Of a DNA stretch of 55,428 bases, positions 1 through 55,428 are shown one piece after another. Origin of the DNA: an uncultured Pseudomonadales bacterium (GTDB lineage Bacteria > Patescibacteriota > Microgenomatia > UBA1400 > MFAQ01). Made by a program: the position numbers and the translations under genes. The stretch spans positions 1 to 55,428 of the forward strand of contig CAZDXN010000003.1 in NCBI GenBank assembly GCA_964509695.1, given 5' to 3'. How positions within the stretch are numbered: the stretch's first letter is position 1; each line of letters opens with the position of its first letter. A model generated the notes under the pieces. That model was given only the letters and a program-made list of their open reading frames with translations. It had not been told where the DNA came from and did no database searches.

Positions 1-60
1 TATTGATCTACCAAGCCTTTTTTAGTCTTCATCAACCGATTTTGATACGCTACTCTACTA

Positions 61-137
61 TGGTGACCCGGGGCAGAGTTGAACTGCCGACCTTCTCGTT
101 AGGAGTGAGATGCTCTATCCAACTGAGCTACCGGGTC
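61..137 (-). tRNA. tRNA-Arg: tRNA-Arg (anticodon CCT)
   Basis: Reverse complement GACCCGGTAGCTCAGTTGGATAGAGCATCTCACTCCTAACGAGAAGGTCGGCAGTTCAACTCTGCCCCGGGTCACCA folds as a cloverleaf; anticodon loop CT-CCT-AA; CCA encoded. Confidence 0.95.
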
Positions 138-155
138 AATAGCTGTATTTTACTC

Positions 156-304
156 TGTCATTCAGAACGAAGTCGAGGAATCTTCATTTGTCATTCCCAC
201 GAAAGTGGGAATCTATTTGAATAGATTCCGGGTCGAGCCCGGAATGACAGACCTCACCCTTACATCCCTCCCCTTGATAAGGGGAGGGAAAAGAGGGAGA
301 GGTG
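156..304. repeat. Cluster of palindromic REP/RPE-like elements (GTCATTCC..GGAATCT / ..GGAATGACA class and CCCTCCCCTT-GATA-AGGGGAGGG class)
   Basis: TGTCATTCCCACGAAAGTGGGAATCT...AGATTCCGGGTCGAGCCCGGAATGACA, followed by CCTCACCCTTACATCCCTCCCCTTGATAAGGGGAGGGAAAAGAGGGAGAGGTG; both classes recur elsewhere in the window. Confidence 0.9.
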
Positions 305-344
305 CCACCCTCTCCGTTGATACTGAGAGGGGAAAACGGAATGT

Positions 345-1652
345 TTATTTGAGGTCGAGGGAGATGAGATTGAAGACGTCGGGTTTTTGGTTGAGATTGG
401 AGAGGATGAGTAGATGACTGCCGTCGGCAGAAGAGGCAGCGAAGTTGCCGTTGATTTTGGCGGAAATGATGGGGGTTAGGTTGTTGTCGTCGTACTCGAC
501 GATGGAGATGCCATCGCCATTGCTAACGACGAGGTGACGGCTGGTGGAGTACCAACTGAGATTTCCGGTGGAATGAGGGTCGGTTTGACCACGAAGAAGG
601 TTGATTTGTTTCAGTATCGATGTTTGGGGAAGGCTACCATTGATGACCAGAGGTTGAGAGATTTTGGGATCAAAGTTGGCTTCTTTGATGAGGTAGTTAC
701 GGTCTTCTTTGAGATCGTAAATATAGGTTTTACCGGCGATCAGTTTTCTGGTTTCGGTGGTTGGATTAGTGCCTTGAATCACCTTGCCGATGAGATTATC
801 GGGGAGAATTTGATCTTCTTTGGCGGTATAGAGGAGCTTTTCACGATCCGGAGAGAAGTAGACGTTGACGGCAGAGGCGGTGGCGATTTTTTCCATCAGT
901 TCAGGAAGGCGAGTCAGGCTATTTTTGTTGACACTGGTCAGCTGCTCCTGCCATTGGGTGAGGATCAGAGTCAGTCTAATCGTCGCGTCTGCCAGAGTTT
1001 TGGTCTGGTTCATGTTTCGGGAGCTGAGGAGATGGGAGAAGGTGACTTTCTTGTCGTCGTGGAGGACGGCGAGGATCTGAGTGCCGTCGGGAGACCAGAT
1101 CAGTTCGGCTTTGGTGTAGTCGTAAACACTCATATCGGTGATCTGGACGATTTGATTGCCAAGAATAGTGTTGTTTCCTAGGGAAAGGACGTAGACGCCG
1201 TTGTCCTGACTGAAAGGTGAATTGGTGAGGACGTAGACGAGACGGTTTCCGTCGGGACTGACGAGCGGCTTACTCACTTGGTAAAAAGTAAGCGGGGTGC
1301 TGCTGGCGATAGCCGGAAAAAGGCGGGCGTCGGTGGAGCTGACAAGTTCGGATTTGATAGGGAAGGTTTTGGTCCAAGGATGAAAACCGGTTTTGATGAT
1401 CTTGATGGCGTAGTCGTCAGGAGAAAGGTAAAGAGTGTCGTCAGTGACGGTGGTGAGCCGGTCATTGATGAAGACCTGAGCGCCTTTGGGATATGAGGTT
1501 GTAGAAAGAAGTCCGGTGCCTTTGAGGGTCATTTTGCTGATATTAGGCCGATAGCCTTTGGCGATTCTGATGGCCAAAACGGTCCCGCCCACGAGAAGAA
1601 GGAAGGCGAAGATGGTGATGAGGAGGCGGTCGCGCTTGATGGACTTGGTCAT
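345..1652 (-). CDS. PEGA-domain membrane-anchored protein with TolB/WD40-like beta-propeller C-terminus
   Basis: N-terminal TM helix; PEGA-like TTSYPKGAQVFIND..YAIKIIKTGFHPW; SPDG repeats; TAAAAT -10 is 7 nt before the ATG. Confidence 0.8.
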   Translation of the reverse strand: MTKSIKRDRLLITIFAFLLLVGGTVLAIRIAKGYRPNISKMTLKGTGLLSTTSYPKGAQVFINDRLTTVTDDTLYLSPDDYAIKIIKTGFHPWTKTFPIKSELVSSTDARLFPAIASSTPLTFYQVSKPLVSPDGNRLVYVLTNSPFSQDNGVYVLSLGNNTILGNQIVQITDMSVYDYTKAELIWSPDGTQILAVLHDDKKVTFSHLLSSRNMNQTKTLADATIRLTLILTQWQEQLTSVNKNSLTRLPELMEKIATASAVNVYFSPDREKLLYTAKEDQILPDNLIGKVIQGTNPTTETRKLIAGKTYIYDLKEDRNYLIKEANFDPKISQPLVINGSLPQTSILKQINLLRGQTDPHSTGNLSWYSTSRHLVVSNGDGISIVEYDDNNLTPIISAKINGNFAASSADGSHLLILSNLNQKPDVFNLISLDLK

Positions 1653-1673
1653 AGGTATGATTTTACATCACTT

Positions 1674-2078
1674 TGTCATCGCGAGGAAATGAAATGACCG
1701 TGGCGATCCATATATAGCTCTCTCAAAACAAAATGTCGGTTTTATATGGTAATTCGCTATGTCATCCTGAACTTGTTTCAGGATCGATGCTGAAATGACC
1801 CTGAAATAAATTCAGGGTGACATTATTCAGCATGACATCTAGTTTTGAGGTTGCTATAGATTGTCATTCCGACCTCCGAGCCGGAATCTATCTGTATCAC
1901 CCCCGATCGAATACGATCTTCCCCCTCTTAAATTAAGAGGGGGTAAGGGGGTGATATGGATCCCGGATCCCCGAGGAAATACTCGGGACAGGCAAGTCCG
2001 GGATGACAGATGAATATACCTCACCCTTACGTCCCTCCCCTTGATAAGGGGAGGGAAAGAGGGAGAGGTGTGAGGGGG
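1674..2078. repeat. Nested palindromic repeat cluster upstream of mreB
   Basis: GTCATCGCGAG..GGCGATCC; GTCATCCTGAACTTGTTTCAGGATC..; 1862-2008 composite (near-identical to 54988-55130); CCCTCCCCTTGATAAGGGGAGGG element at ~2019-2075. Confidence 0.9.
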
Positions 2079-2096
2079 GCGTGTTAAAATGCAGCC

Positions 2097-3113
2097 ATGC
2101 GATTGAGATTGTCAAAAAGAGTGGGAATTGATCTGGGGACGGCCAACTGTCTGGTCTATGTCGTGGGTGAGGGAATTGTGATGGAAGAGCCGACGGTGGT
2201 AGCGGTTTCGCTGACGGACTCGAAGGTTTTGGCGGTGGGCAAGGAAGCGGAGGCGATGCTGGGGAGAACTCCCGGAAATATCAAGGCGAGCAAACCGATG
2301 CGGGATGGTGTGATCGCCGATTATGTCGTGACCGAGGCAATGATGAGGTATTTCCTGCGGAAGGTGGGAGCGGGCAACCAAATCTTCAAACCGGAGGTAA
2401 TGGTGTGCGTGCCGGCCGGTGTGACCCAGGTAGAAAGGCGCGCGGTCCTCTCGGCCACCATGAGTGCCGGGGCGAGGACAGCGTATTTGATTGAAGAACC
2501 CTTGGCGGCGGCGATTGGCGCTGGAGTGCCGATTGCGGAGGCCAGTGGAAATATGATTTTGGATATGGGGGGAGGTGCCAGTGAGGCGGCGGTTATTTCG
2601 CTCGGAGGAGTGGTCGCTTTCAAGAGTGTTAGAGTAGCTGGTAACAAAATAGATGAATCTATATCACGCTATGTCAGAAAGAAACATAATTTGGTGATTG
2701 GGGAGATTACGGCAGAAAGAATCAAAGTAAAAATTGGCAGTGCCACAAAACCGGTGAAGGAGGAGACGCTCGAAGTCACTGGCCGCGATAGCGTGACGGG
2801 ATTGCCCAAGTCAGTTGTGGTGACGTCCACGGACGTCTTTGTGGCGATTAGTGAACCGCTTTCACGGATTATCAATATGGTGAAGTCAGTGTTGGAAGAA
2901 GTGCCTCCAGAACTATCCAGTGACATCATTGATAAGGGGATTGTGATGAGCGGGGGGACGGCGACTTTGCGAAATTTTGACAAGCTTTTGACTGCCGAAA
3001 CAGGAGTTCCGGCCTTTGTGGCGGAGGATCCACTGAGGTGTGTAGTAAAAGGTACTGGGATAGCATTGGAAAATCTGGAGTTATATCGGCGAAGTGTAAC
3101 GGCGAATAAGTAA
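2097..3113 (+). CDS. mreB: Rod shape-determining protein MreB (copy 1)
   Basis: GIDLGTAN, PMRDGVIADY, IEEPLAAAIGAG, DMGGG, GNKID and GGTATLR actin-fold motifs. Confidence 0.97.
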   Translation: MRLRLSKRVGIDLGTANCLVYVVGEGIVMEEPTVVAVSLTDSKVLAVGKEAEAMLGRTPGNIKASKPMRDGVIADYVVTEAMMRYFLRKVGAGNQIFKPEVMVCVPAGVTQVERRAVLSATMSAGARTAYLIEEPLAAAIGAGVPIAEASGNMILDMGGGASEAAVISLGGVVAFKSVRVAGNKIDESISRYVRKKHNLVIGEITAERIKVKIGSATKPVKEETLEVTGRDSVTGLPKSVVVTSTDVFVAISEPLSRIINMVKSVLEEVPPELSSDIIDKGIVMSGGTATLRNFDKLLTAETGVPAFVAEDPLRCVVKGTGIALENLELYRRSVTANK

Positions 3114-3226
3114 GATTTCCTGTATATCAAGTTATTTTATGTCTATTATCAGTTGGTGAATTTGATTGCTATTTTGATAACTAGATTTGAATTTGAATAT
3201 TTACGAATGCGAAATATAGGGTTTAT

Positions 3227-3436
3227 TGGCGATCCATATAGATTGCCACATCGCGTACTCTCCCACGGGGATACGCGGGATCTGCGACTTGCAATGACGA
3301 GGCACCGTCATCGCGAGTGTATTCGCGTGGCGATCCATATAGATTGCTTCTCCCGCTAAGCGGGATCGCAATGACAGACCTCACCCTTACATCCCTCCCC
3401 TTGATAAGGGGAGGGAAAAGAGGGAGAGGTGTGAGA
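3227..3436. repeat. Palindromic repeat cluster (GTCATCGCGAG..GCGATCC/GATTGCTTC..GCAATGAC class plus CCCTCCCCTT class)
   Basis: AGATTGCTTCTCCCGCTAAGCGGGATCGCAATGAC also occurs at ~3762-3796 and 55135-55169; the CCCTCCCCTT element is identical to the one at 252-304. Confidence 0.9.
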
Positions 3437-3642
3437 GCGGTGATATGGGGAGGTACGGGGTTAAATTCAGTAGGAACCCCGTAGTCGATTCCCGCATACC
3501 ACTGGGGGTAGGGTAGGACGGTTTGCGGTAATTAAATTGTTGAGTAGGGGACGTAAGCCTAATTCGTGGCTACGTTGTTCGTGGAGCTTATCTTCGGAGA
3601 TTCTGGCTGTGCGTGGATACCCTTGCGGAGATGGACTTTGAC

Positions 3643-3796
3643 GTCATTGCGCCCGTCCGTCCTCTGGCGGAAGGAGCATTCGACGTGGCAATCTATGCAA
3701 ATAATCCTGGATCGTCACGCTACCGCTCGCGATGACGAGTTGACTCTTCGGAATGACATATAGATTGCTTCTCCCGCTTAGCGGGATCGAATGACA
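3643..3796. repeat. Palindromic repeat cluster (GTCATTGCG..GCAATCT / ..GCGATGAC class)
   Basis: GTCATTGCGCCC..GTGGCAATCTA, GGATCGTCACGCTACCGCTCGCGATGAC, AGATTGCTTCTCCCGCTTAGCGGGATCG. Confidence 0.85.
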
Positions 3797-4357
3797 AGGA
3801 GTGGTATTGGAGTTTTTTGTCATAATCAGAATATATCAGTTATTTGTATTGTATCGGTCTATTTACTTCTGACATTAGTTAAAAATTTATTTTCATAAAT
3901 ATATGTTTTGATAGAGTATATAGTTTCTGTCTAGTGATATTGATCATTGATTGCAGATTTTGTCTCGCGAAGCGAGATTTAGCTTTGATATTTGAGAACT
4001 TATTTTATTCGTAATTTACGATTTGATGCTGGAGAATTTAATTGTAGGAAGGAATATAGTATATTTATCATATTAGGTGACGGCCGTTCTATTAGAGGAT
4101 ATTGTTAAATATCTTATAGTGGTGATGATTTTTGCTTGTTGGTTGAGTAGAGTTGATTTTCGGACAGTTATTTCATGTAAGTGTCAGTAATCAGCGTGTG
4201 AAAACAGCCTAGGGAGTGAGTTTTCGGGATTGATCTATCGCTTAAAATAGGGAATTGGGTTGTTTAGCGGTTAGTGTACTCGAGTGATAGTTTTGAGGCT
4301 AAACGTTGATGGGGATAGGGATTCAAGATTTAGGATTCAGGATTCAGGAATTATGAG

Positions 4358-5224
4358 TTGCGTGTTCCTGATAAGATACTAGCATATATGGTGAAGAAAA
4401 TGGTTTTGGGGACGCGGGTGGATTTGGTCAGTCAGTCAGAGGCGGTGAATATGGTCTCCGGTTGGATTGAAGTCGGAGGCAAGACCAGAGTAGTAGCAAC
4501 GGCATATAGTGAATTCTTTGTGGCTGCGCTAGGCGACAAAGCCTTTAGAATGGCCCTAGAAGGCTCGGATTTGGTCACCCCTGATGGGATAGGGCCGCTG
4601 GCGGCAATCAGATACCAATTGCTCAGTGCTCAGTGCTCATGGACCATTTGTCATTTGTTAACTGGTTTTAGAGTTGGGGTGGATATTTTGAGAGGGCGGG
4701 TGGGTCAGCCGGTATCCGGATATTGGCTGTTTGAGACTTTGGTAGCGAAAGCGGCCAAGGAGGGCTGGTCGGTGTTCTTGCTGGGAGGATTTGGAGAGAC
4801 GGCGGAGAAGCTTGCACAAAAACTCGAAACTGAAAAAACTCGAAAACTCAAAGTAGAATATGAGGGGGGGGCGCGGAATGAGGCGGAGATGACTGGTGAG
4901 GCAAATGAGGTGGTGATTGAGAAGATAAACAAATTCAAGCCGGATCTGTTGTTTGTGGCCTACGGTCCGGTGAAGCAGGAGAAGTGGTTGGCGGAAAATA
5001 AAGGGAAGTTGAGGGTGAAGGTAGCGATGGGAGTAGGTGGGACGTTTGACGAGGCGCTGGGGTTGGTTCGGGAAGCCCCTGTTGCATTCTCCAAATATGG
5101 TCTAAAATGGTTTTGGCGGCTCCTCCAACAGCCGCAGCGATTGCCCCGTATATTCAAAGCTACCTTTGTGTTTGCTTGGTTGGTCTTTGTCGATTCGCTA
5201 AAAAATAAGAATTTACGAAACTAA
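4358..5224 (+). CDS. WecB/TagA/CpsF family glycosyltransferase (start may be ATG 4388)
   Basis: LVTPDGIG, VFLLGG, INKFKPDLLFVAYGPVKQEKW, MGVGGTFD and GLKWFWRLLQQPQR motifs; carries two short tandem-repeat inserts. Confidence 0.92.
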   Translation: MRVPDKILAYMVKKMVLGTRVDLVSQSEAVNMVSGWIEVGGKTRVVATAYSEFFVAALGDKAFRMALEGSDLVTPDGIGPLAAIRYQLLSAQCSWTICHLLTGFRVGVDILRGRVGQPVSGYWLFETLVAKAAKEGWSVFLLGGFGETAEKLAQKLETEKTRKLKVEYEGGARNEAEMTGEANEVVIEKINKFKPDLLFVAYGPVKQEKWLAENKGKLRVKVAMGVGGTFDEALGLVREAPVAFSKYGLKWFWRLLQQPQRLPRIFKATFVFAWLVFVDSLKNKNLRN

Positions 5225-5246
5225 GAAGTTAGGAATCTACGAATTT
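5207..5246. repeat. Degenerate 8-mer tandem array (AAGAATTT ACGAAACT AAGAAGTT AGGAATCT ACGAATTT)
   Basis: Period-8 array between convergent genes; same family as the array at 42397-42428. Confidence 0.75.
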
Positions 5247-5484
5247 ATTTGGAGATGGGGTTTATTCCGAGCATCCACAGGACGCTTTCTTTTTTGTAGC
5301 GACGGTCGCCGCGGGAGTTGATGCGGATGGCGGGGAGCTTGCCACGCTTGCCCCAGCGCTTGATGGTGAGGGTGGAAACGCGCAGAAGAGTGGCGACTTC
5401 GGAGACGGTCAGCAGGTCGGGGAGGTTGGCGAGATTGACTTCTTGCTTGCCAGCAGGCGGGTCTTTTTTTTCGTTATTGTCCAT
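5245..5484 (-). CDS. Helix-turn-helix DNA-binding protein (MerR/excisionase-like HTH_17)
   Basis: LLTVSEVATLLRVSTLTIKRWGKRGKLPAIRINSRGDRRY. Confidence 0.9.
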   Translation of the reverse strand: MDNNEKKDPPAGKQEVNLANLPDLLTVSEVATLLRVSTLTIKRWGKRGKLPAIRINSRGDRRYKKESVLWMLGINPISK

Positions 5485-5508
5485 ATCTGATATACAAGTT
5501 ATCAGATA
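5484..5508. promoter_or_regulatory. Inverted repeat (putative operator) over the HTH gene start
   Basis: TATCTGATA-N7-TATCAGATA perfect 9-bp inverted repeat between divergent genes. Confidence 0.5.
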
Positions 5509-5533
5509 GGTTATAGAGAGTCAATGGGGTAGA

Positions 5534-7642
5534 TTGAAGATGGGAGACATGTGGTTAAATGAGAGTATGTCAGTGGGTGATGAAAGAGATCCGGAAGTTA
5601 TACAGGTTGGTTCTGGTTTGGTGCGAGTTGAAGCGGGTTTGGTGTTTGATAAAGAAGCTGAATTAAGGAAGACGGTTCTGGCTGAATTGTTGCGCTTAAA
5701 AGTAGTCTCAATTGATGAAAGTCGATTACCTGGCGGCATTATCGTTGATAATCTTAATTTCTTTCGGGGTAAATCGATGGCGAAAGACTCGGATTCGGGT
5801 GAAGATTTGACTGTGTTTGAAGTAATGGAACGGGTCCCTGCGCCAATGAAAAACGGATTGGGAGGTCAAGACTCACAGAAAAATTACTATCACGTCTTTC
5901 GGGACCAGATGGTGGCGACGGAGGAGGATCTAAAGAATGGAGTTGGTGCGAGAGAGATGTTTTTTACCTTGAACGACGCTGCGGATTTGAAAAACCCTGG
6001 TCGATTGAGAGACTATAAGGGGAGGTTTTACTTACTTCTGTCAGAGTTGGGAGGAGAATTTGACGTGAGAAATAATTTTCAGCCGACCAAGAATGAGGGT
6101 TTCGATTCTGGAGTGGATTCTTTTGCGGCCAACGTTTTGGCGATGATATATATTTTGGGTGAAGGAGAACGTGATGAAGACGGGGCGCTTTGGGTAAATA
6201 AGACAAGTGGTGATAGTGCGGAAACACAGAAATTGTCCGGCAGCTGGTTGGCAAGAATGGGTTTTAAATCGTATAGTGGTTTGAAGTGGAGGGATCAACC
6301 GAGAGAGTTGATTGCCAGATACGGCAAAAGTATACCTAATGGAATGTTGAGTGCCGAGGATTTTTCCGACAGAACAAGAGAAAAAATGATCGTAGGCACT
6401 AACGGTCAATTGGTGGTTGAGAATACTAGGATATTTTTTGGACGCAATCGCCTGGGTTACCAAGCGGTCAAAATTTCTAGTGACGGAACGTATGTATTAT
6501 TGAGTCCTGCTGATGCAAAAGGCCAGAGGGCGGTTGACGGGGTGTTCAGAGCCGGTCGGGTGGGGGGAATAATAACGCGACCCAATGTGGTCGAGGGGAA
6601 AGTAATCGGTATGAGGGGGGGGAGTTATCAGGAACGAAAATTACAACCTAGGATAGTAATTCGGCGATATGACGGAGAAGGGAAGGTCCATGCTTGGAGG
6701 GTTGACAGTAAGGTTGCCGCTAGCGGACTACTGAAGCTAAGAGAACGTTTGAAGAAAATCGATCCTACGGTATTACCAAAATTGGATTCGTTACCGTATG
6801 AGAGGCAGCTTTTTTTACTTCACGGTTACATGCAGTTGAATGAGGTTGACAGAGGGAAGTTTGAGGGTGGTTTGGTCAGATGGTCCTCTACCCAGATTGA
6901 GGCAAAATCATATTTGGCTCAGTATAGCGGTTTGGCGACAGTGACCGAGGCGGGTCAAGTTGACGCCAGTTATTGTAAAACAGTCGGACTCTTGCGTAAC
7001 TTTCGACATGTGGTTGAGGGCGAGATAGGTGATGACAGCGAGCCACAAAATCGGTCGCTAATTGAGTTTATAGCTAGGATTACCGAGAGTGTGGCATTTC
7101 GGACGGGGACACTCTTAAGTAAGGTAACCGTTGAGAATGAAGAGGTGGTTCGGGCTGAAATGGATAAATTAAATGGTTTGCTATTGGCGATGGAGTCTTC
7201 GGTGGTGGATTTTGACAAAAAGAATGGATTGAGAAAGACAGCCATATTACGGGACGATAAGGGAGTTGTCTCTAGTATCACGGTTCATCAAAAATTTGGA
7301 TCTCAAGCTGGTGCGGATGAATTGTTTATTACATTTCGACCGGAAAGAAATGATGGCTTAGTAACCAAAGGGGGTGGGCATCCCAGAATTGGTATGACGT
7401 TTAGAAATACTACGGGGAGTTTTAATTTGCGAGTTGACCTAGACAAAAATGGTCTTTCGGTGGATGTTGGTAGTCATAGCGGTGAATTTGCCGGACAAAT
7501 GGCTAAGGCTGGCTTGACACACTATACATATGGAATTATTGACCCGGGTTATCAGAGCCTATTTGGTGCCTACGTTAAGAGGCTGGCTCAGATTTGGGGA
7601 GTTTCTGAATCCACGTGGACACGATCTCGCGGTGTTCAGTAG
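5534..7642 (+). CDS. Hypothetical protein (702 aa)
   Basis: Long uninterrupted ORF with normal amino-acid composition; no family recognised. Confidence 0.8.
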   Translation: MKMGDMWLNESMSVGDERDPEVIQVGSGLVRVEAGLVFDKEAELRKTVLAELLRLKVVSIDESRLPGGIIVDNLNFFRGKSMAKDSDSGEDLTVFEVMERVPAPMKNGLGGQDSQKNYYHVFRDQMVATEEDLKNGVGAREMFFTLNDAADLKNPGRLRDYKGRFYLLLSELGGEFDVRNNFQPTKNEGFDSGVDSFAANVLAMIYILGEGERDEDGALWVNKTSGDSAETQKLSGSWLARMGFKSYSGLKWRDQPRELIARYGKSIPNGMLSAEDFSDRTREKMIVGTNGQLVVENTRIFFGRNRLGYQAVKISSDGTYVLLSPADAKGQRAVDGVFRAGRVGGIITRPNVVEGKVIGMRGGSYQERKLQPRIVIRRYDGEGKVHAWRVDSKVAASGLLKLRERLKKIDPTVLPKLDSLPYERQLFLLHGYMQLNEVDRGKFEGGLVRWSSTQIEAKSYLAQYSGLATVTEAGQVDASYCKTVGLLRNFRHVVEGEIGDDSEPQNRSLIEFIARITESVAFRTGTLLSKVTVENEEVVRAEMDKLNGLLLAMESSVVDFDKKNGLRKTAILRDDKGVVSSITVHQKFGSQAGADELFITFRPERNDGLVTKGGGHPRIGMTFRNTTGSFNLRVDLDKNGLSVDVGSHSGEFAGQMAKAGLTHYTYGIIDPGYQSLFGAYVKRLAQIWGVSESTWTRSRGVQ

Positions 7643-8414
7643 CCGTATTTTCCCAGAGAATCTCGAACAGATCGGAAAAGGTGGCACTGATCGGAACACT
7701 GTCGATAATAGTTGAGATAATTTTGCCTTTGAGGGAGGTAATGGCTACTTTTGAGCCATAGACGATAATTTGTGAGGGAAGGAGGTACTTGGGGTTTTGG
7801 GTGATATGTCTTTCGACGAGCCTATCTTGGTCGTGAAATAGGTAGTTATTTTTGGTGTCGTCTTCTAGGGGAGTAATGGTGCGGGTATGGATATCCAACT
7901 TTATTTGAGCTCTTATTTGTTCATTGATGATTGAGTTTAATTCTTGGTTTTTGTCGTCTAAGACTGAACGGAAAAGGAGAAGATTTTTGGCTAATTTGTT
8001 TATGTCCTTGTACGTTTGTTTTATCCCCTCCAGCCCTTCAAATGAGCTAATTATCGGTCTGATTTCGGTCAGACGGTATGCGCTCTGGAGGTCGGGGAGG
8101 ATGTTTTCGAGATTGGTTTTGGCGGCTTTGGCCTGAAGCTGGATTTGCTCGGAGAGGTCGAGGAGGATGTCTGGTGAATTGGGGGTGAAAGTCGAGGCTT
8201 TGCCCGCCTTTGGCGAGGCATCGCCGGCGAGGCTGGATTTGACCAGCCCGAGTTTGGCAAGCTCCTGACTGACGGTGTAGACGTAGGTTCTTTTGACATT
8301 GGTGGACTTGGCTAGCTGGCTGGCAGATTGGGGTCCGTGGCGGAGGAGGGAGAGATAGATACTTGTCTGGTCGGCGCTCAAATTGAGGCTTTGAAGAAGT
8401 TCTTCCGGTTTCAT
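7575..8414 (-). CDS. TrmB family transcriptional regulator
   Basis: N-terminal wHTH (IYLSLLRHGPQSASQLAKSTNVKRTYVY), FEGLEGIKQ and PLD-like QIIVYGSKVAI; TTGACT-17-TATAGT promoter. Confidence 0.88.
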   Translation of the reverse strand: MKPEELLQSLNLSADQTSIYLSLLRHGPQSASQLAKSTNVKRTYVYTVSQELAKLGLVKSSLAGDASPKAGKASTFTPNSPDILLDLSEQIQLQAKAAKTNLENILPDLQSAYRLTEIRPIISSFEGLEGIKQTYKDINKLAKNLLLFRSVLDDKNQELNSIINEQIRAQIKLDIHTRTITPLEDDTKNNYLFHDQDRLVERHITQNPKYLLPSQIIVYGSKVAITSLKGKIISTIIDSVPISATFSDLFEILWENTATEHREIVSTWIQKLPKSEPAS

Positions 8415-8486
8415 CTACTTCTACTATATGTAAATACTTTCTGACAGTCAAGAGGTGGTTGAGGCTATATTTACTGTCAGGGGGAC

Positions 8487-8515
8487 TTGACAAAGCCCAT
8501 AACATATGTTATATT
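8487..8515 (+). promoter_or_regulatory. Sigma70-type promoter with a palindromic operator in the spacer
   Basis: TTGACA (8487-92), 17 bp, TATATT (8510-15); palindrome ATAACATATGTTAT at 8499-8512. Confidence 0.75.
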
Positions 8516-8521
8516 ACCGAT

Positions 8522-8897
8522 TAATTGATGATTTCTGAATCGTCAAAGTACATTTACATTCGAGTCGGACAACTGATCTTTAGCAATAAGGATCAAAAGG
8601 GGAAAGTTCTTAGCCTTGGTAGGTTGAGAGCAAATACCGCGAAAGTTGCTAATTGACCCACGGGTCGAGGTGCGACGATCGAGACTAATTCAACCGGAAG
8701 CCAATCTGCTTCTGACTCGGGGGAACCCGATCATCAGGAAAGAGAAGCCGAAGGTTACCACAGACACAACAATCCCGCCTCATCTTTTCCTGTCCCTATC
8801 CTACCTGTCCATTTCGCGCAAGCGATTTTAGGTGAGAAGAGATTATGGCGAAGATGGTGGGATAAAGAGCATGAGAAATCGTACTTTTTATCCCACG
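8522..8897 (+). ncRNA. Candidate structured ncRNA (~375 nt), family unknown
   Basis: Follows a strong promoter; several hairpins with GNRA/CACG loops; long-range helix 8560-69 with 8711-20; final hairpin 8857-69 with 8884-96; no SD-led ORF. Confidence 0.55.
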
Positions 8898-8929
8898 GTA
8901 TATCCGGCGCGAATGTTTCTCGTTATCCT

Positions 8930-8957
8930 TGTCATTCCGGACTTGATCCGGAATCTA
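8930..8957. repeat. Half palindromic element TGTCATTCCGGACTTGATCCGGAATCTA
   Basis: Same class as 189-214, 1862-1890 and 13173-13201. Confidence 0.85.
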
Positions 8958-9138
8958 TATAAATAATTTCCCAAAAAGATTGGTTGCCCGATTCGAACAG
9001 TACCTTAAAAAGTCAATTTTCTCTTTTCTTCTTTCGGAAGAACCCGGGCCGCGTGTTATCTGCGCGCCCGGGATTCTCCGGAAAAATCGATGTTTTTTAA
9101 TGCCCCAGCTGGGGCGGCCGCTAAGGAGGCGGTTTTTG

Positions 9139-11418
9139 ATGAAAGCATACAATTTTGTTCGCGGCCATTTGACAGATGGCCTCGCATTAACGACCGATGA
9201 AAAACTCGGTCGAATTGTATTTCTCGGCGAGGTCGGCCGGGGCCGACGCTATGAGAAAGTGGCGTTGGACCGGCATAACCCGCCGGCGGTGGTAGATGGA
9301 CGCGTGCTGGATTGCCAGCCGCGTAAAGTCACCCTCCAGCCGAAAGACGGGAAGCCCGAGAAGATTTTTTACGTTCTCGAGCAGTCCCGCGGTGGTTCGG
9401 ACGCAGTTTTGGTCCGAATTTTTACCGAGGGGACGTACACAAAGAACACCCGTGGGCGTTGGCAAACGATTGCGGGGAATCCCGAGACCATCATCTCGGG
9501 GTACGGCGCCTACGGCGACGCCGGCCGAATTGGCAACTGGGATGATGGCCTCGTCCTCATGCGCCCGGGAGACGTAGTGAAAGTCACGTTATCCGGGGGC
9601 TCGAAGTTTGAGCCGTATGCGATTTGGTTCAATGATGGCGCCCCCCAATGCGCCACTTGGAAAGAGTACGAGACCCTGACCGCGGTCACTTCGGCGCAAG
9701 CCGAGGCGTCCGGGTCGGGTCTCAAAATTCTTTTCGGCCAAATGCCAACCTTCACTTGGTCTCACGGCAAAGTTGAGCCGGGGATCAAGTTGGCCAAGGG
9801 CCTGACGGGCCCGATGGTGTCGTTAGGTGAATCCGGCCGGGGGCGCACCTTGACCGAGGTGCCTCTGGTCAACTACCCCGTCGAGGGGAAGTTGATCGAG
9901 GCGGCCGTAGCCGTCCTCAAAGAGGAAACCAAACCTTCCCGTTATCCCGGGGGTGAGCCGGAGACGAAAGTCTCTTACGGCTTGACCCAAGGGGCCGCGA
10001 AGGAAGCTGGTTCTGGTTTCCTAGTCAAAGTCTCGAGCTCGTGGGTTTATACCCGTGGGTCGAGTCCGGAGATCTCTGCCTGGAAAGGTAACTCGACTTT
10101 TCTGGCGGAAGGCCGGGGGGCTGAAGGCGATGCTGGCCGGATTTATGATTGGCCGGAAATCCTCGTTGTCCTCCATGAGGGTGACGTTCTTTTTATCCGT
10201 CCGGAAGGCGGATACAAAGTTCGTTCATACACCCTCTTCGTAAAAAACGGTCAGTTGAAAACTGAGCCGTGGGTGACCTGGAAGGTTGAAGACGCGAAGC
10301 GCGACCCCGAGTTCTATGTCGCTAAGGGAACTGCGCCTTCGGCGGGGCTTGTGCCCGCCGAGTGGATTGGGAGGGTCGTTTCCGTCCAGGTCCTCGAGAA
10401 TAGTCGCGATCAAGGCGATCATCTCGAAGAAAAACAGGTCGGTGAGGTCATTTCCATTTCGCCCTTGGTGTTGAATCTGGGGTGGGACGGTCAGGACCGC
10501 TACGACGTGACGATCAATCAGGCGACCTGGGTCCGCCTCGAGAGGGACAAGAAAGTAGTCCGACTCGGAGGCGAAGCCGCCGAAAAGCGGCAGTCGCTTC
10601 GGGCGAGGTTGGAACAGTTGATGGTCGAGGCTGGACAGGCCTTGGCCAAAAGCTACACCTCTCTGGCCAGCGAGGAACTGCGGAAGGAATTGTACGACGC
10701 TTCCCGCAGTTATTACTGGACGCTCGACACCCTGCCCACCGAGGGATGGGGGAATACGATCAGTGCTTTCGTCGAAAAGGCCGAAGCGACCCTGAAGCAA
10801 TTCCGGGAAGTTGAGGCCGAACTTCAAGCCCGCGAAGCGGCCGGAAAGTCGGGTGAAATGATGCCCGATTACCGCGTCCGCCTTGGTGGGTCGAAAAATG
10901 GCCGAGCCGTGGAAACGGCTTGGGCTATTTTGCCGGATGGTTCGACTGTGACCCCGAAAGGGGATTACGGCGAAGCCATTTTCGGCGATTTGACCCCGAC
11001 GGCGCTCGTAGTGACTCATCTCGAGTCCAACTACGGCTACCGCTACTCGGAGGCCTGGATCGTCGCTCATCTGCCCGCCAAGGTGACCGAGGCCCAGAAG
11101 GCCAAGGTTGTCGAGTTGGGGCAAACCGCCCACAAGTACTTCGTGGGCGGCAAGACCGGCTGGGACCTCGCCGAAAAAGAGGTCTACTTCCAGACCGCCT
11201 ACGACCGGGACTTCCGGACGGAGGAGGAGTTAGCGGCCAATCGCGAGATGACGGCCGCCTTCCCCATTGATTTGGGGATCTGGAAAGTAATGCGTTCCTG
11301 CGAGTCCGGGAAGCGCACGGTCTGGGCAGAACGCCGGACCGAGGGCGATTCGAATCGCCCGAGTGAGGTGATGGCGATGGCCTTCAAAGCGGCCGTGGCC
11401 AAGCGCCTCGATGACTAG
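9139..11418 (+). CDS. Hypothetical protein (759 aa) with a tandem-duplicated ~200-aa domain
   Basis: AAGGAGG SD before ATG 9139 (preferred over the track's GTG 8980); GxGAxGDAGRIxxW motif twice, 204 codons apart. Confidence 0.85.
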   Translation: MKAYNFVRGHLTDGLALTTDEKLGRIVFLGEVGRGRRYEKVALDRHNPPAVVDGRVLDCQPRKVTLQPKDGKPEKIFYVLEQSRGGSDAVLVRIFTEGTYTKNTRGRWQTIAGNPETIISGYGAYGDAGRIGNWDDGLVLMRPGDVVKVTLSGGSKFEPYAIWFNDGAPQCATWKEYETLTAVTSAQAEASGSGLKILFGQMPTFTWSHGKVEPGIKLAKGLTGPMVSLGESGRGRTLTEVPLVNYPVEGKLIEAAVAVLKEETKPSRYPGGEPETKVSYGLTQGAAKEAGSGFLVKVSSSWVYTRGSSPEISAWKGNSTFLAEGRGAEGDAGRIYDWPEILVVLHEGDVLFIRPEGGYKVRSYTLFVKNGQLKTEPWVTWKVEDAKRDPEFYVAKGTAPSAGLVPAEWIGRVVSVQVLENSRDQGDHLEEKQVGEVISISPLVLNLGWDGQDRYDVTINQATWVRLERDKKVVRLGGEAAEKRQSLRARLEQLMVEAGQALAKSYTSLASEELRKELYDASRSYYWTLDTLPTEGWGNTISAFVEKAEATLKQFREVEAELQAREAAGKSGEMMPDYRVRLGGSKNGRAVETAWAILPDGSTVTPKGDYGEAIFGDLTPTALVVTHLESNYGYRYSEAWIVAHLPAKVTEAQKAKVVELGQTAHKYFVGGKTGWDLAEKEVYFQTAYDRDFRTEEELAANREMTAAFPIDLGIWKVMRSCESGKRTVWAERRTEGDSNRPSEVMAMAFKAAVAKRLDD

Positions 11419-11427
11419 TGTCTTTCT

Positions 11428-11468
11428 GGGGTGGCGGGTTTGTAACCCGCCACCCCAATTCTATTTTT
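11428..11468 (+). terminator. Intrinsic terminator-like hairpin
   Basis: GGGGTGGCGGGTT-TGT-AACCCGCCACCCC followed by AATTCTATTTTT. Confidence 0.7.
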
Positions 11469-11537
11469 CTGAAAGAAGAGGAGAGAATGTGTTCGATTGA
11501 AGTAGTTTCGTTTTGCCTGCCTGTGAAGCTTGACCCT

Positions 11538-11576
11538 GGACAGGAATCAGGTGACGCAGGCGGATAAGACGAAATT
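11538..11576 (+). repeat. 39-bp direct repeat, copy 1
   Basis: GGACAGGAATCAGGTGACGCAGGCGGATAAGACGAAATT. Confidence 0.9.
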
Positions 11577-11795
11577 AATGCCCCAGACGTAATAGTACCT
11601 TTCGATTTTATGTTCGAAGGGGATGTTGAGACGCGATAGGGTGAGTCCTGTTGCACTTTGGTAGGTATCAATAAGCCCCCAAACCAGATTGATGGATTCG
11701 ATATAAATGTTGCCCCATTTTATTTGATCGTCTTCGATACCATCGGGGATTGGGAAGACGTCTTGATCAATATCTTGAGATTCTCTTGAGGTCAT
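11547..11795 (-). CDS. Hypothetical protein (82 aa)
   Basis: Overlaps the stop of the upstream ORF (ATGA); its own stop codon is supplied by the 39-bp repeat. Confidence 0.5.
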   Translation of the reverse strand: MTSRESQDIDQDVFPIPDGIEDDQIKWGNIYIESINLVWGLIDTYQSATGLTLSRLNIPFEHKIERYYYVWGINFVLSACVT

Positions 11796-12196
11796 TTCAT
11801 CTCATCTAGGGGGAGATCTATCTCGTCAGCGACCTGCTGGAGTTGATTCCCCGAAAAGATTCGGAAGTGGGGTTGGTCGAGTTGCGATTCTCTCAGTTGT
11901 TGAATGGTTTTTTGCCGTTTTTCGCCTTTGGTTTCAAGTTCTTCAGTAAGCAACCTGTAGGTGACTTCGTCAAAGTCCTTGGTTATTTCTCGAGTTAGCT
12001 CGAGAAATTTCTCCATAAGGGGATAATCTATGACATCAATTTTGGATAAATCAAGACCAGAAACGTTACTTGGAAGTTTTGGGATCTTTTGGTCTTCGAG
12101 CTGTTCTATGACCTTTGATGGTCTAACCGCGGCGGATCGATGGACAGTGGAGATAATGTCACTGATGTCATCAATTGCGTGGTCGGGACGGCTCAT
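11792..12196 (-). CDS. Hypothetical protein (134 aa)
   Basis: TATATT -10 is 6 nt before the ATG; protein-like composition. Confidence 0.7.
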   Translation of the reverse strand: MSRPDHAIDDISDIISTVHRSAAVRPSKVIEQLEDQKIPKLPSNVSGLDLSKIDVIDYPLMEKFLELTREITKDFDEVTYRLLTEELETKGEKRQKTIQQLRESQLDQPHFRIFSGNQLQQVADEIDLPLDEMK

Positions 12197-12231
12197 GGTT
12201 TGAATATAACATCAAATAGGGCCATAATTTC

Positions 12232-12270
12232 GGACAGGAATCGGGTGACGCAGGCAGGTAAGACGAAATT
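12232..12270 (+). repeat. 39-bp direct repeat, copy 2
   Basis: GGACAGGAATCGGGTGACGCAGGCAGGTAAGACGAAATT. Confidence 0.9.
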
Positions 12271-12286
12271 GGGGTATAAAGATAGT

Positions 12287-12790
12287 ATGAGAGAAGCTCA
12301 AGAGAGGATGACGATGAGTCCAAAGGAAAGAATTGATGGTCTGGTTCCGTCTGAGAAGAGGAAGCTAACACATACAATTGTGCATGAAGCGGGGCATGCC
12401 GCAAAGGCAATTTTATTGGGACTAAGAGTTTCCGGATACGTTATTGGAGATTATGGGTGGGGAGACCAGGGTGCTTATAAAAAACCGAAAGGAGTCGTAG
12501 ATGGAAAAGTAATTTTAAACCAAGCTATAGGTGAGACGGACTGGGAAAGGAAATTGAAAATGTCTGCAGCCAGTGGTGCGGCAGCAGAATTGGTGTATTT
12601 TGGATATATTAACTCCACTGCAGGTCAACAAAAGGTTGACCGTTTGACTGGGAATTTTCGTTCCTATAGAGAGATTGATGAAATGGCCAATAAAATTGCT
12701 GATGAACTTGAAGCGAGTGAGATTTTTTATGAGTGTATCCGAAGGATGGCGAGAGGCGAGGCCCTTGATGATTTGAGTGTGAAAACCTGA
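12287..12790 (+). CDS. Stand-alone M41 (FtsH-type) metallopeptidase-like domain protein
   Basis: IVHEAGHA zinc motif and SGAAAELVYFG third-ligand helix; TATAAA is 6 nt before ATG 12287. Confidence 0.75.
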   Translation: MREAQERMTMSPKERIDGLVPSEKRKLTHTIVHEAGHAAKAILLGLRVSGYVIGDYGWGDQGAYKKPKGVVDGKVILNQAIGETDWERKLKMSAASGAAAELVYFGYINSTAGQQKVDRLTGNFRSYREIDEMANKIADELEASEIFYECIRRMARGEALDDLSVKT

Positions 12791-12794
12791 CCTT

Positions 12795-12865
12795 GGACAG
12801 GAATCGGGTGACGCGGGCGGACCTGCTGAAAGCCAAGGCATTCAGGCGGGCGGGTAAGACGAGAT
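12795..12865 (+). repeat. 39-bp direct repeat, copy 3, interrupted by a 33-bp hairpin insertion
   Basis: GGACAGGAATCGGGTGACGCGGGCGG[ACCTGCTGAAAGCCAAGGCATTCAGGCGGGCGG]GTAAGACGAGAT. Confidence 0.88.
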
Positions 12866-12913
12866 GGAGTGGGTTTTTGACAAATGGGATGGGGGTGGCT
12901 ATATTATCGGATA

Positions 12914-13381
12914 ATGAGCGAGAGAATAAGAAGATTTAAGGCGGGGGAAGCGGGGAAAAGTCTGATGTCGTTGATGGCGGGGGAAATTGGTTTTGGGGAA
13001 CCGTTTGAGGATGTCAGTTCTCAGTTGGAGGCGTTGGACGAGATACAAAGGAAGTCCTTGGTCCTACTGGTGGCCTGTGACAGAATTTATGGATTTTTTG
13101 AGAATCGGGTTGGGATGGCCAATGGGCCACGTTTGGTGAAGCTGGTTCGCGACTTGGCCGGTGATCTTCATCTGTCATTCCGGCCCCCGAGCCGGAATCT
13201 AGACGAAATCGATGTCTCCAAAGAAGAGGCGAGAGCGTATTATGATGAGCTCGTGCGAATAGGCGCGATGGAATATATGGGCGAACTTGGTAGAAAGGAT
13301 GTTTTTTGCACGATTTGGGAATGTATCAACAAGATGGTGGGCGAGGAGGAATCAACTTTGGAAGAAGCCTTGCGACCTTAG
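12914..13381 (+). CDS. Hypothetical protein (155 aa) with an in-frame palindromic half-element
   Basis: TTGACA-17-TATATT promoter 8 nt before ATG 12914; TGTCATTCCGGCCCCCGAGCCGGAATCTA at 13173-13201 reads LSFRPPSRNL. Confidence 0.75.
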   Translation: MSERIRRFKAGEAGKSLMSLMAGEIGFGEPFEDVSSQLEALDEIQRKSLVLLVACDRIYGFFENRVGMANGPRLVKLVRDLAGDLHLSFRPPSRNLDEIDVSKEEARAYYDELVRIGAMEYMGELGRKDVFCTIWECINKMVGEEESTLEEALRP

Positions 13382-13387
13382 CCAATA

Positions 13388-13416
13388 AAAAGCCCCCCGC
13401 AGTGCGGGGGGCTTTT
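13388..13416. terminator. Bidirectional terminator
   Basis: AAAAGCCCCCCGC-AGT-GCGGGGGGCTTTT between convergent genes. Confidence 0.85.
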
Positions 13417-13443
13417 CCAAACAATTGTGTGTGGTGTGCCGAG

Positions 13444-14277
13444 TTACTTCGGCGTCGCAGGGGCGGGAGGGGTGGCCTTACGAATGGCCACCATGAGATT
13501 TTGCTGGATCTCATCCCAGTCGGTGCTAAAATCGTCAACTTCATCACTCAAGCGAGTTGTTTCGCTGTCGATCATGCTGACGATGGCGAAGTACTGCTGA
13601 GCCAGTTCGGTTGAACTGAACATGGCGGTCGATAGTTCGAACGAAGCGACCTTACGCTTGATGATCGTCAGGTTTGCCAGCTTGATCAGGTCGATGGCGC
13701 GCGCCAGATTGGCATATTCGCCGATCTTGCCTACCTTGGATACGACACTGGCAGGAGCAGTAGAAGTCCCGCCGGCGCGACGCAGGCATTCGATCGCCTC
13801 GCGGTTCCAGGCGTAGATAGCGTTGGTGTTGAGGCCCATGAACTTCAGGTCGTTGACCATGGAGTTCAAGACGTCGACCGCCTTTTTGGTGACGTAGAGC
13901 CGCTGGATTTCAAGCATAACCTCTTTGTTTGGTTGGAAGCCTTCGGTTTTGACGTTTTCCTCACCGAAGTCTGAGGCAGGAACGGAGAAGAGATTGGTCC
14001 AGTCACGGGCTTCAACGATACATGCGAAGGCGTAGGCCATGTTGGCCACCAGATCCCCATCGTATCCCGGGTAGGGGGTCAGAGTAATGGTGGTTGGGGC
14101 ATCTTCGCGGTACCCGTACCTGGCCACCCCGGGATTTAGGTCATCGTTGACGACTAGGTGCCAGATGGCTGAACGTTTTTCCTTGGTGGTGGTGATACGC
14201 ACCGAGACGATGCGAAGATCTATTTTCACCTCGAGTTCTGCTTTCACAATTGTTGGAATATCAAAGAGCTTGGACAT
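13444..14277 (-). CDS. Hypothetical protein (277 aa) with a helical C-terminal half
   Basis: Strong SD AAGGAGGT before ATG 14277 (preferred over the track's 14547). Confidence 0.75.
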   Translation of the reverse strand: MSKLFDIPTIVKAELEVKIDLRIVSVRITTTKEKRSAIWHLVVNDDLNPGVARYGYREDAPTTITLTPYPGYDGDLVANMAYAFACIVEARDWTNLFSVPASDFGEENVKTEGFQPNKEVMLEIQRLYVTKKAVDVLNSMVNDLKFMGLNTNAIYAWNREAIECLRRAGGTSTAPASVVSKVGKIGEYANLARAIDLIKLANLTIIKRKVASFELSTAMFSSTELAQQYFAIVSMIDSETTRLSDEVDDFSTDWDEIQQNLMVAIRKATPPAPATPK

Positions 14278-14410
14278 GGATACCTCCTTTAGGGGTTGTC
14301 CGGTAGGAAAGGAAGAAAGTACCGCCGCTGTTGACGGATTGGGGAGATGATAGCCTATATATAGTAGATATGCAAACTGGGGGCGGAAAAAGGGGAGAGT
14401 TCTACCTCTT

Positions 14411-14461
14411 GGTAATACTGATTTGACAGGTAGTATTACTTTGGGATACAGTAGTATTACT
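14411..14461 (+). promoter_or_regulatory. TA promoter with repeated operator boxes
   Basis: TTGACA 14423-28 and TACAGT 14447-52; GTAGTATTACT direct repeats at 14430-40 and 14451-61. Confidence 0.65.
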
Positions 14462-14728
14462 ATGGTGGGAACTTCGACAGTTACTTCAAAGGGGCAGGTG
14501 ACGATACCTATGTCTATTCGGGAGTATTTGGACATTAAGGCTGGCAATAAGGTTTATTTTGAAGCTGTATTGAACCCTAGAAGTGTGAAAGTAAGTAAGT
14601 CGTCTGGCAGTACTGTGGATGAGATTGCCGGATCACTTCATTCTGACGTCGGCTATGTGGACTTAAATGTAGTTCGCGAAAAGGTAGCCAAGGACATAGC
14701 TGCATATTATGCCAAAAGGTCGAGATAG
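14462..14728 (+). CDS. AbrB/MazE/SpoVT family antitoxin (VapB-like)
   Basis: STVTSKGQVTIPMSIREYLDIKAGNKVYF. Confidence 0.92.
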   Translation: MVGTSTVTSKGQVTIPMSIREYLDIKAGNKVYFEAVLNPRSVKVSKSSGSTVDEIAGSLHSDVGYVDLNVVREKVAKDIAAYYAKRSR

Positions 14729-15119
14729 AATTGTTTGTGTCGATACAAATGTTGTTTTGAGGCTGATTTTGGCTGATGATGAGGTTTTGCATCGAAGGGC
14801 TAGGGAAATATTTAAAGAAGGTGAGATCGGAAGGGCAAAGATTTACATTGACGAAGTGGTTTTGGCAGAGTGTGTTTGGGTTTTGAAAAGTTTTTATAAG
14901 AAATCCCGGGAGCAGATTTGTGAAGTGCTTTCAAAACTATTATCGCTAAAGTACATGGCTAACCCAAGAGGGAAAATGGCGAGAGAGTCTTTGTTGATTT
15001 ACAAAACAACGAGTCTTAGCCTTGAAGATTGTTGGCTCATGGTATTGTCAAAGAGTCAAAATTACGATTTTCAGACGTTTGACGTCAAGTTACGGAAACG
15101 AGCGGAGAGGGGGAAGTAA
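14709..15119 (+). CDS. PIN-domain toxin (VapC-like)
   Basis: VDTNVVLR, VLAECVWVL, SLEDC and FQTFDVKL PIN acidic residues; overlaps the antitoxin. Confidence 0.92.
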   Translation: MPKGRDRIVCVDTNVVLRLILADDEVLHRRAREIFKEGEIGRAKIYIDEVVLAECVWVLKSFYKKSREQICEVLSKLLSLKYMANPRGKMARESLLIYKTTSLSLEDCWLMVLSKSQNYDFQTFDVKLRKRAERGK

Positions 15120-15123
15120 GGAC

Positions 15124-15177
15124 AAAAAACCCGGGCGAACCCGGGGTTTTTGTTTCGCACCTCCGCCAAAGGCGGAG
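15124..15177. terminator. Bidirectional terminator plus a CTCCGCC-AAA-GGCGGAG palindrome
   Basis: AAAAACCCGGG-CGAA-CCCGGGGTTTTT; second hairpin at 15161-15177. Confidence 0.75.
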
Positions 15178-15192
15178 TTCGCAAAAATTAAA

Positions 15193-15573
15193 TTACTTTA
15201 ATTCAATTTTTGCTCCAGCGGCCTCGAGCTTCGCTTTGGCGGCTTCGGCGTCTTCTTTCTTGGCGTTTTCAAGGAGGACGGCGGGGGTCTTCTCGACTAG
15301 GTTTTTGGCTTCCACCAAACCTAGATCGGTTTTGATCTCGCGAACGGCCTTGATGACACCAATTTTGTTAGCACCGGCATCGGTGATAACAACAGAAAAC
15401 TCAGTCTTCTCTTCGACCGCCGCAGCGGCTACGGGAGCACCTGCCTGCGCTAAAGCTACGGCGGGCGAGGCGGTGACACCGAATTTCTCTTCGAGAGCTT
15501 TGACTAACTCAGCTACTTCCAGAACGGAGAGTTCACTGACTTGGTCAACGATTTTTTGGAGTTTGTCGCTCAT
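15193..15573 (-). CDS. rplL: 50S ribosomal protein L7/L12
   Basis: [37 protein letters not shown] and [11 protein letters not shown]. Confidence 0.98.
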
Positions 15574-15616
15574 GTGTTTGTTTGTTAATTAATAATTACT
15601 GGAACCTGTTTCGAGT

Positions 15617-15735
15617 AATTTTTAATTTTCAGTTTTCAATTTGCAGTGAATTTCCAATTGCCCAATTTATAAATAAGTTTGAAAATTTGGGATTTGAAAA
15701 TTTTTTGGAAATTGTAAATTGATAATTGTAAATTA
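15617..15735. repeat. Two inverted heptamer arrays (TAATTTT/CAATTT.. and AAATTGT..) with no gene inside
   Basis: Left arm TAATTTT TAATTTT CAGTTTT CAATTTG; right arm GAAATTG TAAATTG ATAATTG TAAATT. Confidence 0.7.
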
Positions 15736-16260
15736 TTTTTTGATTCTGATGGCGTCGAGGGCATAGACCAGTAATTGGGCTGGAGTGGCGAGCTGACGAA
15801 CCAAGGCTTGGGCTGGAGCTTGGAGTTGGGCGAGGAGAGAGGCGAGGAGCTGTTCGCGGCTGGCCAACTTGCTGAGGACTTCAATATCCTTGATAGAGAG
15901 AATCTTGTCGTCCATTAGGCCGAGCTTGATTTCGGGGAGATTTTTGTCTTTGTCCTTGATGAATTCAGCTAGGGCTTTGGTGGTGGTGACGGCGTCGGTT
16001 TGGGCAAAGATGACGGCGGTGGGACCATTGAGGACGTCTTCGACGTCTTTGGGGAGAGTGCCGAGCTTTTCGGTGAGGGCGAGCTTTAGGAGGTTGTTCT
16101 TGGCGACCATGAATTCACCACCGGAGGTAGCGATTTTGGAACGGAGCAGGGTTTGCTCGGAGACGGAAAGGCCGGCGTAATTGGCCAGAATGACCGCCTT
16201 GGCGGTTTCTAAGCCGTGTTTGACTTCGGCGAGAGAGTGGACGTTTCTTTGACTAGGCAT
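15733..16260 (-). CDS. rplJ: 50S ribosomal protein L10
   Basis: ANYAGLSVSEQTLLR, VAKNNLLKLA, LNGPTA and LSKLASREQLLASL; directly upstream of rplL. Confidence 0.97.
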   Translation of the reverse strand: MPSQRNVHSLAEVKHGLETAKAVILANYAGLSVSEQTLLRSKIATSGGEFMVAKNNLLKLALTEKLGTLPKDVEDVLNGPTAVIFAQTDAVTTTKALAEFIKDKDKNLPEIKLGLMDDKILSIKDIEVLSKLASREQLLASLLAQLQAPAQALVRQLATPAQLLVYALDAIRIKK

Positions 16261-16261
16261 A

Positions 16262-16300
16262 TTTACCTGCTGAGGATTTATTGATAACCTCAGGTCTTTG
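16262..16300 (-). promoter_or_regulatory. L10-leader-like RNA element
   Basis: AAAGAC-CTGAGG-loop-CCTCAG-CAGGTAA just 5' of rplJ, matching the AAGAC-stem-CGAGG pattern of L10 leaders; TATAAT at 16312-17. Confidence 0.65.
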
Positions 16301-16312
16301 GACTAGGGGAGA

Positions 16313-16699
16313 TTATATCACGTTTTTGGCGAGACTGCTCAAGATTCTAGTTTTGCCGAAGTAGCCCATTTTGAGGAGTTGTTTGTCATGGGTGAGAAAA
16401 TAATCGCAATCGGCCTCGATCGCTGATTGGAGCTGAATGTTGTCCTCCAAATCGTCGGTGGGTCCGACCAAGGATCTTTCTTCCAGCAGAGTTCTGGTCA
16501 AATCTACCATTTCAAATTGAGATATTGTGGCATTAGAATTCGGGTTTGGCACTCTTTTTTTCTCGACGTAGAACAAAATATGTATAGATAGAGGCGAGAT
16601 ATACACATGATGTTGATCCAAGTCTGACGCGAGGATTTTGTTTCCTCTTCCTTCAATAAGATCGATAAAGATATTAGTGTCAAGAAAGACTTTGGCCAT
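16313..16699 (-). CDS. PIN-domain toxin (VapC-like)
   Basis: VFLDTNIFID, DLEDNIQ and YFLTHDKQL. Confidence 0.92.
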   Translation of the reverse strand: MAKVFLDTNIFIDLIEGRGNKILASDLDQHHVYISPLSIHILFYVEKKRVPNPNSNATISQFEMVDLTRTLLEERSLVGPTDDLEDNIQLQSAIEADCDYFLTHDKQLLKMGYFGKTRILSSLAKNVI

Positions 16700-16943
16700 G
16701 TTTTTTCATCATTGCTTCGCGATATCTTCTGTCTCTTTCTTCATAGCTTAGTTTGGGGAGATTCATTTTTGTTACAATTTTTAAGACCCTCTTTGCGTCA
16801 AAGATTTTCCCCTCAGCTTTTTGAGGACTGATTTTGCCGATGATCTTAGAACGGTGAACTAAATGGACAGAGGTTCCGGAAGAGAGTAGGTCAACCAGAT
16901 GAGATGATTTGGTCCGAAGTTCGGTGGTGGTAATTAATTGCAT
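16680..16943 (-). CDS. Phd/YefM-like antitoxin
   Basis: ITTTELRTKSSHLVDLLSSGTSVHLVHRSK; TTGACA-17-TACATT promoter with two AATGTACATT palindromes (16950-59, 16962-71). Confidence 0.8.
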   Translation of the reverse strand: MQLITTTELRTKSSHLVDLLSSGTSVHLVHRSKIIGKISPQKAEGKIFDAKRVLKIVTKMNLPKLSYEERDRRYREAMMKKHGQSLS

Positions 16944-17124
16944 GGTTTAAATGTACATTCTAATGTACATTTTGTCAAGCAAGTTGACAGGTAGTGGTAG
17001 AATTGTGCTTATCTGATCTAGAACTTTATATATTTATATAGATAGTAGGTATCATAAGTTTGGAACAGAGCACTTTAATAATCTGTTCCATAAATAAAAT
17101 CCACACCACAAGGAGAAATAGCTG

Positions 17125-17352
17125 ATGTATTTGATTCCGTTGTATCGATTGCTTGATCGAAACTCGGCCCCACCGCACTCCAAAATTGTGATGGTGAAAC
17201 TTTTGAAATGCACTGGTACTTGTAAAATGAATCTCAGGGCGTTTTTGGCTGATCGTGAAATGCAGGCGCTTGTGACTCTTGATTTGGTCGCTTGGAAAGA
17301 TCGCCGCCTCGTTGTGACTGAAAAGGCCCGTAAATTGGTCGAAGCCGACTAG
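17125..17352 (+). CDS. Small hypothetical protein, possible winged-helix
   Basis: AAGGAGA SD; C-terminal LVTLDLV..LVVTEKARKLV resembles a wHTH wing. Confidence 0.6.
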   Translation: MYLIPLYRLLDRNSAPPHSKIVMVKLLKCTGTCKMNLRAFLADREMQALVTLDLVAWKDRRLVVTEKARKLVEAD

Positions 17353-17438
17353 CCCAAAGCTCATCGGGCAAAAGGTGAGCATTTCAATCAGCCCCCTTCG
17401 GGGCAATATGTCTTACGCCCCTTTGAAAGGAGGGCAAA

Positions 17439-18785
17439 ATGACAAACTTACATCAAAATCGTCCTTTGTCGGTAGTTAGTCCCGGCGAAACTATTGAGGA
17501 GAAACTAGCTCGTCTTCGCAACAAAGCGTACCTCCCTCCTTCCCCCGCTGTTCCTCAGGCCGCACCACAGGAAGAAGTCGAAGAACTTGGCGGTGATGAC
17601 GACGAGGGAGAACCAGATATGTCAGGCGTGATTGAAAAAGACCGGGGGGGGTTCTTGGACGGCATCTTCGATGCCATCGACGAGAACCTGCCGCGGAACG
17701 CTCCCGACTTCGTCAACAGCAAGACGATCGTGTTCGGCGTGCTGGGAATCGCCGTGTTGTTGCTGATCGTTGGCTTGGTGTTCGCCCTCTCGGGCGGCGG
17801 CCCTTCGAACTCAGCGACGGTGTTACCCTCGGCTACGGCCGTTCCGACCATGGCTCCGGCGCCGACGCCGGTCGATCCGCAAGTACTGCTGGAGCCGGCC
17901 AAGGTCGAAATTAACCTTTTGGCTCGGCCGTTCACTTTGCTGGGGTGGGTGGATCGCTTCCCGTGGTTCCTAGTCACGTTTTTGACTGTGGTACCACTGG
18001 CCCTGATCATGCTGATGGTGTCTGATAGACTATCAGCTCAGGAGTTGACGGACCTGCGAGTGATCGGTATTGGCCTGCTGTTATTGCTCGTTGCGATGAC
18101 CGCGGCAGAGGGGTGGACGGCCCTCTTGCAGAATATGAAGGCCCAGCCCCCGCCCGGCTTTTCTCCCAACACTCTGGTTGTCCTCGGATTGTTGGCAAAC
18201 ATCATTGCCTCGGGGATTGCCTCGTATCAGGGGAAAACCGACTGGACAGGACTGGCTGTCTCGGGGTTCTTCATTCCGGGCGTGTTTCTGGCTGGTTGGT
18301 ATAGCCATGACATGGCCTGGTCAGTTACAGGCTGGGTGATGATGGCCTTGGGGTTGGCAATTGAGATTTTGGAAATCAGCCGTCTTCATCGGACCTTGGC
18401 AGCCGTGATCATCGGTATGGTCGCGATGGTCATGTTTTACGTCGGTATCGGCGTAGGGCTACTCGCCGTTTACGGCGTGGACGCGTTGGCGGTGGCAAAC
18501 TCCGCGGCGTTGATGAACAATACTGCCATGAAGGTGGTTGTTCGCGCTATCCACTCGAGCAGGACGTTGATTGCGGCATTTGTGGGAGCGGCAATCGCGG
18601 TATTCGGGTCGCAACCCTTGGCAATGATTTTCGTCAAGGAGACGACTCGGGCCTACACCACCAACCGTGACTTGAACGATCGGGCATCGGAAACCGCCCG
18701 CTGGGATTCGATGGTCATCGGGGTGATGCTGGTCGCTTTGACGGTGGTCCCCTTGACTGGGTTGATTTTGTCGTTTGCCCAGTAG
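17439..18785 (+). CDS. Polytopic membrane protein (448 aa) with an acidic/proline-rich N-terminus
   Basis: AAGGAGG SD; about 9-10 hydrophobic segments; GC-rich codons. Confidence 0.85.
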   Translation: MTNLHQNRPLSVVSPGETIEEKLARLRNKAYLPPSPAVPQAAPQEEVEELGGDDDEGEPDMSGVIEKDRGGFLDGIFDAIDENLPRNAPDFVNSKTIVFGVLGIAVLLLIVGLVFALSGGGPSNSATVLPSATAVPTMAPAPTPVDPQVLLEPAKVEINLLARPFTLLGWVDRFPWFLVTFLTVVPLALIMLMVSDRLSAQELTDLRVIGIGLLLLLVAMTAAEGWTALLQNMKAQPPPGFSPNTLVVLGLLANIIASGIASYQGKTDWTGLAVSGFFIPGVFLAGWYSHDMAWSVTGWVMMALGLAIEILEISRLHRTLAAVIIGMVAMVMFYVGIGVGLLAVYGVDALAVANSAALMNNTAMKVVVRAIHSSRTLIAAFVGAAIAVFGSQPLAMIFVKETTRAYTTNRDLNDRASETARWDSMVIGVMLVALTVVPLTGLILSFAQ

Positions 18786-18802
18786 GAGCATGGAACAGAT
18801 TT

Positions 18803-18832
18803 TCCCGCTCTCGTCGAAAGACGGGGGCGGGA
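18803..18832 (+). terminator. Stable GAAA-loop hairpin after the membrane-protein gene
   Basis: TCCCGCTCTCGTC-GAAA-GACGGGGGCGGGA; no clear U-tract. Confidence 0.5.
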
Positions 18833-18943
18833 GTTCAAATAAGGGAATTTGAAAAAGTCCCTTTATAGAACTTAGTTGACATGGATAGAATATAGCTATA
18901 AGATATGCGCTAGAAATTTATTATTAAGTAAATTTGGTTCAAA

Positions 18944-20359
18944 ATGGCAAGTGAACGTTGGGATGATGCTAAAGAACAGTTAATAACTGGGCTACAAAAG
19001 GTTGATCGAAATATATACAGGACCTTATTTTTGAGAGGACATCTTTCTTTTGAACCTGCTGTGATTCAGGAGGTTGATGGAGTTGAAGGAAGGCCGAGAA
19101 TGAGAAGGGTTTCTTTACCCTTTACGGTTGACAAGGAGGCATATCCGGCCGTAAATAATTCAAAGGTTTCTCGGAAATTTCCAACGTTCCCGAGGGTTAC
19201 ATTGACCTATTTTGATGGTAATCCTACGATGGCCGGTGATGAGGTGGTGGTTGTCCAAACCCACGGAGACTTTGAGGGGATAAATGTTGGAGTGTCGCCG
19301 GTGCTTGAAAAAGGTGTAGTTTGGTCGATATTTCTTCCGGCAAGGGTTGTGGAACAGGTTCAGATAACAGCAGATGCTACATCTTTGGAAGCGGGCGGGT
19401 CGGTGACCGTTGATGCGAAGTCAGGTAGAAGACTGTTGGGACTAAAAGAATTGAATTCTGTTCCTGTCGAAGAAGCCTTGAAAGCTCAAGCGGATGCTAC
19501 AGCTTATGATATTGCGGCTCACTTTGTGGAAGTTTTGGACAGATCTTCAAGTCCGGGAATCAAGGTTTCGATTGAGGACATGGTAACAGCCATTACGTTA
19601 TTGACAGAGGGGAACCCGATTTTAGCAATGCGTTGGGAGACATTACGAGATCGATTGGAGGTAGCTAGATATGCGATGATGTATCCGGATCTGGTGTCTT
19701 TGGTATTTCAGTCACTGGTTGATTTGTCTGGAGGAGAGGACGGAAACAGCGCTTTCGTTAAATTCACCGATGATCTTCGCTATGGGAAGGCACATACCTG
19801 GAGCCAAATAATGCACCGGATTAATTCGATACCTCAGGTAAGAATTCCTCGGGGAGGTTTGGTGGATTTGACCTATAGAGGTTTATTTACTCAACCAACG
19901 ATGAGCCAGCGCGAAACTGATCAAAATGGCTTTACCAACGTTCCTGCAAGCGTTTTATTGGCAGGTCCCGGTTTGAGAGCCATAAGGGGTAGGTTGGAAT
20001 ACTATTTATCAGAAGGTTTTCAACAGGCACTTGATCAAATTAGCAATGCCGCTCAAGATCGTCAAAAAGCTGCCCTTAAGGTTATGTACACTAGAATAAA
20101 GGCTGAGGAGGCAGGACTAAATAAAATAGCGGAGCAGATGGCGGTAGTTCAAAGAAAAGTAAGGCGTCAGGTGGTTGCGGGAATGGAAAATGTGGCTTCT
20201 GCAATGACGTTACAATTATTGGCCGATTTGGTGGGGATGGATGTTCCAGCCGAAGATGTTGAGAAGTTAATTGGTGCCGGGGCAATTCAACAGGCGATGA
20301 GGAAGGCGGACTTAACTGCGGGTGGTACCCCGGCTGCTTTAAAAGCCGCTAGAAGATAA
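18944..20359 (+). CDS. Hypothetical protein (471 aa) with a coiled-coil-like C-terminus
   Basis: Long ORF; upstream TTGACA-17-TAAGAT. Confidence 0.8.
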   Translation: MASERWDDAKEQLITGLQKVDRNIYRTLFLRGHLSFEPAVIQEVDGVEGRPRMRRVSLPFTVDKEAYPAVNNSKVSRKFPTFPRVTLTYFDGNPTMAGDEVVVVQTHGDFEGINVGVSPVLEKGVVWSIFLPARVVEQVQITADATSLEAGGSVTVDAKSGRRLLGLKELNSVPVEEALKAQADATAYDIAAHFVEVLDRSSSPGIKVSIEDMVTAITLLTEGNPILAMRWETLRDRLEVARYAMMYPDLVSLVFQSLVDLSGGEDGNSAFVKFTDDLRYGKAHTWSQIMHRINSIPQVRIPRGGLVDLTYRGLFTQPTMSQRETDQNGFTNVPASVLLAGPGLRAIRGRLEYYLSEGFQQALDQISNAAQDRQKAALKVMYTRIKAEEAGLNKIAEQMAVVQRKVRRQVVAGMENVASAMTLQLLADLVGMDVPAEDVEKLIGAGAIQQAMRKADLTAGGTPAALKAARR

Positions 20360-21947
20360 CCCTCTTATTTTTACGTGATTTTCTAGTCTTTTGGAGTTTG
20401 AGGGCCAATAGAATGCGAAACCTCTCAGTATCTTTTCTTTCTTTTCTGGTTTTATTGAAGGCAAAGGTTAGGGCTGAAACAAGACTGACGAGTCCAAGGG
20501 CTGACGGTATCGGATATTGATTTAATATAATTCTTAAGATATTTATTCGTTCCCGGGCGTTGTTTTGGGTCGCTTCGGCTAATCTAACGATCTCTCGCCA
20601 GTAGGTGCCGTCGAGAATTGGGGGAATTGAATTGCCCTTGGGATTGACAGCGCCGACGGGGGCGGGGGTAATACCATTGAGACCTTTGGTGAAAGCCAGA
20701 ATTTTGGTTGCCTGGTCGTAACCTTTGTCACCTAGGTTCCAGCCTTGTAAAATAAGTTTTCCGTGACCGTCGTTAACAGCGTACTTTCTGGTTTTGTCGT
20801 TGAGGGGCGCGGTTGCGGAGAAGAGCTGTTTGGCCAGTTGTTCATTTCCTGTAGCAAGAGCGTCAAGTACTCCGATTCGTTTCAACATATGATAGGCTTC
20901 TTGAGCCGATTGGTATGGGTCGTAGATACTTTCTTTGGTCAATTCTGGATCATTGGCCATTTGGATGTCCCAGGTTCCTCTCATAAACTGGTGAGTTCCG
21001 ATGGCGCCGACAGAAGAAATACAGAGGTTGTCGGGAAATCCCCCAATGCCATCTTTCGAGTATTTTTGATTCCAGAAACCGTCTTGAGGACAGTAGGTTC
21101 CTCCCGATTCAGAGATGGTGGTGCCATAGACAAAGACGGCATCTTGATCGGTACCGCCGGCATCATGAACGGCGTCCCAGACTGTTTGATACATATTTAG
21201 ATAATGGCCATTTTCGACCGACCACTTGACGAGGTCAAGAACTTGGACGAAATAGACTTTATCAGTACCAAAAATTGCTGGACTAACATCTGTTTCATAG
21301 GATTTTAGGGAGGCTGGGATTCGATTGGGATCTGAAAAAGCGACTCCAAAATGAAGATGGCGGGGGATTTGACTGCCGTTTTTATCACAATCTGCCTCAA
21401 AGCCCGCACAGGAGGCATTGCCAAGTATTTCGCTTCCGGTGACGATGGAGCCTGTTTGTTTGGGGGGAAGTTGGTCGAGATGATAGACGGTTGAGAAGAT
21501 TCCGACACAAGCACCCATACCTTCGATAACTAAGCCATTCTTACCGGTACCGGACGGATCTGAACCAATCCAGCGAACAATTCCGCCCTCAGGAAAGATG
21601 TTTCCGGCGGCCACTACATTGGGAAGATCGACGGAGGGGTATTCTTTGTTGTTTGTATTGGCATGGATGCCATTCGGTTCGTAGTAGTTTGGCCAGGCGG
21701 GGTTGATATAGGGTTCGATTGGCTGGCCGAATTGAGAGACGGGTCCGATGGTGCAGCCGGGAACGGGCATAGAATTTCTGTCCTGCTCGGGGTTACTCGA
21801 TGAGGCTGATATTGGTTTAACTGGACCGAGCATCATCCCAATAACGGAGACGGTTCTGATCCCATTGCGTAGATAATATTCTAGGCTATACCGAGGCATA
21901 AATTTATTGGAGCTATTATACCCTATAAATATTATATTTTCACCCAA
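20349..21947 (-). CDS. Peptidoglycan hydrolase: M23 peptidase-like plus lytic transglycosylase-like domain, C-terminal TM
   Basis: VYHL..GSIVTGSEILG..HLHFGV (M23); ISESGG..GTHQFMRGTW..IYDPYQS (lysozyme-like). The start may be 21899. Confidence 0.75.
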   Translation of the reverse strand: MGENIIFIGYNSSNKFMPRYSLEYYLRNGIRTVSVIGMMLGPVKPISASSSNPEQDRNSMPVPGCTIGPVSQFGQPIEPYINPAWPNYYEPNGIHANTNNKEYPSVDLPNVVAAGNIFPEGGIVRWIGSDPSGTGKNGLVIEGMGACVGIFSTVYHLDQLPPKQTGSIVTGSEILGNASCAGFEADCDKNGSQIPRHLHFGVAFSDPNRIPASLKSYETDVSPAIFGTDKVYFVQVLDLVKWSVENGHYLNMYQTVWDAVHDAGGTDQDAVFVYGTTISESGGTYCPQDGFWNQKYSKDGIGGFPDNLCISSVGAIGTHQFMRGTWDIQMANDPELTKESIYDPYQSAQEAYHMLKRIGVLDALATGNEQLAKQLFSATAPLNDKTRKYAVNDGHGKLILQGWNLGDKGYDQATKILAFTKGLNGITPAPVGAVNPKGNSIPPILDGTYWREIVRLAEATQNNARERINILRIILNQYPIPSALGLVSLVSALTFAFNKTRKERKDTERFRILLALKLQKTRKSRKNKRVIF

Positions 21948-21964
21948 ATGGTAGGAAAAGATTA

Positions 21965-22900
21965 TTAGAGGCTGGAGAGGTCAAGTTTTACGGATGGGGT
22001 TTGGTTGGCGGTAAGATAGGCAGTGGTGATTTTGGTCAAGCCGATTTCTTTGAGAAGTGCGGTGAGATTGCCGGTCAGTTCGTCAACCTTTTGACTGGTT
22101 TTGCCAAGGCTGACGTGGATGATGGGGAACTTCGGCTCGGTTTTGTAGGTAATCGTAGCCCCGGCGGAGAGCTGTTTGGCCCGGCCTTCTGGGTCGGCAG
22201 TGACTGTGCCGCTCTTGGGATTGGGCATCAGGCCTTTGGGGCCTAGAATCTTGGCGTAGCGAGCTAGTTTGGGCATGTCTGCCGGGGTAGCCAGAAGAAC
22301 ATCGAAGTTAAATTCATTGTTGTTTAGGGCGGTGACGGTTTTGTCGGAGAATATTTCGACGCGAACATTCTTGCCGGTAGAGAAGGGGGTTTTAACTTCA
22401 CCGCGAAGACCGGTGTCGATGACGTTTAGATGAAGGTCGATGGTTCTAGTTCCGCCGGCGAGGGAGATTAGCTTTTCGAGAGCGACTTTTGGAGCCAGAA
22501 CTTCATTACTCTTGATTTTTTTAGCGAGGATTTTGTAGCGCTTCGAGCGGCCGTAGATGTGGCTGGGGTACTTGGCGAAGTGGCTGGTGGAGATTACGGG
22601 TGCGTCATCCTCGCGAACGCGGGGATCCATACTATCTGTATAGATTCCCGATCGGGTCGGGAATGACAAAGTAGATTGCTTCGTGGGTACACTCCCTCCA
22701 GAGGCGGGCTTTGGCGCAATGACGGGGGAGTAGGTGACGTGAACTTTTTCCAGATCGGCATCGGAAAGGCCAAGGGCGAGGAGTTCGCCGTCAGTTTTGG
22801 CGGTGAGCTGTTCGGGCTTGACGCGCTTCTCACGAAGAACCTTAGCGATATTTTCCGGCAAATCTTGATATAGTTCTTTCCAATTCGTTCTAGTTGCCAT
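21965..22900 (-). CDS. rplA: 50S ribosomal protein L1 with a ~115-aa N-terminal extension
   Basis: RGEVKTPFSTGK, FDVLLATP, ILGPKGLMPNPKSGTV; directly downstream of rplK. Confidence 0.95.
   Translation of the reverse strand: MATRTNWKELYQDLPENIAKVLREKRVKPEQLTAKTDGELLALGLSDADLEKVHVTYSPVIAPKPASGGSVPTKQSTLSFPTRSGIYTDSMDPRVREDDAPVISTSHFAKYPSHIYGRSKRYKILAKKIKSNEVLAPKVALEKLISLAGGTRTIDLHLNVIDTGLRGEVKTPFSTGKNVRVEIFSDKTVTALNNNEFNFDVLLATPADMPKLARYAKILGPKGLMPNPKSGTVTADPEGRAKQLSAGATITYKTEPKFPIIHVSLGKTSQKVDELTGNLTALLKEIGLTKITTAYLTANQTPSVKLDLSSL
22604..22723. repeat. 120-bp palindromic elements in-frame inside rplA
   Basis: GTCATCCTCGCGAACGCGGGGATCCAT..TAGATTCCCGATCGGGTCGGGAATGACA plus AGATTGCTTCGTG..GCGCAATGAC. 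Confidence 0.85.
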
Positions 22901-22904
22901 ATGT

Positions 22905-23327
22905 TTAGATTATGTCTACTCCCATTGATCTGGCGGTGCCGATAACCATGTTAACAGCCGATTGTAGATTGGTGGTGTTCATATCGCCCATTTTTTTCTT
23001 GGCGATTTCCTCGACTTGGGCTATGGTCATTTTGCCGACCTTGGTCTTGTGGGGTTCTTTCGAGCCGGCCTTCAGATTGATTGCCTGTTTAATGAGAGCA
23101 GAGACGGGAGGAGTCTTCAATACGAAGGTGAAGGTGCGATCTTCATAGATGGTGACGAGAGCGGGAATGGTCTGACCGCGCATTTCTGCCGTCTTATCAT
23201 TATATTGTTTGACAAACTCCATGATGTTGACACCATGTTGACCCAGAGCAGGTCCGGTTGGAGGAGCGGGGGTGGCCGCACCGGCGGAGAGGTTTAATTT
23301 TAGAACTGCCTTGATTTTCTTGGCCAT
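22905..23327 (-). CDS. rplK: 50S ribosomal protein L11
   Basis: AGAATPAPPTGPALGQHGVNIMEFVKQYN and GTARSMGV; start at MAKKIK (23327). Confidence 0.98.
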   Translation of the reverse strand: MAKKIKAVLKLNLSAGAATPAPPTGPALGQHGVNIMEFVKQYNDKTAEMRGQTIPALVTIYEDRTFTFVLKTPPVSALIKQAINLKAGSKEPHKTKVGKMTIAQVEEIAKKKMGDMNTTNLQSAVNMVIGTARSMGVDII

Positions 23328-23423
23328 ATTTGTATCCAGAGAGCGAAAAGGGTGAAAAGAAAAATTCAATTTCGCGACTTTTCGGTCACTGCCTCGCTTG
23401 TTACCGAGGTTGGACTGAGGAGA

Positions 23424-23867
23424 TTATACCACAGCCGAGTAATCTTTTAGGAGTATTGGCAATGGGGAAAAGTTTATTTTGCGAACCAACTTTTCATCTG
23501 AGGTAATTAGACCTATGTTGTTGACGTGGGAGAGGGTGACGTAGGCGCTGTCATAAACCGAGATTTGGAACTTGGTCGCGTTTTGGAGACACTCGGGGAG
23601 AAGATCGTCCATTGGAAAGGTCTCCGGTTTGGATTTTACCAGTAGGTGAAGTAATGATAGTCCCTTGTTTGTGTCGATTCGGTGTCTGGAGATAGCGCTT
23701 TTGATTCCGTTTGCTATTTCATAAGACCAGAGTGATGGCGCTATCAGAACGATTTTCCCAGAAAGATAGTCTTTTTGGAGGCTGAGGGACTGGTTCGAAT
23801 ATATTTCGTCTTCGAAAATCCACTTTAAACAGGTAGAGGCATCAACGACATATGTTGGCTTGGTCAT
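23424..23867 (-). CDS. PIN-domain toxin (VapC-like)
   Basis: YVVDASTCLKW, YEIANG, SVYDSAYV and LITSDEKL. Confidence 0.92.
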   Translation of the reverse strand: MTKPTYVVDASTCLKWIFEDEIYSNQSLSLQKDYLSGKIVLIAPSLWSYEIANGIKSAISRHRIDTNKGLSLLHLLVKSKPETFPMDDLLPECLQNATKFQISVYDSAYVTLSHVNNIGLITSDEKLVRKINFSPLPILLKDYSAVV

Positions 23868-23868
23868 T

Positions 23869-24108
23869 TCAGATTTTTCTGCCTTCGGCGATTAAGTCTG
23901 GGGTAGGAACGTCGATCTTGATTCTGGACTTTACCATGAGACGAAAAAGATCGAGTCGATCCTTGATGGCTGTCGTCTTGGAGAGGCGATATTGGGAAAC
24001 TGCATCTCGGACGATTCGAGCGATACTTCGTTTTTTTAGGAAGGCGAGTTCCCTAAGGGCTTGGTAATCTTCGGGAGAAAAGCGAATGTTTGTGGCAACT
24101 GTTTGCAT
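23869..24108 (-). CDS. CopG/RHH antitoxin
   Basis: ATNIRFSPEDYQALRELAFLKKRSIARIVRDAV; TTGACA-17-TATCAT-6-ATG with TACCATGGTA palindromes. Confidence 0.88.
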   Translation of the reverse strand: MQTVATNIRFSPEDYQALRELAFLKKRSIARIVRDAVSQYRLSKTTAIKDRLDLFRLMVKSRIKIDVPTPDLIAEGRKI

Positions 24109-24153
24109 GGTACCATGATACCATGGTATTGACTTTCTGTCAATTTACGGTGG

Positions 24154-24510
24154 CTAGCGGGTGGCGGGGAGGGTGGCCGCACAAATGCCGGATTTGATAG
24201 GCAGAGCGTTGGCTTTTCTGGCTTCACATTCGGAGGCGTAGGTAATGTCGGTTCTGGTACTGCAGACGGGCTTGTAGAGATCAGGGCAGACTGATTCGGG
24301 AGATTTGGTGGGGAGGGGAACTTTGGTGGGAGTGAGGATGACGGGGGCGGCTTTGCCGCGGATATCGAAGAGGCTGCCTTGGGGGAAGAAAATGACGGCC
24401 CCGACCAATGCTAGCAAAACTAATAGCACCGGCAGAGCCATGATGAGAGTTTCCGAGGGAGAAGAATCCTTCATTGACTCCAATATGGCAGAAAACTGAG
24501 AAAAGGTCAA
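24154..24510 (-). CDS. Membrane-anchored protein with an atypical Kazal-type domain
   Basis: TM helix, Pro/Thr linker, then CPDLYKPVC..TYASEC..GIC. Confidence 0.75.
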   Translation of the reverse strand: MTFSQFSAILESMKDSSPSETLIMALPVLLVLLALVGAVIFFPQGSLFDIRGKAAPVILTPTKVPLPTKSPESVCPDLYKPVCSTRTDITYASECEARKANALPIKSGICAATLPATR

Positions 24511-24521
24511 TAAAAAGTTGG

Positions 24522-24833
24522 TTAGAGAATCCTGACTCCAGTTCGTCTGATTTCGTTGGCGAGATCGTTGTTTGGATCGTTGAATTCTTCGATAGACATG
24601 GGGTGTGGTTCGATATTTTCGTTCATATCACTGGCGATGAGCATGAGTTTGGTCATCTCCGCAATTCGGTCTTTGCCGTAATTGGGTGAAACAATACATA
24701 CATCGTAGTCACTCCATTTGTGACCAGTTCCTTTAGCCCTTGAGCCAAAAAAATAAACTCCGTTTATGTTTGGTTCCGAGTTTTTTAGTCGGCTGAGATA
24801 TCGATTGATGATTTGAGAGTCTTGATTGTTCAT
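24522..24833 (-). CDS. Minimal nucleotidyltransferase (MNT)
   Basis: YFFGSRAKG..WSDYDV and IEPHP. Confidence 0.92.
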   Translation of the reverse strand: MNNQDSQIINRYLSRLKNSEPNINGVYFFGSRAKGTGHKWSDYDVCIVSPNYGKDRIAEMTKLMLIASDMNENIEPHPMSIEEFNDPNNDLANEIRRTGVRIL

Positions 24834-25216
24834 AAAAATGATCTAACCTTGTTGGCCAGATTCTGGCAAGTTCTTGTCCAGACTGAAGCGTATTCCTGAG
24901 TGGCTTTGTAATAGAATGATCGCTTGTAGTCGTCGTACCGCGCACTGATATTGAAGGAGGTAATTTCAATTAGCTGAGTGATTTCTTCTGGGGACAACTC
25001 TAAGTTGGTATTTTTGGAGAGAGTTTTTAGATCGTGAATTGATGGAACTTCTTTGTTATTTTTTGTAATTATCGCTTTAAGGAGTTTTTCAATTACTAGA
25101 TGCCAGAGAAAGAGACACCAGTCATATTTTCCCGAATCAAAAAGTTTTTGGGCTGCCTCTTCGTCGTTTTTTGCGCTATCGATCCAGTATTGTAGCTTTT
25201 CTTCTTGACTGACCAT
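24830..25216 (-). CDS. HEPN domain protein
   Basis: AQKLFDSGKYDWCLFLWHLVIEKLLKA, IHDLKTL and NISARY; paired with the MNT gene. Confidence 0.92.
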   Translation of the reverse strand: MVSQEEKLQYWIDSAKNDEEAAQKLFDSGKYDWCLFLWHLVIEKLLKAIITKNNKEVPSIHDLKTLSKNTNLELSPEEITQLIEITSFNISARYDDYKRSFYYKATQEYASVWTRTCQNLANKVRSFL

Positions 25217-25239
25217 GATTCGATTCTAGCATAGAAGGG

Positions 25240-25812
25240 CTAGATTTTAGAAACTTGCAGGAAGTCGAGCTCTACCGGGGTTTCGCGGCCGAAGATGCTG
25301 ACGAGAACCTCGACCTTGCCTTTGGCCTCGTCGATGGTGCGAACAGTTCCAAGCAAGTCGGTAAATGGTCCTTCGATGATCTTGACGGCTTCACCAAGAG
25401 AGAAGGCGGCTTGGAATTTCGGTGCGGCCTGCAGAGCAAAGGCGAGGATAGCGTCAACTTCTTTTTGAGGGATGGGGGTGGGGTTATTGCCGGTGCCGAC
25501 GAAACCAGTGACTCCTTGGGTGGTGCGGACGGCTAGCCAAGAATTATCGGTGACAATCATCTTCACGAGCATGTAGCCGGGGAAGATCTTCTCTTTGATG
25601 GTGCTTTTCTTGCCTTTGCTGATTTTGATCTTGTCTTGGGTGGGAATGAGAATCTCGTAGACGTAATCGGTCAGACCCATGGACTCGACCTTGGTTTGGA
25701 GGGTATGGGCGGTTCTGGTCTCATGACCGGAGTAGGTGTGAACGACGTACCACTTGGCGCTGGCTGAGTCGTTGGGGTTGACGATGAGATGATTTTGATT
25801 TTCTTCGGCCAT
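25240..25812 (-). CDS. nusG: Transcription termination/antitermination factor NusG
   Basis: WYVVHTYSGHE, FPGYMLV, GVTGFVG, KOW GEAVKIIEGPF and FGRETPVELDF. Confidence 0.98.
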   Translation of the reverse strand: MAEENQNHLIVNPNDSASAKWYVVHTYSGHETRTAHTLQTKVESMGLTDYVYEILIPTQDKIKISKGKKSTIKEKIFPGYMLVKMIVTDNSWLAVRTTQGVTGFVGTGNNPTPIPQKEVDAILAFALQAAPKFQAAFSLGEAVKIIEGPFTDLLGTVRTIDEAKGKVEVLVSIFGRETPVELDFLQVSKI

Positions 25813-25818
25813 TTTGTT

Positions 25819-26025
25819 TTATCGGTTTATGATGCGGCTGACTAGTGATGTAAAAGCTAAATCCAGGCCGCCAATGTAGAGGGCGACAAAGAGACTAACG
25901 AGGATGACGAGGACGGTTAGCCTGATTGTTTCCTGGCGGGTTGGCCATTTTACAGACGCTAATTCTACCAAAACTTCACGTATGAATTCAACTGGTCCGG
26001 TAAATCCGGTCTTTTTGTCAGACAT
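25819..26025 (-). CDS. secE: Preprotein translocase subunit SecE
   Basis: FIREVLVELASVKWPTRQET plus a TM helix; start MSDKK after TAAAAT. Confidence 0.95.
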   Translation of the reverse strand: MSDKKTGFTGPVEFIREVLVELASVKWPTRQETIRLTVLVILVSLFVALYIGGLDLAFTSLVSRIINR

Positions 26026-26087
26026 TGAGGTATATTTTACCACGCTCGGGAGGATAGTGGGGTCTTGCTATTGTCGGTATAATTAAT

Positions 26088-26253
26088 GTAGGCCCTGCCG
26101 AAGGCGCAACAAAAAAACGACTTGGGAGGTTTTTCCTCCACAAGATCTTTTATAGGGAAGCGACGTCCCGAAAGGGTAGCTTACCCGTCCTGATAATTCG
26201 GGGAAAGATCCTAAGTCCATATTTGCGTCAAGGTGGGGCCACCGCGGTTTTTT
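26088..26253 (+). ncRNA. Candidate rod-shaped ncRNA, 6S-RNA-like
   Basis: TATAAT 26078-83 just upstream; closing stem 26088-96 with 26235-42; 18-bp helix 26119-38 with 26200-17; apical CCC-GAAA-GGG; 3' U-tract. Confidence 0.5.
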
Positions 26254-26274
26254 GATTCCTGATAGAATCATCTC

Positions 26275-26793
26275 ATGGCTAGAATTGATGTACTTCTCGA
26301 CCTTGCCCAACGTCCGGGTGTTACAGCTGACGAAGCGTATATGAAGGCAGATGTGACAGAATCGGATGAGACGGGAGAGCGTTCTCTGGTGTTAGTCGAA
26401 AAAATACTAAAGGATCGTCCTGAGGTATTTAAGTCTTTCGAGAGAACTGCTCGAGGAAGCGAACCGGACAGGGAGGGAAGAGATATCAACGTACGTTTGA
26501 AAAGAAAGTGGAGTTTTCGTGGCTTTCGCGAATTTTCAATTGAGGTCAAATCGAGTCCGGGAGGGGTTGACGAATTTCGATATAATTTGAATAACGGAAC
26601 TAAGAGGCGGGTGAGAGGACTTCGCATAAAAGCATTAGGATTAGAAGGAGCGATAGATGAATATCTTCACGATAAGAGAATAATAATTTTGGATGCGAGT
26701 CAGCCTGCTTTAGAGGCCAACTTAATGAGAGAGTTTGGTTTGTTGCGTCAGTATCAGAAAGACCAATCGAGAGAGAATGGCTACAGCCCGTAG
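26275..26793 (+). CDS. Hypothetical protein, PD-(D/E)XK nuclease-like fold
   Basis: GE..LVEKIL, D.EGRD and IEVKSS motif order; TAGAAT is 6 nt before the ATG. Confidence 0.65.
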   Translation: MARIDVLLDLAQRPGVTADEAYMKADVTESDETGERSLVLVEKILKDRPEVFKSFERTARGSEPDREGRDINVRLKRKWSFRGFREFSIEVKSSPGGVDEFRYNLNNGTKRRVRGLRIKALGLEGAIDEYLHDKRIIILDASQPALEANLMREFGLLRQYQKDQSRENGYSP

Positions 26794-26816
26794 GCGCTGA
26801 GGGAGGTGATTCAAAG

Positions 26817-27311
26817 CTATTCGTTGTGATGTTCCGGTATGTCACCGAGCTTTGGAGGGGTTTTGAGACCGTAGGCGTCGTTGGGGTGCCAGGAAATTGG
26901 ACCGAATTGTCCGGCTCTGGACATAGCAGCATAGGCTTCCCAAAGAGTCAGGGTGGGGAATTCCTCGATGGTTGAAGTGTGTGGAGGAAGCTCTTGATCC
27001 AGCCCGACCATTATCTGTTTCATTTTTATTCTGATGGCTAAGAGTGGGTGAAATAGAAAAAAGGAGAGATCGGTGTCATCTTCATAGGTCGTTGTCTCTG
27101 GAAACGGCGGCATTTTGAGTAGGCCGAGCTGAACATCTTGGTCGATTTGATTGACGAGTCTTTGAACCTCGGGGTTTCCGGACATGGCCATTAGCGAAAG
27201 TACCTCCAGAGCAGCCCAAGCATCAGGGTCGCTGGACCTAATGGCCCGATTTAGTTCTTGAGGGGGAGTAGTCGAGGAGAAGGATGGGTGCTCTGGTCCG
27301 TATATTTTCAT
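26817..27311 (-). CDS. Hypothetical protein (164 aa)
   Basis: TAGAAT is 6 nt before the ATG; protein-like composition. Confidence 0.7.
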   Translation of the reverse strand: MKIYGPEHPSFSSTTPPQELNRAIRSSDPDAWAALEVLSLMAMSGNPEVQRLVNQIDQDVQLGLLKMPPFPETTTYEDDTDLSFFLFHPLLAIRIKMKQIMVGLDQELPPHTSTIEEFPTLTLWEAYAAMSRAGQFGPISWHPNDAYGLKTPPKLGDIPEHHNE

Positions 27312-27354
27312 AGGCGAATTCTAGCACTACATTTCCGTGGTGTAAAATACTCGG

Positions 27355-28068
27355 ATGGCGCGAGGAAATGGGAGGGAACACCAACAGAGGAGACCAGAGC
27401 GAGAGAATTACCATGGTGTTTGGCAGGGAGGAGGGGGGACTTATGATGCCGCAAAGATAGAAGAGAGGCGAGCGAGAGCGCGGGTCATGGCGCGAAATAA
27501 TACTCCCGAGACTGAGGCTATAAATGAAGAAAGCACTCGGGCGGTGGTGGAGGTATTGCGCCGGAAGGATCTGTTTCCTTGGATAGAATCGGTGGAGCTG
27601 GAGGAGGATCGATTGGGGGATGATGACTGGGTTAGGAAGACAGATGCCTATGTGAACATTGCTCCGGAATTTGGTAGGTTGGGTTTGCTTGATCAGTATC
27701 GGATTCAGATTAAGTCGGGTTGGAGCGATCTTTCAGGATTGGGAAATAAAAATATCAAAAAATTACTTTCTTTGACTAGCAAAGAATGGCGGGAATTGGG
27801 CTTGGTAATTTTGTTTGGCCAGGCGACCTCGGAGGCCATTGCCGCCAGTTTTTGTGATCAAATGATAAATTACATGGAAATAGCCGGAATTAGAAATGCC
27901 CGACAGGAATTCTTCAGCCAGCAAACGCCAGACCTGCAGAAAATAATGGTTCAATATGAAGCCTTGGATATTGCCGGACGCGATTGGGCGGTGCTTTTGT
28001 CTTGGATTACAGGGAATCCCAGAAGAGTGGAGAGAACCCAAGGGGGCGGTCAGGTCGTCTTTTTGTAA
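27355..28068 (+). CDS. Hypothetical protein, PD-(D/E)XK nuclease-like fold
   Basis: E.STRAVVEVL, DD..RKTD and IQIKS motif order; TAAAAT is 6 nt before the ATG. Confidence 0.65.
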   Translation: MARGNGREHQQRRPERENYHGVWQGGGGTYDAAKIEERRARARVMARNNTPETEAINEESTRAVVEVLRRKDLFPWIESVELEEDRLGDDDWVRKTDAYVNIAPEFGRLGLLDQYRIQIKSGWSDLSGLGNKNIKKLLSLTSKEWRELGLVILFGQATSEAIAASFCDQMINYMEIAGIRNARQEFFSQQTPDLQKIMVQYEALDIAGRDWAVLLSWITGNPRRVERTQGGGQVVFL

Positions 28069-29093
28069 TTGGCAGCTAGTTGGCCGCAGGCGGCGTTGAT
28101 GTCCGTGCCGAAGTCTTGGCGGAGGGTGTGATGGATTTTGTTTTGGGTGAGAACAGCTTGGAATTTCTCAACGACAGAATTAGTTGGCTTTTGGAAGGCG
28201 GTTAAAGTGTTGCCGTTATTGTATCTAATGAGGTTGACGTGGAGGAGGCGACGGCGGTCTGGGGTAGTGCAGACGAGGTTGGCAAGTGCGGTGGCGTGTC
28301 TGACGCTGTCATTGACATCTTTGAGGAGGATGTAGGCGAGGAAGACTTTGCGGTTGGTGACGGCCAGATGCTGGTCGATGGCGGCCATGACCTTCTCGAT
28401 GGGGTAGGCGGTGGTGATGGGCATGAGTTTGGCGCGTTCATCATTGAAGGGGTTGTGGAGGGAGAAGGCGAGATTGACGTTGGGGTAGTCGGCTGTGAGT
28501 CTCTCGATGCCCGGAATGATGCCAACAGTGGAAATGGATAAGTGACGTGGGGAGAGGCCGAGGAGGTCTTTGTTCGTCATCAGGTCGATGGCGGCGAAGG
28601 TATTGGCAGGATTGGAGAAAGGCTCGCCCATGCCCATGAAGATAATTGAGTCGACGGGTAGGCCATTTTTCAGAAAGTAGAGGACTTGGTCGAGAATTTC
28701 GTCGGCGGTGAGGTTTTTCCGAAAGCCGATGGCACCGGTGGCGCAGAAGAGGCAGCCGAGGGCACAGCCGGATTGGGTGGAGATGCAGAGGGAGTGGTGA
28801 ATACCGGATTTGAGTTTGTAGGAGAGTCGGACCGATTCGATTTGGTGATGGTCGGCAGTTTCAAAGAGGACTTTGTGGGCTTGGTCACCGCGGGTTTCGC
28901 GGACCAATTTTAGAGTGAGAATATCATCACCAAGGGTGTTAATTATTTGCTCTTTGAGATCTTTGGGAAGGTTAGATATTTGGCTGTAGCGGCTAATTTT
29001 GGCGGAAAAAATTGCCTCCTTTATTTGTTCGAAACGGAATTTGGGTTGATTGTTTTCGGTGAGAATGGATTGAATGGTGTCAAGTCTGGTCAT
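28050..29093 (-). CDS. rlmN: RlmN/Cfr family radical-SAM 23S rRNA A2503 methyltransferase, Cfr-like
   Basis: CISTQSGCALGCLFCATG, MGMGEP and AACGQL; start MTRLD (29093). Confidence 0.93.
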   Translation of the reverse strand: MTRLDTIQSILTENNQPKFRFEQIKEAIFSAKISRYSQISNLPKDLKEQIINTLGDDILTLKLVRETRGDQAHKVLFETADHHQIESVRLSYKLKSGIHHSLCISTQSGCALGCLFCATGAIGFRKNLTADEILDQVLYFLKNGLPVDSIIFMGMGEPFSNPANTFAAIDLMTNKDLLGLSPRHLSISTVGIIPGIERLTADYPNVNLAFSLHNPFNDERAKLMPITTAYPIEKVMAAIDQHLAVTNRKVFLAYILLKDVNDSVRHATALANLVCTTPDRRRLLHVNLIRYNNGNTLTAFQKPTNSVVEKFQAVLTQNKIHHTLRQDFGTDINAACGQLAANYKKTT

Positions 29094-29116
29094 ATTTATT
29101 TGCGGCTGAATTTGGT

Positions 29117-29150
29117 TCTCAGCCCCGAGCCTTTCGGTTCGGGGCTGAGA
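29117..29150 (-). promoter_or_regulatory. 15-bp hairpin in the lipoprotein to methyltransferase intergenic region
   Basis: TCTCAGCCCCGAACC-GAAA-GGCTCGGGGCTGAGA on the minus strand; no U-tract. Confidence 0.5.
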
Positions 29151-29157
29151 GGTGCTC

Positions 29158-29469
29158 CTATTTTTGGGGAGCTTTTCCCTCATGGAGGTGGAGGTCCATG
29201 TATGAAGCGGGCCTAATTTCCACAAGGTATTCAACCTGGTCTGCGGGCACGTCGTAGTACCAGGTAAAATACGACGCACTTGCGCTAAAATCTCCATCGA
29301 CGGTGCTAACCGTCAGTTCTGCACGGTTCCCTTCGGCGGCCCAGGTCTTGATGACCAACTCCTTGGTCGTCGGGTCTGCCTGGTGAACTATGCTGTTGCT
29401 GCTGGAGCAGGCCGCCGCCAGCAGGGCGCCGATTACAACAACTAACAGAAAACTAATTTTTGTGCGCAT
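29158..29469 (-). CDS. Small lipoprotein
   Basis: AAGGAGG SD; signal peptide ending in a LAAAC lipobox. Confidence 0.8.
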   Translation of the reverse strand: MRTKISFLLVVVIGALLAAACSSSNSIVHQADPTTKELVIKTWAAEGNRAELTVSTVDGDFSASASYFTWYYDVPADQVEYLVEIRPASYMDLHLHEGKAPQK

Positions 29470-29533
29470 TTGCGCCTCCTTTTTAAAGTTCAATCTTGCG
29501 ATTGTAGCCTATATTATACACCAATTGTAAAAT

Positions 29534-29571
29534 AGTGGCCCGGCAGCCACCCGTCTGCCGGGCCACTTTTT
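29534..29571. terminator. Intrinsic terminator
   Basis: AGTGGCCCGGCAG-N8-CTGCCGGGCCACT flanked by A/T tracts. Confidence 0.75.
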
Positions 29572-29573
29572 GG

Positions 29574-29933
29574 CTAAGGTTCGATGAGGTCGTCGTTTAA
29601 CGACGCCATCCATTCGTTGGCCAGACGTTCGGCTTCTTCTCGGCGCAATGCCGCCTGGAGAAGTGTTGTCTGCGCCGATTCGTTGACGACAACTTCTTCG
29701 ATTGGCACATGACAGATGACTTCGAAACCCTCACCGTCGTTGCGGATTCCGGCCAAGGTCGTGCCGTCGTGGCATAGGGCGGAGTAGCCGTCGACGTCGA
29801 TGACAAACAGTGCGCGACTTTTATCGGAAGCTGGGTCGCCGAAGTTGGGGAGGAGACGAATTAGATCTCCGGGCTTCAGGTCTGCGATTTTGGTTGCACC
29901 CGGTCCGGGAGCAAAGTTGTTAAAGCAACACAT
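29574..29933 (-). CDS. Hypothetical protein (119 aa), possible SH3/KOW-like N-terminus
   Basis: IADLKPGDLIRL..ALFVIDVD; SD-like GAGAGG upstream. Confidence 0.65.
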   Translation of the reverse strand: MCCFNNFAPGPGATKIADLKPGDLIRLLPNFGDPASDKSRALFVIDVDGYSALCHDGTTLAGIRNDGEGFEVICHVPIEEVVVNESAQTTLLQAALRREEAERLANEWMASLNDDLIEP

Positions 29934-30086
29934 ATGCTTTTATCCTCTCTTTTCTGTTTGGAAGGTGCGAGTTGGGTGGGTAGGACTTGTATTATATAGG
30001 ATTGGGTAGAAATAGTGTATTAATGAGAGTGGTATTGACTAAAATGGAGTTGACATACATAAAAGTTAATGCTAAAGTATACTTCT

Positions 30087-31259
30087 ATGGCAATTAGACA
30101 TCTTGACGAGGCGGTTATCTCTCATTTCGAGAAATACAAGGAAGTTTTGGTGTTGTTGGGGGCTCGCCAGGTAGGCAAAACGACTTTGGTCAGGAAAATT
30201 TTTCCACGGGCGAATTATTTGATCGTTGATAATGAGCCAATAAAAAGCGCTTTGGAGCGTTATGATCCGGCAGTTTACAAACAACTGCTAGATACCAGCA
30301 ATGATTTTGTGGTGGTGGACGAGATTCACAAGTTGAGCGATCCCGGGCGGGCGGCTAAGATTTTTTTTGATCAGTTGCCCCAATATAAGTTAATTATCAC
30401 GGGGTCTTCGGCCTTTAACATCAAGAACAAAGCTTCGGAAAGTTTGGCGGGGAGGAAAATCGATTATCATCTTTACCAGTTGACTCTTTCCGAGTATCTA
30501 ACTCAAAGCGGATTGGAAAAAGAGTTGTCGTTTGGACAAATGGAGAGGTTGGTTGGCGGACGGAAACCAGAAAAGGTGATTAGGCCATATGACCACAAAG
30601 GGATACTAGATAATATTTTATTGTTCGGCCTTTATCCCGCCATGCTTTCACATTCGCGAGATACAACTTACCTGACCAATTTGATTGATAGTGTGGTGTT
30701 TAATGACTTAGTTGAATTATCACTATTGGAAAATAAAAGCGCCGCTCTTTCACTACTGAAGTTGCTGGCGTATCAGATTGGTTCGTTGGTAAATTATGCC
30801 GAACTGGCGTCCAAATTGGGGATTGGAGCCAAAACAGTGAGGCGGTATATTGAACTTTTTGAGCAGAGTTTCCTTATCTTTACCCTTAGGCCTTATTCAT
30901 CGAGAAAAAGGGATGAGATTACCAAAATGCCGAAGGTATATTTCTATGATTTGGGTTTAAGGAATGCCTTGATAAACAATTTCGAACCCTTGGGCGTTCG
31001 TGGAGACGCAGGGGCGTTGTTTGAGAATTTTGTGGTATCGGAATCATTGAAATACAATTATTATGGTAATTATGGCTATAGCTTTAACTATTGGCGGACG
31101 AAAAGTGGTTCGGAGGTGGACTTGATTTTGAGTAAACCAGGATCAGATTTACTGGCGGTTGAGATAAAAAATCAATCACGACGGGTCAATCAAGCCTTTT
31201 TGAGCCGCTACCCCGGGTCAAAATTGACGGTTATTTCCAAAGAGAATTATTGGGCCTAA
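30087..31259 (+). CDS. AAA_14 ATPase with DUF4143 C-terminal domain
   Basis: GARQVGKTT, VVDEIH, ITGSS, KVYFYDLG, LFENFV, YWRTKSGSEVD and VEIK. Confidence 0.93.
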   Translation: MAIRHLDEAVISHFEKYKEVLVLLGARQVGKTTLVRKIFPRANYLIVDNEPIKSALERYDPAVYKQLLDTSNDFVVVDEIHKLSDPGRAAKIFFDQLPQYKLIITGSSAFNIKNKASESLAGRKIDYHLYQLTLSEYLTQSGLEKELSFGQMERLVGGRKPEKVIRPYDHKGILDNILLFGLYPAMLSHSRDTTYLTNLIDSVVFNDLVELSLLENKSAALSLLKLLAYQIGSLVNYAELASKLGIGAKTVRRYIELFEQSFLIFTLRPYSSRKRDEITKMPKVYFYDLGLRNALINNFEPLGVRGDAGALFENFVVSESLKYNYYGNYGYSFNYWRTKSGSEVDLILSKPGSDLLAVEIKNQSRRVNQAFLSRYPGSKLTVISKENYWA

Positions 31260-33346
31260 AATGATGTGGTGATTCCTAGTGCTTTAGCAGTTGATTTGAC
31301 CGCTTGCATTTTTTCCTCTAAGGTTAATTCTTTTGAATTTGGTCTGTATTTTCCGACGAAAGCATGAATTTTATGGACCCTGACCGTTCCCGCCGCCTCG
31401 TCTATTTTCCGTATGTCTTGCTTGGCTTGAATATTGATGTCTTGTTCGATCGATTTAATTTTCCTGACCGCTTCATTGCTAATTGACCTTGCGAAAGCGA
31501 CGACGTTAGGCCAGCGACGACCCCTGACTACTACGGGGTTGAGAGTGATGACTAAATTTGGGTTCTTATATCTAGCTTGATAGTCTGGCACTATCTCGTC
31601 AATTAAGGCAATCATTCGATTTAATTTCTCTGACGATACATTGTCGTCATAGTCGTCCCTATAAAATAATTTATCTAATCCGACGAACGCAACACCCTCA
31701 TCGAGATCTGCGGCATATTTGGACCAGACAATAGCCATTCTTTTTACTTGGTCGGGTAGGTTGGTTTTACCGATCTCTTCGGGGGTAAATGGAGAGGATC
31801 TATAATCGACAAGATATTCCCCAACGCGTTGATGACACTTGAGGGCCCAAGAAAGATAGCCGACCTGAGTGAGACCAAGTTCAGTCTCAGCCGGAGTTAC
31901 GCACAGAAAACTTTTGCATTCAGTGTAGGTATCGATGCTCCCCGATTGATCACCATATACTTGGAAGGAAAATCCATAATACTCCCTTGATGAACTCGAA
32001 AACATGGAGGTAGCGGACATGGTATTGCCAAGGTACTGGGCGAGAATTAGATGTTTCAGGCCTTTTTTCCCGATGCCGGGATTGAAGTGGAGCGTCATGC
32101 CCTTGTATTTGTAGAAATCGATTAGGCCTAGGTCTTGCATTAGTCTCACGAAGGCAACCATGGTTTCCGGGTGATAGAAGGGGCCGGGGGCGATTTCAGC
32201 GCAGCCGTCCCCGCCACCACCCCAGTGAATTCCTAAGGTTTCGGTCACCACGGCAAAACCTTCCGGAATGGCGGCGGTCATTGTCTCCGGATTGGATGGG
32301 TATTCTATTTCATTGCCTTGGGTAGCAGCGATACCCATGGTGATTATGGGAAGATCGGTGTTTTCATCTTGAGCGATTTTTTTGGCAAGTAATGACTGTT
32401 CTCTAACATCGGACTGAAGTAAATCGCGTTTTGAGAGGGAAATTTCCCTAAGAGCATCGTAGCCCAACCTTTTTCTGATGGCGCCAATGGTAAGGAATTT
32501 TCCCGCAGGATCCCGTTGATTATAGCGGGCCTTAGCTTCTGGCGACATTTGTTTGATCAGTAATTTTGAAAGGGAAGTGGTGTTTAATGGAAGTCCCCCG
32601 ACGGTTAGGCAAAGATTGCGAAAGAGCAGATAACGGTCACCCCAATTTTGGGAAGAGCCTCGGAATGATTCATAAACCTCAACTGCCTCTGGATGTTTTC
32701 CAAAAACGTCCTGGTGACGGAGGATGAGTTTGAGATCTTCGATTGGTAGTTCAAGGAGTGATTTGGCCGACTCTACGGTCCAGGTGGGATTATCAAGGAA
32801 GGCGCGGAAAGAATCGATAGTATTACGAGGGTCGCCGATAAAAGAACCAAATATCTTTTTAATTTTCTCAGCGATGTTGGCTGGATTTCCCCCAAAGATT
32901 GAGTAGAGTCTTTTATCTTTGACGATGACGCCAATAACGTGGACATAGCGGTTAAAGCGATTAGAATATCTCTCTGGATTTTTGCAAATTTTTACAAATT
33001 CTGAGATGGCAAGGTTAATTTGGGTAAGTTGGTCGGTCGAATTTTTTAACAGTTCCCCGAGAGCTCTAGCTGTTTCTACCGCGTCAACGTAACCATAAGC
33101 GGAGCCAAAGAACCATTCTTGTTGTCCTGGGTCGGTAATCATTTTTCCCAGACAAAACAGGTCGTGATTGCTGAGCGTTTCCAGATATGTACTTAGCGTC
33201 AGATCGTTGAACCCTTTTCGAAGGAATATTCCGGCTCTGGCTAGTCTGGTGTTCTGGGCCTCAACCCTCCTGTGTGCACTTTGTTGAAAATCACTACTAA
33301 GTACTTCTCGTGACCAATTCCTGAATCTTTCAAATGAGTCTGGCAT
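31256..33346 (-). CDS. Hypothetical protein (696 aa) with a putative COOH-NH2 ligase (amidoligase/GCS-fold) domain
   Basis: GNEIE, DGCAEIAPGP, TLHFN and YTECKSF in the order expected for the superfamily; by eye only. Confidence 0.6.
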   Translation of the reverse strand: MPDSFERFRNWSREVLSSDFQQSAHRRVEAQNTRLARAGIFLRKGFNDLTLSTYLETLSNHDLFCLGKMITDPGQQEWFFGSAYGYVDAVETARALGELLKNSTDQLTQINLAISEFVKICKNPERYSNRFNRYVHVIGVIVKDKRLYSIFGGNPANIAEKIKKIFGSFIGDPRNTIDSFRAFLDNPTWTVESAKSLLELPIEDLKLILRHQDVFGKHPEAVEVYESFRGSSQNWGDRYLLFRNLCLTVGGLPLNTTSLSKLLIKQMSPEAKARYNQRDPAGKFLTIGAIRKRLGYDALREISLSKRDLLQSDVREQSLLAKKIAQDENTDLPIITMGIAATQGNEIEYPSNPETMTAAIPEGFAVVTETLGIHWGGGGDGCAEIAPGPFYHPETMVAFVRLMQDLGLIDFYKYKGMTLHFNPGIGKKGLKHLILAQYLGNTMSATSMFSSSSREYYGFSFQVYGDQSGSIDTYTECKSFLCVTPAETELGLTQVGYLSWALKCHQRVGEYLVDYRSSPFTPEEIGKTNLPDQVKRMAIVWSKYAADLDEGVAFVGLDKLFYRDDYDDNVSSEKLNRMIALIDEIVPDYQARYKNPNLVITLNPVVVRGRRWPNVVAFARSISNEAVRKIKSIEQDINIQAKQDIRKIDEAAGTVRVHKIHAFVGKYRPNSKELTLEEKMQAVKSTAKALGITTSF

Positions 33347-33368
33347 ATTAAGTTGTTTTCAAATAGAT

Positions 33369-33406
33369 AAAAAAATTGCCGGAAGAGACAGGGCGTCTCT
33401 TCCGGC
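33369..33406 (-). terminator. Intrinsic terminator
   Basis: GCCGGAAGAGAC-N5-GTCTCTTCCGGC followed by AATTTTTTT on the minus strand. Confidence 0.85.
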
Positions 33407-33426
33407 TGGGTCGTGCCGGCGGTGAA

Positions 33427-33519
33427 CTAATCGGGGCCTTCCGGCTGGTCGGCGGTGACGGGTTCAAGGAGTTTTTCCTCTTCCTCCACGTCGACGGCCG
33501 GGGCGCTGGGGTCGGTCAT
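33427..33519 (-). CDS. Unannotated 30-aa acidic peptide MTDPSAPAVDVEEEEKLLEPVTADQPEGPD
   Basis: Strong SD AGGAGGGAGGTGA, upstream TTGACA and a downstream terminator. Confidence 0.65.
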   Translation of the reverse strand: MTDPSAPAVDVEEEEKLLEPVTADQPEGPD

Positions 33520-33594
33520 TTGATTCTTCACCTCCCTCCTGTTTAAGATTACAGCCTGAGTATTGTCTCATATTATTTACTTATGTCAATAGGA

Positions 33595-33855
33595 TTAGGT
33601 CAGGCTAGAGTGGGATTTGAGCCAGGAGGTACGTTTATTTCCATCAGTAAATGAATGATTCATGCACAACGAATGGAGTAGGGCGGCGGCTTTGGAAAAA
33701 ATGGTGGGATACATATCTTTTCCACCATAGGTCGCCTTGGGCCGCTCGACGGCTGAGTGGAGGAGGGAGAAGTCCCGAACTGAGGCAATTGATCCTGCCT
33801 TGAGGATGATCTCTTGGTGAATGGTATAAACGTCGTCAATGTTTAGCCAGTTCAT
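33595..33855 (-). pseudogene. Truncated Fic/Doc (death-on-curing) toxin
   Basis: LLHSAVERP..KAAALL..NHSFTDGNKRT, then a stop 10 codons later; the usual C-terminal helices are missing. Confidence 0.75.
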
Positions 33856-34093
33856 CGAGAATTTCTGAGTCCTCGTCTAATGTTTGGGCGAGCCAATTTT
33901 TGAATTCAGCATCCGAGGCTGTTTTTTTGACGGTTTGGACGGGAATTGATGTTTCGATGATCAGGCGGGCGGCATCCGGGTCTGCCTTGATGACGACTGA
34001 TTGACCGGATTTCAGGTCGAGCTTCCTTAATAGCTCCTTGGGAATGGCGACGACCGAGCTATTGCCGGCTTGAAAAATCTTTTGAGTGTACAT
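33836..34093 (-). CDS. AbrB/MazE family antitoxin
   Basis: QKIFQAGNSSVVAIPKELLRKLDLKSGQSV. Confidence 0.9.
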   Translation of the reverse strand: MYTQKIFQAGNSSVVAIPKELLRKLDLKSGQSVVIKADPDAARLIIETSIPVQTVKKTASDAEFKNWLAQTLDEDSEILDELAKH

Positions 34094-34179
34094 TGAGCCC
34101 TTTATATTTTTAAGCGAAATCCCGAGTACTTTCGAGAGATGTACTTACATGTTATAACATAAGTCTGAGATTGCCAAAC

Positions 34180-34253
34180 TGGCAGGGGTGGAAGGTGTCG
34201 AACCTTCGTCACAGGTTTTGGAGACCCGTATTCTACCGTTGAACTACACCCCT
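34180..34253 (-). tRNA. tRNA-Trp: tRNA-Trp (CCA)
   Basis: AGGGGTGTAGTTCAACGGTAGAATACGGGTCTCCAAAACCTGTGACGAAGGTTCGACACCTTCCACCCCTGCCA. Confidence 0.96.
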
Positions 34254-34364
34254 ATTCTAAACTGTATTTTATCCTATTTTTCAGTTTGGTTTTTGATATG
34301 AAAAAGGCCTCGCTTGAGGCCCAAAAGCTAGGGGATTATACACTTTTGTGATAGGATTGGCCGC

Positions 34365-35144
34365 ATGAGAGAATTAGATGGCCACAACATTGAATCTAGT
34401 GGTGATGCGCGTCTTTTGCTGGAAGCCATTCAACGACAGTACCCATTTCATAGTAAGGCGATTGATTATTTGGCGGTGCAATTAGCGGAGAGTCAGAGTT
34501 CTCCATTGGTATATACGCAGTTATCGACGGTTGGAGCGCTCCTCGAGTATGTAAAAGACAAGCGGGCTTTTTTGGATGGAGATGGAGAACTTATTCGTGG
34601 TCTTTCTCAAGACAACCTACCGGCCTATTTACACCGATATCTTGAGAGAATTAACTCGGGTAGGCTGATGGAAATGGATGTAAGGGCGACTGTGGACAAA
34701 GCCTTTTTCATTCTCGTTCATCCGAAAAGATGGGGAACGAGGTGGGTGAGTTTGGCGCATCATAATTTTACCGAATATCGGGGCGATATGTACGGGCCGG
34801 GGTGGGCAGAGCCGGTGTATTGGATATTTGGTGGAGATCGGCCGCATCGATTTGAAATCGGCTTTGAAGTGGCAACGGGCTATGATGATCCGGCAGTACT
34901 TGAACGTTTCTGCACAGTTATAGGCAGTAGTTCGATGATATCAACCTTGGAGTTGGGACATGACAAGTTTAGTTTTTCTATTGGTAGTGCAGAAAGACGA
35001 GCCGGGTATTATTACAAAACACACGTGCCGATTCGCGAAAAGAAGTGGATGAGTGATGATGTTCTCGACGGAGAGTGGGGGAAAGGTTGGCAGGTGTTTG
35101 GTGTTGCTGGAGGTGGGGCGCGTTTGGAGGAAATAGCTACTTGA
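34365..35144 (+). CDS. Hypothetical protein (259 aa)
   Basis: TAGGAT is 7 nt before the ATG; long ORF. Confidence 0.75.
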   Translation: MRELDGHNIESSGDARLLLEAIQRQYPFHSKAIDYLAVQLAESQSSPLVYTQLSTVGALLEYVKDKRAFLDGDGELIRGLSQDNLPAYLHRYLERINSGRLMEMDVRATVDKAFFILVHPKRWGTRWVSLAHHNFTEYRGDMYGPGWAEPVYWIFGGDRPHRFEIGFEVATGYDDPAVLERFCTVIGSSSMISTLELGHDKFSFSIGSAERRAGYYYKTHVPIREKKWMSDDVLDGEWGKGWQVFGVAGGGARLEEIAT

Positions 35145-35310
35145 GCTTGGAGACCTCTTTATGCAATGTGTGTTTGCGGCAGGTGCGGCAGTGTTTGGTG
35201 AGGTTCAATTTCTCGGGAGTTTCGGTCTTATTCCTCTCGGTGATGTAGTTGAAGTTGCCACAAATGGTGCATTTCAAGCCTAAGTGTTGTCGGGGTCCTT
35301 TTTTTGCCAT
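35137..35310 (-). CDS. rpmG: 50S ribosomal protein L33 (Zn-ribbon type)
   Basis: LKCTICGNFNY..KNKTETPEKLNLTKHCRTCRKHTLHKE. Confidence 0.96.
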   Translation of the reverse strand: MAKKGPRQHLGLKCTICGNFNYITERNKTETPEKLNLTKHCRTCRKHTLHKEVSKLK

Positions 35311-35351
35311 AGGGTATTTTAGCACAACTTTAGGGTAAAATAGGATTGTTT

Positions 35352-35425
35352 GCCACCTTAGCTCAGTTGGTTAGAGCACTTCTTTTGTAAAGAAGGGGTC
35401 CTGAGTTCGAATCTCAGAGGTGGCT
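35352..35425 (+). tRNA. tRNA-Thr: tRNA-Thr (TGT), CCA not encoded
   Basis: GCCACCT acceptor, anticodon arm CTTCT-TTTGTAA-AGAAG, T-loop TTCGAAT. Confidence 0.94.
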
Positions 35426-35427
35426 CT

Positions 35428-36042
35428 ATGGTGGATTTGAGGAAGTTAGATCCAGCGAGGGCGAATCTAGATCACGAGAAATCGAGAATTAGATGGGTGA
35501 ATCTTTCCGACCCTGAGGAGAAGAAGCGTCTCTGGGAGATCGAGACGGATTCTCTGGTGGCCAAATATGTCGAAGACTTGGCCGAAACCGAGGATGAATT
35601 GATTGAGTTTACGACCATGGAAAAAGATTACTTGGTGTTGGCCGTCGAGGGGAAAAGCGGGCACGTAGAGGAATCTGAGGTGGGGAAATTGCAGGGCTGG
35701 GTTACGATTTATCCTGAGGATAAGAGAAGGTTGGCGAGGCTCCAAAAACAAGGTTTGATCGACTTATTCAAAGAAGATTTGAGAATTCTGGAAATAGGAT
35801 TCGCCAAACATCCATTGGCAAAACCGGGGCAGATTGCCAGCGCTATCAGACAGGCGATGGATTTGCTTCGTGAGGCGCACAAGCAGGATGGAGGACAAGC
35901 TCTCGTGATAACGGCCTATGCCGATGAAGCGAACGAAGCGTCAACGAGAGTCCTCTTGGCGGCCGGTTTTTCCCTCAAGGGGAAGGTGAAGTATCACCTA
36001 AAGAATATCAGTCACGACAATTTTTTTATTTTATTTGGCTGA
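35428..36042 (+). CDS. GNAT-family acetyltransferase-like protein
   Basis: LQGWVTIY, EIGFAKH and NEASTRVLLAAGFSLKG (GNAT motif). Confidence 0.75.
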   Translation: MVDLRKLDPARANLDHEKSRIRWVNLSDPEEKKRLWEIETDSLVAKYVEDLAETEDELIEFTTMEKDYLVLAVEGKSGHVEESEVGKLQGWVTIYPEDKRRLARLQKQGLIDLFKEDLRILEIGFAKHPLAKPGQIASAIRQAMDLLREAHKQDGGQALVITAYADEANEASTRVLLAAGFSLKGKVKYHLKNISHDNFFILFG

Positions 36043-36316
36043 CGAAGAGGGTGGTGCCGGAGTACTGGCCGGTGACGGTGACGGTTTTGTCGACGTAGTC
36101 TTTCAGACTGACCTGCCGGCTATCCAGCTCGACGGGAGCTTTCCCAACAACATTTAGAGAAAAAATTGTGCCGGCCTGGATAAGGCTGCCCGTCAGGGTG
36201 ACGTCAGGACTTTCACTGGTCGTATCTGCCGGCTGAGCGACGAAGGCGGAACAGCCGCCGAAGAAGATGGAGGAGGCTAATAGGGAGGAGAGAAGGAGCG
36301 TCTTTCTTTTGGTCAT
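36026..36316 (-). CDS. Small lipoprotein, OB-fold-like
   Basis: FGGC lipobox; VSLKDYVDKTVTVTG. Confidence 0.75.
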   Translation of the reverse strand: MTKRKTLLLSSLLASSIFFGGCSAFVAQPADTTSESPDVTLTGSLIQAGTIFSLNVVGKAPVELDSRQVSLKDYVDKTVTVTGQYSGTTLFVSQIK

Positions 36317-36362
36317 AGTTCCAATGTAAAATATAAGCTGTCCTTTATCAAGGGCGCGATTC

Positions 36363-36438
36363 GCCGAGATAGCTCAGTTGGCAGAGCACGTTCTTGGTAA
36401 GAACGGGGTCCTGGGTTCGATTCCCAGTCTCGGCTCCA
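36363..36438 (+). tRNA. tRNA-Thr: tRNA-Thr (GGT)
   Basis: Cloverleaf; anticodon arm CGTTC-TTGGTAA-GAACG; CCA encoded. Confidence 0.96.
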
Positions 36439-36460
36439 CAAGTTAAAATCAGATTAGATT

Positions 36461-36543
36461 GCTGGGATGGTAGAGCGGTCAAATACGTCAGACTGTAAAT
36501 CTGATGCCTCACGGCTACGCAGGTTCGAATCCTGCTCCCAGCA
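36461..36543 (+). tRNA. tRNA-Tyr: tRNA-Tyr (GTA)
   Basis: Anticodon arm TCAGA-CTGTAAA-TCTGA; long variable arm; T-loop TTCGAAT. Confidence 0.96.
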
Positions 36544-36625
36544 CATAAACGGATTCTCACCTGCGGTTCGAGTTCCCGCGGAATACACGGGACGTCGAGT
36601 ACTCCGCCTTCTCCCAGCACATAAA
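36535..36625 (+). repeat. 15-bp direct repeat of the tRNA-Tyr 3' end
   Basis: CTCCCAGCACATAAA at 36535-49 and 36611-25. Confidence 0.8.
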
Positions 36626-36634
36626 AATGAAAGA

Positions 36635-37594
36635 CTATTGCGTGAAACTGAGAGCCTGTTTGATTAAGCTGCCAATTTCGACGACCAGATTGTATTCTTT
36701 TTGAGGTGCGGTACGGGTGGGGTTACTAAAGCCCTCTCCCGCACTCATCTCGTAGTCGAAATCTGATACTATTCTGCTGATGGTACAACCCTTTCCCAAA
36801 GCAATTTTGACATTCGGTCCTAGGATAATAAGGATCGCGACCTTAAGATCGTCATCTGCGGTCAGAGTCGTATTGGCGCCAACGATTATACGTTCTATTT
36901 GGCAGTTATTCTTCATGGATAGGGTTCCGGCGTTGGGAATGACTATCTTTCCCCAGATTTTCGCACTCGAGCCCAAAATAATTTCTTTGGCAGTAAGACC
37001 CCCGTCCGAATCGAGCATTAACAGATCCAATCCAAAGACTTGAATCTTGTTTTTGGCCACGACAACATTTATCCTTGTTTCTGTACCAAGTTCGACCTGA
37101 TTGCCTGAAATTCTCTTGACTCTAGACTGGTTGCCGATTGTAATCTTCCCGCCGGAGATTCTTTCGGAGTTGGATCCGTTGCCCAGCTTGACATCAGCAC
37201 CACCAAAGGTGGGAATTAGTTCGTCCGGATCGACTTTTGGGGCGTCGCCATTAATTTCGGGTGGAAGGGTATAGTAGGGATTGTCGGTGACGTCGACTTT
37301 GTAGGCTGCGCGGCCTTGATTGCAGGCGCGACAATGAGATTGGGTGGGGCCATCGAATGGGTTGCCACAATTATCACAGGTAGTTGGGATGGCAGACTCG
37401 GGGAGATCGTCAGGGAAGGTACGGTAGGCGCGGTCTGATTGGAGAGCGTATCTTAAGGCTGGAGAAAGATTATCAAGGAGTTTCGACCTATCTTTGATGA
37501 TCGGAGGTATTGAGGTAGTTTCTATCGGCCTCGGTGTTTGCGCAGGTTTTGACGCCTTTTTTTTACGACTAAAAATTTCGGAGAATCTTGGCAT
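36635..37594 (-). CDS. Hypothetical protein: Zn-ribbon plus beta-helix-like repeats
   Basis: CDNC..CRAC; repeated xIxxGxxxxI beta-solenoid pattern. Confidence 0.75.
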   Translation of the reverse strand: MPRFSEIFSRKKKASKPAQTPRPIETTSIPPIIKDRSKLLDNLSPALRYALQSDRAYRTFPDDLPESAIPTTCDNCGNPFDGPTQSHCRACNQGRAAYKVDVTDNPYYTLPPEINGDAPKVDPDELIPTFGGADVKLGNGSNSERISGGKITIGNQSRVKRISGNQVELGTETRINVVVAKNKIQVFGLDLLMLDSDGGLTAKEIILGSSAKIWGKIVIPNAGTLSMKNNCQIERIIVGANTTLTADDDLKVAILIILGPNVKIALGKGCTISRIVSDFDYEMSAGEGFSNPTRTAPQKEYNLVVEIGSLIKQALSFTQ

Positions 37595-37670
37595 GTTGAA
37601 CGAGATTGTATTACGGGATACTCAATCAGTCAATGAGAACGGGACGGGTGTGTTTTTGAATTACTTCCTG

Positions 37671-37781
37671 TGTCATCGCGAGGGAGCGATAGCGACCGTG
37701 GCGATCCATATAGATTGCCGCACGCGTGTACCTGCCCCAATCGCTGCGCTCAAGGCGTTGCAGGCGGGCGCTCGCAATGAC
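37671..37781. repeat. Complete GTCATCGCGAG..GCAATGAC palindromic element with a nested insert
   Basis: TGTCATCGCGAGGGAGCGATAGCGACCGTGGCGATCC..GATTGCC..CTCGCAATGAC. Confidence 0.85.
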
Positions 37782-37786
37782 GGAAA

Positions 37787-38749
37787 CTAGAGGGATTTGT
37801 AGAGGATTTTTTTGGTGGCGGCGTCGATTTGGACGACGAAGGGTTGACTGTTGTCGCCGGATTTGAAGCTGATTTGCCAGAGGGTGGCGCTGGACCTGTC
37901 CTGAGCGGAGCCGAAGGGCTTTATATATTGACCGGAAATAGAGGTGGTGGTGCAGTTGAAGGTTGTAGGGCAGACAGCGGTGGAGATGCTCACGGCCTCA
38001 GGCAGATCGATACCCAGCTGAGAATTGGCAGCAAGCTGGTTAAGTGAAGGGGTGAGGGTGTTTTCGGCGACGGTGACTTGCTGGTCAACGACGACGAGGT
38101 CTTTGTTTGGTTCGGCCATGACGTAAAGATATTTTTTGTCCGTAGGGGTCTGTCTGAACCAGTATTTGATGACGGCGAGGGTTGGATCCTGAAAGTTCTC
38201 GGTTTTGATCATGATGAGTTGAGCGGATGGGTATTGTTTTTGAGCGGTGGCGATGACTGTCTGAATGTCGCCAAAAACTTTTCCGGTGGCACTGGCTGTA
38301 GCGGTTGGAGAAGGAGTGGTAATAGGCGTCTGTGTGATGGTCAGGTTAGGGGCGGGGGTTTGAGTCGGGATAATCTGATTTTCTTTGATTTGCTGCTGTT
38401 GCATGGTTTGGGTGATTTGGGTGAGCTGGGCGTTGAGACTCTTGGTTTGTTGGTAGAAGAAGTAGGTGGCGGCGATGGCGCCAATTGAAATAAGAAGAAG
38501 CAGGGCGGTGACGACGGGGAAGGGTTTTCTGGCCGATGTGGGCATGGTCGCGGGAATCTGAGCCGCTGGTTCCGGGGCTATTACCTCAATGGGTTCTGGG
38601 ACTGAATTGGGAATCTCCTCAATTATGGGCTGTGCCGAAAGATCCGCCGATTTGGCGGACAGGTCAGGAGCGACGGCATCAGTGAGTTGGATTTCGGGGG
38701 TAGTTTGGACAGGCTGAGGGAAAGACCCCGTGGTTGGATCGTTGGGCAT
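37787..38749 (-). CDS. Membrane-anchored hypothetical protein with a PepSY-like C-terminus
   Basis: TM helix, Q/T/P linker, WQISF..VVQIDAATKKIL; two in-frame palindromes at 37895-918 and 38642-60. Confidence 0.8.
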   Translation of the reverse strand: MPNDPTTGSFPQPVQTTPEIQLTDAVAPDLSAKSADLSAQPIIEEIPNSVPEPIEVIAPEPAAQIPATMPTSARKPFPVVTALLLLISIGAIAATYFFYQQTKSLNAQLTQITQTMQQQQIKENQIIPTQTPAPNLTITQTPITTPSPTATASATGKVFGDIQTVIATAQKQYPSAQLIMIKTENFQDPTLAVIKYWFRQTPTDKKYLYVMAEPNKDLVVVDQQVTVAENTLTPSLNQLAANSQLGIDLPEAVSISTAVCPTTFNCTTTSISGQYIKPFGSAQDRSSATLWQISFKSGDNSQPFVVQIDAATKKILYKSL

Positions 38750-38781
38750 TGATTAAGTATCGCAATTAATTTGCGCCAATG

Positions 38782-39396
38782 TCAAGAGAGGTTGAGATAG
38801 AGGTTGTCGCCGATGACGGTGGATTTGATATCGGAGAAGCCAGTTTGTTTGGCTAGATTAGCCAGTTCGTCGGCGGTGAAGGAATAAAAATCGCGGGAGG
38901 GACCGGAGTGGAAGGGAATTGACAGGTGTTTTGAGTTGGTGCGAAAACGGTCGAACTTGGGTTGGTCCAGACGCCAGACAGAAATGAGACAGGAGCCAGT
39001 TGAATTGAGATGCTGCTTTATATTTCGGAGTAGTTTGATGTGGTCGTCTGGGGAGGGGAGATGATGAAAGACGGCGAGAGCGGCGACAAAATCGAATTGC
39101 CCGAGTTCGTCCCAAATGGACTGGTCAAGAATGTCAGCCAGAATGAATTTGCCTACAGGGTCAGACCCCGTAGCTTCTTTGATGAGAACGGCGCTGAAAT
39201 CGAGGCCGGTGTAGGTGACGGTTTTGGGTAGGGCCGTTAGGAGGACGCCATTGCCGCAGCCCAGATCGAGGACGGAGGCGTTTGATTCGAGTTTGGGAAG
39301 CAGAGGAATCACCTCCGGCGACAATTTCTGTCTGGTTGCGCTAAAATTAAGGCCGATTTGGTCGTACGTAGAGGCGATTTTTTGTGAATCAAACAT
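38782..39396 (-). CDS. Class I SAM-dependent methyltransferase
   Basis: VLDLGCGNG, YTGLDFS, FDFVAALAVFHH; TATAAT is 7 nt before ATG 39396. Confidence 0.92.
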   Translation of the reverse strand: MFDSQKIASTYDQIGLNFSATRQKLSPEVIPLLPKLESNASVLDLGCGNGVLLTALPKTVTYTGLDFSAVLIKEATGSDPVGKFILADILDQSIWDELGQFDFVAALAVFHHLPSPDDHIKLLRNIKQHLNSTGSCLISVWRLDQPKFDRFRTNSKHLSIPFHSGPSRDFYSFTADELANLAKQTGFSDIKSTVIGDNLYLNLS

Positions 39397-40861
39397 GAAA
39401 CATATTATAAAGCCAGTGATAAAGCCGGGGCGGTCGATGTCCGGGGTGACGCCGCTGGCGGCGATGATGAAGCCGTTCAATTGTCCGGGGGAGTGTATCT
39501 ACTGCCCGCTGGAGTTAAACATGCCCAAGAGCTACCTTTCGGACGAACCGGCGGCTCAGAGGGCGAAGAAACTGAATTTTGACGCCAGGGCCCAGATCTC
39601 CCAGCGGTTGGAACAACTGAAGATGAACGGCCATCCGACGGACAAGCTGGAGATTATCGTGGTTGGGGGAACGTACTCGGCTTACCCGACCGATTACAAA
39701 ATTTGGTTTATTGGCGAGATTTATCGAGCCGCAAACGAAACAAAAAGACCTCTCCCTCTTCTCCCCCAATTACCTCACCCCACCCCTCCCCTTGATAAGG
39801 GGAGGGAGAAGAGGGAGAGGTGTGAGTGGGAAGAGAAGGTTTTGGCTGAAATAAAAATAAATGAAACTGCCAAACAGAGAATCGTAGCTCTTTCTGTAGA
39901 GACTAGACCTGATTGGGTGACTGAGGCTGAAGTGCGACTACTGCGAAGGCTAGGAGTGACGAAGGTCCAGCTGGGAGTACAGGCGATTGATGAAGAAATC
40001 AGTCGGATCACCAAGCGGGGGCACGGACAAGCCGAAGTGGCCGAGGCGACCAGACTCTTGCGGAATGCGGGGATGAAGATTTGCTATCACATCATGCCGA
40101 ATCTACCCGGAAGTGATCCGAAGAAAGATGTCGAGATGGCAAAACTAATCTATACCGACCCCCGGTTCATGCCAGACTACGTCAAGCTTTATCCCTGTAT
40201 GGTGATCAAGGGAACGGCCTTGTATCGACTGTGGCAGAAGGGGCAATTCAAAACCTATGACGATGAAACCTTGAAGAAGGTCCTCAAGGAAATCAGCGCC
40301 ATTACTCCCGAGTGGGTCAGAGTCGACCGGCTGATACGGGACATCTCAAAAGGTTGGGTGGGGGCAGGAAGCGTCAAAACGAACATGAGACAGGAAGTAG
40401 AACGGGAGTTGATTGCCGAGGGGAGACCTTGTCGGTGTATTAGATGTAGAGAAATTGGAGCAGGAAGTTACGAAGATACGAATTTAGAATTTAAGGCGAT
40501 TGAATTAGCAACAATTGGGGGGAGGGAAGTGTTTTTTAGTTACGAGAATGAACACAAATTGTTTGCACTCCTTCGCCTGCGACTGCCTGACCCTTCAGAG
40601 AAGATGTTGTTTCCGGAATTAAAAGAGGCGGCGATCGTTCGGGAGGTTCATTCTTATGGTCAGGCGGTGCCGCTGTCGACCCGAAGAGAAGGCAAATCTC
40701 AACACCAAGGTTTGGGGCGGCTTTTGATGGAGAAGGCCGAGGAGGAAGCGGTCAAAAACGGGTACAAAAAGTTGGCGGTCATTGCCGCCGTTGGGACGCG
40801 GGAGTACTACAAAAAATTGGGCTATGTCTTGGAAGGCTTATATATGGTGAAGACGTTCTAG
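39395..40861 (+). CDS. elp3: Elp3 family tRNA U34 acetyltransferase (radical SAM plus GNAT)
   Basis: CPGECIYCP, GHPTDKLE, SVETRPDW, VQLGVQ, RVDRLIRD, CRCIRCRE, REVHSYG and QHQGLG; palindromic insert at 39749-39826. Confidence 0.94.
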   Translation: MKHIIKPVIKPGRSMSGVTPLAAMMKPFNCPGECIYCPLELNMPKSYLSDEPAAQRAKKLNFDARAQISQRLEQLKMNGHPTDKLEIIVVGGTYSAYPTDYKIWFIGEIYRAANETKRPLPLLPQLPHPTPPLDKGREKRERCEWEEKVLAEIKINETAKQRIVALSVETRPDWVTEAEVRLLRRLGVTKVQLGVQAIDEEISRITKRGHGQAEVAEATRLLRNAGMKICYHIMPNLPGSDPKKDVEMAKLIYTDPRFMPDYVKLYPCMVIKGTALYRLWQKGQFKTYDDETLKKVLKEISAITPEWVRVDRLIRDISKGWVGAGSVKTNMRQEVERELIAEGRPCRCIRCREIGAGSYEDTNLEFKAIELATIGGREVFFSYENEHKLFALLRLRLPDPSEKMLFPELKEAAIVREVHSYGQAVPLSTRREGKSQHQGLGRLLMEKAEEEAVKNGYKKLAVIAAVGTREYYKKLGYVLEGLYMVKTF

Positions 40862-40892
40862 GGGAAATTAAAAGGTTTGGGAAAAATATAAC

Positions 40893-41651
40893 CTATTGTT
40901 TAAAAAATTGCTCCCTGCGGTAGTCCTCTCGTTTTACTAATAATGCTTTGTGAATTAAGTCAGACCGCTCAAACATTTTTTGACTTTTTCTGTCTCCATA
41001 GCCTTTCAAGGCAAAAGTTGAATGATAGGGAATCATCCCGGCCATCACTCTATTAATATCGCCGATAACTCTAGTTGCCCCTGTATCCATAAAGCTTGCT
41101 ACGGCCTCGATCATACGGGGGTCAACAAAATAGGCATGCTGATAAGTTAGTGCACCAAGTTGGGTTGAAAAAGAACGTATATTTTCTGGACTTTGTTCCG
41201 TGTTTTTTTGCAACTGATACGCGTTTTCAATAAATTCTTTTTGAAGCGCACTTCCACTTTGTTTTATTTGCTGAATGAATTTTTGATCACCAAGCACATT
41301 CTCACAAAACATACGAAAAGCTTCTAGGATCATTTCTGGTCTTTCGAAAATAATATTACAGACCTTGAGGTGTAGTCCATGTCTAGACTCGTGAAGGTAT
41401 GTGTCTGGTCGGTTGCTAAGGCGTGTCATTTGTACCTGTGGTCGCAGAGAACCATTTCTCCCATAACCGGGAGATAAAAACATTGGAGAAATTCCCCCCC
41501 CCGTAAAGTTAATTGAACTTAACAAATCCGATATTTCATCTAAGGTTAATCCAAAGAACTTAGCGGTATTATCATTTTCTAATTTTTCTTTTAGGCTTTG
41601 TAGCCTTTGGCTTGTTTCATTTGTAGTAGTATCTATCTGTCTTTCTGGCAT
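40893..41651 (-). CDS. Hypothetical protein (252 aa) with an HExxH motif
   Basis: YLHESRHGLH; AT-rich relative to its neighbours. Confidence 0.7.
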   Translation of the reverse strand: MPERQIDTTTNETSQRLQSLKEKLENDNTAKFFGLTLDEISDLLSSINFTGGGISPMFLSPGYGRNGSLRPQVQMTRLSNRPDTYLHESRHGLHLKVCNIIFERPEMILEAFRMFCENVLGDQKFIQQIKQSGSALQKEFIENAYQLQKNTEQSPENIRSFSTQLGALTYQHAYFVDPRMIEAVASFMDTGATRVIGDINRVMAGMIPYHSTFALKGYGDRKSQKMFERSDLIHKALLVKREDYRREQFFKQ

Positions 41652-41778
41652 GGTGACCCCTTTCTTGAAACCGTTAAACGACTAACTAAGGTAATTTTAA
41701 CATTTTTCGGAATGCTGCCTGTTATTGTTTTAGACCCATGGTTGATTTTGGGGGAAGAAACAATGATAATATGGTTAT

Positions 41779-42393
41779 ATGAAGAAAATTGTGTTTTCGA
41801 CAGTTTTGGGTTTGGTATTGCTTCTGACCACAGCCAAGGTGGCTGGGGCGAACGAGGGGGTGATTCAGCTAGCTGGTAAAACAGATGCCGATGGGCGGTG
41901 TTTTGCGGTTTCAATCTATGTCGATGGGAACTACAAGCTTCTGATGACCTGCCGGGGCCTCTCGATGGCTCTTGATCCGGTGTTGAACAAGTATATCGTT
42001 TGGGCCAATGTGGGGGAGAATAAGCAGAGGCTGGGTGAGATCGTGAACGGGAAGCTTTCGGCGGTGATTGGGGAGAAATTCGATTCTCTTTTTGTCACTC
42101 TCGAGTCGGATGCTTATTCGAACAAACCTTCGATCAATATGGTTTTGAATGGCAAGGTTGAGCAAATTGATTTTGGAAAAGGAGTCTTTAATTCCAGTTT
42201 GGCGCCTACAGCCATGATAACTCAGGCAGTGAAGCTGGACGATAAGGGCGTGGCTATTGTTCCCACTTCGGCGCCGACAAAGAATCTGACTGGAGCCGTA
42301 GTAGCGATTGGGAAGGCGATTTTGTTTGGATTCATCATCCTGCTGATCATTGTTGGAGTAATGAGCTTTTTGGCGCGAAGGAAGAACCTCTAG
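41779..42393 (+). CDS. Exported protein with a signal peptide and C-terminal TM anchor
   Basis: MKKIVF..AKVAGA signal; C-terminal hydrophobic helix followed by RRK. Confidence 0.85.
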   Translation: MKKIVFSTVLGLVLLLTTAKVAGANEGVIQLAGKTDADGRCFAVSIYVDGNYKLLMTCRGLSMALDPVLNKYIVWANVGENKQRLGEIVNGKLSAVIGEKFDSLFVTLESDAYSNKPSINMVLNGKVEQIDFGKGVFNSSLAPTAMITQAVKLDDKGVAIVPTSAPTKNLTGAVVAIGKAILFGFIILLIIVGVMSFLARRKNL

Positions 42394-42396
42394 AAA

Positions 42397-42428
42397 ACGA
42401 AGGTACGAATATACGAAGTTAGGAATGA
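42397..42428. repeat. 8-mer tandem array, left arm
   Basis: ACGAAGGT ACGAATAT ACGAAGTT AGGAATGA. Confidence 0.85.
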
Positions 42429-42431
42429 AGA

Positions 42432-42806
42432 ATGAGTTACGATAAAATTCAGAGTTTTCGAGATTTGCTTGTTTGGCAACAGGCTCACCAGTTGGTACTA
42501 TCGATATACAAAACAACAAAGACTTTTCCTCGGGAGGAAATGTACTCATTGGTCGATCAGATTAGGAGAGCGGTTGTGTCTGTAACCAGCAACATAGCCG
42601 AGGGTTTTGGCAGGAGGTCTTACAAGGAAAAATTACAGTTTTATAATCTAGCTATGGGTTCGTTGACGGAGGTTGAGAATCAAATTGATATCAGCCACGA
42701 CCTCGGATATATTTCTCGAGCATCATATGACGAATTCGTTGAGAGAATATTGTCGGTGAAAAAGTTACTTAATCGTTTAATGACGGCTACGAAATCTTAT
42801 TCGTAG
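42432..42806 (+). CDS. Four-helix-bundle protein (23S rRNA IVS protein / bAvd-like family)
   Basis: FRDLLVWQQAH..FPREEMYSLVDQIRRAVVSVTSNIAEG..FYNLAMGSLTEV. Confidence 0.95.
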   Translation: MSYDKIQSFRDLLVWQQAHQLVLSIYKTTKTFPREEMYSLVDQIRRAVVSVTSNIAEGFGRRSYKEKLQFYNLAMGSLTEVENQIDISHDLGYISRASYDEFVERILSVKKLLNRLMTATKSYS

Positions 42807-42836
42807 ATTCGTATATTCGTGAATTCGTAACTTCGT
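42797..42836. repeat. 8-mer tandem array, right arm (inverted relative to the left arm)
   Basis: TTATTCGT AGATTCGT ATATTCGT GAATTCGT AACTTCGT. Confidence 0.85.
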
Positions 42837-42842
42837 TGGCTT

Positions 42843-43436
42843 TTAGCCGAGGAGGAGGTGCGAGATAAAGGCAATAGCGGGGGAAATCAGAGAGATCACT
42901 GGAGACGTGCCGAAGAGGGGGAGAATCATGAAGATGAGGATGATGGTGCCGTAGCGGCTCATGACGGCTTGATATTCGTAGGCAAGATCGCGAGGAAGGA
43001 TGGCGGCGAGGATTTTCTCACCATCAAGAGGATAGACGGGGACGAGATTGAAGATGGCCAGGGAGATATTCAAAATAATGACGGCGTAAAAAAAGGGAAA
43101 AAGGTAAATTGGCAGAGGGAATAGTCGAAGGCCAAGACTAAGAAGAATGGCCAGAAGGAGATTACTGGCAGGACCAGCGATGGAAATGATTCCGGCGTCG
43201 CGTCTAGGGTGGGCGAGGTTGTATGGGTCGAAGATAACAGGCTTGCCCCAACCGAAGTGAACCAAGAAAAGCATGAGTGTCCCCAAGGGGTCAAGGTGGG
43301 CGAGAGGATTTAAGGTGAGCCGGCCTTGTGACCGCGGGGTGGGGTCACCCAGCCGATCGGCGGCCAGAGCGTGAGAGAACTCGTGGATGGTGATAGCGAT
43401 GACGAGTCCAAAAACCAGATAAAGTGTTTCAACCAT
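42843..43436 (-). CDS. Site-2 protease family (M50) membrane metalloprotease
   Basis: IHEFSHA, NPLAHLD, AGPASN and FNLVPVYPLDG. Confidence 0.95.
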   Translation of the reverse strand: MVETLYLVFGLVIAITIHEFSHALAADRLGDPTPRSQGRLTLNPLAHLDPLGTLMLFLVHFGWGKPVIFDPYNLAHPRRDAGIISIAGPASNLLLAILLSLGLRLFPLPIYLFPFFYAVIILNISLAIFNLVPVYPLDGEKILAAILPRDLAYEYQAVMSRYGTIILIFMILPLFGTSPVISLISPAIAFISHLLLG

Positions 43437-43473
43437 GGATAAAGTATACAGGAATATGTTAGAATATGTGCCT

Positions 43474-43704
43474 ATGGAGAAGAAGAGATATGCGTGTGAT
43501 TTTTGCGGTAAGGGGGTTCAGAACTCAAATTTGGTCAGTTTTTCGAAGAATCGGGTTCACAAAGTTCGCCGTCCGAATCTGCACGCTCACAAAATGAAGA
43601 TCGAGGGCGAGGCGGTTCATTTGAAGCTTTGTACTTCGTGCAAGAGGACGGTTCGGGCTTCTGAAAAAGTAGTGAAACCGGTGGCGGCGGTAAGTGCTCA
43701 CTGA
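43474..43704 (+). CDS. rpmB: 50S ribosomal protein L28
   Basis: CDFCGKG..NLVSFSKNRVHKVRRPNLH..LCTSCKR; TAGAAT is 8 nt before ATG 43474. Confidence 0.92.
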   Translation: MEKKRYACDFCGKGVQNSNLVSFSKNRVHKVRRPNLHAHKMKIEGEAVHLKLCTSCKRTVRASEKVVKPVAAVSAH

Positions 43705-44461
43705 CGAGACGCTTCCCAGGTTTTTGAGGCGAAATACGACGCTAGACGGCGGGTATCATCGGGAGGGATTTTCATTCGGAGATTTTTGGCCGGTCGGGGA
43801 TTTCTTTCCCGGGATGCATTTTGGTGAGACGACACCAGGAAATGAGGTGACGGTGGTCTGTCGGAGTTTGGGTGAGCCGGTCGGGGCGGTAGTGACGGAT
43901 AAAGAGGTTAGAGTTTGTTGTGACAATCGGGTGATGGCGATTTACGATCGAAGTTCTGGGGCACTGACCAGCGCCAGCTTTAGTTTGGCGCAGGCATTTT
44001 TGGAGATGAGCCGGTATGATGTTCGAGCAAATCAGGAAACAATCAAATTTCTTGCTCAGCTGATTCGAGGTGGGGATGATCTGGCGGTGGTCATAAAATT
44101 TGATAAAGACGGTGAGGCAAGAGGAACGGTGGTTTTGTCCGATCGAGCCGGGGTTTGCCGGCCCTTGGTGGCGGCGAAAATGGTAGATCTGGTATTGGAG
44201 GAGGATGATGAGGGAGATGAGGAGACGGATGAGTTACTGCAGGCATGGCATTGTATCAGTCCTGTAGGAAAGATCGATTTTTGTGTTGGCATCAGAGTTT
44301 TTTCTTTGGACCTGATGATTTTCAACTCAACTTCCGGGGAGGTGACGCTGTTTCATGTTGCTCAGATGCTTGATTTTTCTGTTTTGGACCAAGAGAGAGT
44401 CAGTCCCGGTTTGATGTTGGATTTAGCGACAGATGCGTTTCCGGGAATGGATTGGGTGTAG
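43694..44461 (+). CDS. Hypothetical protein, tandem paralogue 1 (start uncertain)
   Basis: YDRSSGAL and GGDDLAVVIKF motifs shared with the next two ORFs. Confidence 0.75.
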   Translation: MLTDETLPRFLRRNTTLDGGYHREGFSFGDFWPVGDFFPGMHFGETTPGNEVTVVCRSLGEPVGAVVTDKEVRVCCDNRVMAIYDRSSGALTSASFSLAQAFLEMSRYDVRANQETIKFLAQLIRGGDDLAVVIKFDKDGEARGTVVLSDRAGVCRPLVAAKMVDLVLEEDDEGDEETDELLQAWHCISPVGKIDFCVGIRVFSLDLMIFNSTSGEVTLFHVAQMLDFSVLDQERVSPGLMLDLATDAFPGMDWV

Positions 44462-44470
44462 AATCGGGGA

Positions 44471-45202
44471 ATGAAAAAAAATGGTGGGGAGCTTTTGCTT
44501 GTCGATCATCGAAGTTTCTTTATTAGCCTCGACCTTGGGGGAACTTCTATTTGCTTTGAGAGTAGAGTAAGAATGGACGATGGTCGAATTGAGGCCATTG
44601 TAGTTGACGAATATAATCAGCGTTGGACTAAGGTAGAGCAGTTGTCGTGGAGAGCGGGGTTATTTGAGGTGAGCAATCATTATGGAGGAATCGTTAACTA
44701 CGATACTAGGGGGAATTTGCAAAGACTGAGGTTGCCCGTGGTGGAGTTTTTTGGGAGTTTGGATGAGATAGGCAGGCAGAATCTTTTGCCGGAGTTTCTT
44801 TTCGCCATGAATAGTATGTCTGCGGTTGGAGCTGAGATTACGGTGGACGTCGATTTGCGAGAGGGACTTTCCGATGGCAGTGGCACGGGCTGGGTTTATT
44901 TGGTTTGTGATAACCGGACAAGGCAGCTTAATCAAGGGAAGTTGGTGGGGTTTGAAGTTGGACCGAAGGTGGTAATGAAAGAAATCTACGGCATTGGTTT
45001 GTTTGATATAAACAATGATGTAATGGGTGTTTTGGGGGTGCAGGCCCAAGTGAGTGATGGAATGCTTTTTGTGGCCGTCGGCGATGGGAGGAAGATGGCG
45101 TTGACCGGTCGGCGGTTGAAGATTGACCCTGAATTGTTTGAGGACATTGGGACACCAGCGGGAACCCTGTTTCTTCTGAGCACGCTTCGAGCGATAGTGT
45201 AG
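44471..45202 (+). CDS. Hypothetical protein, tandem paralogue 2
   Basis: YDTRGNL and VGAEITVDVDL; TAGAAT-6-ATG. Confidence 0.8.
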   Translation: MKKNGGELLLVDHRSFFISLDLGGTSICFESRVRMDDGRIEAIVVDEYNQRWTKVEQLSWRAGLFEVSNHYGGIVNYDTRGNLQRLRLPVVEFFGSLDEIGRQNLLPEFLFAMNSMSAVGAEITVDVDLREGLSDGSGTGWVYLVCDNRTRQLNQGKLVGFEVGPKVVMKEIYGIGLFDINNDVMGVLGVQAQVSDGMLFVAVGDGRKMALTGRRLKIDPELFEDIGTPAGTLFLLSTLRAIV

Positions 45203-45211
45203 AATCGGCAA

Positions 45212-45958
45212 ATGGCAAGAATGGGTGAGTGTCTCGATCCGTATGGGGGATGTTGTGGAATTTGGAGTCATGAATTGGTTGGGGATTTTCCGGGGTATTT
45301 GCGGGTAGAAGCCTTTGGTGGGGAGTGGTCGGTGACGTATCTTAATGAAGAAGCGGGTTGGATGTCTGGAATAGCCTGGTCGTCCGAAGGCATTGTCATT
45401 GCTTCCGACGATCCTGTGGTGAAGTGTCATTACGATTTGAATGGTGAATTGGTAGCGGTGAAATTGGGACTCACTTCGCTGGTGAATCGTTTTGCGGAGC
45501 AAGGGATGGATCCGCATTTGGTTAATCAAAGTGACTGGAGTAGGCTAATCGATCTCGCCGACGCGGGAGATGAAATAAAGTTGGTTGTATTCTTCGGGGA
45601 TGATGAGTTTTCTCCCTATTGGTGTCTTTTGAGAACAAAGATCGGTCAGGAAAGCGGAGAGGCTTTAGAAGTTCAGGTGATCGATCGGATTTTGATGAAC
45701 CTTAGTGTGGGGAATGATGAACCCCTATTTGTCCGACCTTTGGGAGGATTTGATTTAAAATTTCGGTTGTTGATTGATGAAGGCGAGATGCGTTTTGGAG
45801 TGGTTGGTGAGGAGGACGAAGTTCCGGATCTAGTCATTCGACGGAATGTGGATTTTACCAACCTTAGAAATAGGATTCGATTTGACCGGGAAGCAAAGTG
45901 GCGGGATCTAAATAGCACTCTTGGTCGGGTCAGTTCGGCTTTGAAATTGTTGCCATGA
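45212..45958 (+). CDS. Hypothetical protein, tandem paralogue 3
   Basis: YDLNGEL and AGDEIKLVVFF; TAGAAT-6-ATG. Confidence 0.8.
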   Translation: MARMGECLDPYGGCCGIWSHELVGDFPGYLRVEAFGGEWSVTYLNEEAGWMSGIAWSSEGIVIASDDPVVKCHYDLNGELVAVKLGLTSLVNRFAEQGMDPHLVNQSDWSRLIDLADAGDEIKLVVFFGDDEFSPYWCLLRTKIGQESGEALEVQVIDRILMNLSVGNDEPLFVRPLGGFDLKFRLLIDEGEMRFGVVGEEDEVPDLVIRRNVDFTNLRNRIRFDREAKWRDLNSTLGRVSSALKLLP

Positions 45959-46927
45959 GATGGGGGTTTTGCCGGGAAGTTGAACTAGATCAATTTTCAA
46001 TTTACAATTTTTAATTTTCAAATAATTTTCAAGAGAGGTTCGAATAATTTTCAATTCAAGATTGCCAATTTTCGTCCAGGCGCCGGGATCGGGATTCAGT
46101 GAACGAATCAATGCATGAATTCGTTCACATTTGACATTGCTCATTTGACATTGCTCATTTGACATTTGAGATTTTTCAAGACATGGTTTTATTTCTTCCC
46201 AGGGGATGAAGGCGGATTGGCGGTTTCTGGTTTTGGTGGTAGAGGTGTAGGTGGCGAGGGTTTCGTTTTGGTGGGTTAGAAGAACCTCACCCCGTCCCTC
46301 CCCTTGATAAGGGGAGGGAGAAGAGGGAGAGGTAAGTGAGGATATTTTGGGAAGGTACTCGGCGAGGAGTTTAATGCCGCCTTGGGTAAGTTTGTTCGTC
46401 AGAGTTTCACAATTGTCGTTTATATCAATACTAACTTTTTCTTGGGAAATGATTGGTCCGGTATCCATTCCCTCATCCATAGCCATCAGGGTGACGCCGG
46501 TTTCGGAGTCCTGATTTTTGATCGCCTCGCTGATACACAGGGCGCCGCGGTATTTGGGAAGCAGAGAAAAGTGGAGGTTAAAGGTGCCGATAGTGGAAGC
46601 GGTCAACCAAGGCTTTGGAATGATCTTGCCGTAACTGACGACGAGAAAGAGATCGGGTTTTAGGAGTTTGAGGTGGGCCAGGTTTGCCTCGTCGAGTTTC
46701 TCGGGTTTGAAAACTGGGAGATTGTATTCGGTAGCGAGTTGGGCGACGGGAGACGGAGTCAGGATTTGTTTCCGACCGAGGGGTTTGTCGGGTTGTGTGA
46801 CTACCCCCGCGAGGCAGAAAAGGACCCCCTCTTTATCTCCCCCTTCGCTAGGGGGAGAGTTTTTTATTAGGGATTCGAGGATTTCGGCGGAGAAGGCGGG
46901 AGAGCCGAAGTAGACTAGGTTCGTCAT
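45908..46927 (-). CDS. fmt: Methionyl-tRNA formyltransferase with several repeat-derived inserts
   Basis: VVTQPDKPLGR, VVSYGKII, NLHFSLLPKYRGA, MDEGMDTGPI and IRSLNPDPGAW. Confidence 0.96.
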   Translation of the reverse strand: MTNLVYFGSPAFSAEILESLIKNSPPSEGGDKEGVLFCLAGVVTQPDKPLGRKQILTPSPVAQLATEYNLPVFKPEKLDEANLAHLKLLKPDLFLVVSYGKIIPKPWLTASTIGTFNLHFSLLPKYRGALCISEAIKNQDSETGVTLMAMDEGMDTGPIISQEKVSIDINDNCETLTNKLTQGGIKLLAEYLPKISSLTSPSSPSPYQGEGRGEVLLTHQNETLATYTSTTKTRNRQSAFIPWEEIKPCLEKSQMSNEQCQMSNVKCERIHALIRSLNPDPGAWTKIGNLELKIIRTSLENYLKIKNCKLKIDLVQLPGKTPISWQQFQSRTDPTKSAI

Positions 46928-47490
46928 AGGTTGATTGGCGAGAGGCCGTTTTCAGTTTCGCACAGGATTTGGCCCTTTTGTTCGATAATCCGGTCAGTGA
47001 AGAGGATGCCGTTGAGGTGATCGATTTCGTGCTGGATGTAGGCGGAGGAGACGTCACTGAATTCTTCAGTGACAGTTGACAGTTGACAGTTGACAGTTGA
47101 CAGTATGGGTATTTGGTATTGGAGTTTGATGGAGTAGGGACGGTCGACGAATCCCCAGATCTTGGGGATGGAGAGACAGCCTTCGAGCCAGCGGTCCTTC
47201 TTCTTTTTGTAGACGGAGCTAAGCATTTTCTGACTGATGGTGATGATTTCGGGGTTAATGAAGACCTTGGTGGTTTGTCTTTCCTCATCAAGGAGAATAA
47301 AGAGGCGTTTGTCGAGGCCAACTTGAGTGGCGGCCAGACCAACGCCCTTGGGATTGGTGGTGTGTTTGAGGATTTCTGCCATTTGGGCCACTTCTTTGGC
47401 GGTTTTCTTGTCCCAACCACGAATAGGCTTGGCCTTGTGCTTTAGGAATGAATGGGGTGTAGTCAGAATCTGCATATGGTCAGTTTTCAT
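46924..47490 (-). CDS. def: Peptide deformylase
   Basis: GVGLAATQVG, EGCLSIP and QHEIDHLNG; (GACAGTT)n insert at 47071-47105. Confidence 0.97.
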   Translation of the reverse strand: MKTDHMQILTTPHSFLKHKAKPIRGWDKKTAKEVAQMAEILKHTTNPKGVGLAATQVGLDKRLFILLDEERQTTKVFINPEIITISQKMLSSVYKKKKDRWLEGCLSIPKIWGFVDRPYSIKLQYQIPILSTVNCQLSTVTEEFSDVSSAYIQHEIDHLNGILFTDRIIEQKGQILCETENGLSPINL

Positions 47491-47887
47491 ACTCTTTTGG
47501 TGTTGTAGCTTTGCAGAAATTGTTTTTTAAAAGTTGTTTGTCCCAAGTGATAAGAGTGGCCTTGTTTAATTTGGTTGTGAGGGCAATAATTAGATCTGAA
47601 GTTTTTAGGGAAGACCGATTGGTTTTTAAGAAGGTGGCTAGGTCTTTAATGCTTTCCCTATTTATTTCCGAGAATTTCATCTGTGAAAAAATTTGGAATA
47701 TTTTTTCTAAATTTATAGCGCCATTTTGTCTTAAAATAACGACTACTTCTGCAGCTACTAAAGCTGGTAAAATTATTTGAGTGTTAGTTTGAGATATTTT
47801 TTGGAAAAATGATTTTGATTGGTGGGTGAGACCATCTTTCCCGAAATGAGAGATAAATACACAGGAATCAATGACGATTTTTTTCAC
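47480..47887 (-). CDS. PIN-domain toxin (VapC-like)
   Basis: IVIDSCVF, VAAEVV, KTSDLII and LITWDKQL. Confidence 0.9.
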   Translation of the reverse strand: MKKIVIDSCVFISHFGKDGLTHQSKSFFQKISQTNTQIILPALVAAEVVVILRQNGAINLEKIFQIFSQMKFSEINRESIKDLATFLKTNRSSLKTSDLIIALTTKLNKATLITWDKQLLKNNFCKATTPKEYEN

Positions 47888-48133
47888 CTAGTCTCTTTGT
47901 TTTCTGATTAGATTTATAGCCGAGTCTGACAACTTGACGCGAAGGGATTCTGGGTAGTCGGCTAGCATTTTTAGAGTTTGTCGATGGGGGGACATCCCTT
48001 TCTGCTTTGTTTTAATTACCAAGTCAGCGCCTTTTCTTATCAATTCCGACAAGCTAACGTTTTCGATCTTTGCCAAGTTTATTAGGTTGGCGTGCGTTTC
48101 TTCCGGTAGATATATTTGGGTCCTAGTCATCAT
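47888..48133 (-). CDS. CopG/RHH antitoxin
   Basis: RTQIYLPEE..LAKIENVSLSELIRKG; TTGACA-17-TAATAT-6-ATG. Confidence 0.88.
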   Translation of the reverse strand: MMTRTQIYLPEETHANLINLAKIENVSLSELIRKGADLVIKTKQKGMSPHRQTLKMLADYPESLRVKLSDSAINLIRKQRD

Positions 48134-48211
48134 AAATTAATATTAATGTATACATCACTATTTGTCAATAATCGCACCATTGACTTATAGTACAGGCGAA
48201 CTTAGAATCGG

Positions 48212-48985
48212 ATGATGGAGAAATTGTTGGAGCAAAGATGGGGGAGGGTAATGCGCTCACCCGAAGAGGTGTCAATGATTACCGATTTGGCTTGCGATCT
48301 GTGTGGAGGCGATGAGATGGAGGCGGAGAAACTGATTCATCGGGTATTATTTGAGATGCACAACCGGACTTGGGGTCTCAGCCTTCATGAGGGTGATCAG
48401 GACCAGCCGTTGGTGGAGACCAAGATGGTTTGCGAATATTTGAGGTTGGCGGTTGAGAGTCAGAGACCTAGCGATTTTCGGAAGTTGACCGAGAGGGCGG
48501 TGAATTTGGCGGCCAAGCGGCCTCACCAGATTTTGTTGTATCGATCGATGGTTCATGAGATGGGTGGGGAGAGAGAAGTAAGAGCTTTTGAGAAAGCGTT
48601 GGTTTCGGTGGGAGCGCATCTACCTCCGTTGGATGACGAAGACGTTCAAATTTATCAGAGGTTGGTCGGCAAGTCTTATTGGGAACTGGACTTGGATATG
48701 CTAAGACGGGTCTTTATATCAAATTTTTTGGCTTGGAAAGTTGGTATGCTCAAATTTGAGGAATTGGAAGAAGAGGAGATTCGACAATCGGAATTTCAAG
48801 CGGAAGTTTCGGTTTTTCTGACTGGAGTTCGGGCTGAGTTGAGACGAATAGCTAGGGTGATTGTGGCGAAAAAGGCCGTACCCGAAAGGAAGACGCCGGG
48901 ATTTTTCAGGAAGGAAATAGATGAGGATGATGATTCGACAGACGTAGGGATTGATATGGAGACGGCGCGGTCGTTTCTGGATTAG
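48212..48985 (+). CDS. Hypothetical protein (257 aa)
   Basis: Helical, acidic C-terminus; TAGAAT just upstream. Confidence 0.75.
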   Translation: MMEKLLEQRWGRVMRSPEEVSMITDLACDLCGGDEMEAEKLIHRVLFEMHNRTWGLSLHEGDQDQPLVETKMVCEYLRLAVESQRPSDFRKLTERAVNLAAKRPHQILLYRSMVHEMGGEREVRAFEKALVSVGAHLPPLDDEDVQIYQRLVGKSYWELDLDMLRRVFISNFLAWKVGMLKFEELEEEEIRQSEFQAEVSVFLTGVRAELRRIARVIVAKKAVPERKTPGFFRKEIDEDDDSTDVGIDMETARSFLD

Positions 48986-50916
48986 TTTTTGGTGAGAGTT
49001 TTGAGGGAGGCGCGGGCGGCATCGTAGTCGGGCTTCAAATTGATGGCTTTTTGGAAATATTTTTTGGCGGAATCGTTTTTTCCGGTGCTTTGGTAGAGCA
49101 GGCCGAGGTTGTAGGCGACCTTGGCGTCGGTGGGCGAGAGCTCGAGGAGGTTTGTAAGTGTCTGAATGGCTTCTTGATTATATTTAGGGTCAATAGTACC
49201 AAGATAAAGTTCGACCTTGGTTCGGCTTTTGTAATAATTCCCTTGGTATGGATTCATGGCGATGGCTTTGGTGGAGTTTGTGTCTGCCTGAATAATAAGA
49301 TCATTCATCAGTTGGACTGCTCCCGGTTTGTCAACCTGGCTTTTGATAGATGAAGCGGCCATGGCTTGGGCTTCGGCCAATTGCGCCCAGAAGAGGGGTT
49401 CGTCAGGAGAAATTCGGACGGCTTGTTCGAGATAGTCTAGGCTGGGCTTTAGGAGCTGTTGGTTGAGAGTTTGTTTGCCGCGGTTGTAGGCAAGGTCGGC
49501 CCTCCATTGGTTGACGGGGATTAATAGTAAATAAATGGTAATTAATAGTAATAGGGGGAGAGATAGCCATTGATTGATGTGGAAGTTGATAGATAGATGC
49601 TTTTCGATGGTGTCGCTATTGACTGAGGCGATGGCGGGGAAAAGAAAAAAGAAAAGGGCGACCGGGACGACCGAGAAGCCAAAGTAGTTGGTGATCATGA
49701 TGCCGAGATAACCAAAAAATAGAGGCTCGGGCCAGAGGAGCAAGAGGGAAGCGAGATTTAGAAAGAGATAGGTGGCGAGGCCGAAGAAGCCGGTGTTGGC
49801 TAGAGTATTGAGATATTCGTTGTGGGCTTTGTTGTAGAGGAATTCCCACTCGGAAAGGAGGTTGTGGATGGCGGGGCGGACTGAGAAATAAGAGTAGCCA
49901 AAGGTTTCGACGCCGGAACCAAAAAGAGGATTCCTCTTGGCTAGTTCCCGAGCTCCTTGCCAGACGACCTGACGAATAATCAGGGAGTCGGAGCCGCCGA
50001 TGCGCTGTTTCTTGTCCTGAACGACGAGCTGGTCCAGATTGGGAGGTCCGAGGGGGCTAATTTTTTGGAAGAAAGACCATTTGGAAGCGACCAAGAAAAT
50101 AGCAAGGGTGATGAGGGGAAGTGACATGAGTAACTTTTGGTAATTTGAGGTAATTGGTTGTAATTTTTTGACTAAGAAATAGACCAACATGGCGGCGAGA
50201 ACGACGGCGGTCGCGCCGAGGCCGGATTGGGATTTGGTGAACCAAATGGTGAGGAGGAAGAGAGTTGTCAGTAGGCAGTTGACAGTGATCAGTTTTTTGG
50301 TCTTGGCTTTGACGGCGAGGAAGATGGGGAGGGGGAGGAGAGCGACGAGATAGGCGGAGAGCCAGTTGGGCTGACCAAGGGTGGAAAAGACGCGGTTTTG
50401 GACGTCTTGAACCCAGAGCGACTTGTCGATACCGAAGTGCTCGGCGATTCCGTAGAGCGAGACCAGGGTGGCCGATGAAAGAATTGAAATGAGGACAAAT
50501 TTGATTTTGTAAACCTCTCCCTCGGACTCCCTCCCCTTGGTAAGGGGAGGGATGGGGTGAGGTGACATGTTGGTGACAAAAGCATAATAGAGAACGATGT
50601 AGGAGATGGTAGACATAAGCCCGCCGTGGAAGCGGGAGTAGTAGCCCCAGAGGCTGGTGTGAGTGTCGATGCTGAAAATAGTTGACAGAATCTGAGAAGC
50701 TAAGAAGAGAAGAATGGGAAGATCGAGGGGGGTGCGGCGGATGGTGATTTTCTTTTGGTTGATCCATTTGACTACCCAGGCGGCGGAGATGAGGATAGTT
50801 AGGACGTAGACGAGGAGCATTTTGTTGAACTCAAAGACCTCGGAAGTACCCGGCCAGAGGACGAGGGGGATGAAAAAAAAGAGGGCGTAGAAGAGGGACT
50901 CGATCAGCTTTGACAT
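48982..50916 (-). CDS. O-antigen ligase family polymerase with C-terminal TPRs
   Basis: RVFSTLGQPNWL, TKSQSG, PLFGSGVETF, KAHNEYL and C-terminal TPR helices; palindromic insert at 50513-62. Confidence 0.93.
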   Translation of the reverse strand: MSKLIESLFYALFFFIPLVLWPGTSEVFEFNKMLLVYVLTILISAAWVVKWINQKKITIRRTPLDLPILLFLASQILSTIFSIDTHTSLWGYYSRFHGGLMSTISYIVLYYAFVTNMSPHPIPPLTKGRESEGEVYKIKFVLISILSSATLVSLYGIAEHFGIDKSLWVQDVQNRVFSTLGQPNWLSAYLVALLPLPIFLAVKAKTKKLITVNCLLTTLFLLTIWFTKSQSGLGATAVVLAAMLVYFLVKKLQPITSNYQKLLMSLPLITLAIFLVASKWSFFQKISPLGPPNLDQLVVQDKKQRIGGSDSLIIRQVVWQGARELAKRNPLFGSGVETFGYSYFSVRPAIHNLLSEWEFLYNKAHNEYLNTLANTGFFGLATYLFLNLASLLLLWPEPLFFGYLGIMITNYFGFSVVPVALFFFLFPAIASVNSDTIEKHLSINFHINQWLSLPLLLLITIYLLLIPVNQWRADLAYNRGKQTLNQQLLKPSLDYLEQAVRISPDEPLFWAQLAEAQAMAASSIKSQVDKPGAVQLMNDLIIQADTNSTKAIAMNPYQGNYYKSRTKVELYLGTIDPKYNQEAIQTLTNLLELSPTDAKVAYNLGLLYQSTGKNDSAKKYFQKAINLKPDYDAARASLKTLTKN

Positions 50917-50938
50917 TCTTGCTTGATTATGCTATATT
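50910..50938 (+). promoter_or_regulatory. Sigma70 promoter with no downstream plus-strand ORF
   Basis: TTGACA-17-TATATT, followed by a hairpin at 50953-50994. Confidence 0.6.
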
Positions 50939-50982
50939 TTGATTATCACGATGGAGGGACACACCTAAGGCTCGTCCGAAGG

Positions 50983-51159
50983 TTAATGCCCTCCCCGTTT
51001 GGTTTTAGGGGTTGCTAATTTAATTTTTTGAGTATTCAGGAAGGTGATTTGGGAGACAAATCGGCGCAATAGGGCCGAGTATTTGTATTGATTGGGACCA
51101 AGGTTTAGGTTTTGGGAATCAATGAAGGCGTAAATGGGTTTTTGGCGGCGGGCAACCAT
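50983..51159 (-). pseudogene. Internally deleted NYN/LabA (PIN-like) nuclease remnant, 58 aa
   Basis: IYAFIDSQNLNLG N-terminus fused in-frame to a PNQYKYSALLRR.. C-terminal segment; TAAACT-7-ATG. Confidence 0.55.
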
Positions 51160-51322
51160 GAATTAAAGTTTAGCACGGAGGAGGAGAGAAAAAGAGAGAG
51201 TGAGGGCGTGTGGTTCTGACCGTATTTTAATTTGGTCAAGCACGCCCTCGGAGGAGAGTTAGTTCATTTCATTGGAGAAAATCTTTCTTTGCGCTTTTTT
51301 CGCGGCCCGCGGTGGGCTATTC

Positions 51323-51520
51323 TTAGGCCGGGAGGCCGAGGCGGATTTTGACGCCTTGGCGCACGGCTTGCCGGTTTTCGGAGCGGAGGAGTTTGGTTGC
51401 CGGGTGCTGTTTTTCGGCAGTCTCGGCGGCGACAAGTTCTTCAAAATCCCCGAGCCCATCGACTTGGAAATTACCTTTCCCGTTTGCACAGCGCCGGTCC
51501 GAGGTATTTCTTTGTGCCAT
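51323..51520 (-). CDS. Small hypothetical protein (65 aa)
   Basis: AGGAG SD; TTGACA-17-TATAAA promoter (51578-51606); downstream hairpin at 51202-49. Confidence 0.65.
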   Translation of the reverse strand: MAQRNTSDRRCANGKGNFQVDGLGDFEELVAAETAEKQHPATKLLRSENRQAVRQGVKIRLGLPA

Positions 51521-51652
51521 GATGAATTTTTCTCCTATGTTTAAAATGTGCTACCTACACGTTGTAGGGCTGTGGGTTTTATAGCATAAACGGCCGTGAA
51601 TGTCAAGTTATAGGGCATTTGGATTTTGTGGGGAAAGTGTTAGAATGGCCGT

Positions 51653-52276
51653 ATGGATGAATTATTGATGACCCCTGATGAATCGCGCCGAGGTCGAGCT
51701 GACAGTTTTGCGGCCTTTATTCCTCAGATAAATGGTTTGATTGATGCAAATAATTTAGAGCCGAGAGTGGCAAATGCTAATGTATTGGCTGGCGCGGTGA
51801 GGGTGGCTGACGCGAGATTGAAAGAAGGTGAGGATTACGCTGACTTAATGAAAAGATTCAAGAAATTGGTTGCAAATAAAGATAAAACTGAGTTGGTTGA
51901 CCTGACGATGGGGTCGTTTTTGACCGTAATTCTGACGAATGAGCGTTTGAACGGAGAATTGGTATTGATGTCTTCTGAGCTTGCGGGTTTGATTGTGAAG
52001 TATTATGGAGAGAGATTGGCAGAATTACGTAAAAATCCTAAGGATGAAAAATACCAAAGAATGGCGCATTTAATCGGGCAAACAATTGCTCGGGGTGAGG
52101 TGATGGCCAAGCCGGCAGGTGAGGCTAGTATCGATGATGTGATGGAAACAATTGGAGAGCCTGTTTATACGGACGCGTTGATAAATGGACTGAAGGAAAT
52201 ATTAACTGATGTTGATAAAGAGGCGGCAAATGAAAGCAAAAAGGGTGATCTGGTAAGAGCACAAACTGCTGAATAG
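51653..52276 (+). CDS. Hypothetical helical protein (207 aa)
   Basis: TAGAAT-6-ATG. Confidence 0.78.
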   Translation: MDELLMTPDESRRGRADSFAAFIPQINGLIDANNLEPRVANANVLAGAVRVADARLKEGEDYADLMKRFKKLVANKDKTELVDLTMGSFLTVILTNERLNGELVLMSSELAGLIVKYYGERLAELRKNPKDEKYQRMAHLIGQTIARGEVMAKPAGEASIDDVMETIGEPVYTDALINGLKEILTDVDKEAANESKKGDLVRAQTAE

Positions 52277-52307
52277 GAAAGTATTTTTTTCAACCGAGAG
52301 TGAGATT

Positions 52308-52335
52308 AAGAGGGCGGTCCGTCAACCGCCCTCTT
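52308..52335. terminator. Hairpin between convergent genes
   Basis: AAGAGGGCGGT-N6-ACCGCCCTCTT. Confidence 0.75.
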
Positions 52336-52339
52336 TGGA

Positions 52340-52897
52340 TTAGGGAACCGACGCCTTTTGGAGCGTCGGGATGTTTCCGGGGCAACCGACCCCTGTCGAC
52401 CAGGTTAGGCCCTGCTGGTCGAGTCTCTTTTGATTCGGGCCTTTGAGGAAATTCTCGAAGGTCGTGTCATAAGAGCTCGTCCAGGGAGCCTGGGCTCCCG
52501 GGGTGAAAACCGCCAGGAAACCACCACTGGCACGGACCCCATCGGCGACCCAGAGGATCCAGCGGATTACTCTTCCGCTTGAGTCCACAACGGCACCGCA
52601 CTGGACCCTATTCGGATCCGGGGCCCCGTTGACGGCCAAGGTCACCCAGCTCGCGAGAATGGCGGAGATGTTTGATCTGGCTAGGCTGGTGGCCCGGTTG
52701 GGGTTGTGGTTGGCATCAGTATGCCGACCGTCGGCTACTGCGGCGAACGTATCGCCGATTTCTTCCTTAGCCGTGACGGCGGCTGGAGGAAGACTGATTG
52801 CGGAAGGGGGGACGTGGGGGAGAAGAACGGGGAGGGCGGCCGCGATTAGGAGGGCGGCCAGAACGGGGATGGAAACGAATTTCATCGTGGCGGTCAT
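52340..52897 (-). CDS. Secreted/anchored hypothetical protein (185 aa)
   Basis: AAGGAGG SD; N-terminal signal/TM; two Cys; GC-rich. Confidence 0.8.
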   Translation of the reverse strand: MTATMKFVSIPVLAALLIAAALPVLLPHVPPSAISLPPAAVTAKEEIGDTFAAVADGRHTDANHNPNRATSLARSNISAILASWVTLAVNGAPDPNRVQCGAVVDSSGRVIRWILWVADGVRASGGFLAVFTPGAQAPWTSSYDTTFENFLKGPNQKRLDQQGLTWSTGVGCPGNIPTLQKASVP

Positions 52898-53089
52898 GGG
52901 CTGCCTCCTTTGGCGGCCTTACCTAAATCCCCGTGGGCGGAATTGCCTACGGGGTTGAAAGTTGAAGGCTCGAAAGCTCAAGCGCTCAGTTCAACCTCGT
53001 AAGTTTTTTGTTACTCGACTCTTGGGTTGTTAAGGTACGGGAGCCAGCTACAAAATTAGCACAAATGGCCGTGAATGTCAAGTTATAGG

Positions 53090-53518
53090 CTATCGGTAGT
53101 CTTTGAGATTTACCACCTTTACTCCCGGAAATTTACTTTGGTGTTTGGAATTAGCAGTAACCAGCGTTGCCTCCAGCTTCTCGGCCAAGACAATAAATAC
53201 GGCGTCATAAAAGGTGATTTTGGCCTTTTCGGCAACCTCTTCGGATCGGGTGCCGTCCGGAAAACTCAAGTCGGAATATTTTATTGGCAATTGTTCGAGA
53301 TTATTCCAGCTAGCTACCTTTTCTGGTTCGGTGATTTTTCGAAAACGGATGACATTTCCGATTTCATATTTGGCCAAAATTGGAGCGGCGAGAGAAACGG
53401 CGCCATTCTCGACGTCAGACAGCAGAGCATCGGCTTGATCCAAACCATCTTCGCCTTCGGAAAAGATAAACTTCACTATCACAGAAGAATCCAAAACAAG
53501 TTGTTTCATTTTCATCAA
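53090..53518 (-). CDS. PIN-domain toxin (VapC-like)
   Basis: LVLDSSVIVK, YEIGNV, TFYDAVF and LVTAN. Confidence 0.92.
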   Translation of the reverse strand: MMKMKQLVLDSSVIVKFIFSEGEDGLDQADALLSDVENGAVSLAAPILAKYEIGNVIRFRKITEPEKVASWNNLEQLPIKYSDLSFPDGTRSEEVAEKAKITFYDAVFIVLAEKLEATLVTANSKHQSKFPGVKVVNLKDYR

Positions 53519-53787
53519 TGCCGCTGTCGGTCTTTGATAATGAATTGAGAGGCGGTGAGGTCATCTCTCTTGCCTTTGAAGTTTCGGGTCAGCCTGATTG
53601 TCTGCCAGATTTTCTTCCAGTCGACTTTTTTTTGAGGTTCGGGCTGATAGGGTTTGACGATGAAGGATCTGCCATCGATTGCGAAAATGTGAACTGCTGA
53701 CCCCTCAGTCAGCCAAGGGAGTTCGCTTCTGATTTTGTCGGGAATGGTGATTTGGCCTCTTTGCCTGACCGTGGCGATGTATGTCAT
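53515..53787 (-). CDS. AbrB/MazE family antitoxin
   Basis: ATVRQRGQITIPDKIR; TTGACA-17-TAATCT-6-ATG with a TCAGAAATTCTGA palindrome. Confidence 0.92.
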   Translation of the reverse strand: MTYIATVRQRGQITIPDKIRSELPWLTEGSAVHIFAIDGRSFIVKPYQPEPQKKVDWKKIWQTIRLTRNFKGKRDDLTASQFIIKDRQRH

Positions 53788-53875
53788 GTATTCAGATTAT
53801 CAGAAATTCTGAAAAGTGTCAAGTATAAATTGGGAAGTAAGGTTAAGATAGTTTCTGATATGATTGTGACGCATT

Positions 53876-54940
53876 ATGTTCGAGAAAATTTGGAGATTAG
53901 CGACGCTGGATGTGGGAATTGATTTGGGCACAGCCAATACGATCGTTCATATTCGGGGTAAGGGGGTGGTGATCAGACAGCCTTCGGTGGTGGCCCGTCA
54001 TATCAAGACGAAGGAGATTTTGGCCATTGGTGAGGAAGCGAAGAAAATGCTGGGGAAAAATCCGGCCAATATTGAGGTGGTGCGGCCGTTGCGCGATGGG
54101 GTGATCGCCGATTATGACGCGGCTGAGGCGATGCTCAAGCACTACATTCACGAAGTTCATGATTTGTATCGCGGCTTTGGCTTCAAGATTCCCCGGCCCC
54201 GAGTGGCTCTGGGGATTCCTTCCGGAGTGACCGAGGTCGAACGGCGGGCAGTGCACGAGGCGGCGCTGTCGGCGGGAGCACGGGCGGCGTTTTTGATCGA
54301 GGAGCCGATGGCGGCGGCGATTGGGGCCGGACTGCCGGTGGACAAGGCTCAGGGACAAATGGTAATTGATATTGGTGGCGGAACGAGCGAGATCGGGGTA
54401 ATTTCACTGTCGGGGCTAGTTTTGAACAAAAGTCTGCGGGTCGCCGGGGACGAACTGACTGAGGCGGTGATTAATTTTGCTCGAACTAAATATTCACTGC
54501 TTTTGGGAGAGTCGACGGCGGAGGAGGTGAAGATTGCCGTAGGATCAGCCTACCCGTTAAAACGTGAGAAAGAGGCGACGCCATTGCAGATTGTAGTTCG
54601 GGGCCGGAGTCTGGAAAATGGACTGCCCAAGTCGCTGAAATTGACCAGTGTCGAGATTCGCGAGGCACTAATGCCGGTGATTCAGCAGATTCTATCTGAA
54701 ATTACCTTGATTATTGAGGAGACACCGCCGGAAATAGTTTCTGATATTTTGGAAAAGGGAATCGTCTTAGCTGGGGGCGGGGCTTTGATTCGGGGTTTGG
54801 ACAAGCTGATTTCGGAGGAGACGGGGATGCCCGTTTGGGTGACCGAGAATCCGATGGAGGCGGTCGTTCGCGGCTGTGCCCGGGTACTCGAGGATGATAA
54901 ATTGTTGAAAAAGGTACGAGTGACGGGGGGATTAAGCTAG
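53876..54940 (+). CDS. mreB: Rod shape-determining protein MreB (copy 2)
   Basis: GIDLGTANT, RPLRDGVIADY, IEEPMAAAIGAG, DIGGGTSE and LAGGGALIRGLD. Confidence 0.97.
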   Translation: MFEKIWRLATLDVGIDLGTANTIVHIRGKGVVIRQPSVVARHIKTKEILAIGEEAKKMLGKNPANIEVVRPLRDGVIADYDAAEAMLKHYIHEVHDLYRGFGFKIPRPRVALGIPSGVTEVERRAVHEAALSAGARAAFLIEEPMAAAIGAGLPVDKAQGQMVIDIGGGTSEIGVISLSGLVLNKSLRVAGDELTEAVINFARTKYSLLLGESTAEEVKIAVGSAYPLKREKEATPLQIVVRGRSLENGLPKSLKLTSVEIREALMPVIQQILSEITLIIEETPPEIVSDILEKGIVLAGGGALIRGLDKLISEETGMPVWVTENPMEAVVRGCARVLEDDKLLKKVRVTGGLS

Positions 54941-54947
54941 TTTTTCA

Positions 54948-55170
54948 ATGTCATCGCGAGAAGGTATTCCGACGCGGCGATCCACTCTGTCATTCCGACC
55001 CCCGAGCCGGAATCTATTTGTATCACCCCCGAACTTCGTTCTCCCCCTCTTAAATTAAGAGGGGGTAAGGGGGTGATATGGATCCCGGATTCCCGAGGAA
55101 ATACTCGGGACAGGCAAGTCCGGGATGACAAGATGGATTGCTTCTCCCGCTAAGCGGGATCGCAATGACG
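54948..55170. repeat. Nested palindromic repeat cluster; 54988-55130 is near-identical to 1862-2008
   Basis: Direct sequence comparison. Confidence 0.92.
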
Positions 55171-55189
55171 GTTTGTGTATCATGAGAGT

Positions 55190-55428
55190 ATGGCGAAGGG
55201 GAAGGAGATTATTGTGGGATCGGGAGGGGTGAGAATCGAACAGTTTTGGAAAGACAATGGTAATAAGGTTTTGGCGGTGACGGCGGGGGTGGGGGCTGGG
55301 GCGGCGGCGCTGCTTTTGGTGAAGGCTTTTTTTGATGCCAAACGAAGAAGAAAGATTGAGGTGAGGGCGGCTGCGGTCAACATGGCTCAGTTTGTTGAGG
55401 AGGCGAAGGAACTGGGCGAGGATAACGG
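55190..55428 (+). CDS. Partial hypothetical membrane protein running off the window end
   Basis: TATCAT-6-ATG; MAKGKEIIVG..VLAVTAGVGAGAAALLLVKAFF; open to the end of the window. Confidence 0.65.
   Translation, partial: MAKGKEIIVGSGGVRIEQFWKDNGNKVLAVTAGVGAGAAALLLVKAFFDAKRRRKIEVRAAAVNMAQFVEEAKELGEDN

Follow-up and report, generated by a model that had tools for sequence, protein, structure and literature searches.

Heptamers are reported to be over-represented among bacterial simple sequence repeats (SSRs), and a link to the footprint of the polymerase active site has been proposed (PMC4692102, citing Mrazek 2007). The heptanucleotide long SSRs of prokaryotes (Mrazek et al. 2007, summarised in PMC4692102) include the cyanobacterial STRR heptamers and the GGGNATC repeats of Xanthomonas and Nostoc; they are tandem 7-nt units found mainly between genes at many loci, with a period-specific excess and with units and lengths that differ between close relatives at one locus, and polymerase slippage has been proposed as their origin. 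In the contingency SSRs of Haemophilus, Neisseria and Campylobacter, the repeats are intragenic, their unit cannot be divided evenly by three, and the background lacks mismatch repair. Rickettsia palindromic elements (RPE), which are roughly 100–150 nt long, and other small palindromic or MITE-like repeats are dispersed, near-identical palindromic copies with inverted ends that lie in frame in protein genes. A search of the literature on tandem arrays of the kind described here found no report of them in CPR/Patescibacteria.

The DNA that was analyzed (the window, 55,428 nt) belongs to a tiny, uncultivated, A+T-leaning genome of the Collierbacteria (CPR), referred to as G000, which is a draft MAG of 55 contigs with a completeness of 87%. 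A sequence-only reading had described 7-mer and 8-mer arrays translated within four genes of the window. The identities that it gave to these genes were borne out by Pfam (Glyco_tran_WecG; Formyl_trans_N and Formyl_trans_C; Pep_deformylase; Wzy_C and TPR), and the peptides that it quoted are those translated here. The arrays in wecG/tagA, fmt and def were recovered both by TRF and by reading of the sequence, whereas the one in the O-antigen ligase gene is weak and was not called by TRF. The catalytic motifs are all intact and the arrays fall in variable loops; those of Def, Fmt and TagA map to segments that are inserted or variable relative to solved structures.

Arrays were detected with TRF in 0.96 Mb of the genome, and the expectation was taken from five 3rd-order Markov shuffles. 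There were 123 arrays of period 7 (shuffles 16–32), 26 of period 14 (1–6), 72 of period 8 (22–32) and 16 of period 16 (0–4), which makes periods 7/14 about 5 times and periods 8/16 about 3 times commoner than in the shuffles, while periods 10, 11 and 13 showed no enrichment over the shuffles genome-wide. Head-to-tail units (5–11 nt in the long SSR class) at many loci of one genome, in period-specific excess over a composition-matched expectation, are shared with the heptanucleotide long SSRs. Unlike those, which have G-rich units, the arrays here are A+T-rich (71% A+T vs 53% for the genome) and include an 8-nt family beside the 7-nt ones. They also differ in location: by rough greedy longest-ORF gene calls, 80 of the 123 period-7/14 arrays (~65%) lie fully inside ORFs, 25 at ORF edges and 18 in intergenic DNA, so that most are translated, in def and fmt among other genes, and the predominantly intergenic location of the STRR, Xanthomonas and Nostoc repeats was not found.

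The median span is 32 nt for the 7/14-mers and 36 nt for the 8/16-mers, alike within ORFs, at ORF edges and in intergenic DNA, where the maxima are 34 nt and 38 nt, respectively. Near-perfect tracts drop sharply beyond ~36 nt. This limit of about five units contrasts with a 26-unit array in Nostoc. Shorter arrays of 2–4 units are numerous; the TRF score thresholds clip the spread of lengths on its short side. Support was obtained for the part of the earlier reading that assigns the arrays to a single repeat-generating tendency, which acts genome-wide and yields the intergenic arrays as well. MutS_V was missing in 31/31 genomes of the order and was found in 11 of the 14 reference genomes used as a control. 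Among the five congeners, which include G004 and G005, G004 showed no array excess although MutS is likewise missing from it.

Two unit families were followed across 44 genomes of the family. The (AARAACTC)n family occupies 14 loci in G000, the 13 genic ones all sense-oriented; all 14 arrays span 28–38 nt, most of them 34–38 nt, and their flanks are unrelated. Its distribution is patchy: it is present in G000, 5/5 genomes of genus g8 and 10/14 of genus g6, is found in 0/5 congeners, and is missing from every genome examined in six other genera. The (AAAATTG)n family has 8 loci in G000, occurs in 0/5 congeners, and is found at 1–2 loci in only three other genomes.

The features of the wecG/tagA gene are as follows.

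4358..5224, plus strand: wecG/tagA-family glycosyltransferase gene, 288 aa, with two arrays (Pfam PF03808, E=5.8e-39)
4620..4661, plus strand: perfect (TGCTCAG)x2.9 at 4620-4639, then CATTTGTCATTTGT at 4646-4659, encoding SAQCSWTICHLL (TRF, sequence reading)
4818..4852, plus strand: 8/16-mer array of the AAAAACTC, or (AARAACTC), family, encoding KLETEKTRKLK (TRF score 54)

TagA structures (PDB 7MPK/5WB4) align with WecG residues 16-83 and 116-267. The first array lies within a 32-aa segment where TagA has 8 aa, and it is equal in length to the matching segment in the five congeners; the second array adds one codon relative to them. The WecG orthologue of genome G012 carries a perfect (AAGAACTC)4 in the loop where G000 has 7-mers, and one tolerant WecG loop is therefore used independently in the two genomes.

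The array in the peptide deformylase gene was compared between lineages.

46924..47490, minus strand: def, peptide deformylase, 188 aa (Pfam PF01327, E=2.9e-35; PDB matches)
47070..47104, minus strand: perfect (ACTGTCA)x5, or (TGACAGT)x5.0 on the plus strand, encoding LSTVNCQLSTV (TRF score 70)

The perfect heptamer array noticed earlier has five units by TRF rather than four. It is located between the EGCLS and HExDH motifs, in a segment 7 aa longer than in the Thermotoga Def 1LME, and the enzyme retains GVGLAATQ, EGCLS and HEIDH as intact motifs. Nine Def homologues from other assemblies also have heptamer arrays, with the site and the nTG register unchanged and the units different. The units are uniform within a lineage, as in (ACTGTCA)5, (ACTGGCA ACTGAAA)2, (CTGGCAG CTGGAAA)2, (ATTGGAA)3-4 and (CTGAATT)2(CTGGATT)2, with ABAB and AABB patterns at a constant total length, and between lineages the arrays have diverged in concert by 18–51%, which is roughly equal to or above the divergence at third codon positions (22–49%). 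In congeners G004 and G005, the loop is equally long and non-periodic. In terms of unit number, exactly three units (21 nt) have been lost independently in two separate lineages (P0010/P0251 and P0017), and in 12 near-identical Def sequences taken from other assemblies there are two states only, 5 or 2 units, both in frame. The perfect (ACTGTCA)5 is identical in several assemblies and does not vary between lineages whose def genes otherwise differ at 9.8% of positions; ~46 nt flanking the array are also identical between these lineages.

The adjacent fmt gene contains two arrays and two palindromic inserts.

45908..46927, minus strand: fmt, methionyl-tRNA formyltransferase, 339 aa (Pfam PF00551, PF02911)
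45990..46021, minus strand: heptamer array (TCAATTT)x4.6, sense units TTGAAAA/TTAAAAA/TTGTAAA, encoding ENYLKIKNCKLKID (TRF)
46127..46174, minus strand: 14-mer CATTTGACATTGCT in 2.8 perfect copies, or 6.9 heptamers, encoding KSQMSNEQCQMSNVKCE (TRF score 78)
46284..46333, no strand assigned: pal1, a 50-nt nested-palindrome mini-element in frame, SPSPYQGEGRGEV (repeat copies, alignment)
46823..46861, no strand assigned: pal2, a GC-rich hairpin segment, SPPSEGGDKEGV (second copy on contig C43, 97% over 39 nt)

Fmt matched PDB Fmt structures with E down to 5e-33 and has the motif HFSLLPKYRG. The array at 45990..46021, a member of the (AAAATTG)n family, adds six codons relative to most orthologues; its DNA is identical in the relatives P0125 and P0126, and P0257, from the same 90% cluster, has a different 22-aa insert instead. 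At the array at 46127..46174, with sense units CAAATGT/CAAATGA/GCAATGT, the closest relative of the window Fmt (P0125, 89% identical) has (CAAATAT)2 CAAATCT CAAATG, and the window is exactly 21 nt, or three units, longer; P0126 has (AGCAATG)x3 at this site and P0129 has 5 units. Every length difference at the Def array, and that between the window Fmt and its closest relative, is three units, and such changes at one locus among close relatives (5 vs 2 in Def) are a further likeness to the heptanucleotide long SSRs. Taken together, the view of the arrays as inserts holds for both Fmt arrays and for the second WecG array, which add codons, but not for the Def and first WecG arrays, which replace sequence of equal length.

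The fourth gene differs from the others in the standing of its period-7 segment.

48982..50916, minus strand: gene for a Wzy_C (O-antigen ligase/polymerase-like) and TPR membrane protein, 644 aa (Pfam PF04932, TPR families)
50262..50296, minus strand: weak degenerate period-7 segment CTGATCA CTGTCAA CTGCCTA CTGACAA, encoding ITVNCLLTT
50139..50166, minus strand: 10-mer x2.8 array under a 9-codon insertion, LQPITSNYQ (TRF, orthologue alignment)
50513..50563, minus strand: pal1 copy in frame, PHPIPPLTKGRESEGEV (pattern match)

The array reported at 50265-50292 has 18 of 28 lag-7 matches and no TRF call; the window has 10 such clusters at lag 7 and 2–5 at the control lags 5, 10, 11 and 13. This segment, taken alone, is indistinguishable from chance. 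Its length is unchanged, and in all orthologues it aligns ungapped to the start of a hydrophobic segment that is probably a membrane-spanning helix; alignment of this kind had been named in the sequence-only reading as grounds to refute it.

The pal1 element is a second class of in-frame insert, dispersed, mobile and unrelated to the arrays. About 12 copies occur in the genome at 91–100% identity, 6 of them within the window, with shared ends (ACCTCaCCC ... GGGAGAGGT; inverted ACCTC...GAGGT), and when the copies were aligned no duplication of the target site could be seen. The fmt copy is missing from P0125, with a net gain of 13 codons, and the copy in the Wzy gene is a clean 18-codon insertion missing from 8/8 aligned orthologues. 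The pal2 segment is a 12-aa insertion relative to the PDB 4IQF Fmt and is common to P0125, P0127, P0129 and P0132. Dispersed near-identical palindromic copies with defined inverted ends, in frame where the orthologous sites are empty, are features that pal1 shares with RPE and MITE-like repeats; at 50 nt it is much shorter than RPE, and the likeness is one of structure and placement. The heptamer arrays, in contrast, do not consist of dispersed copies whose ends are defined. The proposal that they are footprints of a mobile element was not sustained, as arrays that share a unit have unrelated flanks, and at orthologous sites the array was inherited and altered in place; the mobile DNA in the array genes is the separate palindromic element, which the earlier list did not contain.

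The arrays could also be contingency loci of the Haemophilus/Neisseria type, in which the host gene is toggled when a single unit of 7 or 8 nt is added or lost, as the sequence-only reading had suggested in proposing a potential for phase variation. A single-unit change would shift the frame, which gives that potential; MutS, the lack of which makes SSRs less stable in model organisms, is missing, and two of the hosts, wecG and the Wzy-like gene, belong to the envelope class, in which such switches are typical. However, the hosts are not dispensable surface or restriction-type genes but include def, fmt, gltX (where the array forms the 3′ end) and many others; about five units is short for efficient switching; no frameshift-split gene was found at any array of this genome, the alleles differ by three units, and the def array is the same in several assemblies. 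Among near-identical sequences, 12 of Def and 7 of Fmt, every allele was in frame, in protein databases that under-represent broken genes. Nothing was seen that would mark the arrays as on/off switches, and this explanation is improbable. Selection of periodic peptides at the protein level, such as an L-x4-W-x-L β-hairpin in Def, with the DNA period as a secondary effect, is more improbable still. Most Def homologues, among them G004 and G005 with their non-periodic loops, keep Leu/Trp/Leu residues at these positions, but the window array has Cys where others have Trp, units are identical even at synonymous positions, with no synonymous variation between them on the scale of the flanks, and the periodicity, which also occurs between genes, has a 7-nt step that protein selection does not produce. 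An artefact of assembly or binning might be feared in a draft of this kind, and it can be set aside almost completely, since several projects, with assemblies made independently and held in ENA, NCBI and Logan, have yielded identical or orthologous arrays, all of which keep the frame.

A more serious question is how the arrays are made. Their narrow, context-independent span argues against simple slippage under a selection that is confined to genes, a model that predicts longer intergenic arrays, and the patchy unit families at many unrelated loci argue against independent local slippage. The absence of MutS cannot account for the differences between genomes, as G004 illustrates, and in an essential gene homogenization at a fixed length is hard to explain, because slippage by single 7-nt units would lead through frameshifted intermediates. 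An active, sequence-aware process that writes or overwrites patches of ~4.5–5 units, by templated repair or synthesis or by ectopic gene conversion between loci, would install arrays, keep them uniform at fixed length, and spread unit families within the genome and across lineages. It would fit the uniform span, the equal-length replacement in Def and at WecG site 1 (with only one added codon at site 2), the ABAB/AABB patterns, the multi-locus families with their patchy distribution in the family, and the unchanged (ACTGTCA)5. On the other hand, the analysis yielded no candidate for the enzyme or the template: of the 15 (AARAACTC)-positive genomes, only 4 have a reverse transcriptase (RVT_1), and the richest, G012, has none. 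The identical Def flanks may mean a locally conserved or recombined tract, the many arrays of 2–4 units are what a growth process predicts, and the TRF thresholds remove short arrays from the length distribution. We therefore consider such a writing process possible but rather unlikely.

The data support lineage-specific arrays at the DNA level that are read in frame within tolerant loops of housekeeping enzymes. The preferred reading, to which we assign a probability of roughly 0.6, is that these are long SSRs with 7/8-nt units and 14/16-nt double units, produced by slippage or transient misalignment and filtered by selection, which alone may account for the in-frame state. In a mismatch-repair-less, A+T-leaning CPR genome, an intrinsic bias of misalignment during replication or repair would generate the arrays and hold each internally uniform. 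They would arise or persist at weakly constrained sites, such as intergenic DNA, gene ends, and surface loops that are nearly indifferent to the residues they carry. In essential genes, purifying selection would act as the filter through which stop-free, in-frame arrays in tolerant loops survive; the survivors must keep the frame, so that their length would change in steps of 21 nt, equal to three units or 7 aa. The alien-looking peptides in these enzymes would then be by-products of this process and not switches.

The draft genome that contains the window, as its contig C3, comprises 0.96 Mb in 55 contigs at 46.6% G+C. Its homologues carry source names that assign it to Candidatus Collierbacteria, a group of the CPR/Patescibacteria. 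The sequence-only reading had placed short-period arrays in four genes and quoted their peptides, which are correct translations of the host genes. TRF called arrays in wecG, fmt and def, but the segment in the gene for the Wzy_C plus TPR protein (the ligase gene) is weakly periodic, with 18 of 28 lag-7 matches at 50262-50296; clusters of this kind number 10 in the window at lag 7 and 2-5 at control lags.

Array-bearing genes and TRF-called arrays in the window
4358-5224, + strand: WecG/TagA-family glycosyltransferase gene, array host
4620-4639: perfect (TGCTCAG)x2.9, in wecG
4818-4852: 8/16-mer array, in wecG
45908-46927, - strand: fmt, array host
45990-46021: (TCAATTT)x4.6, in fmt
46127-46174: perfect 14-mer x2.8, in fmt
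46924-47490, - strand: def, array host, with a 4-nt overlap with fmt
47070-47104: perfect (TGACAGT)x5, in def
48982-50916, - strand: Wzy_C plus TPR membrane protein gene (ligase), host of the weakly periodic segment

Further period-7/period-8 clusters lie upstream of wecG (4308-4372), in a dense intergenic group (15604-15851) and, by coordinates, inside the ORF 38782-39480 (38965-39002), and an 8-mer array (42799-42836) adjoins the four-helix-bundle gene.

The expectation for array counts was taken from five 3rd-order Markov shuffles of the genome. The observed counts exceed the shuffles at periods 7 and 8, which indicates that the arrays are real, period-specific and genome-wide. Periods 9, 12 and 15 are also enriched over the shuffles, as is expected for coding repeats, and no genome-wide excess was found at periods 10, 11 and 13.

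Array counts in the genome and in the five shuffles
Period 7: observed 123, shuffles 16-32
Period 14: observed 26, shuffles 1-6
Period 8: observed 72, shuffles 22-32
Period 16: observed 16, shuffles 0-4

When the 7/14 arrays (n = 123) were assigned to genes, 80 fell inside ORFs, 18 were intergenic and 25 straddled ORF ends; these counts are approximate because the ORF calls are greedy. The longest-ORF calls replaced a codon-usage-based caller that missed obvious genes, probably through the strong strand skew. GC skew is strongly positive over the entire window contig (0.11-0.39 in 2-kb windows) despite the presence of genes on both strands, and on other contigs it is equally strong and of either sign.

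The array-bearing loops were placed by aligning the sequences with Def, Fmt and TagA proteins of solved structure; the AlphaFold models, built from shallow close-relative alignments, were poor (mean pLDDT 42 for Def and 61 for Fmt) and served as a rough secondary-structure hint only. The catalytic motifs of Def and Fmt are intact. In Def, the EGCLS and HExDH motifs flank the array, and the segment that holds it is 7 residues longer than in Thermotoga Def (1LME). Compared with same-family orthologues, Fmt has extra segments: KPCLEKSQMSNE... and ENYLKI, which derive from the arrays, and the GC-rich PSEGGDKEGVL and SSPSPYQGEGRGEVL. The first WecG array lies within a 32-residue segment where TagA (7MPK) has 8 residues, and the second is at the end of a block that can be aligned with TagA. 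The proposal that the arrays are inserts was upheld for Fmt; the Def array and the first WecG array stand in place of equally long sequence, and the second WecG array exceeds its counterpart in congeners by one codon. It failed for the ligase segment, which aligns without gaps to a hydrophobic helix present in all orthologues. In the same gene, a 10-nt-period array (GGTAATTTGA x2.8, 50139-50166) underlies a 9-codon insertion, LQPITSNYQ, that no orthologue has. At the loop holding (TGCTCAG)2.9 in this genome, a perfect (AAGAACTC)4 is present in the WecG orthologue of G012, which belongs to another genus; this tolerant loop has therefore been used independently.

The Def loop forms a natural series. 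Nine Def homologues from independent assemblies were compared as DNA, and each has a heptamer array at this site; the nTG register is shared throughout, and the units are unlike.

Units of the Def loop array in this and related lineages
Window and sister lineage: (ACTGTCA)5
P0008: (ACTGGCA ACTGAAA)2 and a fifth unit, ACTGTTT
P0011: (CTGGCAG CTGGAAA)2
P0012 and locus L091: (ATTGGAA)3-4
P0015: ATACTAA/ATACTGG/ATACTAG
P0018: (CTGAATT)2(CTGGATT)2

Divergence of the array between lineages is 18-51%, which is about equal to or above the divergence at third codon positions elsewhere in the gene (22-49%), and despite this divergence each array is internally uniform. The series represents concerted evolution of an orthologous array. 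Independently of each other, the lineages P0010/P0251 and P0017 carry two units rather than five, a difference of exactly 21 nt (7 aa); the five-unit peptide is kept in ten further near-identical Def sequences. In the congeners G004 and G005 the loop is equally long, with a Trp at the same place and no DNA periodicity, and in G002 and G003 it is 6 residues shorter. An RHH-PIN toxin-antitoxin pair precedes def in relatives (loci L084-L086); at the corresponding position the window has a 135-aa ORF on the minus strand (47480-47887) that overlaps the def start.

The Fmt loops show the same behavior. P0125, the closest relative, carries (CAAATAT)2 CAAATCT CAAATG at the first array site, 21 nt less than the array in the window, and other relatives have AGCAATG-type units, three in P0126 and P0131 and five in P0129. 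Three lineages with an overall divergence of 11-19% share an identical second array, and P0257, from the same 90% cluster, has a different, GC-rich insert of 22 residues in its place. Yet other inserts occupy the same Fmt loops in P0127, P0128, P0135, P0136, P0147, P0129, P0137 and P0257; among the relatives' inserts, the peptide (V)ARPPAYAVCG recurs close to the N-terminus, and the C-terminal hairpin bears KCHPGLDPGS... or KCHPRESG.... These Fmt loops are hot spots for inserts of several types. The last ~50 fmt codons, including the heptamer array (45908-46060; loci L089 and L091), encode protein that is identical or near-identical in P0125, P0126 and P0128, and the ~24 codons around the second array that were compared as DNA are the same in P0125 and P0126 despite an overall divergence of 11-19%. 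The conserved 3' end may be a recombination tract, or it may be constrained by a convergent ORF (45212-45958) that shares 51 nt with fmt.

A separate entity, which we call pal1, is found in the same genes. It is a nested palindrome of 50-53 nt, ACCTCACCC..TCCCTCCCCTTGATAAGGGGAGGGA..GGGAGAGGT, with the ends ACCTC...GAGGT, of which the genome has about 12 near-identical copies and the window six.

Copies of pal1 in the window
251-303: pal1
2018-2069: pal1
3378-3430: pal1
39772-39821: pal1, by coordinates inside the 548-aa ORF 39215-40861
46284-46333: pal1
50513-50563: pal1

In the ligase gene pal1 forms a clean, in-frame insertion of 18 codons, and in fmt an in-frame net insertion of 13 codons, an 89%-identical relative being without the element. 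The GC-rich peptides of Fmt and the ligase derive from pal1, an entity distinct from the heptamer arrays. In its behavior pal1 resembles the Rickettsia palindromic elements on a smaller scale. A shared motif, (G)GGATGACAG or similar, precedes five copies (239-250, 2000-2011 and 3366-3377, and also on contigs C21 and C23); it lies directly upstream of four of them and 7 nt upstream of the copy at 2018, so that these copies may belong to a larger composite repeat.

The arrays are narrow in size. The 7/14-mers have a median span of 32 nt and the 8/16-mers one of 36 nt, alike inside ORFs, at ORF edges and in intergenic regions, with intergenic maxima of 34 nt and 38 nt, respectively. The length distribution of near-perfect period-7 tracts has a shoulder at 30-34 nt, beyond which it drops steeply. 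Particular units recur: (AARAACTC)n occupies 14 loci of the genome with unrelated flanks and spans of 28-38 nt (most 34-38), in sense orientation at all 13 loci that lie in genes, and (AAAATTG)n occupies 8 loci. Reversing the (AARAACTC) pattern gives this repeat again in rotated form, which makes it uninformative as a control. A search of 44 species-representative genomes of this family found (AARAACTC)3 in this genome, 0 of 5 congeners, all 5 genomes of genus g8, 10 of the 14 from genus g6 and none of six other genera, while (AAAATTG)3 was almost limited to this genome. TRF on sampled relatives found no array excess in the congener G004, an 8-mer excess with the same unit in G010, and a 7-mer excess with other units in G020, from another family. 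The relatives compared comprise one genome per species and short metagenomic contigs.

The best-supported explanation is that the arrays are long simple-sequence repeats, made and homogenised by a misalignment-type process biased to 7-8-nt steps. PMC4692102, citing Mrazek 2007, notes this step bias for bacteria generally and tentatively ties it to the polymerase footprint. Such a process would both generate and homogenise the arrays, and selection would act as a filter, essential genes retaining only in-frame, loop-located arrays, so that length changes would be seen as three-unit steps. The narrow span, the multi-locus unit families and the patchy distribution lie outside the predictions of plain slippage. 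We regard it as doubtful, though worth stating, that some CPR lineages have an undescribed "patch-homogenising" process that turns permissive stretches of ~32-36 nt, genic or intergenic, into ~4.5-5 copies of a 7- or 8-nt unit at unchanged length, keeps them uniform over evolutionary time, and spreads units such as AARAACTC and AAAATTG over unrelated loci and genera. Behind it could stand ectopic conversion between arrays or a templated activity, for which constant array size, equal-length replacement and multi-locus unit families with patchy phylogeny leave room, and which we likewise consider unlikely; templating by a reverse transcriptase is rejected as a general cause, as RVT_1 is present in just 4 of 15 (AARAACTC)-positive genomes.

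Other causes were weighed against the misalignment-type process. The sequence-only reading had proposed one mobile or repeat-generating process; a genome-wide period-7/8 repeat process was borne out, but mobile footprints were not, because arrays of the same unit share no flanking sequence, and mobility is accepted for pal1 instead. Amplification of abundant 7-mers is weak at best, the median genomic count being 241 for array units and 203 for random 7-mers. The MutS_V domain was undetected in 31 of 31 genomes of the order, with the control positive in 11 of 14 reference genomes, and MutS-dependent mismatch repair therefore seems absent order-wide. This loss does not discriminate, since the array-poor G004 also is without MutS; it may be permissive and is not sufficient for arrays.

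The phase-variation potential ascribed to heptamer gain or loss found no sign of switching in its favor. Nine candidates for frameshift-split genes at arrays were screened, including an array that forms the C-terminal tail of gltX, and the four that were translated proved to be adjacent separate genes or gene ends, none of them split; broken alleles are under-represented in protein databases. In annotation, such arrays should not be taken as phase-variation switches, and they should be set apart from the truly mobile palindromic mini-elements of the same genes.

No description of arrays of this kind in CPR/Patescibacteria was found in the literature searched (SSRs, microsatellites). Odd insertions and "alien" loops make CPR proteins hard to align and to model, and if the present reading holds, a mutational repeat process, not adaptation, explains part of these lineage-specific features. 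The Def loop, with one site, lineage-specific uniform units and 21-nt steps, is a clean natural series for microsatellite concerted evolution under reading-frame constraint. Textbook slippage does not account for the narrow size of the arrays or for the patchy unit families spread over many loci, and both provide a testable lead on replication or repair in MutS-less bacteria. A patch-homogenising process, if true, would be a new way for protein loops to turn over in ultra-small genomes.

Follow-up and report, generated by a model that had tools for sequence, protein, structure and literature searches.

Candidatus Collierbacteria, the host of the DNA analysed here, is a tiny groundwater bacterium of the CPR, and short hairpin-forming repeats are spread through its genome. 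In the window, by which we mean the whole 55,428-nt stretch, the majority of repeat copies are intergenic, and some sit in-frame within working genes, where they are predicted to lengthen flexible loops by 7-40 aa. This is a known kind of "selfish DNA in genes"; what is new is the lineage and the different class of repeat. Rather than a dedicated device, the inserts are probably a side effect of repeats, selfish or neutral, that spread and are then filtered by purifying selection; the pattern fits such repeats persisting only at sites where they do no harm.

Repeat classes and intergenic arrays

Units of the largest class are built on a fixed asymmetric frame, with a variable stem-loop between 5'-HGTCAT and ATC(C/T)AT-3', and occur singly, as inverted doublets, nested in one another or in mosaic intergenic arrays (Table 1). 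The class has the architecture of the Neisseria NTS/dRS3 repeats and of the wider "Ssn-related motif" (SRM; PMC11893778). Nested C-rich/G-rich palindromes make up the second class, which comprises families A and B. Three copies of family A are intergenic and three are coding; the coding copies in elp3 and fmt (fmt_a) are identical at 47 of 49 positions. Units measure 21-60 nt and composites up to 120 nt, with both nesting and mosaicism.

Elements of the form GTC-AT-stem-loop-stem-AT-C number 18 in the window where 1.2 are expected, GTCATTCC-N8-14-GGAATC occurs 7 times against an expectation of 0, and there are 29 perfect hairpins of at least 8 bp compared with 5.4 in shuffles. These 29 divide into 13 in CDS and 16 in intergenic DNA, which makes up 15% of the window. 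The spacer between the PD40/PEGA gene and mreB is 445 nt long here and 44 nt in sister locus L101, with flanking genes that are 86-93% identical in nucleotide sequence. The composite at 1862-2008 in this spacer is 96-99% identical to that at 54988-55130, and the array next to tRNA-Arg does not have the same unit make-up in L101.

Table 1. Repeat arrays, single units and coding inserts in the window, with z scores for hairpin folding
Position	Strand	Feature	Context and basis	Hairpin z
156..340	.	Intergenic mosaic array	Adjoins tRNA-Arg; three NTS/SRM-type units (one inverted doublet), family A, A-like mini-hairpin	
1674..2075	.	Intergenic mosaic array	PD40/PEGA gene to mreB; ~six NTS/SRM-type units, family B three-stem composite, family A	
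3227..3796	.	Two intergenic arrays (3227-3436 and 3643-3796)	NTS/SRM-type units and family A	
8202..8230	-	Mini-hairpin insert LAGDASPKAG	TrmB-family wHTH regulator (gene 7575-8414), wing tip	-2.69
8929..8960	+	Lone intergenic NTS/SRM-type unit	Census and pattern match	
13173..13201	+	NTS/SRM-type hairpin TGTCATTCCGGCCCCCGAGCCGGAATCTA, read LSFRPPSRNL	ORF 12914-13381	-4.5
22603..22630	+	rplA linker unit 3, read MDPRVREDD	Opposite orientation to gene; census	
22639..22669	-	rplA linker unit 2, TTGTCATTCCCGACCCGATCGGGAATCTATA (LSFPTRSGIY)	Census and pattern; BLAST to intergenic units	
22672..22723	-	rplA linker unit 1, GTCATTGCG...GCAATCTAC element	Nested CCGCC-loop-GGAGG hairpin	
37671..37722	+	Intergenic NTS/SRM-type unit	Downstream of ORF 37787-38749; census and BLAST	
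37895..37918	-	24-nt insert PFGSAQDR (ORF37787a)	ORF 37787-38749; truncated copy, GTCATCCTGAGCGNAGCCGAAGGAT type	-0.14
38640..38660	-	Mini-hairpin insert SAKSADL, TCCGCC-AAATC-GGCGGA (ORF37787b)	ORF 37787-38749, disordered N-terminal region	-3.84
39749..39826	+	Family A nested palindrome, read PLPLLPQLPHPTPPLDKGREKRERCE	elp3 (gene 39395-40861)	-5.24
46285..46333	+	Family A palindrome, reverse reading TSPSSPSPYQGEGRGEV (fmt_a)	fmt (gene 45908-46927, minus strand), interdomain linker	-4.78
46824..46859	-	Family B palindrome CTCCCCCT-loop-AGGGGGAG..., read NSPPSEGGDKEGV (fmt_b)	fmt, turn between helix 1 and strand 2	-2.42
50513..50562	-	Family A palindrome, read PHPIPPLTKGRESEGEV	Wzy_C/TPR O-antigen-ligase-like gene (48982-50916)	-4.28
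54988..55169	.	Intergenic array	After mreB-2; duplicate of composite 1862-2008 plus one further unit	

Nine coding sites

An earlier note on this DNA had described several palindromic repeat families, also present between genes, lying in-frame in real genes. This was confirmed: the sequences are at their reported places in continuous open reading frames, in the genes for uL1 (rplA), Fmt, Elp3, a Wzy-type ligase, a TrmB-like regulator and two unknown proteins. The orthologue alignment that it had proposed shows that all nine sites are in-frame insertions without a counterpart in some orthologues or solved structures. We regard it as extremely improbable that they reflect assembly errors at repeats or hosts that are pseudogenes. 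The source is a short-read MAG, and the window differs from GenBank contigs by indels of 105 nt and 9 nt, but these are not at the elements, and L099, L101, L104, L105 and L106, assembled independently from other samples, carry the same inserts; the open reading frames are intact, and host-gene dN/dS values of 0.09-0.21 indicate purifying selection. To call the hosts essential, as the note did, is loose for uL1 and Fmt, which are important yet dispensable in E. coli.

That the inserts are palindromes matching intergenic ones holds in part. Hairpin folding is seen at seven of the nine sites (z <= -2.4), but the ORF37787a insert is not palindromic itself. Five sites (ORF12914, rplA unit 2, elp3, fmt_a and the O-antigen ligase) have BLAST matches to intergenic copies inside the window, whereas for fmt_b and ORF37787a such relatives, intergenic or fuller, are limited to sister loci or to a related family, and BLAST within the window found no dispersed sequence relatives of the TrmB and ORF37787b mini-hairpins. 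The further observation that inserts are read in different frames and orientations is borne out, since three forward and two reverse frames are all in use; no peptide is conserved.

The most elaborate site is in rplA, where the linker between the conserved N-terminal domain and the L1 body is filled by three elements. Unit 1 matches the intergenic copy at 3643-3697 in layout, and its inner 21 nt are present in the window and L102 and missing in L099; unit 2 is common to the window and L099 and lacking in L100, L101 and L102; and units 2 and 3 form an inverted, REPIN-like doublet. The linker has no elements in L100 and L101 and other sets in L099 and L102, and its entire length (residues 60-116) has a pLDDT of ~30. 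This case is one of disordered-linker turnover, not simple insertion. The 7-aa TrmB insert is shared by the window and P0171 only (13 of 15 homologues are without it), is ~89% conserved in nucleotide sequence in L106 and, in the AF2 model, falls at residues 65-70 (pLDDT <50), between wing strands 58-63 and 73-78. BLAST matches the ORF12914 element to two intergenic copies, 1862-1892 and 54988-55017. Both the window and L101 have the element and the L099 and L100 orthologues lack it, a net gain of 15 nt.

ORF37787a is a clean insertion relative to L103, identical in L104 and L105 and present in 3 of 15 homologues, with a full-length intergenic relative in L100 at 6667-6692; at this one clean junction, no target-site duplication is visible. 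The 7-aa ORF37787b insert is found in 3 of 15 sequences, 12 of 15 homologues being without it, and in P0121 and P0129 that point is occupied by other inserts. The elp3 insert adds a net 84 nt (28 codons) relative to L103 and L104, which are 91-92% identical relatives, and corresponds to ~28 extra residues compared with PDB 5l7j; its flanks are hyper-diverged. The 16 aa in the O-antigen ligase, read in the same frame as the elp3 copy, are missing from the L003 orthologue, as are the 15-16 aa of fmt_a, where L104 has a different insert. At fmt_b there is a 12-aa gap relative to PDB 4iqf, and the site holds a fuller B-type composite in L104 and a longer unrelated insert in L003.

Turnover and origin of the inserts

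Among close relatives (65-92% protein identity), inserts are missing, shared or replaced at the same loops by other elements; the fmt gene of L104, for instance, has an in-frame inverted doublet, and P0004, P0005 and P0019 have linkers of the VIPSAVEESS type. Turnover therefore continues: presence and absence among such relatives mark the process as recent and ongoing. At several sites the flanks have diverged and the event resembles replacement more than simple insertion. We propose that several families of short (~20-60 nt), multi-copy hairpin repeats multiply and turn over fast, with most copies accumulating between genes, and that a coding copy would persist only if it alters the length by a net multiple of three, if the frame read is stop-free and if it lies in a tolerant loop, linker or disordered tail. 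Surviving coding copies would be translated within the protein, adding 7-40 residues, translation being predicted from the sequence.

The inserts could instead be removed or bypassed before they reach the protein, in an intron-like, programmed-bypass or intein-like manner that leaves the proteins unaltered. Strong hairpins could act as processing signals, and insertions in rRNA genes are a known trait of CPR bacteria, but every insert is frame-keeping and stop-free, which would be needless if it were removed, and indels within elements are multiples of three, such as the 21 nt in rplA unit 1. With no splicing or intein motifs seen and no match in an Rfam search, removal is very improbable.

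We did not find support for the "active protein-loop-innovation system" that the earlier note had suggested, in which elements would be kept as a source of functional protein segments and loop insertion would be targeted or selected. The same loops are hit repeatedly across relatives (the fmt helix 1-strand 2 turn, the fmt interdomain linker, the uL1 linker and the ORF37787 N-terminus), but such recurrence is expected from tolerance alone. The TrmB insert is kept in two lineages that are only 58% identical, and the burst of flanking-residue change around the elp3 insert could be adaptive refitting. However, close relatives manage without the inserts, most copies are intergenic, and the two modelled inserts (uL1 linker and TrmB wing tip) are both in disordered or low-confidence segments. 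The varied frame and orientation and the lack of a conserved peptide favour selfish repeats filtered by selection, and there is no sign of function or design, which makes an adaptive role improbable.

Replication slippage or template switching that makes or extends quasi-palindromes might have produced some or all inserts locally, the 21-nt mini-hairpins in particular, in which case they would not be copies of a mobile element. Two hairpins that lack BLAST relatives in the window, those of TrmB and ORF37787b, could have arisen in this way; rplA unit 1 has nested hairpins and a 21-nt inner indel, junctions resemble replacements, and fmt, def and L104 fmt contain tandem or heptamer repeats, in-frame, which show that slippage is active in these genes. 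We still judge local origin unlikely, given that unlinked sites carry dispersed copies of families A and B and of the GTCAT class that are 85-98% identical and lie in both orientations, that an identical 26-nt hairpin occurs in unrelated genomes, and that the asymmetric conserved flanks (GTC...C) are unexpected from palindrome genesis.

For repeats that spread by copying and are then filtered by selection, it is the distribution of copies that suggests mobility. As the earlier note had stated for the window, no transposase or nuclease was found there, including in a check for linked GIY-YIG or RAYT genes, nor in ~90 kb of sister loci; there was no Ssn gene in the window or sister loci and no RAYT (Y1_Tnp) gene in the window. 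Because of this we can only infer how copying proceeds. Our best guess is a single-strand, hairpin-dependent process, in which an enzyme of the Ssn-type GIY-YIG or HUH type, encoded elsewhere, may act in trans as the driver. Alternatively, recombination or transformation patches carrying an element may be the driver, from which the diverged flanks would also follow.

Relation to known repeat systems

The earlier comparison with Rickettsia palindromic elements (RPE-1 to RPE-10) captures the frame and orientation pattern but not the main class, which is of NTS/dRS3/SRM type and probably not an RPE relative. RPEs are ~100-150 bp long with a conserved peptide per family (Ogata et al. 2000 Science 290:347, via PMC10969869). 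In both systems, several palindromic families occur between genes and in-frame in unrelated housekeeping genes, to which they add peptide segments at fold-compatible positions, presence varies between related species, no linked transposase is known, and the host is a reduced-genome symbiont or parasite. Here, however, the units are 21-60 nt, nested or mosaic, read in many frames and bounded by NTS/SRM-type flanks, in a CPR host. Intragenic MITEs (ERIC, BOX, Correia and Anabaena MITEs; PMC10969869) are likewise small non-autonomous repeats whose read-through adds peptide segments, but their typical parent-IS terminal inverted repeats and target-site duplications are not seen here.

The REP/REPIN elements with RAYT and the BIME arrays of enterobacteria and pseudomonads share short hairpins, an asymmetric conserved flank, inverted doublets forming a longer hairpin and mosaic intergenic arrays with the elements described here. 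Their spread is thought to need a single-copy enzyme acting in trans on single-stranded hairpins. Unlike REPs, which are extragenic by definition, the elements here are intragenic too; they have no GTAG-type tetranucleotide, and the window has no RAYT gene. Relative to the Rickettsia case, the CPR host, the NTS/SRM-type elements, the small size with nesting and the diverged flanks are new.

NTS/dRS3/SRM-type repeats are linked elsewhere in bacteria to Ssn GIY-YIG ssDNA nucleases, of which the SsnA family binds and cuts them as ssDNA (PMC11893778); CPR are not mentioned in that paper. The likeness extends to the 5' HGTCWY flank, a ~20-50 nt hairpin, a C right after the palindrome, the 3' RNCYNB flank, a fixed orientation, units clustered around genes in mosaic arrays and a wide spread across phyla. 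In N. meningitidis, 2% of NTS are inside genes (PMC11893778), whereas here 3 of ~16 strict matches plus further copies are in CDS and are predicted to be translated in-frame. The stems are also more varied. A search of the window at up to 3 mismatches gave no match to the Neisseria NTS, and the published SRM pattern fits one of ~16 window units, rplA unit 3, and is failed by most copies. The 25-nt NTS core does occur exactly in the sister Collierbacteria loci L104 and L105 and in other phyla, and seven IMG/VR contigs of 47-68% GC contain the same 26-nt hairpin.

Hairpin repeats in coding and intergenic DNA

The sequences that the earlier note had picked out as in-frame inserts are present in the window within continuous ORFs, and its description of multi-copy palindromic repeats, both intergenic and intragenic, is borne out by census, hairpin counts, BLAST and folding. 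A strict search for elements of the form GTC + [AT-stem...loop...stem-AT] + C found 18 in the window versus 1.2 in shuffles, of which we judge ~16 to be genuine, and GTCATTCC-N8-14-GGAATC occurs 7 times in the window against 0 expected. Perfect hairpins with stems of at least 8 bp number 29, where 5.4 ± 2.5 are expected; 16 of these lie in the intergenic 15% of the window and 13 in the ~85% that is coding. DNA folding gives z scores of -2.4 or lower for seven of the nine coding sites; the rplA composite has z -1.67 overall, yet shows clear hairpins in its single units, and site a of ORF37787 (ORF37787a) forms no hairpin. Rfam searches, at the gathering threshold and, for 3100-4400, at an E-value threshold, returned tRNAs and noise only.

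The elements fall into two classes. Class 1 has the asymmetric frame (T/C)GTCAT - stem - loop - stem - ATC(C/T)A(T/G), with stems that vary (ATTCCG.., ATTCCC.., ATCCTG.., ATCGCG.., ATTGCG..), and is arranged as single units, inverted doublets, nested units and mosaic arrays (Table). In Neisseria, the NTS is CGTCATTCCCGCGMAVGCGGGAATCYRG, with dRS3 contained within it (Chenal et al. 2025, PMC11893778), and the degenerate Ssn-related motif (SRM) is HGTCWY...RNCYNB; in single-stranded form these motifs are both bound and cut by SsnA-family GIY-YIG nucleases, and binding depends critically on the C directly 3' of the palindrome and cleavage on the three bases upstream (PMC11893778). The class 1 flanks in the window fit the SRM flank definition exactly: the ~16 genuine census hits all start with (T/C)GTCAT directly ahead of the palindrome, as in HGTCWY, and the ~20-50-nt hairpin is followed by C, the units ending ...AT-C(C/T)A(T/G) as in RNCYNB. 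The published degenerate SRM pattern itself has 1 match in the window, in rplA, against 0.22 expected, and the NTS has 0 matches in the window at up to 3 mismatches; most window copies miss the narrow published SRM pattern because their stems differ. Since the flanks fit but most copies miss that pattern, we file class 1 as NTS/SRM-type by architecture, and its association with Ssn is putative.

Class 1 hairpins are common to very distant genomes. Exact copies of the 25-nt NTS core lie in sister loci L104 and L105, a Thermodesulfobacteriota MAG and one further metagenome contig, and the 26-nt window hairpin GTCATTCCGRCCYCCGAGCCGGAATC is exact in seven IMG/VR contigs of 47-68% GC. GTCAT-type hairpins that are identical or nearly so, often arranged in inverted doublets, are seen in L107-L113 (IMG/VR contigs) and in L005, L006 and L020, among viral-flagged contigs of 47-68% GC and Thermodesulfobacteriota MAGs.

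Class 2 consists of nested C-rich/G-rich palindromes in two families. Family A, ACCTCACCC-spacer-CCCTCCCCTT-GATA-AAGGGGAGGG-spacer-GGGAGAGGT, has three intergenic and three coding copies in the window that are 85-98% identical, and its elp3 and fmt copies agree at 47/49 positions while lying in opposite orientations relative to their host genes. In ~90 kb of sister loci we found none except a short variant in L101, and this near-absence suggests that family A is a lineage-specific burst; its core was not found in a search of viral contigs. Family B folds on paper as a three-way junction, at the RNA or DNA level, with outer stem ATCACCCCC/GGGGGTGAT and inner hairpins GATCG-AATA-CGATC and CCCCCTCTTAA-AT-TTAAGAGGGGG. 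ORF37787a is a truncated GTCATCCTGAGCGNAGCCGAAGGAT-type copy, of which locus L100 has a full intergenic copy. CCGCC-loop-GGCGG mini-hairpins make up the TrmB insert, the insert at site b of ORF37787 and the inner hairpin of rplA unit 1; BLAST within the window found no dispersed relatives of them.

Repeat units, insert peptides and other features, in window coordinates unless a locus is named
Feature	Position	Description
rplA unit 1		GTCATTGCG...GCAATC element with nested inner hairpin
rplA unit 2		GTCATTCCC...GGGAATC unit
rplA unit 3		inverted GTCATCCTC...GGGGATC unit
uL1 insert-junction peptide		...YSPVIAPKPASGG... (predicted translation)
Elp3 insert-junction peptide		...ANETKRPLPLL... (predicted translation)
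Class 1 inverted doublets	188-250; 22604-22669; L104 1492-1552	
Class 1 nested units	1786-1838; 3241-3298; rplA unit 1	
Mosaic arrays	156-340; 1674-2075; 3227-3796; 54988-55169	
Family B	1895-1957; 55042-55065; fmt site b	CCCCCTC... three-stem composite
Family B paper fold	1895-1957; 55018-55080	three-way junction
Match to published SRM pattern	22603-22630	in rplA
rplA gene, with uL1 N-terminal domain motif	21965-22900	MATRTNWKELYQDLPENIA..LREKRVKPEQLT.KTDGE.LALGLSD.DLE (alignment A1)
ARAGORN tRNA-Leu(AAG) call	22369-22464	within rplA coding region
fmt tandem repeat	46133-46166	14-nt, in-frame
def GACAGTT heptamer run	47057-47104	
mreB paralogues	2097-3113; 53876-54940	
Composite repeats beside mreB	1862-2008; 54988-55130	~150 nt
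Radical-SAM ORF	28050-29297	415 aa
Region upstream of radical-SAM gene	29097-29533	
Hairpin in that region	29117-29150	12-bp stem
bAvd-type gene	42432-42806	
Extra relative to GenBank	42828-42932	105 nt, 3' end of M50 peptidase gene
Missing relative to GenBank	36404	9 nt (GGGGTCCTG), inside tRNA-Thr(GGU)
A/T-rich periodic runs	4330-4350; 5204-5252; 15617-15737; 42394-42426; 42799-42834; 45992-46073	distinct from hairpin repeats

Coding copies compared with orthologues

Each of the nine coding sites proves to be an insertion when set against orthologues or solved structures, and the in-frame insertion proposed earlier is confirmed. In elp3, 36 nt in sister loci L103 and L104 (91-92% identical) stand against 120 nt in the window, a net gain of 28 codons, and the same gap appears against PDB 5l7j. 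Insert b of fmt fills a 12-residue gap relative to 4iqf, at the turn between helix 1 and strand 2, and insert a adds 15-16 aa to the interdomain linker; insert a and a 16-aa insert in the O-antigen-ligase-like gene are both absent in L003, the only useful relative from a search of genome contigs with Fmt. In L104 fmt, site b holds a more complete family B composite and site a a (GCCATTC)x4 repeat, and the C-terminal domain has an in-frame inverted doublet of GTCAT hairpins (CHPGLDPGSIQIDSGSEAGMT). The window and L101 both have the ORF12914 element, which L099 and L100 lack. Site a of ORF37787 is a clean insertion of 24 nt that L104 and L105 have in identical form and L103 lacks; it is found in 3/15 homologues and shows no target-site duplication at its junction. 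Site b is a 7-aa hairpin insert in 3/15 homologues, and other relatives have different inserts at the same point. The 7-aa insert of the TrmB-like regulator is common only to the window and the homologous protein P0171 and is absent in 13/15 homologues. Several inserts are common to independent assemblies and are therefore not assembly artefacts.

Slippage is a second source of insertions in these same genes. The 14-nt tandem repeat in fmt encodes 12 aa, and the heptamer run in def 6 aa, that are absent in L003, and the (GCCATTC)x4 repeat of L104 fmt, at about 1190-1230, is likewise an in-frame short tandem repeat adding residues.

The most elaborate coding case is rplA. In Microgenomates uL1, a conserved helical N-terminal domain (~57 aa) is followed by a variable linker and then by the L1 body, whose fold begins at ~residue 119 of the ORF. 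That late start of the fold could mean that the true start codon lies downstream of the elements; we rejected this, as 120 homologues cover 98-100% of the 311-aa ORF; this coverage and the conserved N-terminal domain place the 120-bp segment truly within coding sequence. The motif of the N-terminal domain is covered by all 120 listed homologues, and the disordered linker between it and the L1 fold spans 40-60 aa. Units 2 and 3 form a doublet that L099 has in common with the window, the 21-nt inner hairpin being missing there; the L102 linker has two different units, the uL1 proteins P0005 and P0019 have yet others (VIPSAVEESS..., ...IPPRADTLGRDD), and the linker of L100 and L101 (80% identical) is an ordinary one rich in K/E/Q. 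Whole-protein length is 290-311 aa, linker length is roughly constant, and AlphaFold gives residues 60-116 a pLDDT of ~30. The rplA case is turnover of a disordered linker by element-derived sequence. A search of 1.8 billion proteins, by representatives, with the 40-aa insert returned one spurious tandem-repeat protein, the query being too short, and a metagenome contig search with L1 was dominated by the conserved KGLMPNPK pattern and gave no close relatives, so its loci serve for background element counts only.

Turnover is also seen between genes. The mreB-PD40/PEGA spacer holds 445 nt of elements in the window versus 44 nt in L101, with flanking genes 86-93% identical at the nucleotide level, and the array beside tRNA-Arg differs in unit composition between the two. 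Several of the coding events depart from a clean insertion. In elp3 (39395-40861), 12/29 residues flanking the insert at 39749-39826 differ from L103 versus 25/430 elsewhere (Fisher p = 2e-7), while L103 and L104, both without the insert, differ at 1/30 of those flank positions; similar local divergence adjoins the rplA and ORF12914 elements. A frameshift followed by restoration was rejected as the cause of the diverged elp3 flanks, since in no frame could the flank DNA be aligned to the orthologue. The divergence may stem from recombination patches, error-prone repair or compensatory change. In Neisseria, genes adjoining dRS3 also show reduced identity, as noted in PMC11893778.

The host genes are functional: dN/dS versus relatives is 0.09-0.21 for elp3, rplA, fmt, ORF37787 and ORF12914. 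Judged from structural models, the inserts sit at tolerant sites. In the AF2 model of the TrmB-like regulator, which is otherwise confident (mean pLDDT 88.8), the insert forms the tip of the wHTH wing between strands 58-63 and 73-78, and residues 65-70 have pLDDT <50.

Relation to known repeats and mode of spread

Like Rickettsia palindromic elements (RPE), the window elements are multi-copy palindromic repeats, intergenic and intragenic, and are inserted in frame in functional genes at sites that appear tolerant (from orthologue and PDB alignments, AF2 for uL1 and TrmB, and dN/dS). RPE units are ~100-150 bp and encode a family-specific conserved peptide (PMC10969869), whereas window units are 21-60 nt, three to five times smaller, and are not bound to one frame, a single family being read in different frames and orientations. 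Unlike RPE, they comprise one class of NTS/SRM architecture and an unclassified class of G/C-rich palindromes. Set apart by size and NTS-type flanks, they are unlikely to be homologous to RPE in sequence. With REP/REPIN-RAYT systems they share inverted doublets and mosaic arrays, but their flank is GTCAT rather than a GTAG-type 5' tetranucleotide, and no Y1_Tnp (RAYT) Pfam match was found among the window genes. MITEs carry the terminal inverted repeats of a parent IS and a target-site duplication, neither of which was found here, and the window has no IS. The coding share, 3 of the ~16 strict hits plus several degenerate copies, contrasts with the 2% of NTS that are intragenic in N. meningitidis (PMC11893778).

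The best-supported reading is that the elements are selfish or neutral hairpin repeats spread genome-wide and filtered by purifying selection. Coding copies would survive only when in-frame, stop-free and in tolerant loops. Copying, which we infer by analogy with NTS-ssnA-NTS and REP/RAYT systems, would most likely be a hairpin-dependent single-strand process driven in trans. As the earlier note had observed, the window contains no mobilising nuclease or transposase, and none turned up in the sister loci: three Pfam batches detected none among the window genes, six-frame translations of the window and all loci contain no GIY-YIG motif, and Pfam and motif scans of the 55-kb window and related loci found no Ssn gene (cd10448 GIY-YIG_unchar_3), a gene that such repeats typically flank.

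The evidence is against the active protein-loop-innovation system that had been proposed to explain the inserts, taken as a purpose-built one. Class 1 is read in all three forward frames (VIA.../VIPS...; LSFRPPSRNL/LSFPTRSGIY; CHPGLDPGS) and two reverse frames (MDPRVREDD; IDSGSEAGMT), family A is read in both orientations, none of the insert peptides is conserved, and inserts are missing from close relatives.

For part of the pattern, a serious alternative is that transforming DNA carrying elements recombined into the genome. Entry through recombination or transformation patches would account both for the hyper-diverged flanks and for presence and absence that do not follow phylogeny. The broader proposal, that NTS/SRM-type repeats entering through single-strand recombination or transformation patches are a major ongoing source of lineage-specific protein insertions in CPR, strikes us as improbable; if true, it would link DNA uptake, hairpin repeats and insertion-rich CPR proteins.

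Implications and other features of the window

Unexplained insertions in the proteins and rRNAs of CPR bacteria (Patescibacteria) are well known, and short hairpin repeats translated through may be one origin of some of these that is concrete and can be dated. The phenomenon of selfish DNA within protein genes, long linked to Rickettsia, would thereby extend to a distant reduced-genome lineage and a different repeat class. NTS/SRM repeats have until now been known as intergenic partners of Ssn ssDNA nucleases modulating Neisseria transformation. Repeats of this type, whose tie to a biochemical partner (Ssn nucleases) is itself recent, are now placed in CPR genomes and coding regions. Both placements are new relative to the searchable literature, in which we found no report of such repeats in CPR genomes or coding genes, nor any paper describing palindromic or MITE-like repeats in CPR coding genes. 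The repeats give low-complexity segments specific to a lineage, by which gene calling, homology search and MAG assembly can be misled; their presence or absence is a possible fine-scale strain marker, and if the flank divergence reflects recombination patches, they would mark hotspots of gene exchange.

The window encodes secE-nusG-rplK-rplA, rplJ-rplL, def-fmt, a bacterial elp3, a Wzy_C/TPR ligase-like gene, two mreB copies and many toxin-antitoxin pairs, and by the source names of the best homologues its organism is probably Candidatus Collierbacteria (Microgenomates). It corresponds to GCA_016183355.1, with JACPEU010000062.1 matching 1438-27290 reversed and JACPEU010000004.1 matching from 27246, an overlap of 45 nt; three GenBank contigs are joined in the window, and two further differences from GenBank are listed in the Table. 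The M50 peptidase gene is split in L099, where element insertion was considered and rejected, the cause being a 1-nt frameshift.

The mreB paralogues are ~46-50% identical, and each adjoins the same composite repeat (96-99% identical), placed upstream of one paralogue and downstream of the second. The tRNA-Leu(AAG) call in rplA, which is absent from the Rfam output, is likely to be a false positive. The window has ~500 nt upstream of the radical-SAM gene, versus ~80 nt in sister locus L102, and the ORF as called is probably over-extended relative to its 350-aa orthologue. The bAvd-type gene encodes a 23S_rRNA_IVP/bAvd-type four-helix bundle of a family resembling DGR accessory proteins; the window has no reverse transcriptase. 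Finally, gene ends have intergenic A/T-rich runs that repeat with a period of 7-8 nt (TACGAAT/TAGGAAT/TAAGAAG; AATTTTC/AATTGTA).

Follow-up and report, generated by a model that had tools for sequence, protein, structure and literature searches.

Large and intricate RNAs with no part in the translation machinery are rare in bacteria, and new RNA classes (OLE, ROOL, GOLLD and HEARO/omega RNA) have each opened unexpected biology. The CPR/Patescibacteria, which are symbiotic, have tiny genomes and account for a large share of bacterial diversity, are to our knowledge almost unexplored at the RNA level. The ornate large bacterial RNA classes OLE, ROOL, GOLLD and raiA have been described previously (PMC12286853, PMC5737381). 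Other structured RNAs act on transcription: canT, studied as a 452-bp fragment, is cis-acting, processive and effective on heterologous terminators (PMC11658703), and the HK022 put RNA acts on RNA polymerase unaided (PMC9378689).

Here we demonstrate the existence of a structured, non-coding RNA on the plus strand of the window (the whole 55,428-nucleotide stretch of DNA that was analysed), together with its extent, its conserved structure and its linkage to a regulator and an operator. Homologues were recovered from other Patescibacteria (CPR) contigs, and the family was seen there only. The family, made up of large, highly structured non-coding RNAs of CPR/Patescibacteria roughly 0.3-0.6 kb in length, is undescribed, and our literature search found no report of a large CPR RNA or of a TrmB-linked RNA. 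Type A comprises the window and loci L018, L019, L031, L032 and L033, type B comprises L023, L024 and L026, and type C is represented by L034. The TrmB-linked RNA shares with OLE, ROOL, GOLLD and raiA a length of several hundred nucleotides, numerous covarying helices, GNRA-type loops, confinement to a single lineage, presumably strong expression, and a function that is not deducible from its sequence. Unlike those RNAs, it is paired with a divergently encoded transcription factor of its own, has a stalk that joins its ends, lacks any phage or tRNA-cluster association, and by Rfam matches none of them in sequence or structure; its interior also varies far more between lineages than that of OLE or ROOL. 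The locus resembles canT, Bacillus EAR and HK022 putL/putR in that a promoter-proximal structured RNA heads an operon with hairpin-plus-U gene spacers. By position alone the RNA would be compatible with that class, but there is no homology, the locus is chromosomal and syntenic rather than part of a conjugative element or phage, and its hairpins are not clear terminators.

The RNA extends from about 8522 to at least 9001 on the plus strand, a length of at least 480 nt. A preliminary description of this DNA had given a size of ~375 nt, which was too small, as the 3' boundary lies ~100 nt further on. Its central claim, a structured, unannotated non-coding RNA on the plus strand with a strong promoter, was borne out by fold z-scores, covariation and the promoter itself. 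The promoter reported there, TTGACA-17-TATATT, lies at 8487-8515 on the plus strand and is indeed near-consensus, agreeing at 11 of 12 positions and carrying a TG extension (TTGACA-17-TGnTATATT). The segment 8520-8900 has a folding energy of -127.6 kcal/mol and a z-score of -5.2 on the plus strand versus -0.75 on the minus strand, and the whole unit (8522-9001) has z = -8.0. In the type A alignment (n = 6 sequences), the 105 consensus pairs are 95.9% paired and 20 of them have changed on both sides, compared with 1-4 in slid (register-shifted) controls, and none of 500 shuffles matched the covariation result. On the 3' strand of the closing stalk, 7 of the 10 positions opposite G or U vary, 6 of these retaining a wobble pair, whereas just 2 of the 10 positions opposite A or C vary (one-sided hypergeometric p ~0.035, our own arithmetic). 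Many conserved G-U pairs of the RNA become A-C mismatches if read from the opposite strand. The plus-strand assignment follows from these wobble-keeping changes, the conserved G-U pairs and a promoter pointing in the same direction. A 61-aa ORF with a TTG start, once raised as a possible explanation for the conservation, is broken by frameshifts or in-frame stops in all five relatives, and the RNA is therefore judged to be non-coding.

The 5'-terminal hairpin P1 consists of 9 bp (8525-8533 with 8538-8546, plus strand), is 100% paired with 2 pairs changed on both sides, and also occurs in type B and type C relatives; the hairpin previously placed at 8525-46 has thereby gained an exact extent and compensatory changes in homologues. 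The closing stalk P2 is formed by a 5' strand, UUCGAGUCGGACAACUGAUC (8559-8578), and a 3' strand, GAUUGGUUGCCCGAUUCGAA (8978-8997), both on the plus strand. In the window, 19 of the 20 positions pair, with 3 G-U pairs and a single A-C mismatch, which both subtypes show at position 11. Across 8 sequences from two subtypes P2 is 94.4% paired, with 6 pairs changed on both sides (slid controls: 0-1) and a covariation score that none of 500 shuffles attains. Bracketing the stalk are the members of a G(U/A)ACYUU direct repeat, read from the sequences as GUACAUUU at 8548-8555 and GUACCUU at 9000-9006 (plus strand). The box 3' of the stalk is present in all type A-C loci, and L015, which is without the RNA, has one copy of the box.

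Within the stalk lies a variable 5' domain (8575-8746, plus strand) with hairpins at 8575-8594, 8606-8632, 8640-8650, about 8655-8666, 8696-8713 and 8717-8730, which is mostly deleted in L031 and replaced in L032. It is followed by a conserved 3' core (8747-8895, plus strand), the source of a covariance model, R1, that scores 127-177 bits on all 6 type A members and found no further match in the rest of the window, 29 other loci and 80 viral loci. The core contains a 21-nt CA-rich stretch, CACAGACACAACAAUCCCGCC (8759-8779, plus strand), which is predicted to be single-stranded, is exact in 4 of 5 relatives (L032 differs) and is unique in the window at <=3 mismatches. Complementary sites, which a trans-target idea would call for, were absent from the window at the same threshold. 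Sequence comparison also revealed two CCUGUCC boxes (8789-8795 and 8804-8810, plus strand), and CUGUC(C) boxes occur in 2-4 copies in every subtype. The core ends with a long hairpin of 16 pairs (8858-8874 with 8879-8895, plus strand), 100% paired with 2 pairs changed on both sides.

Several helices in the preliminary description are backed by compensatory changes among homologues, namely the hairpin at 8575-8594, GACC/GGTC (CCCGC/GCGGG in L018), TCGGG/CCCGA (CUGGG/CCCAG in a homologue), CGC/GCG (UGA/UCA and UAU/AUA in homologues) and the long 3' hairpin; changes in homologues lend weak support to GGAAGC/GCTTCT, and the CAGGAAAG/TTTTCCTG helix is invariant in 4 sequences and missing from 2. 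Other proposals did not survive the comparison. The 10-bp long-range helix 8560-69/8711-20 pairs at only 4 of 10 positions in L031, has lost part of its partner strand in L032 and clashes with the true covarying closing helix. For GGTTGA/TCAACC, relatives keep 3-4 of the 6 pairs, and the suggested pseudoknot GGTAGG/CCTACC shows non-compensatory changes and clashes with a covarying helix.

The constant protein neighbour of the RNA is a divergent TrmB-like regulator, rather than the 759-aa protein encoded downstream. The gene for this 279-aa winged-helix protein (7575-8414, minus strand; Pfam TrmB PF01978, E 4e-10) has homologues in 25 clusters, all of which carry PF01978, and every RNA found is divergent from a TrmB homologue. 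In nearly every locus read, the TrmB-like gene has a long structured non-coding region upstream, with z-scores of -5.6 to -12, and the RNA is kept beside regulators that are just 34-58% identical. The regulator gene has a promoter-like site of its own (TTGACT-17-TATAGT, 8423-8451, minus strand), an arrangement repeated in L031 and L032. The RNA promoter, whose spacer contains the palindrome ATAACATATGTTAT, overlaps at its -35 hexamer with another palindrome, TGTCA-N8-TGACA (8475-8492); the promoter itself is kept in L018, L023, L024, L026, L031, L032 and L033. TGTCA-N8-TGACA has 2 matches in the window versus 0.09 expected per 55 kb, and 15 of the 16 distinct TrmB loci carry it in their TrmB/RNA intergenic region, as opposed to 1 of ~120 unrelated loci. 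This distribution suggests that the 8475-8492 palindrome is the operator of the TrmB-like protein. The promoter/palindrome pattern can also occur without the RNA: a metagenome scan with the pattern led to the RNA at 3 of 7 matches, the other 4 (L027-L030) having protein genes or short non-RNA sequence behind it.

We define the family by a promoter divergent from a TrmB-like gene, a TGTCA-N8/9-TGACA operator, a 5' hairpin, and an end-joining stalk between G(U/A)ACYUU boxes with CUGUC(C) boxes inside. The window has all of these features, and they are common to L018, L019, L031-L033, L023, L024, L026 and L034. The distant loci retain the promoter, 5' hairpin, stalk, flanking boxes and CUGUC(C) boxes, while the RNA interiors in distant loci and subtypes are unrecognisably different. 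Searches for a phage association gave no viral matches for the promoter pattern or the core 21-mer, and viral matches to 15-mers are attributed to chance since R1 detects nothing in them.

The preliminary description had failed to match the RNA to RNase P, tmRNA, introns or riboswitches, and a search against the 4227 covariance models of Rfam 15, at gathering score and at E<=10, agreed. At gathering score only tRNAs were found in the whole window; at E<=10 the region 8350-9200 gave chance-level matches (mir-3155, viral pseudoknots, snoU13), none of them on the plus strand of the RNA, and the RNA in 15 homologous loci had no Rfam match. Bacterial RNase P RNA, which has a P4 helix, CR-I/CR-V and a conserved core and occurs in one copy per genome, had no model match at E<=10, and interiors that are unrelated between lineages are unlike a universal ribozyme. 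A tmRNA combines a tRNA-like domain with a tag-peptide reading frame; ARAGORN found 6 tRNAs and no tmRNA in the window, and no Rfam tmRNA model matched. Group I and II introns have a catalytic core (P3-P7 or domain V) and are inserted in a host gene; neither Intron_gpI nor Intron_gpII matched at E<=10, and the RNA is intergenic with its own promoter. Retron msr-msd RNAs lie beside a reverse-transcriptase gene and have closing inverted repeats a1/a2; a closing inverted repeat is present here, but the neighbouring ORFs scanned (348-14547) contain no RVT domain. Riboswitch and T-box leaders pair a conserved aptamer and an expression platform with a functionally coherent gene set; no aptamer model matched, and the downstream genes are unrelated between loci. 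TIGR-Tas arrays, which occur in CPR, were also rejected, as they are short tandem guide arrays unlike this RNA.

We prefer, tentatively and at somewhat short of an even chance, a reading in which a regulator-gated RNA is excised from the operon transcript at its stalk and acts by binding protein. Transcription would start at about 8522, behind a promoter that shares its upstream region with the divergent TrmB-like gene, and the regulator may gate, presumably by repression, both the RNA and its own gene through the palindrome over the -35 box. The transcript would run on past the RNA through the genes that follow, since no further promoter can be seen: no promoter-like site was found between 8516 and 9139, from the RNA to the ATG. 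The RNA folds into the P1 hairpin, a P2 stalk of 15-20 bp that joins both ends, the variable 5' domain and the conserved 3' core. In rRNA precursors, ~20-bp helices bracketing the structured RNA serve as RNase III processing stalks, and bacterial RNAs are stabilised by 5'-terminal hairpins. P2 is likewise a ~20-bp helix formed from the flanks of a structured RNA within a longer transcript, and, set between conserved single-stranded G(U/A)ACYUU boxes, it may be a processing stalk of the same kind; unlike at the rRNA stalks, cleavage here is something we infer by analogy. The RNA within the stalk is neither rRNA nor 6S, since no Rfam model matches it, although its probable co-transcription with a downstream protein gene is reminiscent of 6S RNA. 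Cleavage at the stalk would free a stable, end-protected RNA with a role beyond that of a mere mRNA leader, and, with the repeated CUGUCC boxes and the CA-rich strand as contact sites, the freed RNA may serve as a protein-binding scaffold or sponge. Some observations speak against an excised RNA. It always lies directly upstream of co-oriented genes, and a pure cis leader would look alike; no RNA-binding protein can be named; one TrmB locus, L022, combines the regulator and the promoter with a protein gene in place of the RNA; and the subtype interiors are so different that one shared partner is not obvious.

That so streamlined a genome keeps an RNA of ~0.5 kb, together with a consensus promoter and a regulator for it, makes the RNA likely to be important to the cell. 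It is possible, although we regard it as doubtful, that this RNA founds a new class, made up of large and ornate RNAs specific to CPR/Patescibacteria that act in trans, have their own transcription factor and a modular, fast-evolving interior, are excised from an operon transcript, and have a structural, catalytic or protein-organising function in connection with the lineage-specific 'dark matter' proteins encoded nearby. Since the promoter, operator, regulator and stalk are defined to the nucleotide, the system is directly testable.

A serious rival to excision is that the RNA is a giant cis-acting leader, which we consider possible while leaning against it. The RNA would stay on the operon transcript and control the downstream genes, either by making RNA polymerase resistant to hairpin-plus-U elements (processive antitermination) or by masking a ribosome-binding site. 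In every case the RNA is promoter-proximal and reads in the same direction as the genes behind it, with no intervening promoter, and the 452-bp canT fragment is a precedent of similar size (PMC11658703). Moreover, each downstream gene is preceded by a conserved leader in which a U run comes after a long hairpin. At this locus the leader (9007-9138, plus strand) has a polypyrimidine tract, a long hairpin (9032-9084) and a U run (9093-9098), and its 3' part has a small GC hairpin at 9102-9115 and the Shine-Dalgarno sequence AGGAGG at 9124-9129. CCGCCUC (8774-8780) is complementary to GAGGCGG in the Shine-Dalgarno region (9125-9131) as read from the sequence, which is only a lead. On the other hand, a terminator scan called no sense-strand terminators at the leader hairpins, because the U run begins well past the GC stem. 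The leader forms a module of its own: related loci repeat it in front of one gene after another, and in L015 it stands ahead of a 759-aa homologue without the RNA upstream. RNAs that bind the conserved RNA polymerase should have a core in common, yet the subtype interiors are unrelated, and a cis leader leaves the end-joining stalk and flanking boxes without a role.

A second alternative, the RNA-plus-protein system suggested in the preliminary description, is that the RNA forms a ribonucleoprotein with the 759-aa protein, which we think unlikely. The gene (9139-11418, plus strand; start corrected to ATG 9139) is the first of the RNA-headed operon in this genome. The protein has 84 homologue clusters, assigned to CPR wherever named, and an AlphaFold2 model with a pLDDT of 83.5; searches of Pfam, NCBIfam, PDB and Foldseek (PDB and viral libraries) gave no match. 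The idea holds in so far as L031, L033, L003, L006, L007 and L008, like the window, have a 759-aa homologue in the operon behind the RNA or a TrmB homologue, and GRGRR and GDAGRIG motifs are conserved in the protein's duplicated beta-rich domain. It fails in that the closest homologue, in L015 (64% identity), has no RNA upstream, and that unrelated genes lie downstream in several RNA-bearing loci; in the DNA fetched, the RNA or an RNA-like region is without a 759-aa homologue in L019, L021, L023, L024, L026, L032, L034 and L037. RNA subtype and protein do not track each other, Foldseek identified no RNA-binding fold in the protein, and a first nhmmer/blastn pass matched the RNA in 0 of 12 genome loci with 759-aa homologues. 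The 759-aa family is thus a frequent but optional operon member downstream of the RNA.

Less probable still is that the locus is a relic of a MITE-like insertion, its terminal inverted repeats and target-site duplication giving rise to RNA structure as a by-product. MITE-like elements have terminal inverted repeats, target-site duplications and many dispersed copies, and the Correia-type elements of Neisseria are likewise short with many dispersed copies. Like Correia elements, which form a long hairpin in the mRNA leader when transcribed, this locus has terminal inverted repeats, the stalk strands being 15-20-bp repeats at the element ends, and a short (~7-nt) direct repeat, G(U/A)ACYUU, on both flanks; in addition, L015 with its single box resembles an empty site, and REP-like hairpins are inserted inside the element. 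Unlike Correia elements, it is single-copy (one in 55 kb), locus-specific and ~440 nt long with a complex covarying interior. Within the window the 3' arm is unmatched to the 5' arm at <=3 mismatches at the DNA level, because the differences are wobble-compatible transitions, and copies in other contexts, outside TrmB loci, were absent among 159 loci and from viral contigs. The position beside the regulator is held despite regulator divergence, and the many compensatory changes in internal helices imply selection on the RNA fold. The boxes are conserved while the subtype interiors have diverged completely, and are thus under selection themselves. That the RNA is a very divergent RNase P RNA, tmRNA, 6S RNA, intron, riboswitch or retron, or else a small protein gene, is scarcely credible: its size is near that of RNase P RNA or tmRNA and CPR RNAs are often divergent, but the Rfam, ARAGORN and reverse-transcriptase searches above were negative for the RNA, its homologues or its neighbours, the lineage-variable interior is unlike a housekeeping RNA, and conservation of the 61-aa ORF is lacking.

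The RNA family may also provide a handle on neighbouring proteins that lack recognisable domains, including the 759-aa protein with its 84 clusters, a 702-aa orphan and a 496-aa methyltransferase. The 702-aa gene (5534-7642, plus strand) is convergent with the regulator gene, and its slot is always occupied by a 450-855-aa protein, which is either a member of this weak 702-aa family or a 496-aa SAM methyltransferase. Only 2 homologues of the 702-aa protein, both on short contigs, were found among 5.8 billion proteins, its structure model is poor and without a match, no domain is recognisable, and profile-profile comparison with the 759-aa protein found nothing. Neither protein is constant across loci, and PADLOC, NCBIfam, Pfam and PDB searches of the neighbours returned only TrmB, HTH_17/excisionase-like, WecG, MreB and SAM methyltransferase proteins. 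Finally, a REP-like hairpin, TGTCATTCCGG...CCGGAATCTAT (8932-8960, plus strand; repeat family D3), is inserted between core and stalk, at a position that varies. This hairpin is missing from L018, L019, L031 and L033 and probably lies outside the functional RNA. Logan contigs break at this hairpin.

The RNA transcribed from the plus strand between about position 8522 and at least position 9001 is a conserved, non-coding, structured RNA at the head of an operon, and it is tied to a divergently encoded TrmB-like regulator (7575-8414, minus strand) and a predicted operator. There is little doubt that the RNA is real, conserved and structured. The preliminary description placed a TTGACA-17-TATATT promoter before a highly structured RNA, and both elements hold: the promoter (8487-8515) matches at 11 of 12 positions and carries a TG extension, and region 8520-8900 folds at -127.6 kcal/mol, with z-scores of -5.2 for the plus strand and -0.75 for the minus strand. 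The failure to recognize a known family also stands, as Rfam 15 models at the gathering score reported only five tRNAs in the window and a relaxed search (E≤10) gave nothing credible in 8350-9200. ARAGORN found no tmRNA in the window. Translation of a 61-aa ORF with a TTG start (8646-8831) had been raised as a source of the conservation, which is ruled out by in-frame stops or frameshifts in five of five relatives of the same subtype; no other ORF is common to those relatives.

A second suggestion was that the RNA and the 759-aa protein encoded downstream (9139-11418, plus strand) form a system. Members of the 759-aa family do lie 3' of the RNA in seven loci, where the downstream genes otherwise vary, but the closest homologue (L015, 64% identity) lacks the RNA on its upstream side: its gene is directly preceded by WecG, by a promoter and by a short leader. 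No match to the RNA sequence was found in 12 genome loci with 759-aa homologues. Upstream of homologues of the TrmB-like regulator, on the other hand, there is almost always a non-coding stretch of 600-1060 nt. In three loci whose regulator is 58% identical (L018, L019 and L020), nhmmer matched the window RNA with E-values of 1e-86 to 1e-90; a metagenome scan with the promoter pattern added three RNAs (L026, L031 and L032), and another regulator homologue led to L033. By tblastn, a TrmB homologue adjoins every RNA, and TrmB homologues also lie upstream of 759-aa homologues in L003, L006, L007 and L008.

In 15 of 16 distinct TrmB loci, the two divergent promoters have the palindrome TGTCA-N8/9-TGACA between them, while 0.09 occurrences are expected per 55 kb and one of about 120 unrelated loci has it. 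At 8475-8492 in the window, and likewise in further type A loci, its position overlaps the RNA promoter's -35 hexamer. The palindrome is probably the operator of the TrmB-like protein, whose binding would repress the RNA. The sole other match in the window, TGTCA-N9-TGACA at 50266-50284, lies within a region of GACAGTT tandem repeats (50260-50293), which also occur at 47071-47104, within 47057-47104.

The window RNA and those of L018, L019, L031, L032 and L033 (type A) were aligned, and RNAalifold gave a consensus of 105 pairs; of the alignment cells at these pairs, 95.9% are paired. Changes on both sides affect twenty pairs, versus one to four when partners were slid by 1-3 columns, and none of 500 shuffles reached these pairing and covariation values. 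Among the helices first proposed, the 5' hairpin, GACC/GGTC, TCGGG/CCCGA, CGC/GCG and the long 3' hairpin show compensatory changes in relatives. The GGTTGA/TCAACC helix and the GGTAGG/CCTACC pseudoknot found no support there, and the long-range helix 8560-69/8711-20 fails in L031 and L032 and competes with a stalk that joins the RNA ends (8559-8578 with 8978-8997). In the window, 19 of 20 stalk positions pair, three as G-U; over types A and B, 94.4% are paired and six pairs changed on both sides. The type A 5' strand is nearly invariant, with one change (in L032). On the 3' strand, variation affects seven of ten positions opposite G or U, six of them keeping a wobble pair, versus two of ten opposite A or C (one-sided p ~0.035 by our own arithmetic). 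This pattern bears the mark of selection on a helix in plus-strand RNA. At stalk position 11 (8569 with 8987) the window, L019, L032 and every type B RNA share an A-C mismatch; L018, L031 and L033 have a normal A-U pair.

Transcription would start at about 8520-8523, and the 5' hairpin (8525-8546) and a box, GUACAUUU (8548-8555), precede the stalk. Between the stalk strands, a variable 5' domain extends to about 8746; most of it is missing from L031, and L032 has a different sequence in its place. The conserved core (8747-8895) holds a near-invariant CA-rich single strand of 21 nt (8759-8779), the CCUGUCC box twice (8789-8795 and 8804-8810) and a hairpin of 16 pairs (8858-8895). All type A members scored 127-177 bits with a covariance model of this core, which found no second copy in the window and nothing in 29 other loci or 80 viral loci. 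The segment AAUCCCGCC of the CA-rich strand (8771-8779) could pair with GGUGGGAUA, taking the place of UAUCCCAC, the partner of GGUGGGAUA in the long 3' hairpin (8856-8864, 8888-8896), which hints at a conformational switch. Covariation is uninformative here because neither hairpin segment varies and the CA-rich one differs only in L032, where a U-G wobble keeps the pairing. A variable spot follows the core, then the stalk 3' strand and a GUACCUU box (9000-9006). The variable spot carries an inserted copy (8932-8960) of a REP-like hairpin family (TGTCATTCCGG..CCGGAATCTAT) dispersed in the genome (also at 156, 1862, 13173 and 54988); it is also where two Logan contigs from the same organism break off.

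Beyond type A, the promoter is kept in type B (L023, L024 and L026; almost base for base), in type C (L034-L036) and in L021. These RNAs also keep a 5' hairpin, a linker resembling CUUUAACAUU, two to four CUGUC(C) boxes and a stalk of 20-25 bp that differs in sequence from that of type A and is followed by an ACUUUGA-type box. No alignment of their interiors with type A was possible. Long non-coding regions also diverge from TrmB homologues in L003, L007, L008 and L037. Each of the eleven tested regions folds much more stably than its dinucleotide shuffles (z -5.6 to -12). One locus, L022, keeps regulator and promoter and has a protein gene where the RNA would be. In the most distant TrmB locus (L037-L039), a Csx3-like protein (PF09620; ~2629-3246, minus strand) is encoded by the first gene beyond the long, structured, non-coding stretch. 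A c-di-GMP-II riboswitch (L026 12630-12714, plus strand; 55.8 bits, gathering score 53.5) lies ~4.5 kb downstream of a type B RNA.

The window is chromosomal CPR/Patescibacteria DNA, since contig JACPEU010000062 (assembly GCA_016183355.1) encodes identical 759-aa and TrmB-like proteins and the named homologues of the 759-aa protein are from Patescibacteria group, Falkowbacteria and Uhrbacteria. MreB, WecG/TagA glycosyltransferase and ribosomal protein genes are nearby. The window, L018, L026, L031, L032 and L033 share an order of WecG, HTH_17 protein, large protein, TrmB (opposite strand), RNA and downstream genes. The large-protein slot is filled by a 496-aa SAM methyltransferase or by a member of a weak family of 450-855 aa with a common C-terminal 'IRLDLD..G.SLD.G' region; the window's 702-aa neighbour (5534-7642, plus strand) is almost an orphan in homologue searches. 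A promoter scan found no promoter-like site between the RNA and ATG 9139, where the 759-aa ORF starts, so this gene must be transcribed through the RNA. Its product has a confident AlphaFold2 model (pLDDT 83.5) with two beta-rich domains in tandem, which show GRGRR and GDAGRIG motifs, as well as a long helical hairpin and a beta domain at the C-terminus, and the fold may be new because Foldseek found no match in PDB or viral models.

Each downstream gene is preceded by a conserved ~120-nt leader, in which a polypyrimidine tract comes first, followed by a long hairpin with a U run, then a small GC hairpin and finally a Shine-Dalgarno sequence. This leader (9007-9138; also 11467-11489) turns up before successive, unrelated genes of related loci (L031, L032, L015, L019 and L033), and it is a separate module since in L015 it precedes the 759-aa homologue without the RNA. 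Past the terminator hairpin of the 759-aa gene lies a partial copy in inverted orientation (TTCTGAAAGAAGAGGAGAGAATG), so that this gene looks like a cassette between inverted polypyrimidine and polypurine boxes.

What does the RNA do? The defining features of every Rfam family are lacking, and RNase P RNA, tmRNA, group I/II introns, riboswitches, T-boxes, MITEs and retron RNA (no reverse transcriptase is nearby) were rejected on those grounds. The loosely defined large ornate bacterial RNAs OLE, ROOL and GOLLD resemble it in size and complexity only. Searches of the literature on structured or large CPR RNAs, or on a TrmB link, turned up no description of it, and it is therefore rated as a new RNA family. 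Confidence in any particular mechanism is low to moderate. Our best reading, a tentative one, is that the end-joining stalk, with conserved single-stranded boxes on both sides, is a processing stalk that would free a stable RNA from the operon transcript, much as in rRNA precursors. The freed RNA may act through the CA-rich strand and the repeated CUGUCC boxes, the simplest option being that it binds protein as a scaffold or sponge.

The main rival, which we consider somewhat less likely, is that the RNA is a cis-acting leader. Tn916 canT, a 452-bp region of processive cis-acting antitermination (PMC11658703), is a precedent of the right size, and HK022 put is another antitermination precedent (PMC9378689); however, a terminator scan did not call the leader hairpins as terminators, and the interiors differ across subtypes. 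Inverted-repeat arms at the element ends, flanking direct repeats and the empty-site look of L015 hint at a mobile-element origin, but single-copy, locus-specific conservation and internal covariation argue for present-day selection on the RNA fold.

A 39-nt direct repeat, GGACAGGAATCrGGTGACGCrGGC..TAAGACGAAAT, occurs three times in intergenic DNA shortly after the 759-aa gene (11538-11576, 12232-12270 and 12795-12833). The repeat opens with GGACAGGAA (9 nt), which is exactly complementary to UUCCUGUCC in the first CCUGUCC box of the RNA; this may be coincidental or may mark a target site. Besides the REP-like family, another dispersed hairpin repeat, CCCTCCCCTTGATAAGGGGAGGG with a purine-rich tail, occurs at 240-304, 2007-2071, 3367-3431, 39758-39822, 46270-46334 and 50528-50561. 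ARAGORN also called a tRNA-Leu(aag) at 22369-22464, unreported by the Rfam tRNA model at the gathering score; its unusual length of 96 nt may reflect a long variable arm or an insertion.

Follow-up and report, generated by a model that had tools for sequence, protein, structure and literature searches.

Does the boxA element of rRNA operons also serve protein-coding genes in this lineage? The question is raised by seven boxA-like strings in the 55,428 nucleotides of DNA analysed here (the window). The original prediction took them for functional NusB-S10 sites of a systematic regulon on Shine-Dalgarno (SD)-led accessory genes, and defined them by 9-10/12 identity to the E. coli boxA (TGCTCTTTAACA). 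All seven strings were found as it had quoted them, at the same coordinates and on the same strands (Table 1). Each lies on the sense strand upstream of an SD-led orphan gene, and nusB, whose presence had been named as a check, was found in the genome; both observations favour the regulon. The frequency of the motif was also compared with that in control DNA. E. coli boxA at three or fewer mismatches gave 36 matches in the window and 43.5 +/- 7 in shuffled sequences, and in the 626 upstream regions of the genome the antisense strand gave more matches (33) than the sense strand (23). By the E. coli consensus, the motif is therefore no more frequent than in control DNA, and a seven-site regulon is unsupported by it.

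Table 1. Positions of the boxA-like sites and associated features in the window
Feature	Sequence	Position	Strand	Remarks
Site 1	TGATCTTTAGCA	8574-8585	+	Strand of a conserved hairpin in a structured non-coding RNA
Site 2	AGTACCTTAAAAAGTCAATTT	8999-9019	+	21-nt PWM 15.1 bits, genome rank 5; Infernal E=0.07
Site 2 unit, 5′ arm of leader-trailer helix		9019-9042	+	24 nt; pairs with 11464-11487
Orphan gene, 759 aa		9139-11418	+	Enclosed by site 2 helix; stop codon 46 nt before 3′ arm
Terminator-like hairpin		11427-11457	+	Between stop codon and 3′ arm of site 2 unit
Site 2 unit, 3′ arm (11464-11487) and outer-helix strand (11490-11496)		11464-11496	+	46 nt past stop codon
Site 3 core	GCACTTTAATAA	17070-17081	+	Core 15.7 bits, rank 2 among upstream regions
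Site 3 operon, leader arm	AATCTGTTCCAT	17080-17091	+	Pairs with 18790-18801
Site 3 operon, genes		17125-17352, 17439-18785		
Site 3 operon, trailer arm	ATGGAACAGATT	18790-18801	+	5 nt past stop codon at 18785
nusG		25240-25812	-	Pfam NusG and KOW
Site 4	TGAACTTTAAAA	29481-29492	-	Abuts AGGAGG Shine-Dalgarno; core 13.3 bits, Infernal E=1.3
Site 5	TAATCTTAAACA	33540-33551	-	Abuts GGAGGGAGG; core -1.2 bits, 21-nt PWM -9.2 bits
Site 6	GCACATTTTAAACA	51538-51551	-	Abuts TAGGAGA; core 4.0 bits, 21-nt PWM -2.2 bits
Site 7	CGTACCTTAACAACCCAAGAG	53019-53039	-	13 nt past -10 of a consensus promoter; core 14.4 bits, 21-nt PWM 13.2 bits

We then scored the sites with a lineage boxA model built from 30 rrn leaders of relatives (consensus about TGCTCYTTRAMAAGTGAAKAG). 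The 12-nt core position weight matrix (PWM) was trained only on the boxA of relatives' 16S and 23S leaders; the lineage consensus is G-Y-W-C-Y-T-T-R-A-M-A-A, with G1, C4, T6, T7, A9, A11 and A12 invariant. Sites 2, 3 and 7 fit this consensus, site 4 is a near miss with a GAAC head, and sites 1, 5 and 6 do not fit. When every upstream 12-mer was ranked by score, site 3 came 2nd, site 7 4th, site 2 5th and site 4 7th; site 1 was 14th, site 6 111th and site 5 585th. Genome-wide, the 21-nt PWM gave 30.3 and 29.2 bits for the genome's own rrn boxA sequences, then 20.2 bits for an element on contig C55 and 15.1 bits for site 2. An Infernal model of the same rrn-leader alignment, using sequence only, returned site 2 as the top match anywhere in the window (E=0.07, 10.4 bits) and the only one at E<0.1. 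Sites 4, 3 and 7 had E-values of 1.3, 1.5 and 3.9 respectively, and sites 1, 5 and 6 were absent from the matches listed. With this model the genome's own rrn boxA sequences scored 19.6 and 18.9 bits.

Site 1 was rejected as boxA. Its TGATCT is base-paired as the 5′ half of a conserved hairpin in a structured non-coding RNA at about 8520-8897, for which an alignment with G002:C92 gave nine compensatory pairs overall. RNAalifold pairs columns 104-109 of this alignment with columns 120-125 in the hairpin, and one of these pairs changes from U.G to U-A. The site scored -10.5 bits with the 21-nt PWM and 10.3 bits with the core, and has G at the invariant A9. Sites 5 and 6 were rejected on their poor core and 21-nt scores and their position against an SD, and sites 4-6 together as the T-then-A-rich sequence found ahead of the SD in genes of the lineage. 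The site 4 pattern, GnwCTTTAAnAA-GGAGG, recurs ahead of many genes in an independent genome (G006), and site 4 is best read as translation-initiation-region composition. Orthologs of sites 4-6 were not found in the genus. The T7 gene 10 leader contains an A/U-rich translational enhancer 5′ of its SD, the 'epsilon' sequence TTAACTTTA before AAGGAG, and such sequences bind S1. Sites 4-6 and many G006 genes resemble this arrangement in having (G)nACTTTAAnAA directly before GGAGG. The resemblance accounts for the SD-adjacent sites only; sites 2 and 3, located 43-127 nt ahead of the start codon, are left unexplained by it.

Although site 7 matches the core, it was rejected: in two leaders orthologous to its own, L138 and L139 (protein identity 82-84%), the promoter and SD are retained and the element is missing. 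No leader-trailer helix was found for it. As it is not conserved, site 7 is probably a chance match. Thus five sites have other explanations: an RNA stem, pre-SD composition or a non-conserved match. With sites 1, 5 and 6 failing the lineage model, site 1 base-paired within a conserved RNA, sites 4-6 of generic composition and site 7 unconserved, it is highly improbable that all seven are functional NusB-S10 sites. The placement directly downstream of promoters, also part of the original prediction, was confirmed by eye for sites 4-7. Site 3 has no more than an extended -10 (TGgTAGAAT), and the closest consensus promoter found for site 2, TTGACA-17-TATATT, is at 8487.

Sites 2 and 3 remained probable boxA elements, on their fit to the rrn consensus, their conservation and their position relative to a helix arm. 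Site 2 is probably a genuine boxA-type element. Its ortholog in G002/L132 is GCTCTTTCACAAGTCAA, the element is also kept in L134, and L132 carries a paralogous second copy, GCACTTTGAAAATTTAA, before the same arm. The helix of the site 2 unit is extended by an outer helix between 8993-8999 and 11490-11496, and the site 2 core is predicted to be unpaired, in an internal loop between the outer and inner leader-trailer helices. Co-folding of leader and trailer gave a gain of -24.7 kcal/mol, compared with -7.1 +/- 2.3 kcal/mol for shuffled trailers. All four non-Watson-Crick positions of the helix are G.U on the + strand. Ahead of the 3′ arm lies a terminator-like hairpin, a point against a boxA-type reading, and formation of the helix needs read-through of it by RNA polymerase.

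Site 3 is probably also a boxA-type element. The AAGTGAA extension seen in rrn boxA is absent from it, and its core is predicted to form part of a local hairpin loop, where it abuts the leader arm. The same core sequence occurs in G003:C39. In Logan contig L140 the core is GTACATTAACAA, changed at positions 2, 5 and 10, and the flanks have diverged. The arm pair is kept in both, and in each the trailer arm closely follows the final stop codon. The long-range helix is weak relative to local hairpins, with a cofold gain of only -1.2 kcal/mol.

The layout of these units was compared with that of the 16S operon, where boxA ends at C8:29819 and a helix forms between 29821-29855 and 31541-31577. A boxA-like element directly 5′ of a trailer-pairing leader arm was found at site 2, site 3, C55, both L132 cassettes and the first L134 cassette, and the trailer arms of the site 2, site 3 and C55 units lie just beyond the last stop codon. 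The C55 element (C55:105-125) has the same layout as sites 2 and 3, with its core predicted to be an unpaired internal loop. The cofold gain of the C55 helix (-23.1) equals those of site 2 and of the 16S leader-trailer helix (-23.4). The C55 helix shows a compensatory pair relative to G001, and its 3′ arm is 1-3 nt past the last stop codon in both genomes. At C20:7386-7406 a hairpin follows the element, the arm is 34 nt downstream, and the long-range helix is not favoured over local hairpins. A further element, C6:25425, may be a member of the boxA-type set. The elements of C55, C20 and C6 are conserved in orthologous leaders of G001, G003 and G002 respectively. The ortholog differences at site 2, site 3 and C6 fall at variable boxA positions only, an agreement that is inflated, since matches selected by PWM fit the high-information positions by construction.

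Counts of matches bear on whether chance could produce such a set. Leaders contained 10 sense core matches of at least 12 bits and one antisense match, and 8 and one when the last 25 nt before start codons were removed. PWM matches of 13 bits or more in upstream regions numbered 4 on the sense strand, compared with 0.32 expected, and none on the antisense strand. Genome-wide, 8 matches reached this score with 7.1 expected. This last figure accords with a reading in which all seven sites are chance or compositional A/T-rich matches, arm adjacency is coincidental and conservation is that of structured leaders generally. So do the lack of enrichment of the E. coli consensus, the range of the Infernal E-values, and G006, a complete genome from the same family in which the enrichment was not replicated. 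Both G006 strands exceeded the permuted-PWM expectation, and that null is therefore lenient; in addition, the leader flanks of site 3 and C20 are likewise about 90% conserved in G003. The strand bias beyond SD-proximal sequence argues against chance, as does arm adjacency. A core of at least 12 bits lay at most 30 nt 5′ of the arm in 3/26-37 strong-helix units and 0/371-383 others (Fisher p = 2.5e-4 to 6e-4), in a small set (3-5 units in G000, the present genome) and with some thresholds picked after the matches had been seen. The boxA-like element and arm in L140 form a conserved island in an otherwise diverged leader, and varying boxA-like elements precede one shared arm in L132 and another arm in L134. 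We consider it unlikely, at a level that still deserves weight, that chance accounts for all seven sites.

Contigs from metagenomes contain arrays in which the structured RNA is followed by a boxA-like element and then by stem-enclosed cassettes with differing cargo genes. The boxA-like element abuts the arm in 3/4 further cassette heads, one of them with the variant GCACTTTGAAAATTTAA; the second L134 cassette has arms and no boxA-like element. Such arrays could be explained if the inverted repeats were DNA-level ends of mobile cassettes (recombination or transposition sites), with the boxA-like sequence marking a cassette or array head without Nus binding. The same arms indeed enclose different cargo in G000, L132 and L134/135, tandem cassettes occur, the cargo consists of orphan genes, repeats including REP-like palindromes are close by, and the extended boxA pattern is almost limited to one genus. 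The details of the arms argue against this. Their non-Watson-Crick positions are mostly G.U on the transcribed strand (4/4 in G000 and 2/2 in the second L132 cassette), the 5′ arms fit exactly into the space from the boxA-like element to the structured SD leader, and the 3′ arms lie just past stop codons. No recombinase gene was noticed beside the units in an unsystematic look. Mobile-cassette ends are therefore, in our judgement, an improbable explanation. The seven sites are, on balance, best taken as a mixed set, a reading we hold with moderate confidence: five are chance matches or ordinary features, and sites 2 and 3 are genuine boxA-type elements that belong with their relatives to a small, genus-restricted set.

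The elements share a motif family with the rrn boxA system (NusB-S10, NusA, NusG, SuhB and S4), and the 16S and 23S leaders of the lineage carry TGCACTTTGACAAGTGAAGAT and TGCTCCTTGAAAAGTGAATAG. They also resemble it in their position, immediately 5′ to a leader arm that takes part in a long-range helix, and the helices are of comparable stability. They differ from it in that the cargo is a protein-coding, SD-led ORF, neither boxB nor boxC was recognised, AAGTCAA or no 3′ extension at all is present where rrn has AAGTGAA, and scores are 10-20 bits compared with about 30 bits for rrn. The SuhB/IMPase family was not found in this 87%-complete assembly, which counts against a boxA-type function. 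Phage lambda nut sites combine boxA, soon after the promoter, with a boxB hairpin and the N protein, and give processive antitermination on phage operons. The hairpin after the boxA-like element in C20 is reminiscent of this arrangement, but neither an N-like protein nor a boxB consensus was identified, and the hairpins here are alternative partners of the long-range helix arm.

The use of boxA on mRNAs, which the original prediction had regarded as undescribed, has in fact been published. A boxA in the suhB mRNA leader is bound by NusB/E and regulates a protein-coding gene (Baniulyte 2017, Nat Commun 8:2027, PMC5725501), and mRNA boxA sites have been predicted in many species, often beside translation genes (PMC5725501). 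The C6 and C55 units likewise adjoin translation genes, fusA-tuf-rpsJ and rpsB-tsf-frr. The suhB complex, unlike the arrangement proposed here, represses translation and promotes Rho termination, its site is no more than about 50 nt from the start codon, it works without a leader-trailer helix, and its gene is a Nus factor gene where those here are orphans. The pairing of an mRNA boxA with leader-trailer helices appears to be new.

The genome also encodes rpsJ (S10), nusG, rho and rnc (RNase III), the last overlapping nusB. NusB-S10 would bind the boxA-type element as it emerges from the polymerase, and would remain on RNA polymerase together with NusG and NusA. The Nus-bound polymerase would resist Rho, and perhaps the terminator-like hairpin too, across the long untranslated leader, and the 5′ arm would be kept close to the exit channel until transcription had passed through the 3′ arm. 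The resulting stem would enclose the cassette, allowing cleavage by RNase III or protecting the mRNA ends. This mechanism is supported by the published rrn antitermination complex, which bridges the 5′ and 3′ ends and raises RNase III processing (bioRxiv 10.64898/2026.03.17.712431; PMC10250234). Arrays would be ordered as a promoter, the structured RNA of ~375 nt, boxA and finally at least one ORF cassette, every cassette having its own leader-trailer stem, and the array precursors would be transcribed, folded and cut by the NusB-S10 antitermination and chaperone machinery and RNase III. We suggest tentatively, as a possibility drawn from sequence comparison, that some accessory genes of this Collierbacteria-type genus may be expressed from such rRNA-operon-like arrays and processed by Nus factors and RNase III into individual mRNAs. 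If so, rRNA-style co-transcriptional processing would extend to exchangeable protein-coding cassettes.

Control by Nus factors through boxA was long held to be specific to rRNA operons and lambdoid phages, and a few mRNAs have been added recently. boxA is known on the suhB mRNA of E. coli and Salmonella and, in Citrobacter koseri, on one more gene; predicted sites matching GYTCTTTAANA number in the hundreds (PMC5725501). Since boxA on mRNA was already published, the original prediction, in which seven boxA-like strings of the window (sites 1–7) formed an undescribed regulon, was overstated. All seven strings were present where they had been placed. Identity to the E. coli boxA (TGCTCTTTAACA) did not make them special: the window contained 36 matches with at most three mismatches, and dinucleotide shuffles gave 43.5 ± 7.0. 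The predicted excess in leaders was not seen either, with 23 sense and 33 antisense matches in the 626 upstream regions of the genome (G000; 0.96 Mb in 55 contigs, 46.6% GC, 87% complete, the window being contig C3), which were taken from a crude gene call based on codon usage (983 genes, 87% coding). An identity of 9–10 of 12 with the E. coli boxA is uninformative.

The 16S and 23S genes of G000 are unlinked, the latter on contig C26, and their leaders carry the boxA sequences TGCACTTTGACAAGTGAAGAT (16S, at −112) and TGCTCCTTGAAAAGTGAATAG (23S). The 16S and 23S leaders of relatives (up to 17 for each gene) have an extended element in common, approximately TGCTC[TC]TT[GA]A[AC]AAGTGAA[GT]AG, and positions G1, C4, T6, T7, A9, A11, A12, A16 and A17 of the relatives' boxA are invariant. 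A 21-nt position weight matrix (PWM; 22.5 bits) trained on the relatives only gave the two rrn boxA elements of G000 as its top matches (30.3 and 29.2 bits), followed by a candidate at C55:105–125 (20.2 bits), a coding-antisense match and site 2 (15.1 bits). Site 7 scored 13.2 bits, and sites 1, 3, 4, 5 and 6 scored −10.5, −0.6, −1.0, −9.2 and −2.2 respectively. A sequence-only Infernal model, which is more conservative than the PWM (19.6 and 18.9 bits for the rrn boxA elements), ranked site 2 first in the window (10.4 bits, E = 0.07), with site 4 at E = 1.3, site 3 at E = 1.5 and site 7 at E = 3.9; sites 1, 5 and 6 were not among its matches in the window. A spacer-type boxA-like element lies 3′ of the 16S trailer and is kept in the related genome G005; it is followed by an ORF and not by 23S, which lies elsewhere with its own boxA.

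Across the whole of G000 the 21-nt PWM gave 8 matches of at least 13 bits where 7.1 were expected, as might be anticipated if every site were a chance match, a reading that we consider unlikely. All four intergenic matches at this threshold were in the sense orientation upstream of genes, where 0.32 were expected, and none was antisense. With the 12-nt core of the matrix, 10 sense matches and 1 antisense match of at least 12 bits were found in leaders, and site 3 ranked second, site 7 fourth, site 2 fifth and site 4 seventh among the upstream regions. The A/T-rich tail YTTRAHAA alone was without strand bias in leaders (45 versus 38), and the head GYWC joined to this tail occurred 5 times versus once, with 0.42 expected. 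Column-permuted PWMs were also used as a null. Both strands of G006, a complete 905-kb genome from a different genus of the family that was put through the same pipeline, lay above this null, which is therefore too lenient, and weight was put on sense–antisense comparisons and tests of context.

The sense-strand matches in G006 were mostly GnWCTTTAAnAA adjoining GGAGG. The 10 nt 5′ of the Shine–Dalgarno (SD) sequence are T-rich and then A-rich in G000 and G006 alike, and 12-mers next to the SD reach 10 bits 30–40 times as often as other leader 12-mers; this stretch mimics boxA. When the last 25 nt of each leader were removed, core matches numbered 8 sense and 1 antisense in G000, and 2 sense and 4 antisense in G006. 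Sites 4, 5 and 6 each adjoin an SD and are accounted for by this composition. Site 1 was rejected as a boxA, its TGATCT being the 5′ strand of a hairpin in a conserved structured RNA. Site 7 was rejected as a conserved boxA: two orthologous leaders, which precede proteins 82–84% identical, keep the promoter and SD region without a boxA-like element. Five of the seven sites thus drop out of the proposed single regulon, and we lean, on computational grounds, towards a mixed reading in which sites 2 and 3 are real and the others are not. Three promoters in G000 share CCTATAACTTGACA-N17-TGCTAWWW, two of them nearly identical across the whole 35-nt stretch, and this type is also kept in the Logan contigs L138 and L139; it may be an operator or promoter module.

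In the 16S operon of G000 the leader arm starts exactly where boxA ends, and cofolding of leader and trailer gained −23.4 kcal/mol, where shuffled trailers gave −4.4. The site 2 unit, a 759-aa orphan gene (9139–11418), has the same layout. Its inner helix contains four non-Watson–Crick pairs, all G·U on the plus strand, the boxA-like element is predicted to form an unpaired loop between the outer and inner helices, and the cofold gain is −24.7 kcal/mol. The C55 unit is built likewise (−23.1), with its 3′ arm 3 nt past the last stop codon. The corresponding operon of the related genome G001 differs in gene composition; its arm is altered with a compensatory pair, and lies 1 nt past the last stop. 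The leader arm of site 3, AATCTGTTCCAT, pairs with ATGGAACAGATT, which lies 5 nt past the stop; this pair is kept in G003, a related genome, and in the Logan contig L140, but cofolding does not favour it over local hairpins. The 18-bp helix of the C20 candidate competes with a local hairpin, and no significant long-range helix was found at site 7 or at the C6 candidate.

In a genome-wide screen of 467–469 operon-like units, some 400 had a defined best helix. Strong leader–trailer helices were in excess, with scores of at least 32 in 9–11 units versus 1–5 mismatched pairs. Three strong-helix units had a boxA core of at least 12 bits no more than 30 nt 5′ of the arm, as against none among the more than 370 other units (Fisher p = 2.5e-4 to 6e-4). 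The same screen gave no such association in G006. The surviving set is small, genus-restricted and without replication in that genome.

Core matches away from an SD in G000 comprise sites 2, 3 and 7, C20:7386, C6:25425, C55:105 and two weaker ones, and same-genus orthologs were available for site 2, C6, C55, C20 and site 3. Site 2 (GTACCTTAAAAAGTCAA) and its ortholog (GCTCTTTCACAAGTCAA) differ at positions 2, 3, 5, 8 and 10, and C6 (GCTCTTTAAAAC) and its ortholog (GCACCTTGACAC) at positions 3, 5, 8 and 10. C55 has a single change, at position 8, and C20 a single change. Site 3 is unchanged in G003; in L140, where the leader around it has diverged, it reads GTACATTAACAA, with positions 2, 5 and 10 changed. 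All of these changes fall at positions that are also variable in rrn boxA, an agreement partly expected because high-scoring matches fit high-information columns by construction. The extended pattern also matched in three further genomes (G062, G065 and G174), but in no clear leader context; with a control count of 2, these matches are what chance could give. Searches of metagenome and genome contigs with the 759-aa and 448-aa proteins as queries found no homologous loci, and the TPM-domain protein of C55 returned only itself. In a near-identical assembly (GCA_016183355.1, contig JACPEU010000042.1; L153) the C55 unit, comprising a TPM-domain protein and a lipoprotein with a boxA-like leader and helix, lies directly upstream of rpsB-tsf-frr.

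Metagenome contigs were searched with DNA patterns of the leader arms. The site 2 arm retrieved L132, a longer form of contig C92 of the related genome G002, and L134/L135, all with the order structured RNA, conserved head GATTGGTTGCCCGATTCGAA, boxA-like element, cassettes. The structured RNA, which shows nine compensatory pairs against G002:C92, is kept there and in L132 and L134, always 5′ of a boxA-like head and cassette array. Rfam gave no relevant match for 8450–9150, nor for the whole window apart from tRNAs; RNase P RNA was rejected as an identity for 8520–8897, since it sits elsewhere in the genome. L132 has two cassettes, each with its own boxA-like element adjoining the same arm. The arm pair of the first L134 cassette is not the same as this one; it is 25 nt long with 92% complementarity and is again adjoined by a boxA-like element. 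The second cassette follows directly without such an element. As the cargo ORFs differ among G000, L132 and L134, what is conserved is the structured RNA, the boxA-bearing head and the arms, and the genes are exchangeable. The same arms around different genes would also be found if the arms were DNA-level ends of mobile cassettes. We regard this as improbable; non-Watson–Crick positions in the arms are mostly G·U on the transcribed strand. Different orphan genes are preceded by a shared translation-start module, whose SD appears to lie in the loop of a short stem, and a REP-like repeat occurs in 11 copies in G000 and in many copies in most genera of the family.

Locations of the features discussed (in the window unless a contig is named)
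Feature	Location	Strand	Detail
Site 1	8574	+	
Site 2	8999	+	
Site 3	17069	+	
Site 4	29481–29492	−	
Site 5	33540–33551	−	
Site 6	51538–51551	−	
Site 7	53028–53039	−	
Site 2 inner helix	9019–9042 with 11464–11487	+	24 bp
Site 2 outer helix	8993–8999 with 11490–11496		
Structured RNA, ~375 nt	8487–8897	+	behind TTGACA-17-TATATT
L132 first-cassette boxA-like element	L132:7247–7263		GCTCTTTCACAAGTCAA
L132 second-cassette boxA-like element	L132:7763–7780		GCACTTTGAAAATTTAA
Tandem ORF cassettes	L132:7240–8640; L134:4100–5700 (−); 8990–11500		19–26-nt complementary arms each
Translation-start module	9085–9140; 52898–52945 (−); L132:7335–7375, 7845–7885		GCCCC-N-GGGGC hairpin, GGCCGC-N3-GGAGGC(G/A)G, ATG
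REP-like palindromic repeat	8933–8960 (+); 22665 (−)		tGTCATTCCCGAnnnGATCGGGAATCtat; 9 more copies in G000
CCTATAACTTGACA promoters	53057–53089 (−); 51582–51614 (−); C15:8289 (+)		
16S rRNA gene	C8:29911–31417		
Spacer-type boxA-like element	C8:31516–31534		GGGACTCTTTAAACAAACC
RNase P RNA	C16:11593–11935		
nusB	C2:30303–30683		
nusB and rnc	C2:29633–30683	−	14-nt overlap
Interrupted rpsL-rpsG ... fusA-tuf-rpsJ-rplC run	C6:23671–33187	+	
tRNA-Leu(aag) call	22369–22464	+	96 nt

Core genes of the window include secE, nusG, rplA, rplJ, rplL and two mreB, with PIN, HEPN and orphan genes in between; the secE-nusG-rplA-rplJ-rplL series is interrupted by HEPN and PIN genes. In the ribosomal run on C6, rpsG and fusA are likewise separated by 2.5 kb of genes for small membrane proteins and toxin–antitoxin-like genes; an extended −10 promoter and, at about 25425, the boxA-like GCTCTTTAAAAC stand at the start of one of these units. 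ARAGORN called a tRNA-Leu(aag) inside and antisense to a 311-aa L1-domain ORF; as Rfam did not report it, the call is probably false. Across G000 an SD-like sequence precedes only about one-third of called genes, the crude caller being biased to SD-linked starts. The mean upstream composition has a −10-like TAnnnT at −12 to −7 before start codons, which suggests that many mRNAs are leaderless.

The presence of nusB, on which the regulon proposal depended, was confirmed, and S10, NusG, Rho and RNase III are also encoded. The rnc gene at C2:29633–30316, encoding RNase III, overlaps the end of nusB, and the two look like one operon. No SuhB/IMPase family member was found in the 87%-complete assembly. 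In published work the rrn antitermination complex assembles on boxBAC, and the leader–trailer helix is essential in 30S biogenesis (PMC10250234). The complex has also been described as bridging the two transcript ends, 5′ and 3′, and as enhancing RNase III processing (bioRxiv 10.64898/2026.03.17.712431; PMC10250234). From these precedents we propose that boxA-type elements would load NusB–S10 onto polymerases transcribing the cassettes. The loaded polymerase would be carried through Rho-sensitive leaders and perhaps also through the hairpin at 11427–11457, and the complex would bring the 5′ and 3′ arms together.

No account of protein-coding cassettes in which boxA is joined to helices enclosing the operon was found in a full-text literature search. 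Should the supported subset prove genuine, it would represent such a coupling, in a reduced-genome CPR bacterium, a setting in which regulation is almost unknown. The candidate elements provide a concrete set of RNAs for assays of NusB–S10 binding and RNase III cleavage. Were the subset genuine, the RNA-looping and chaperone role of the antitermination complex would be reusable for mRNA maturation.
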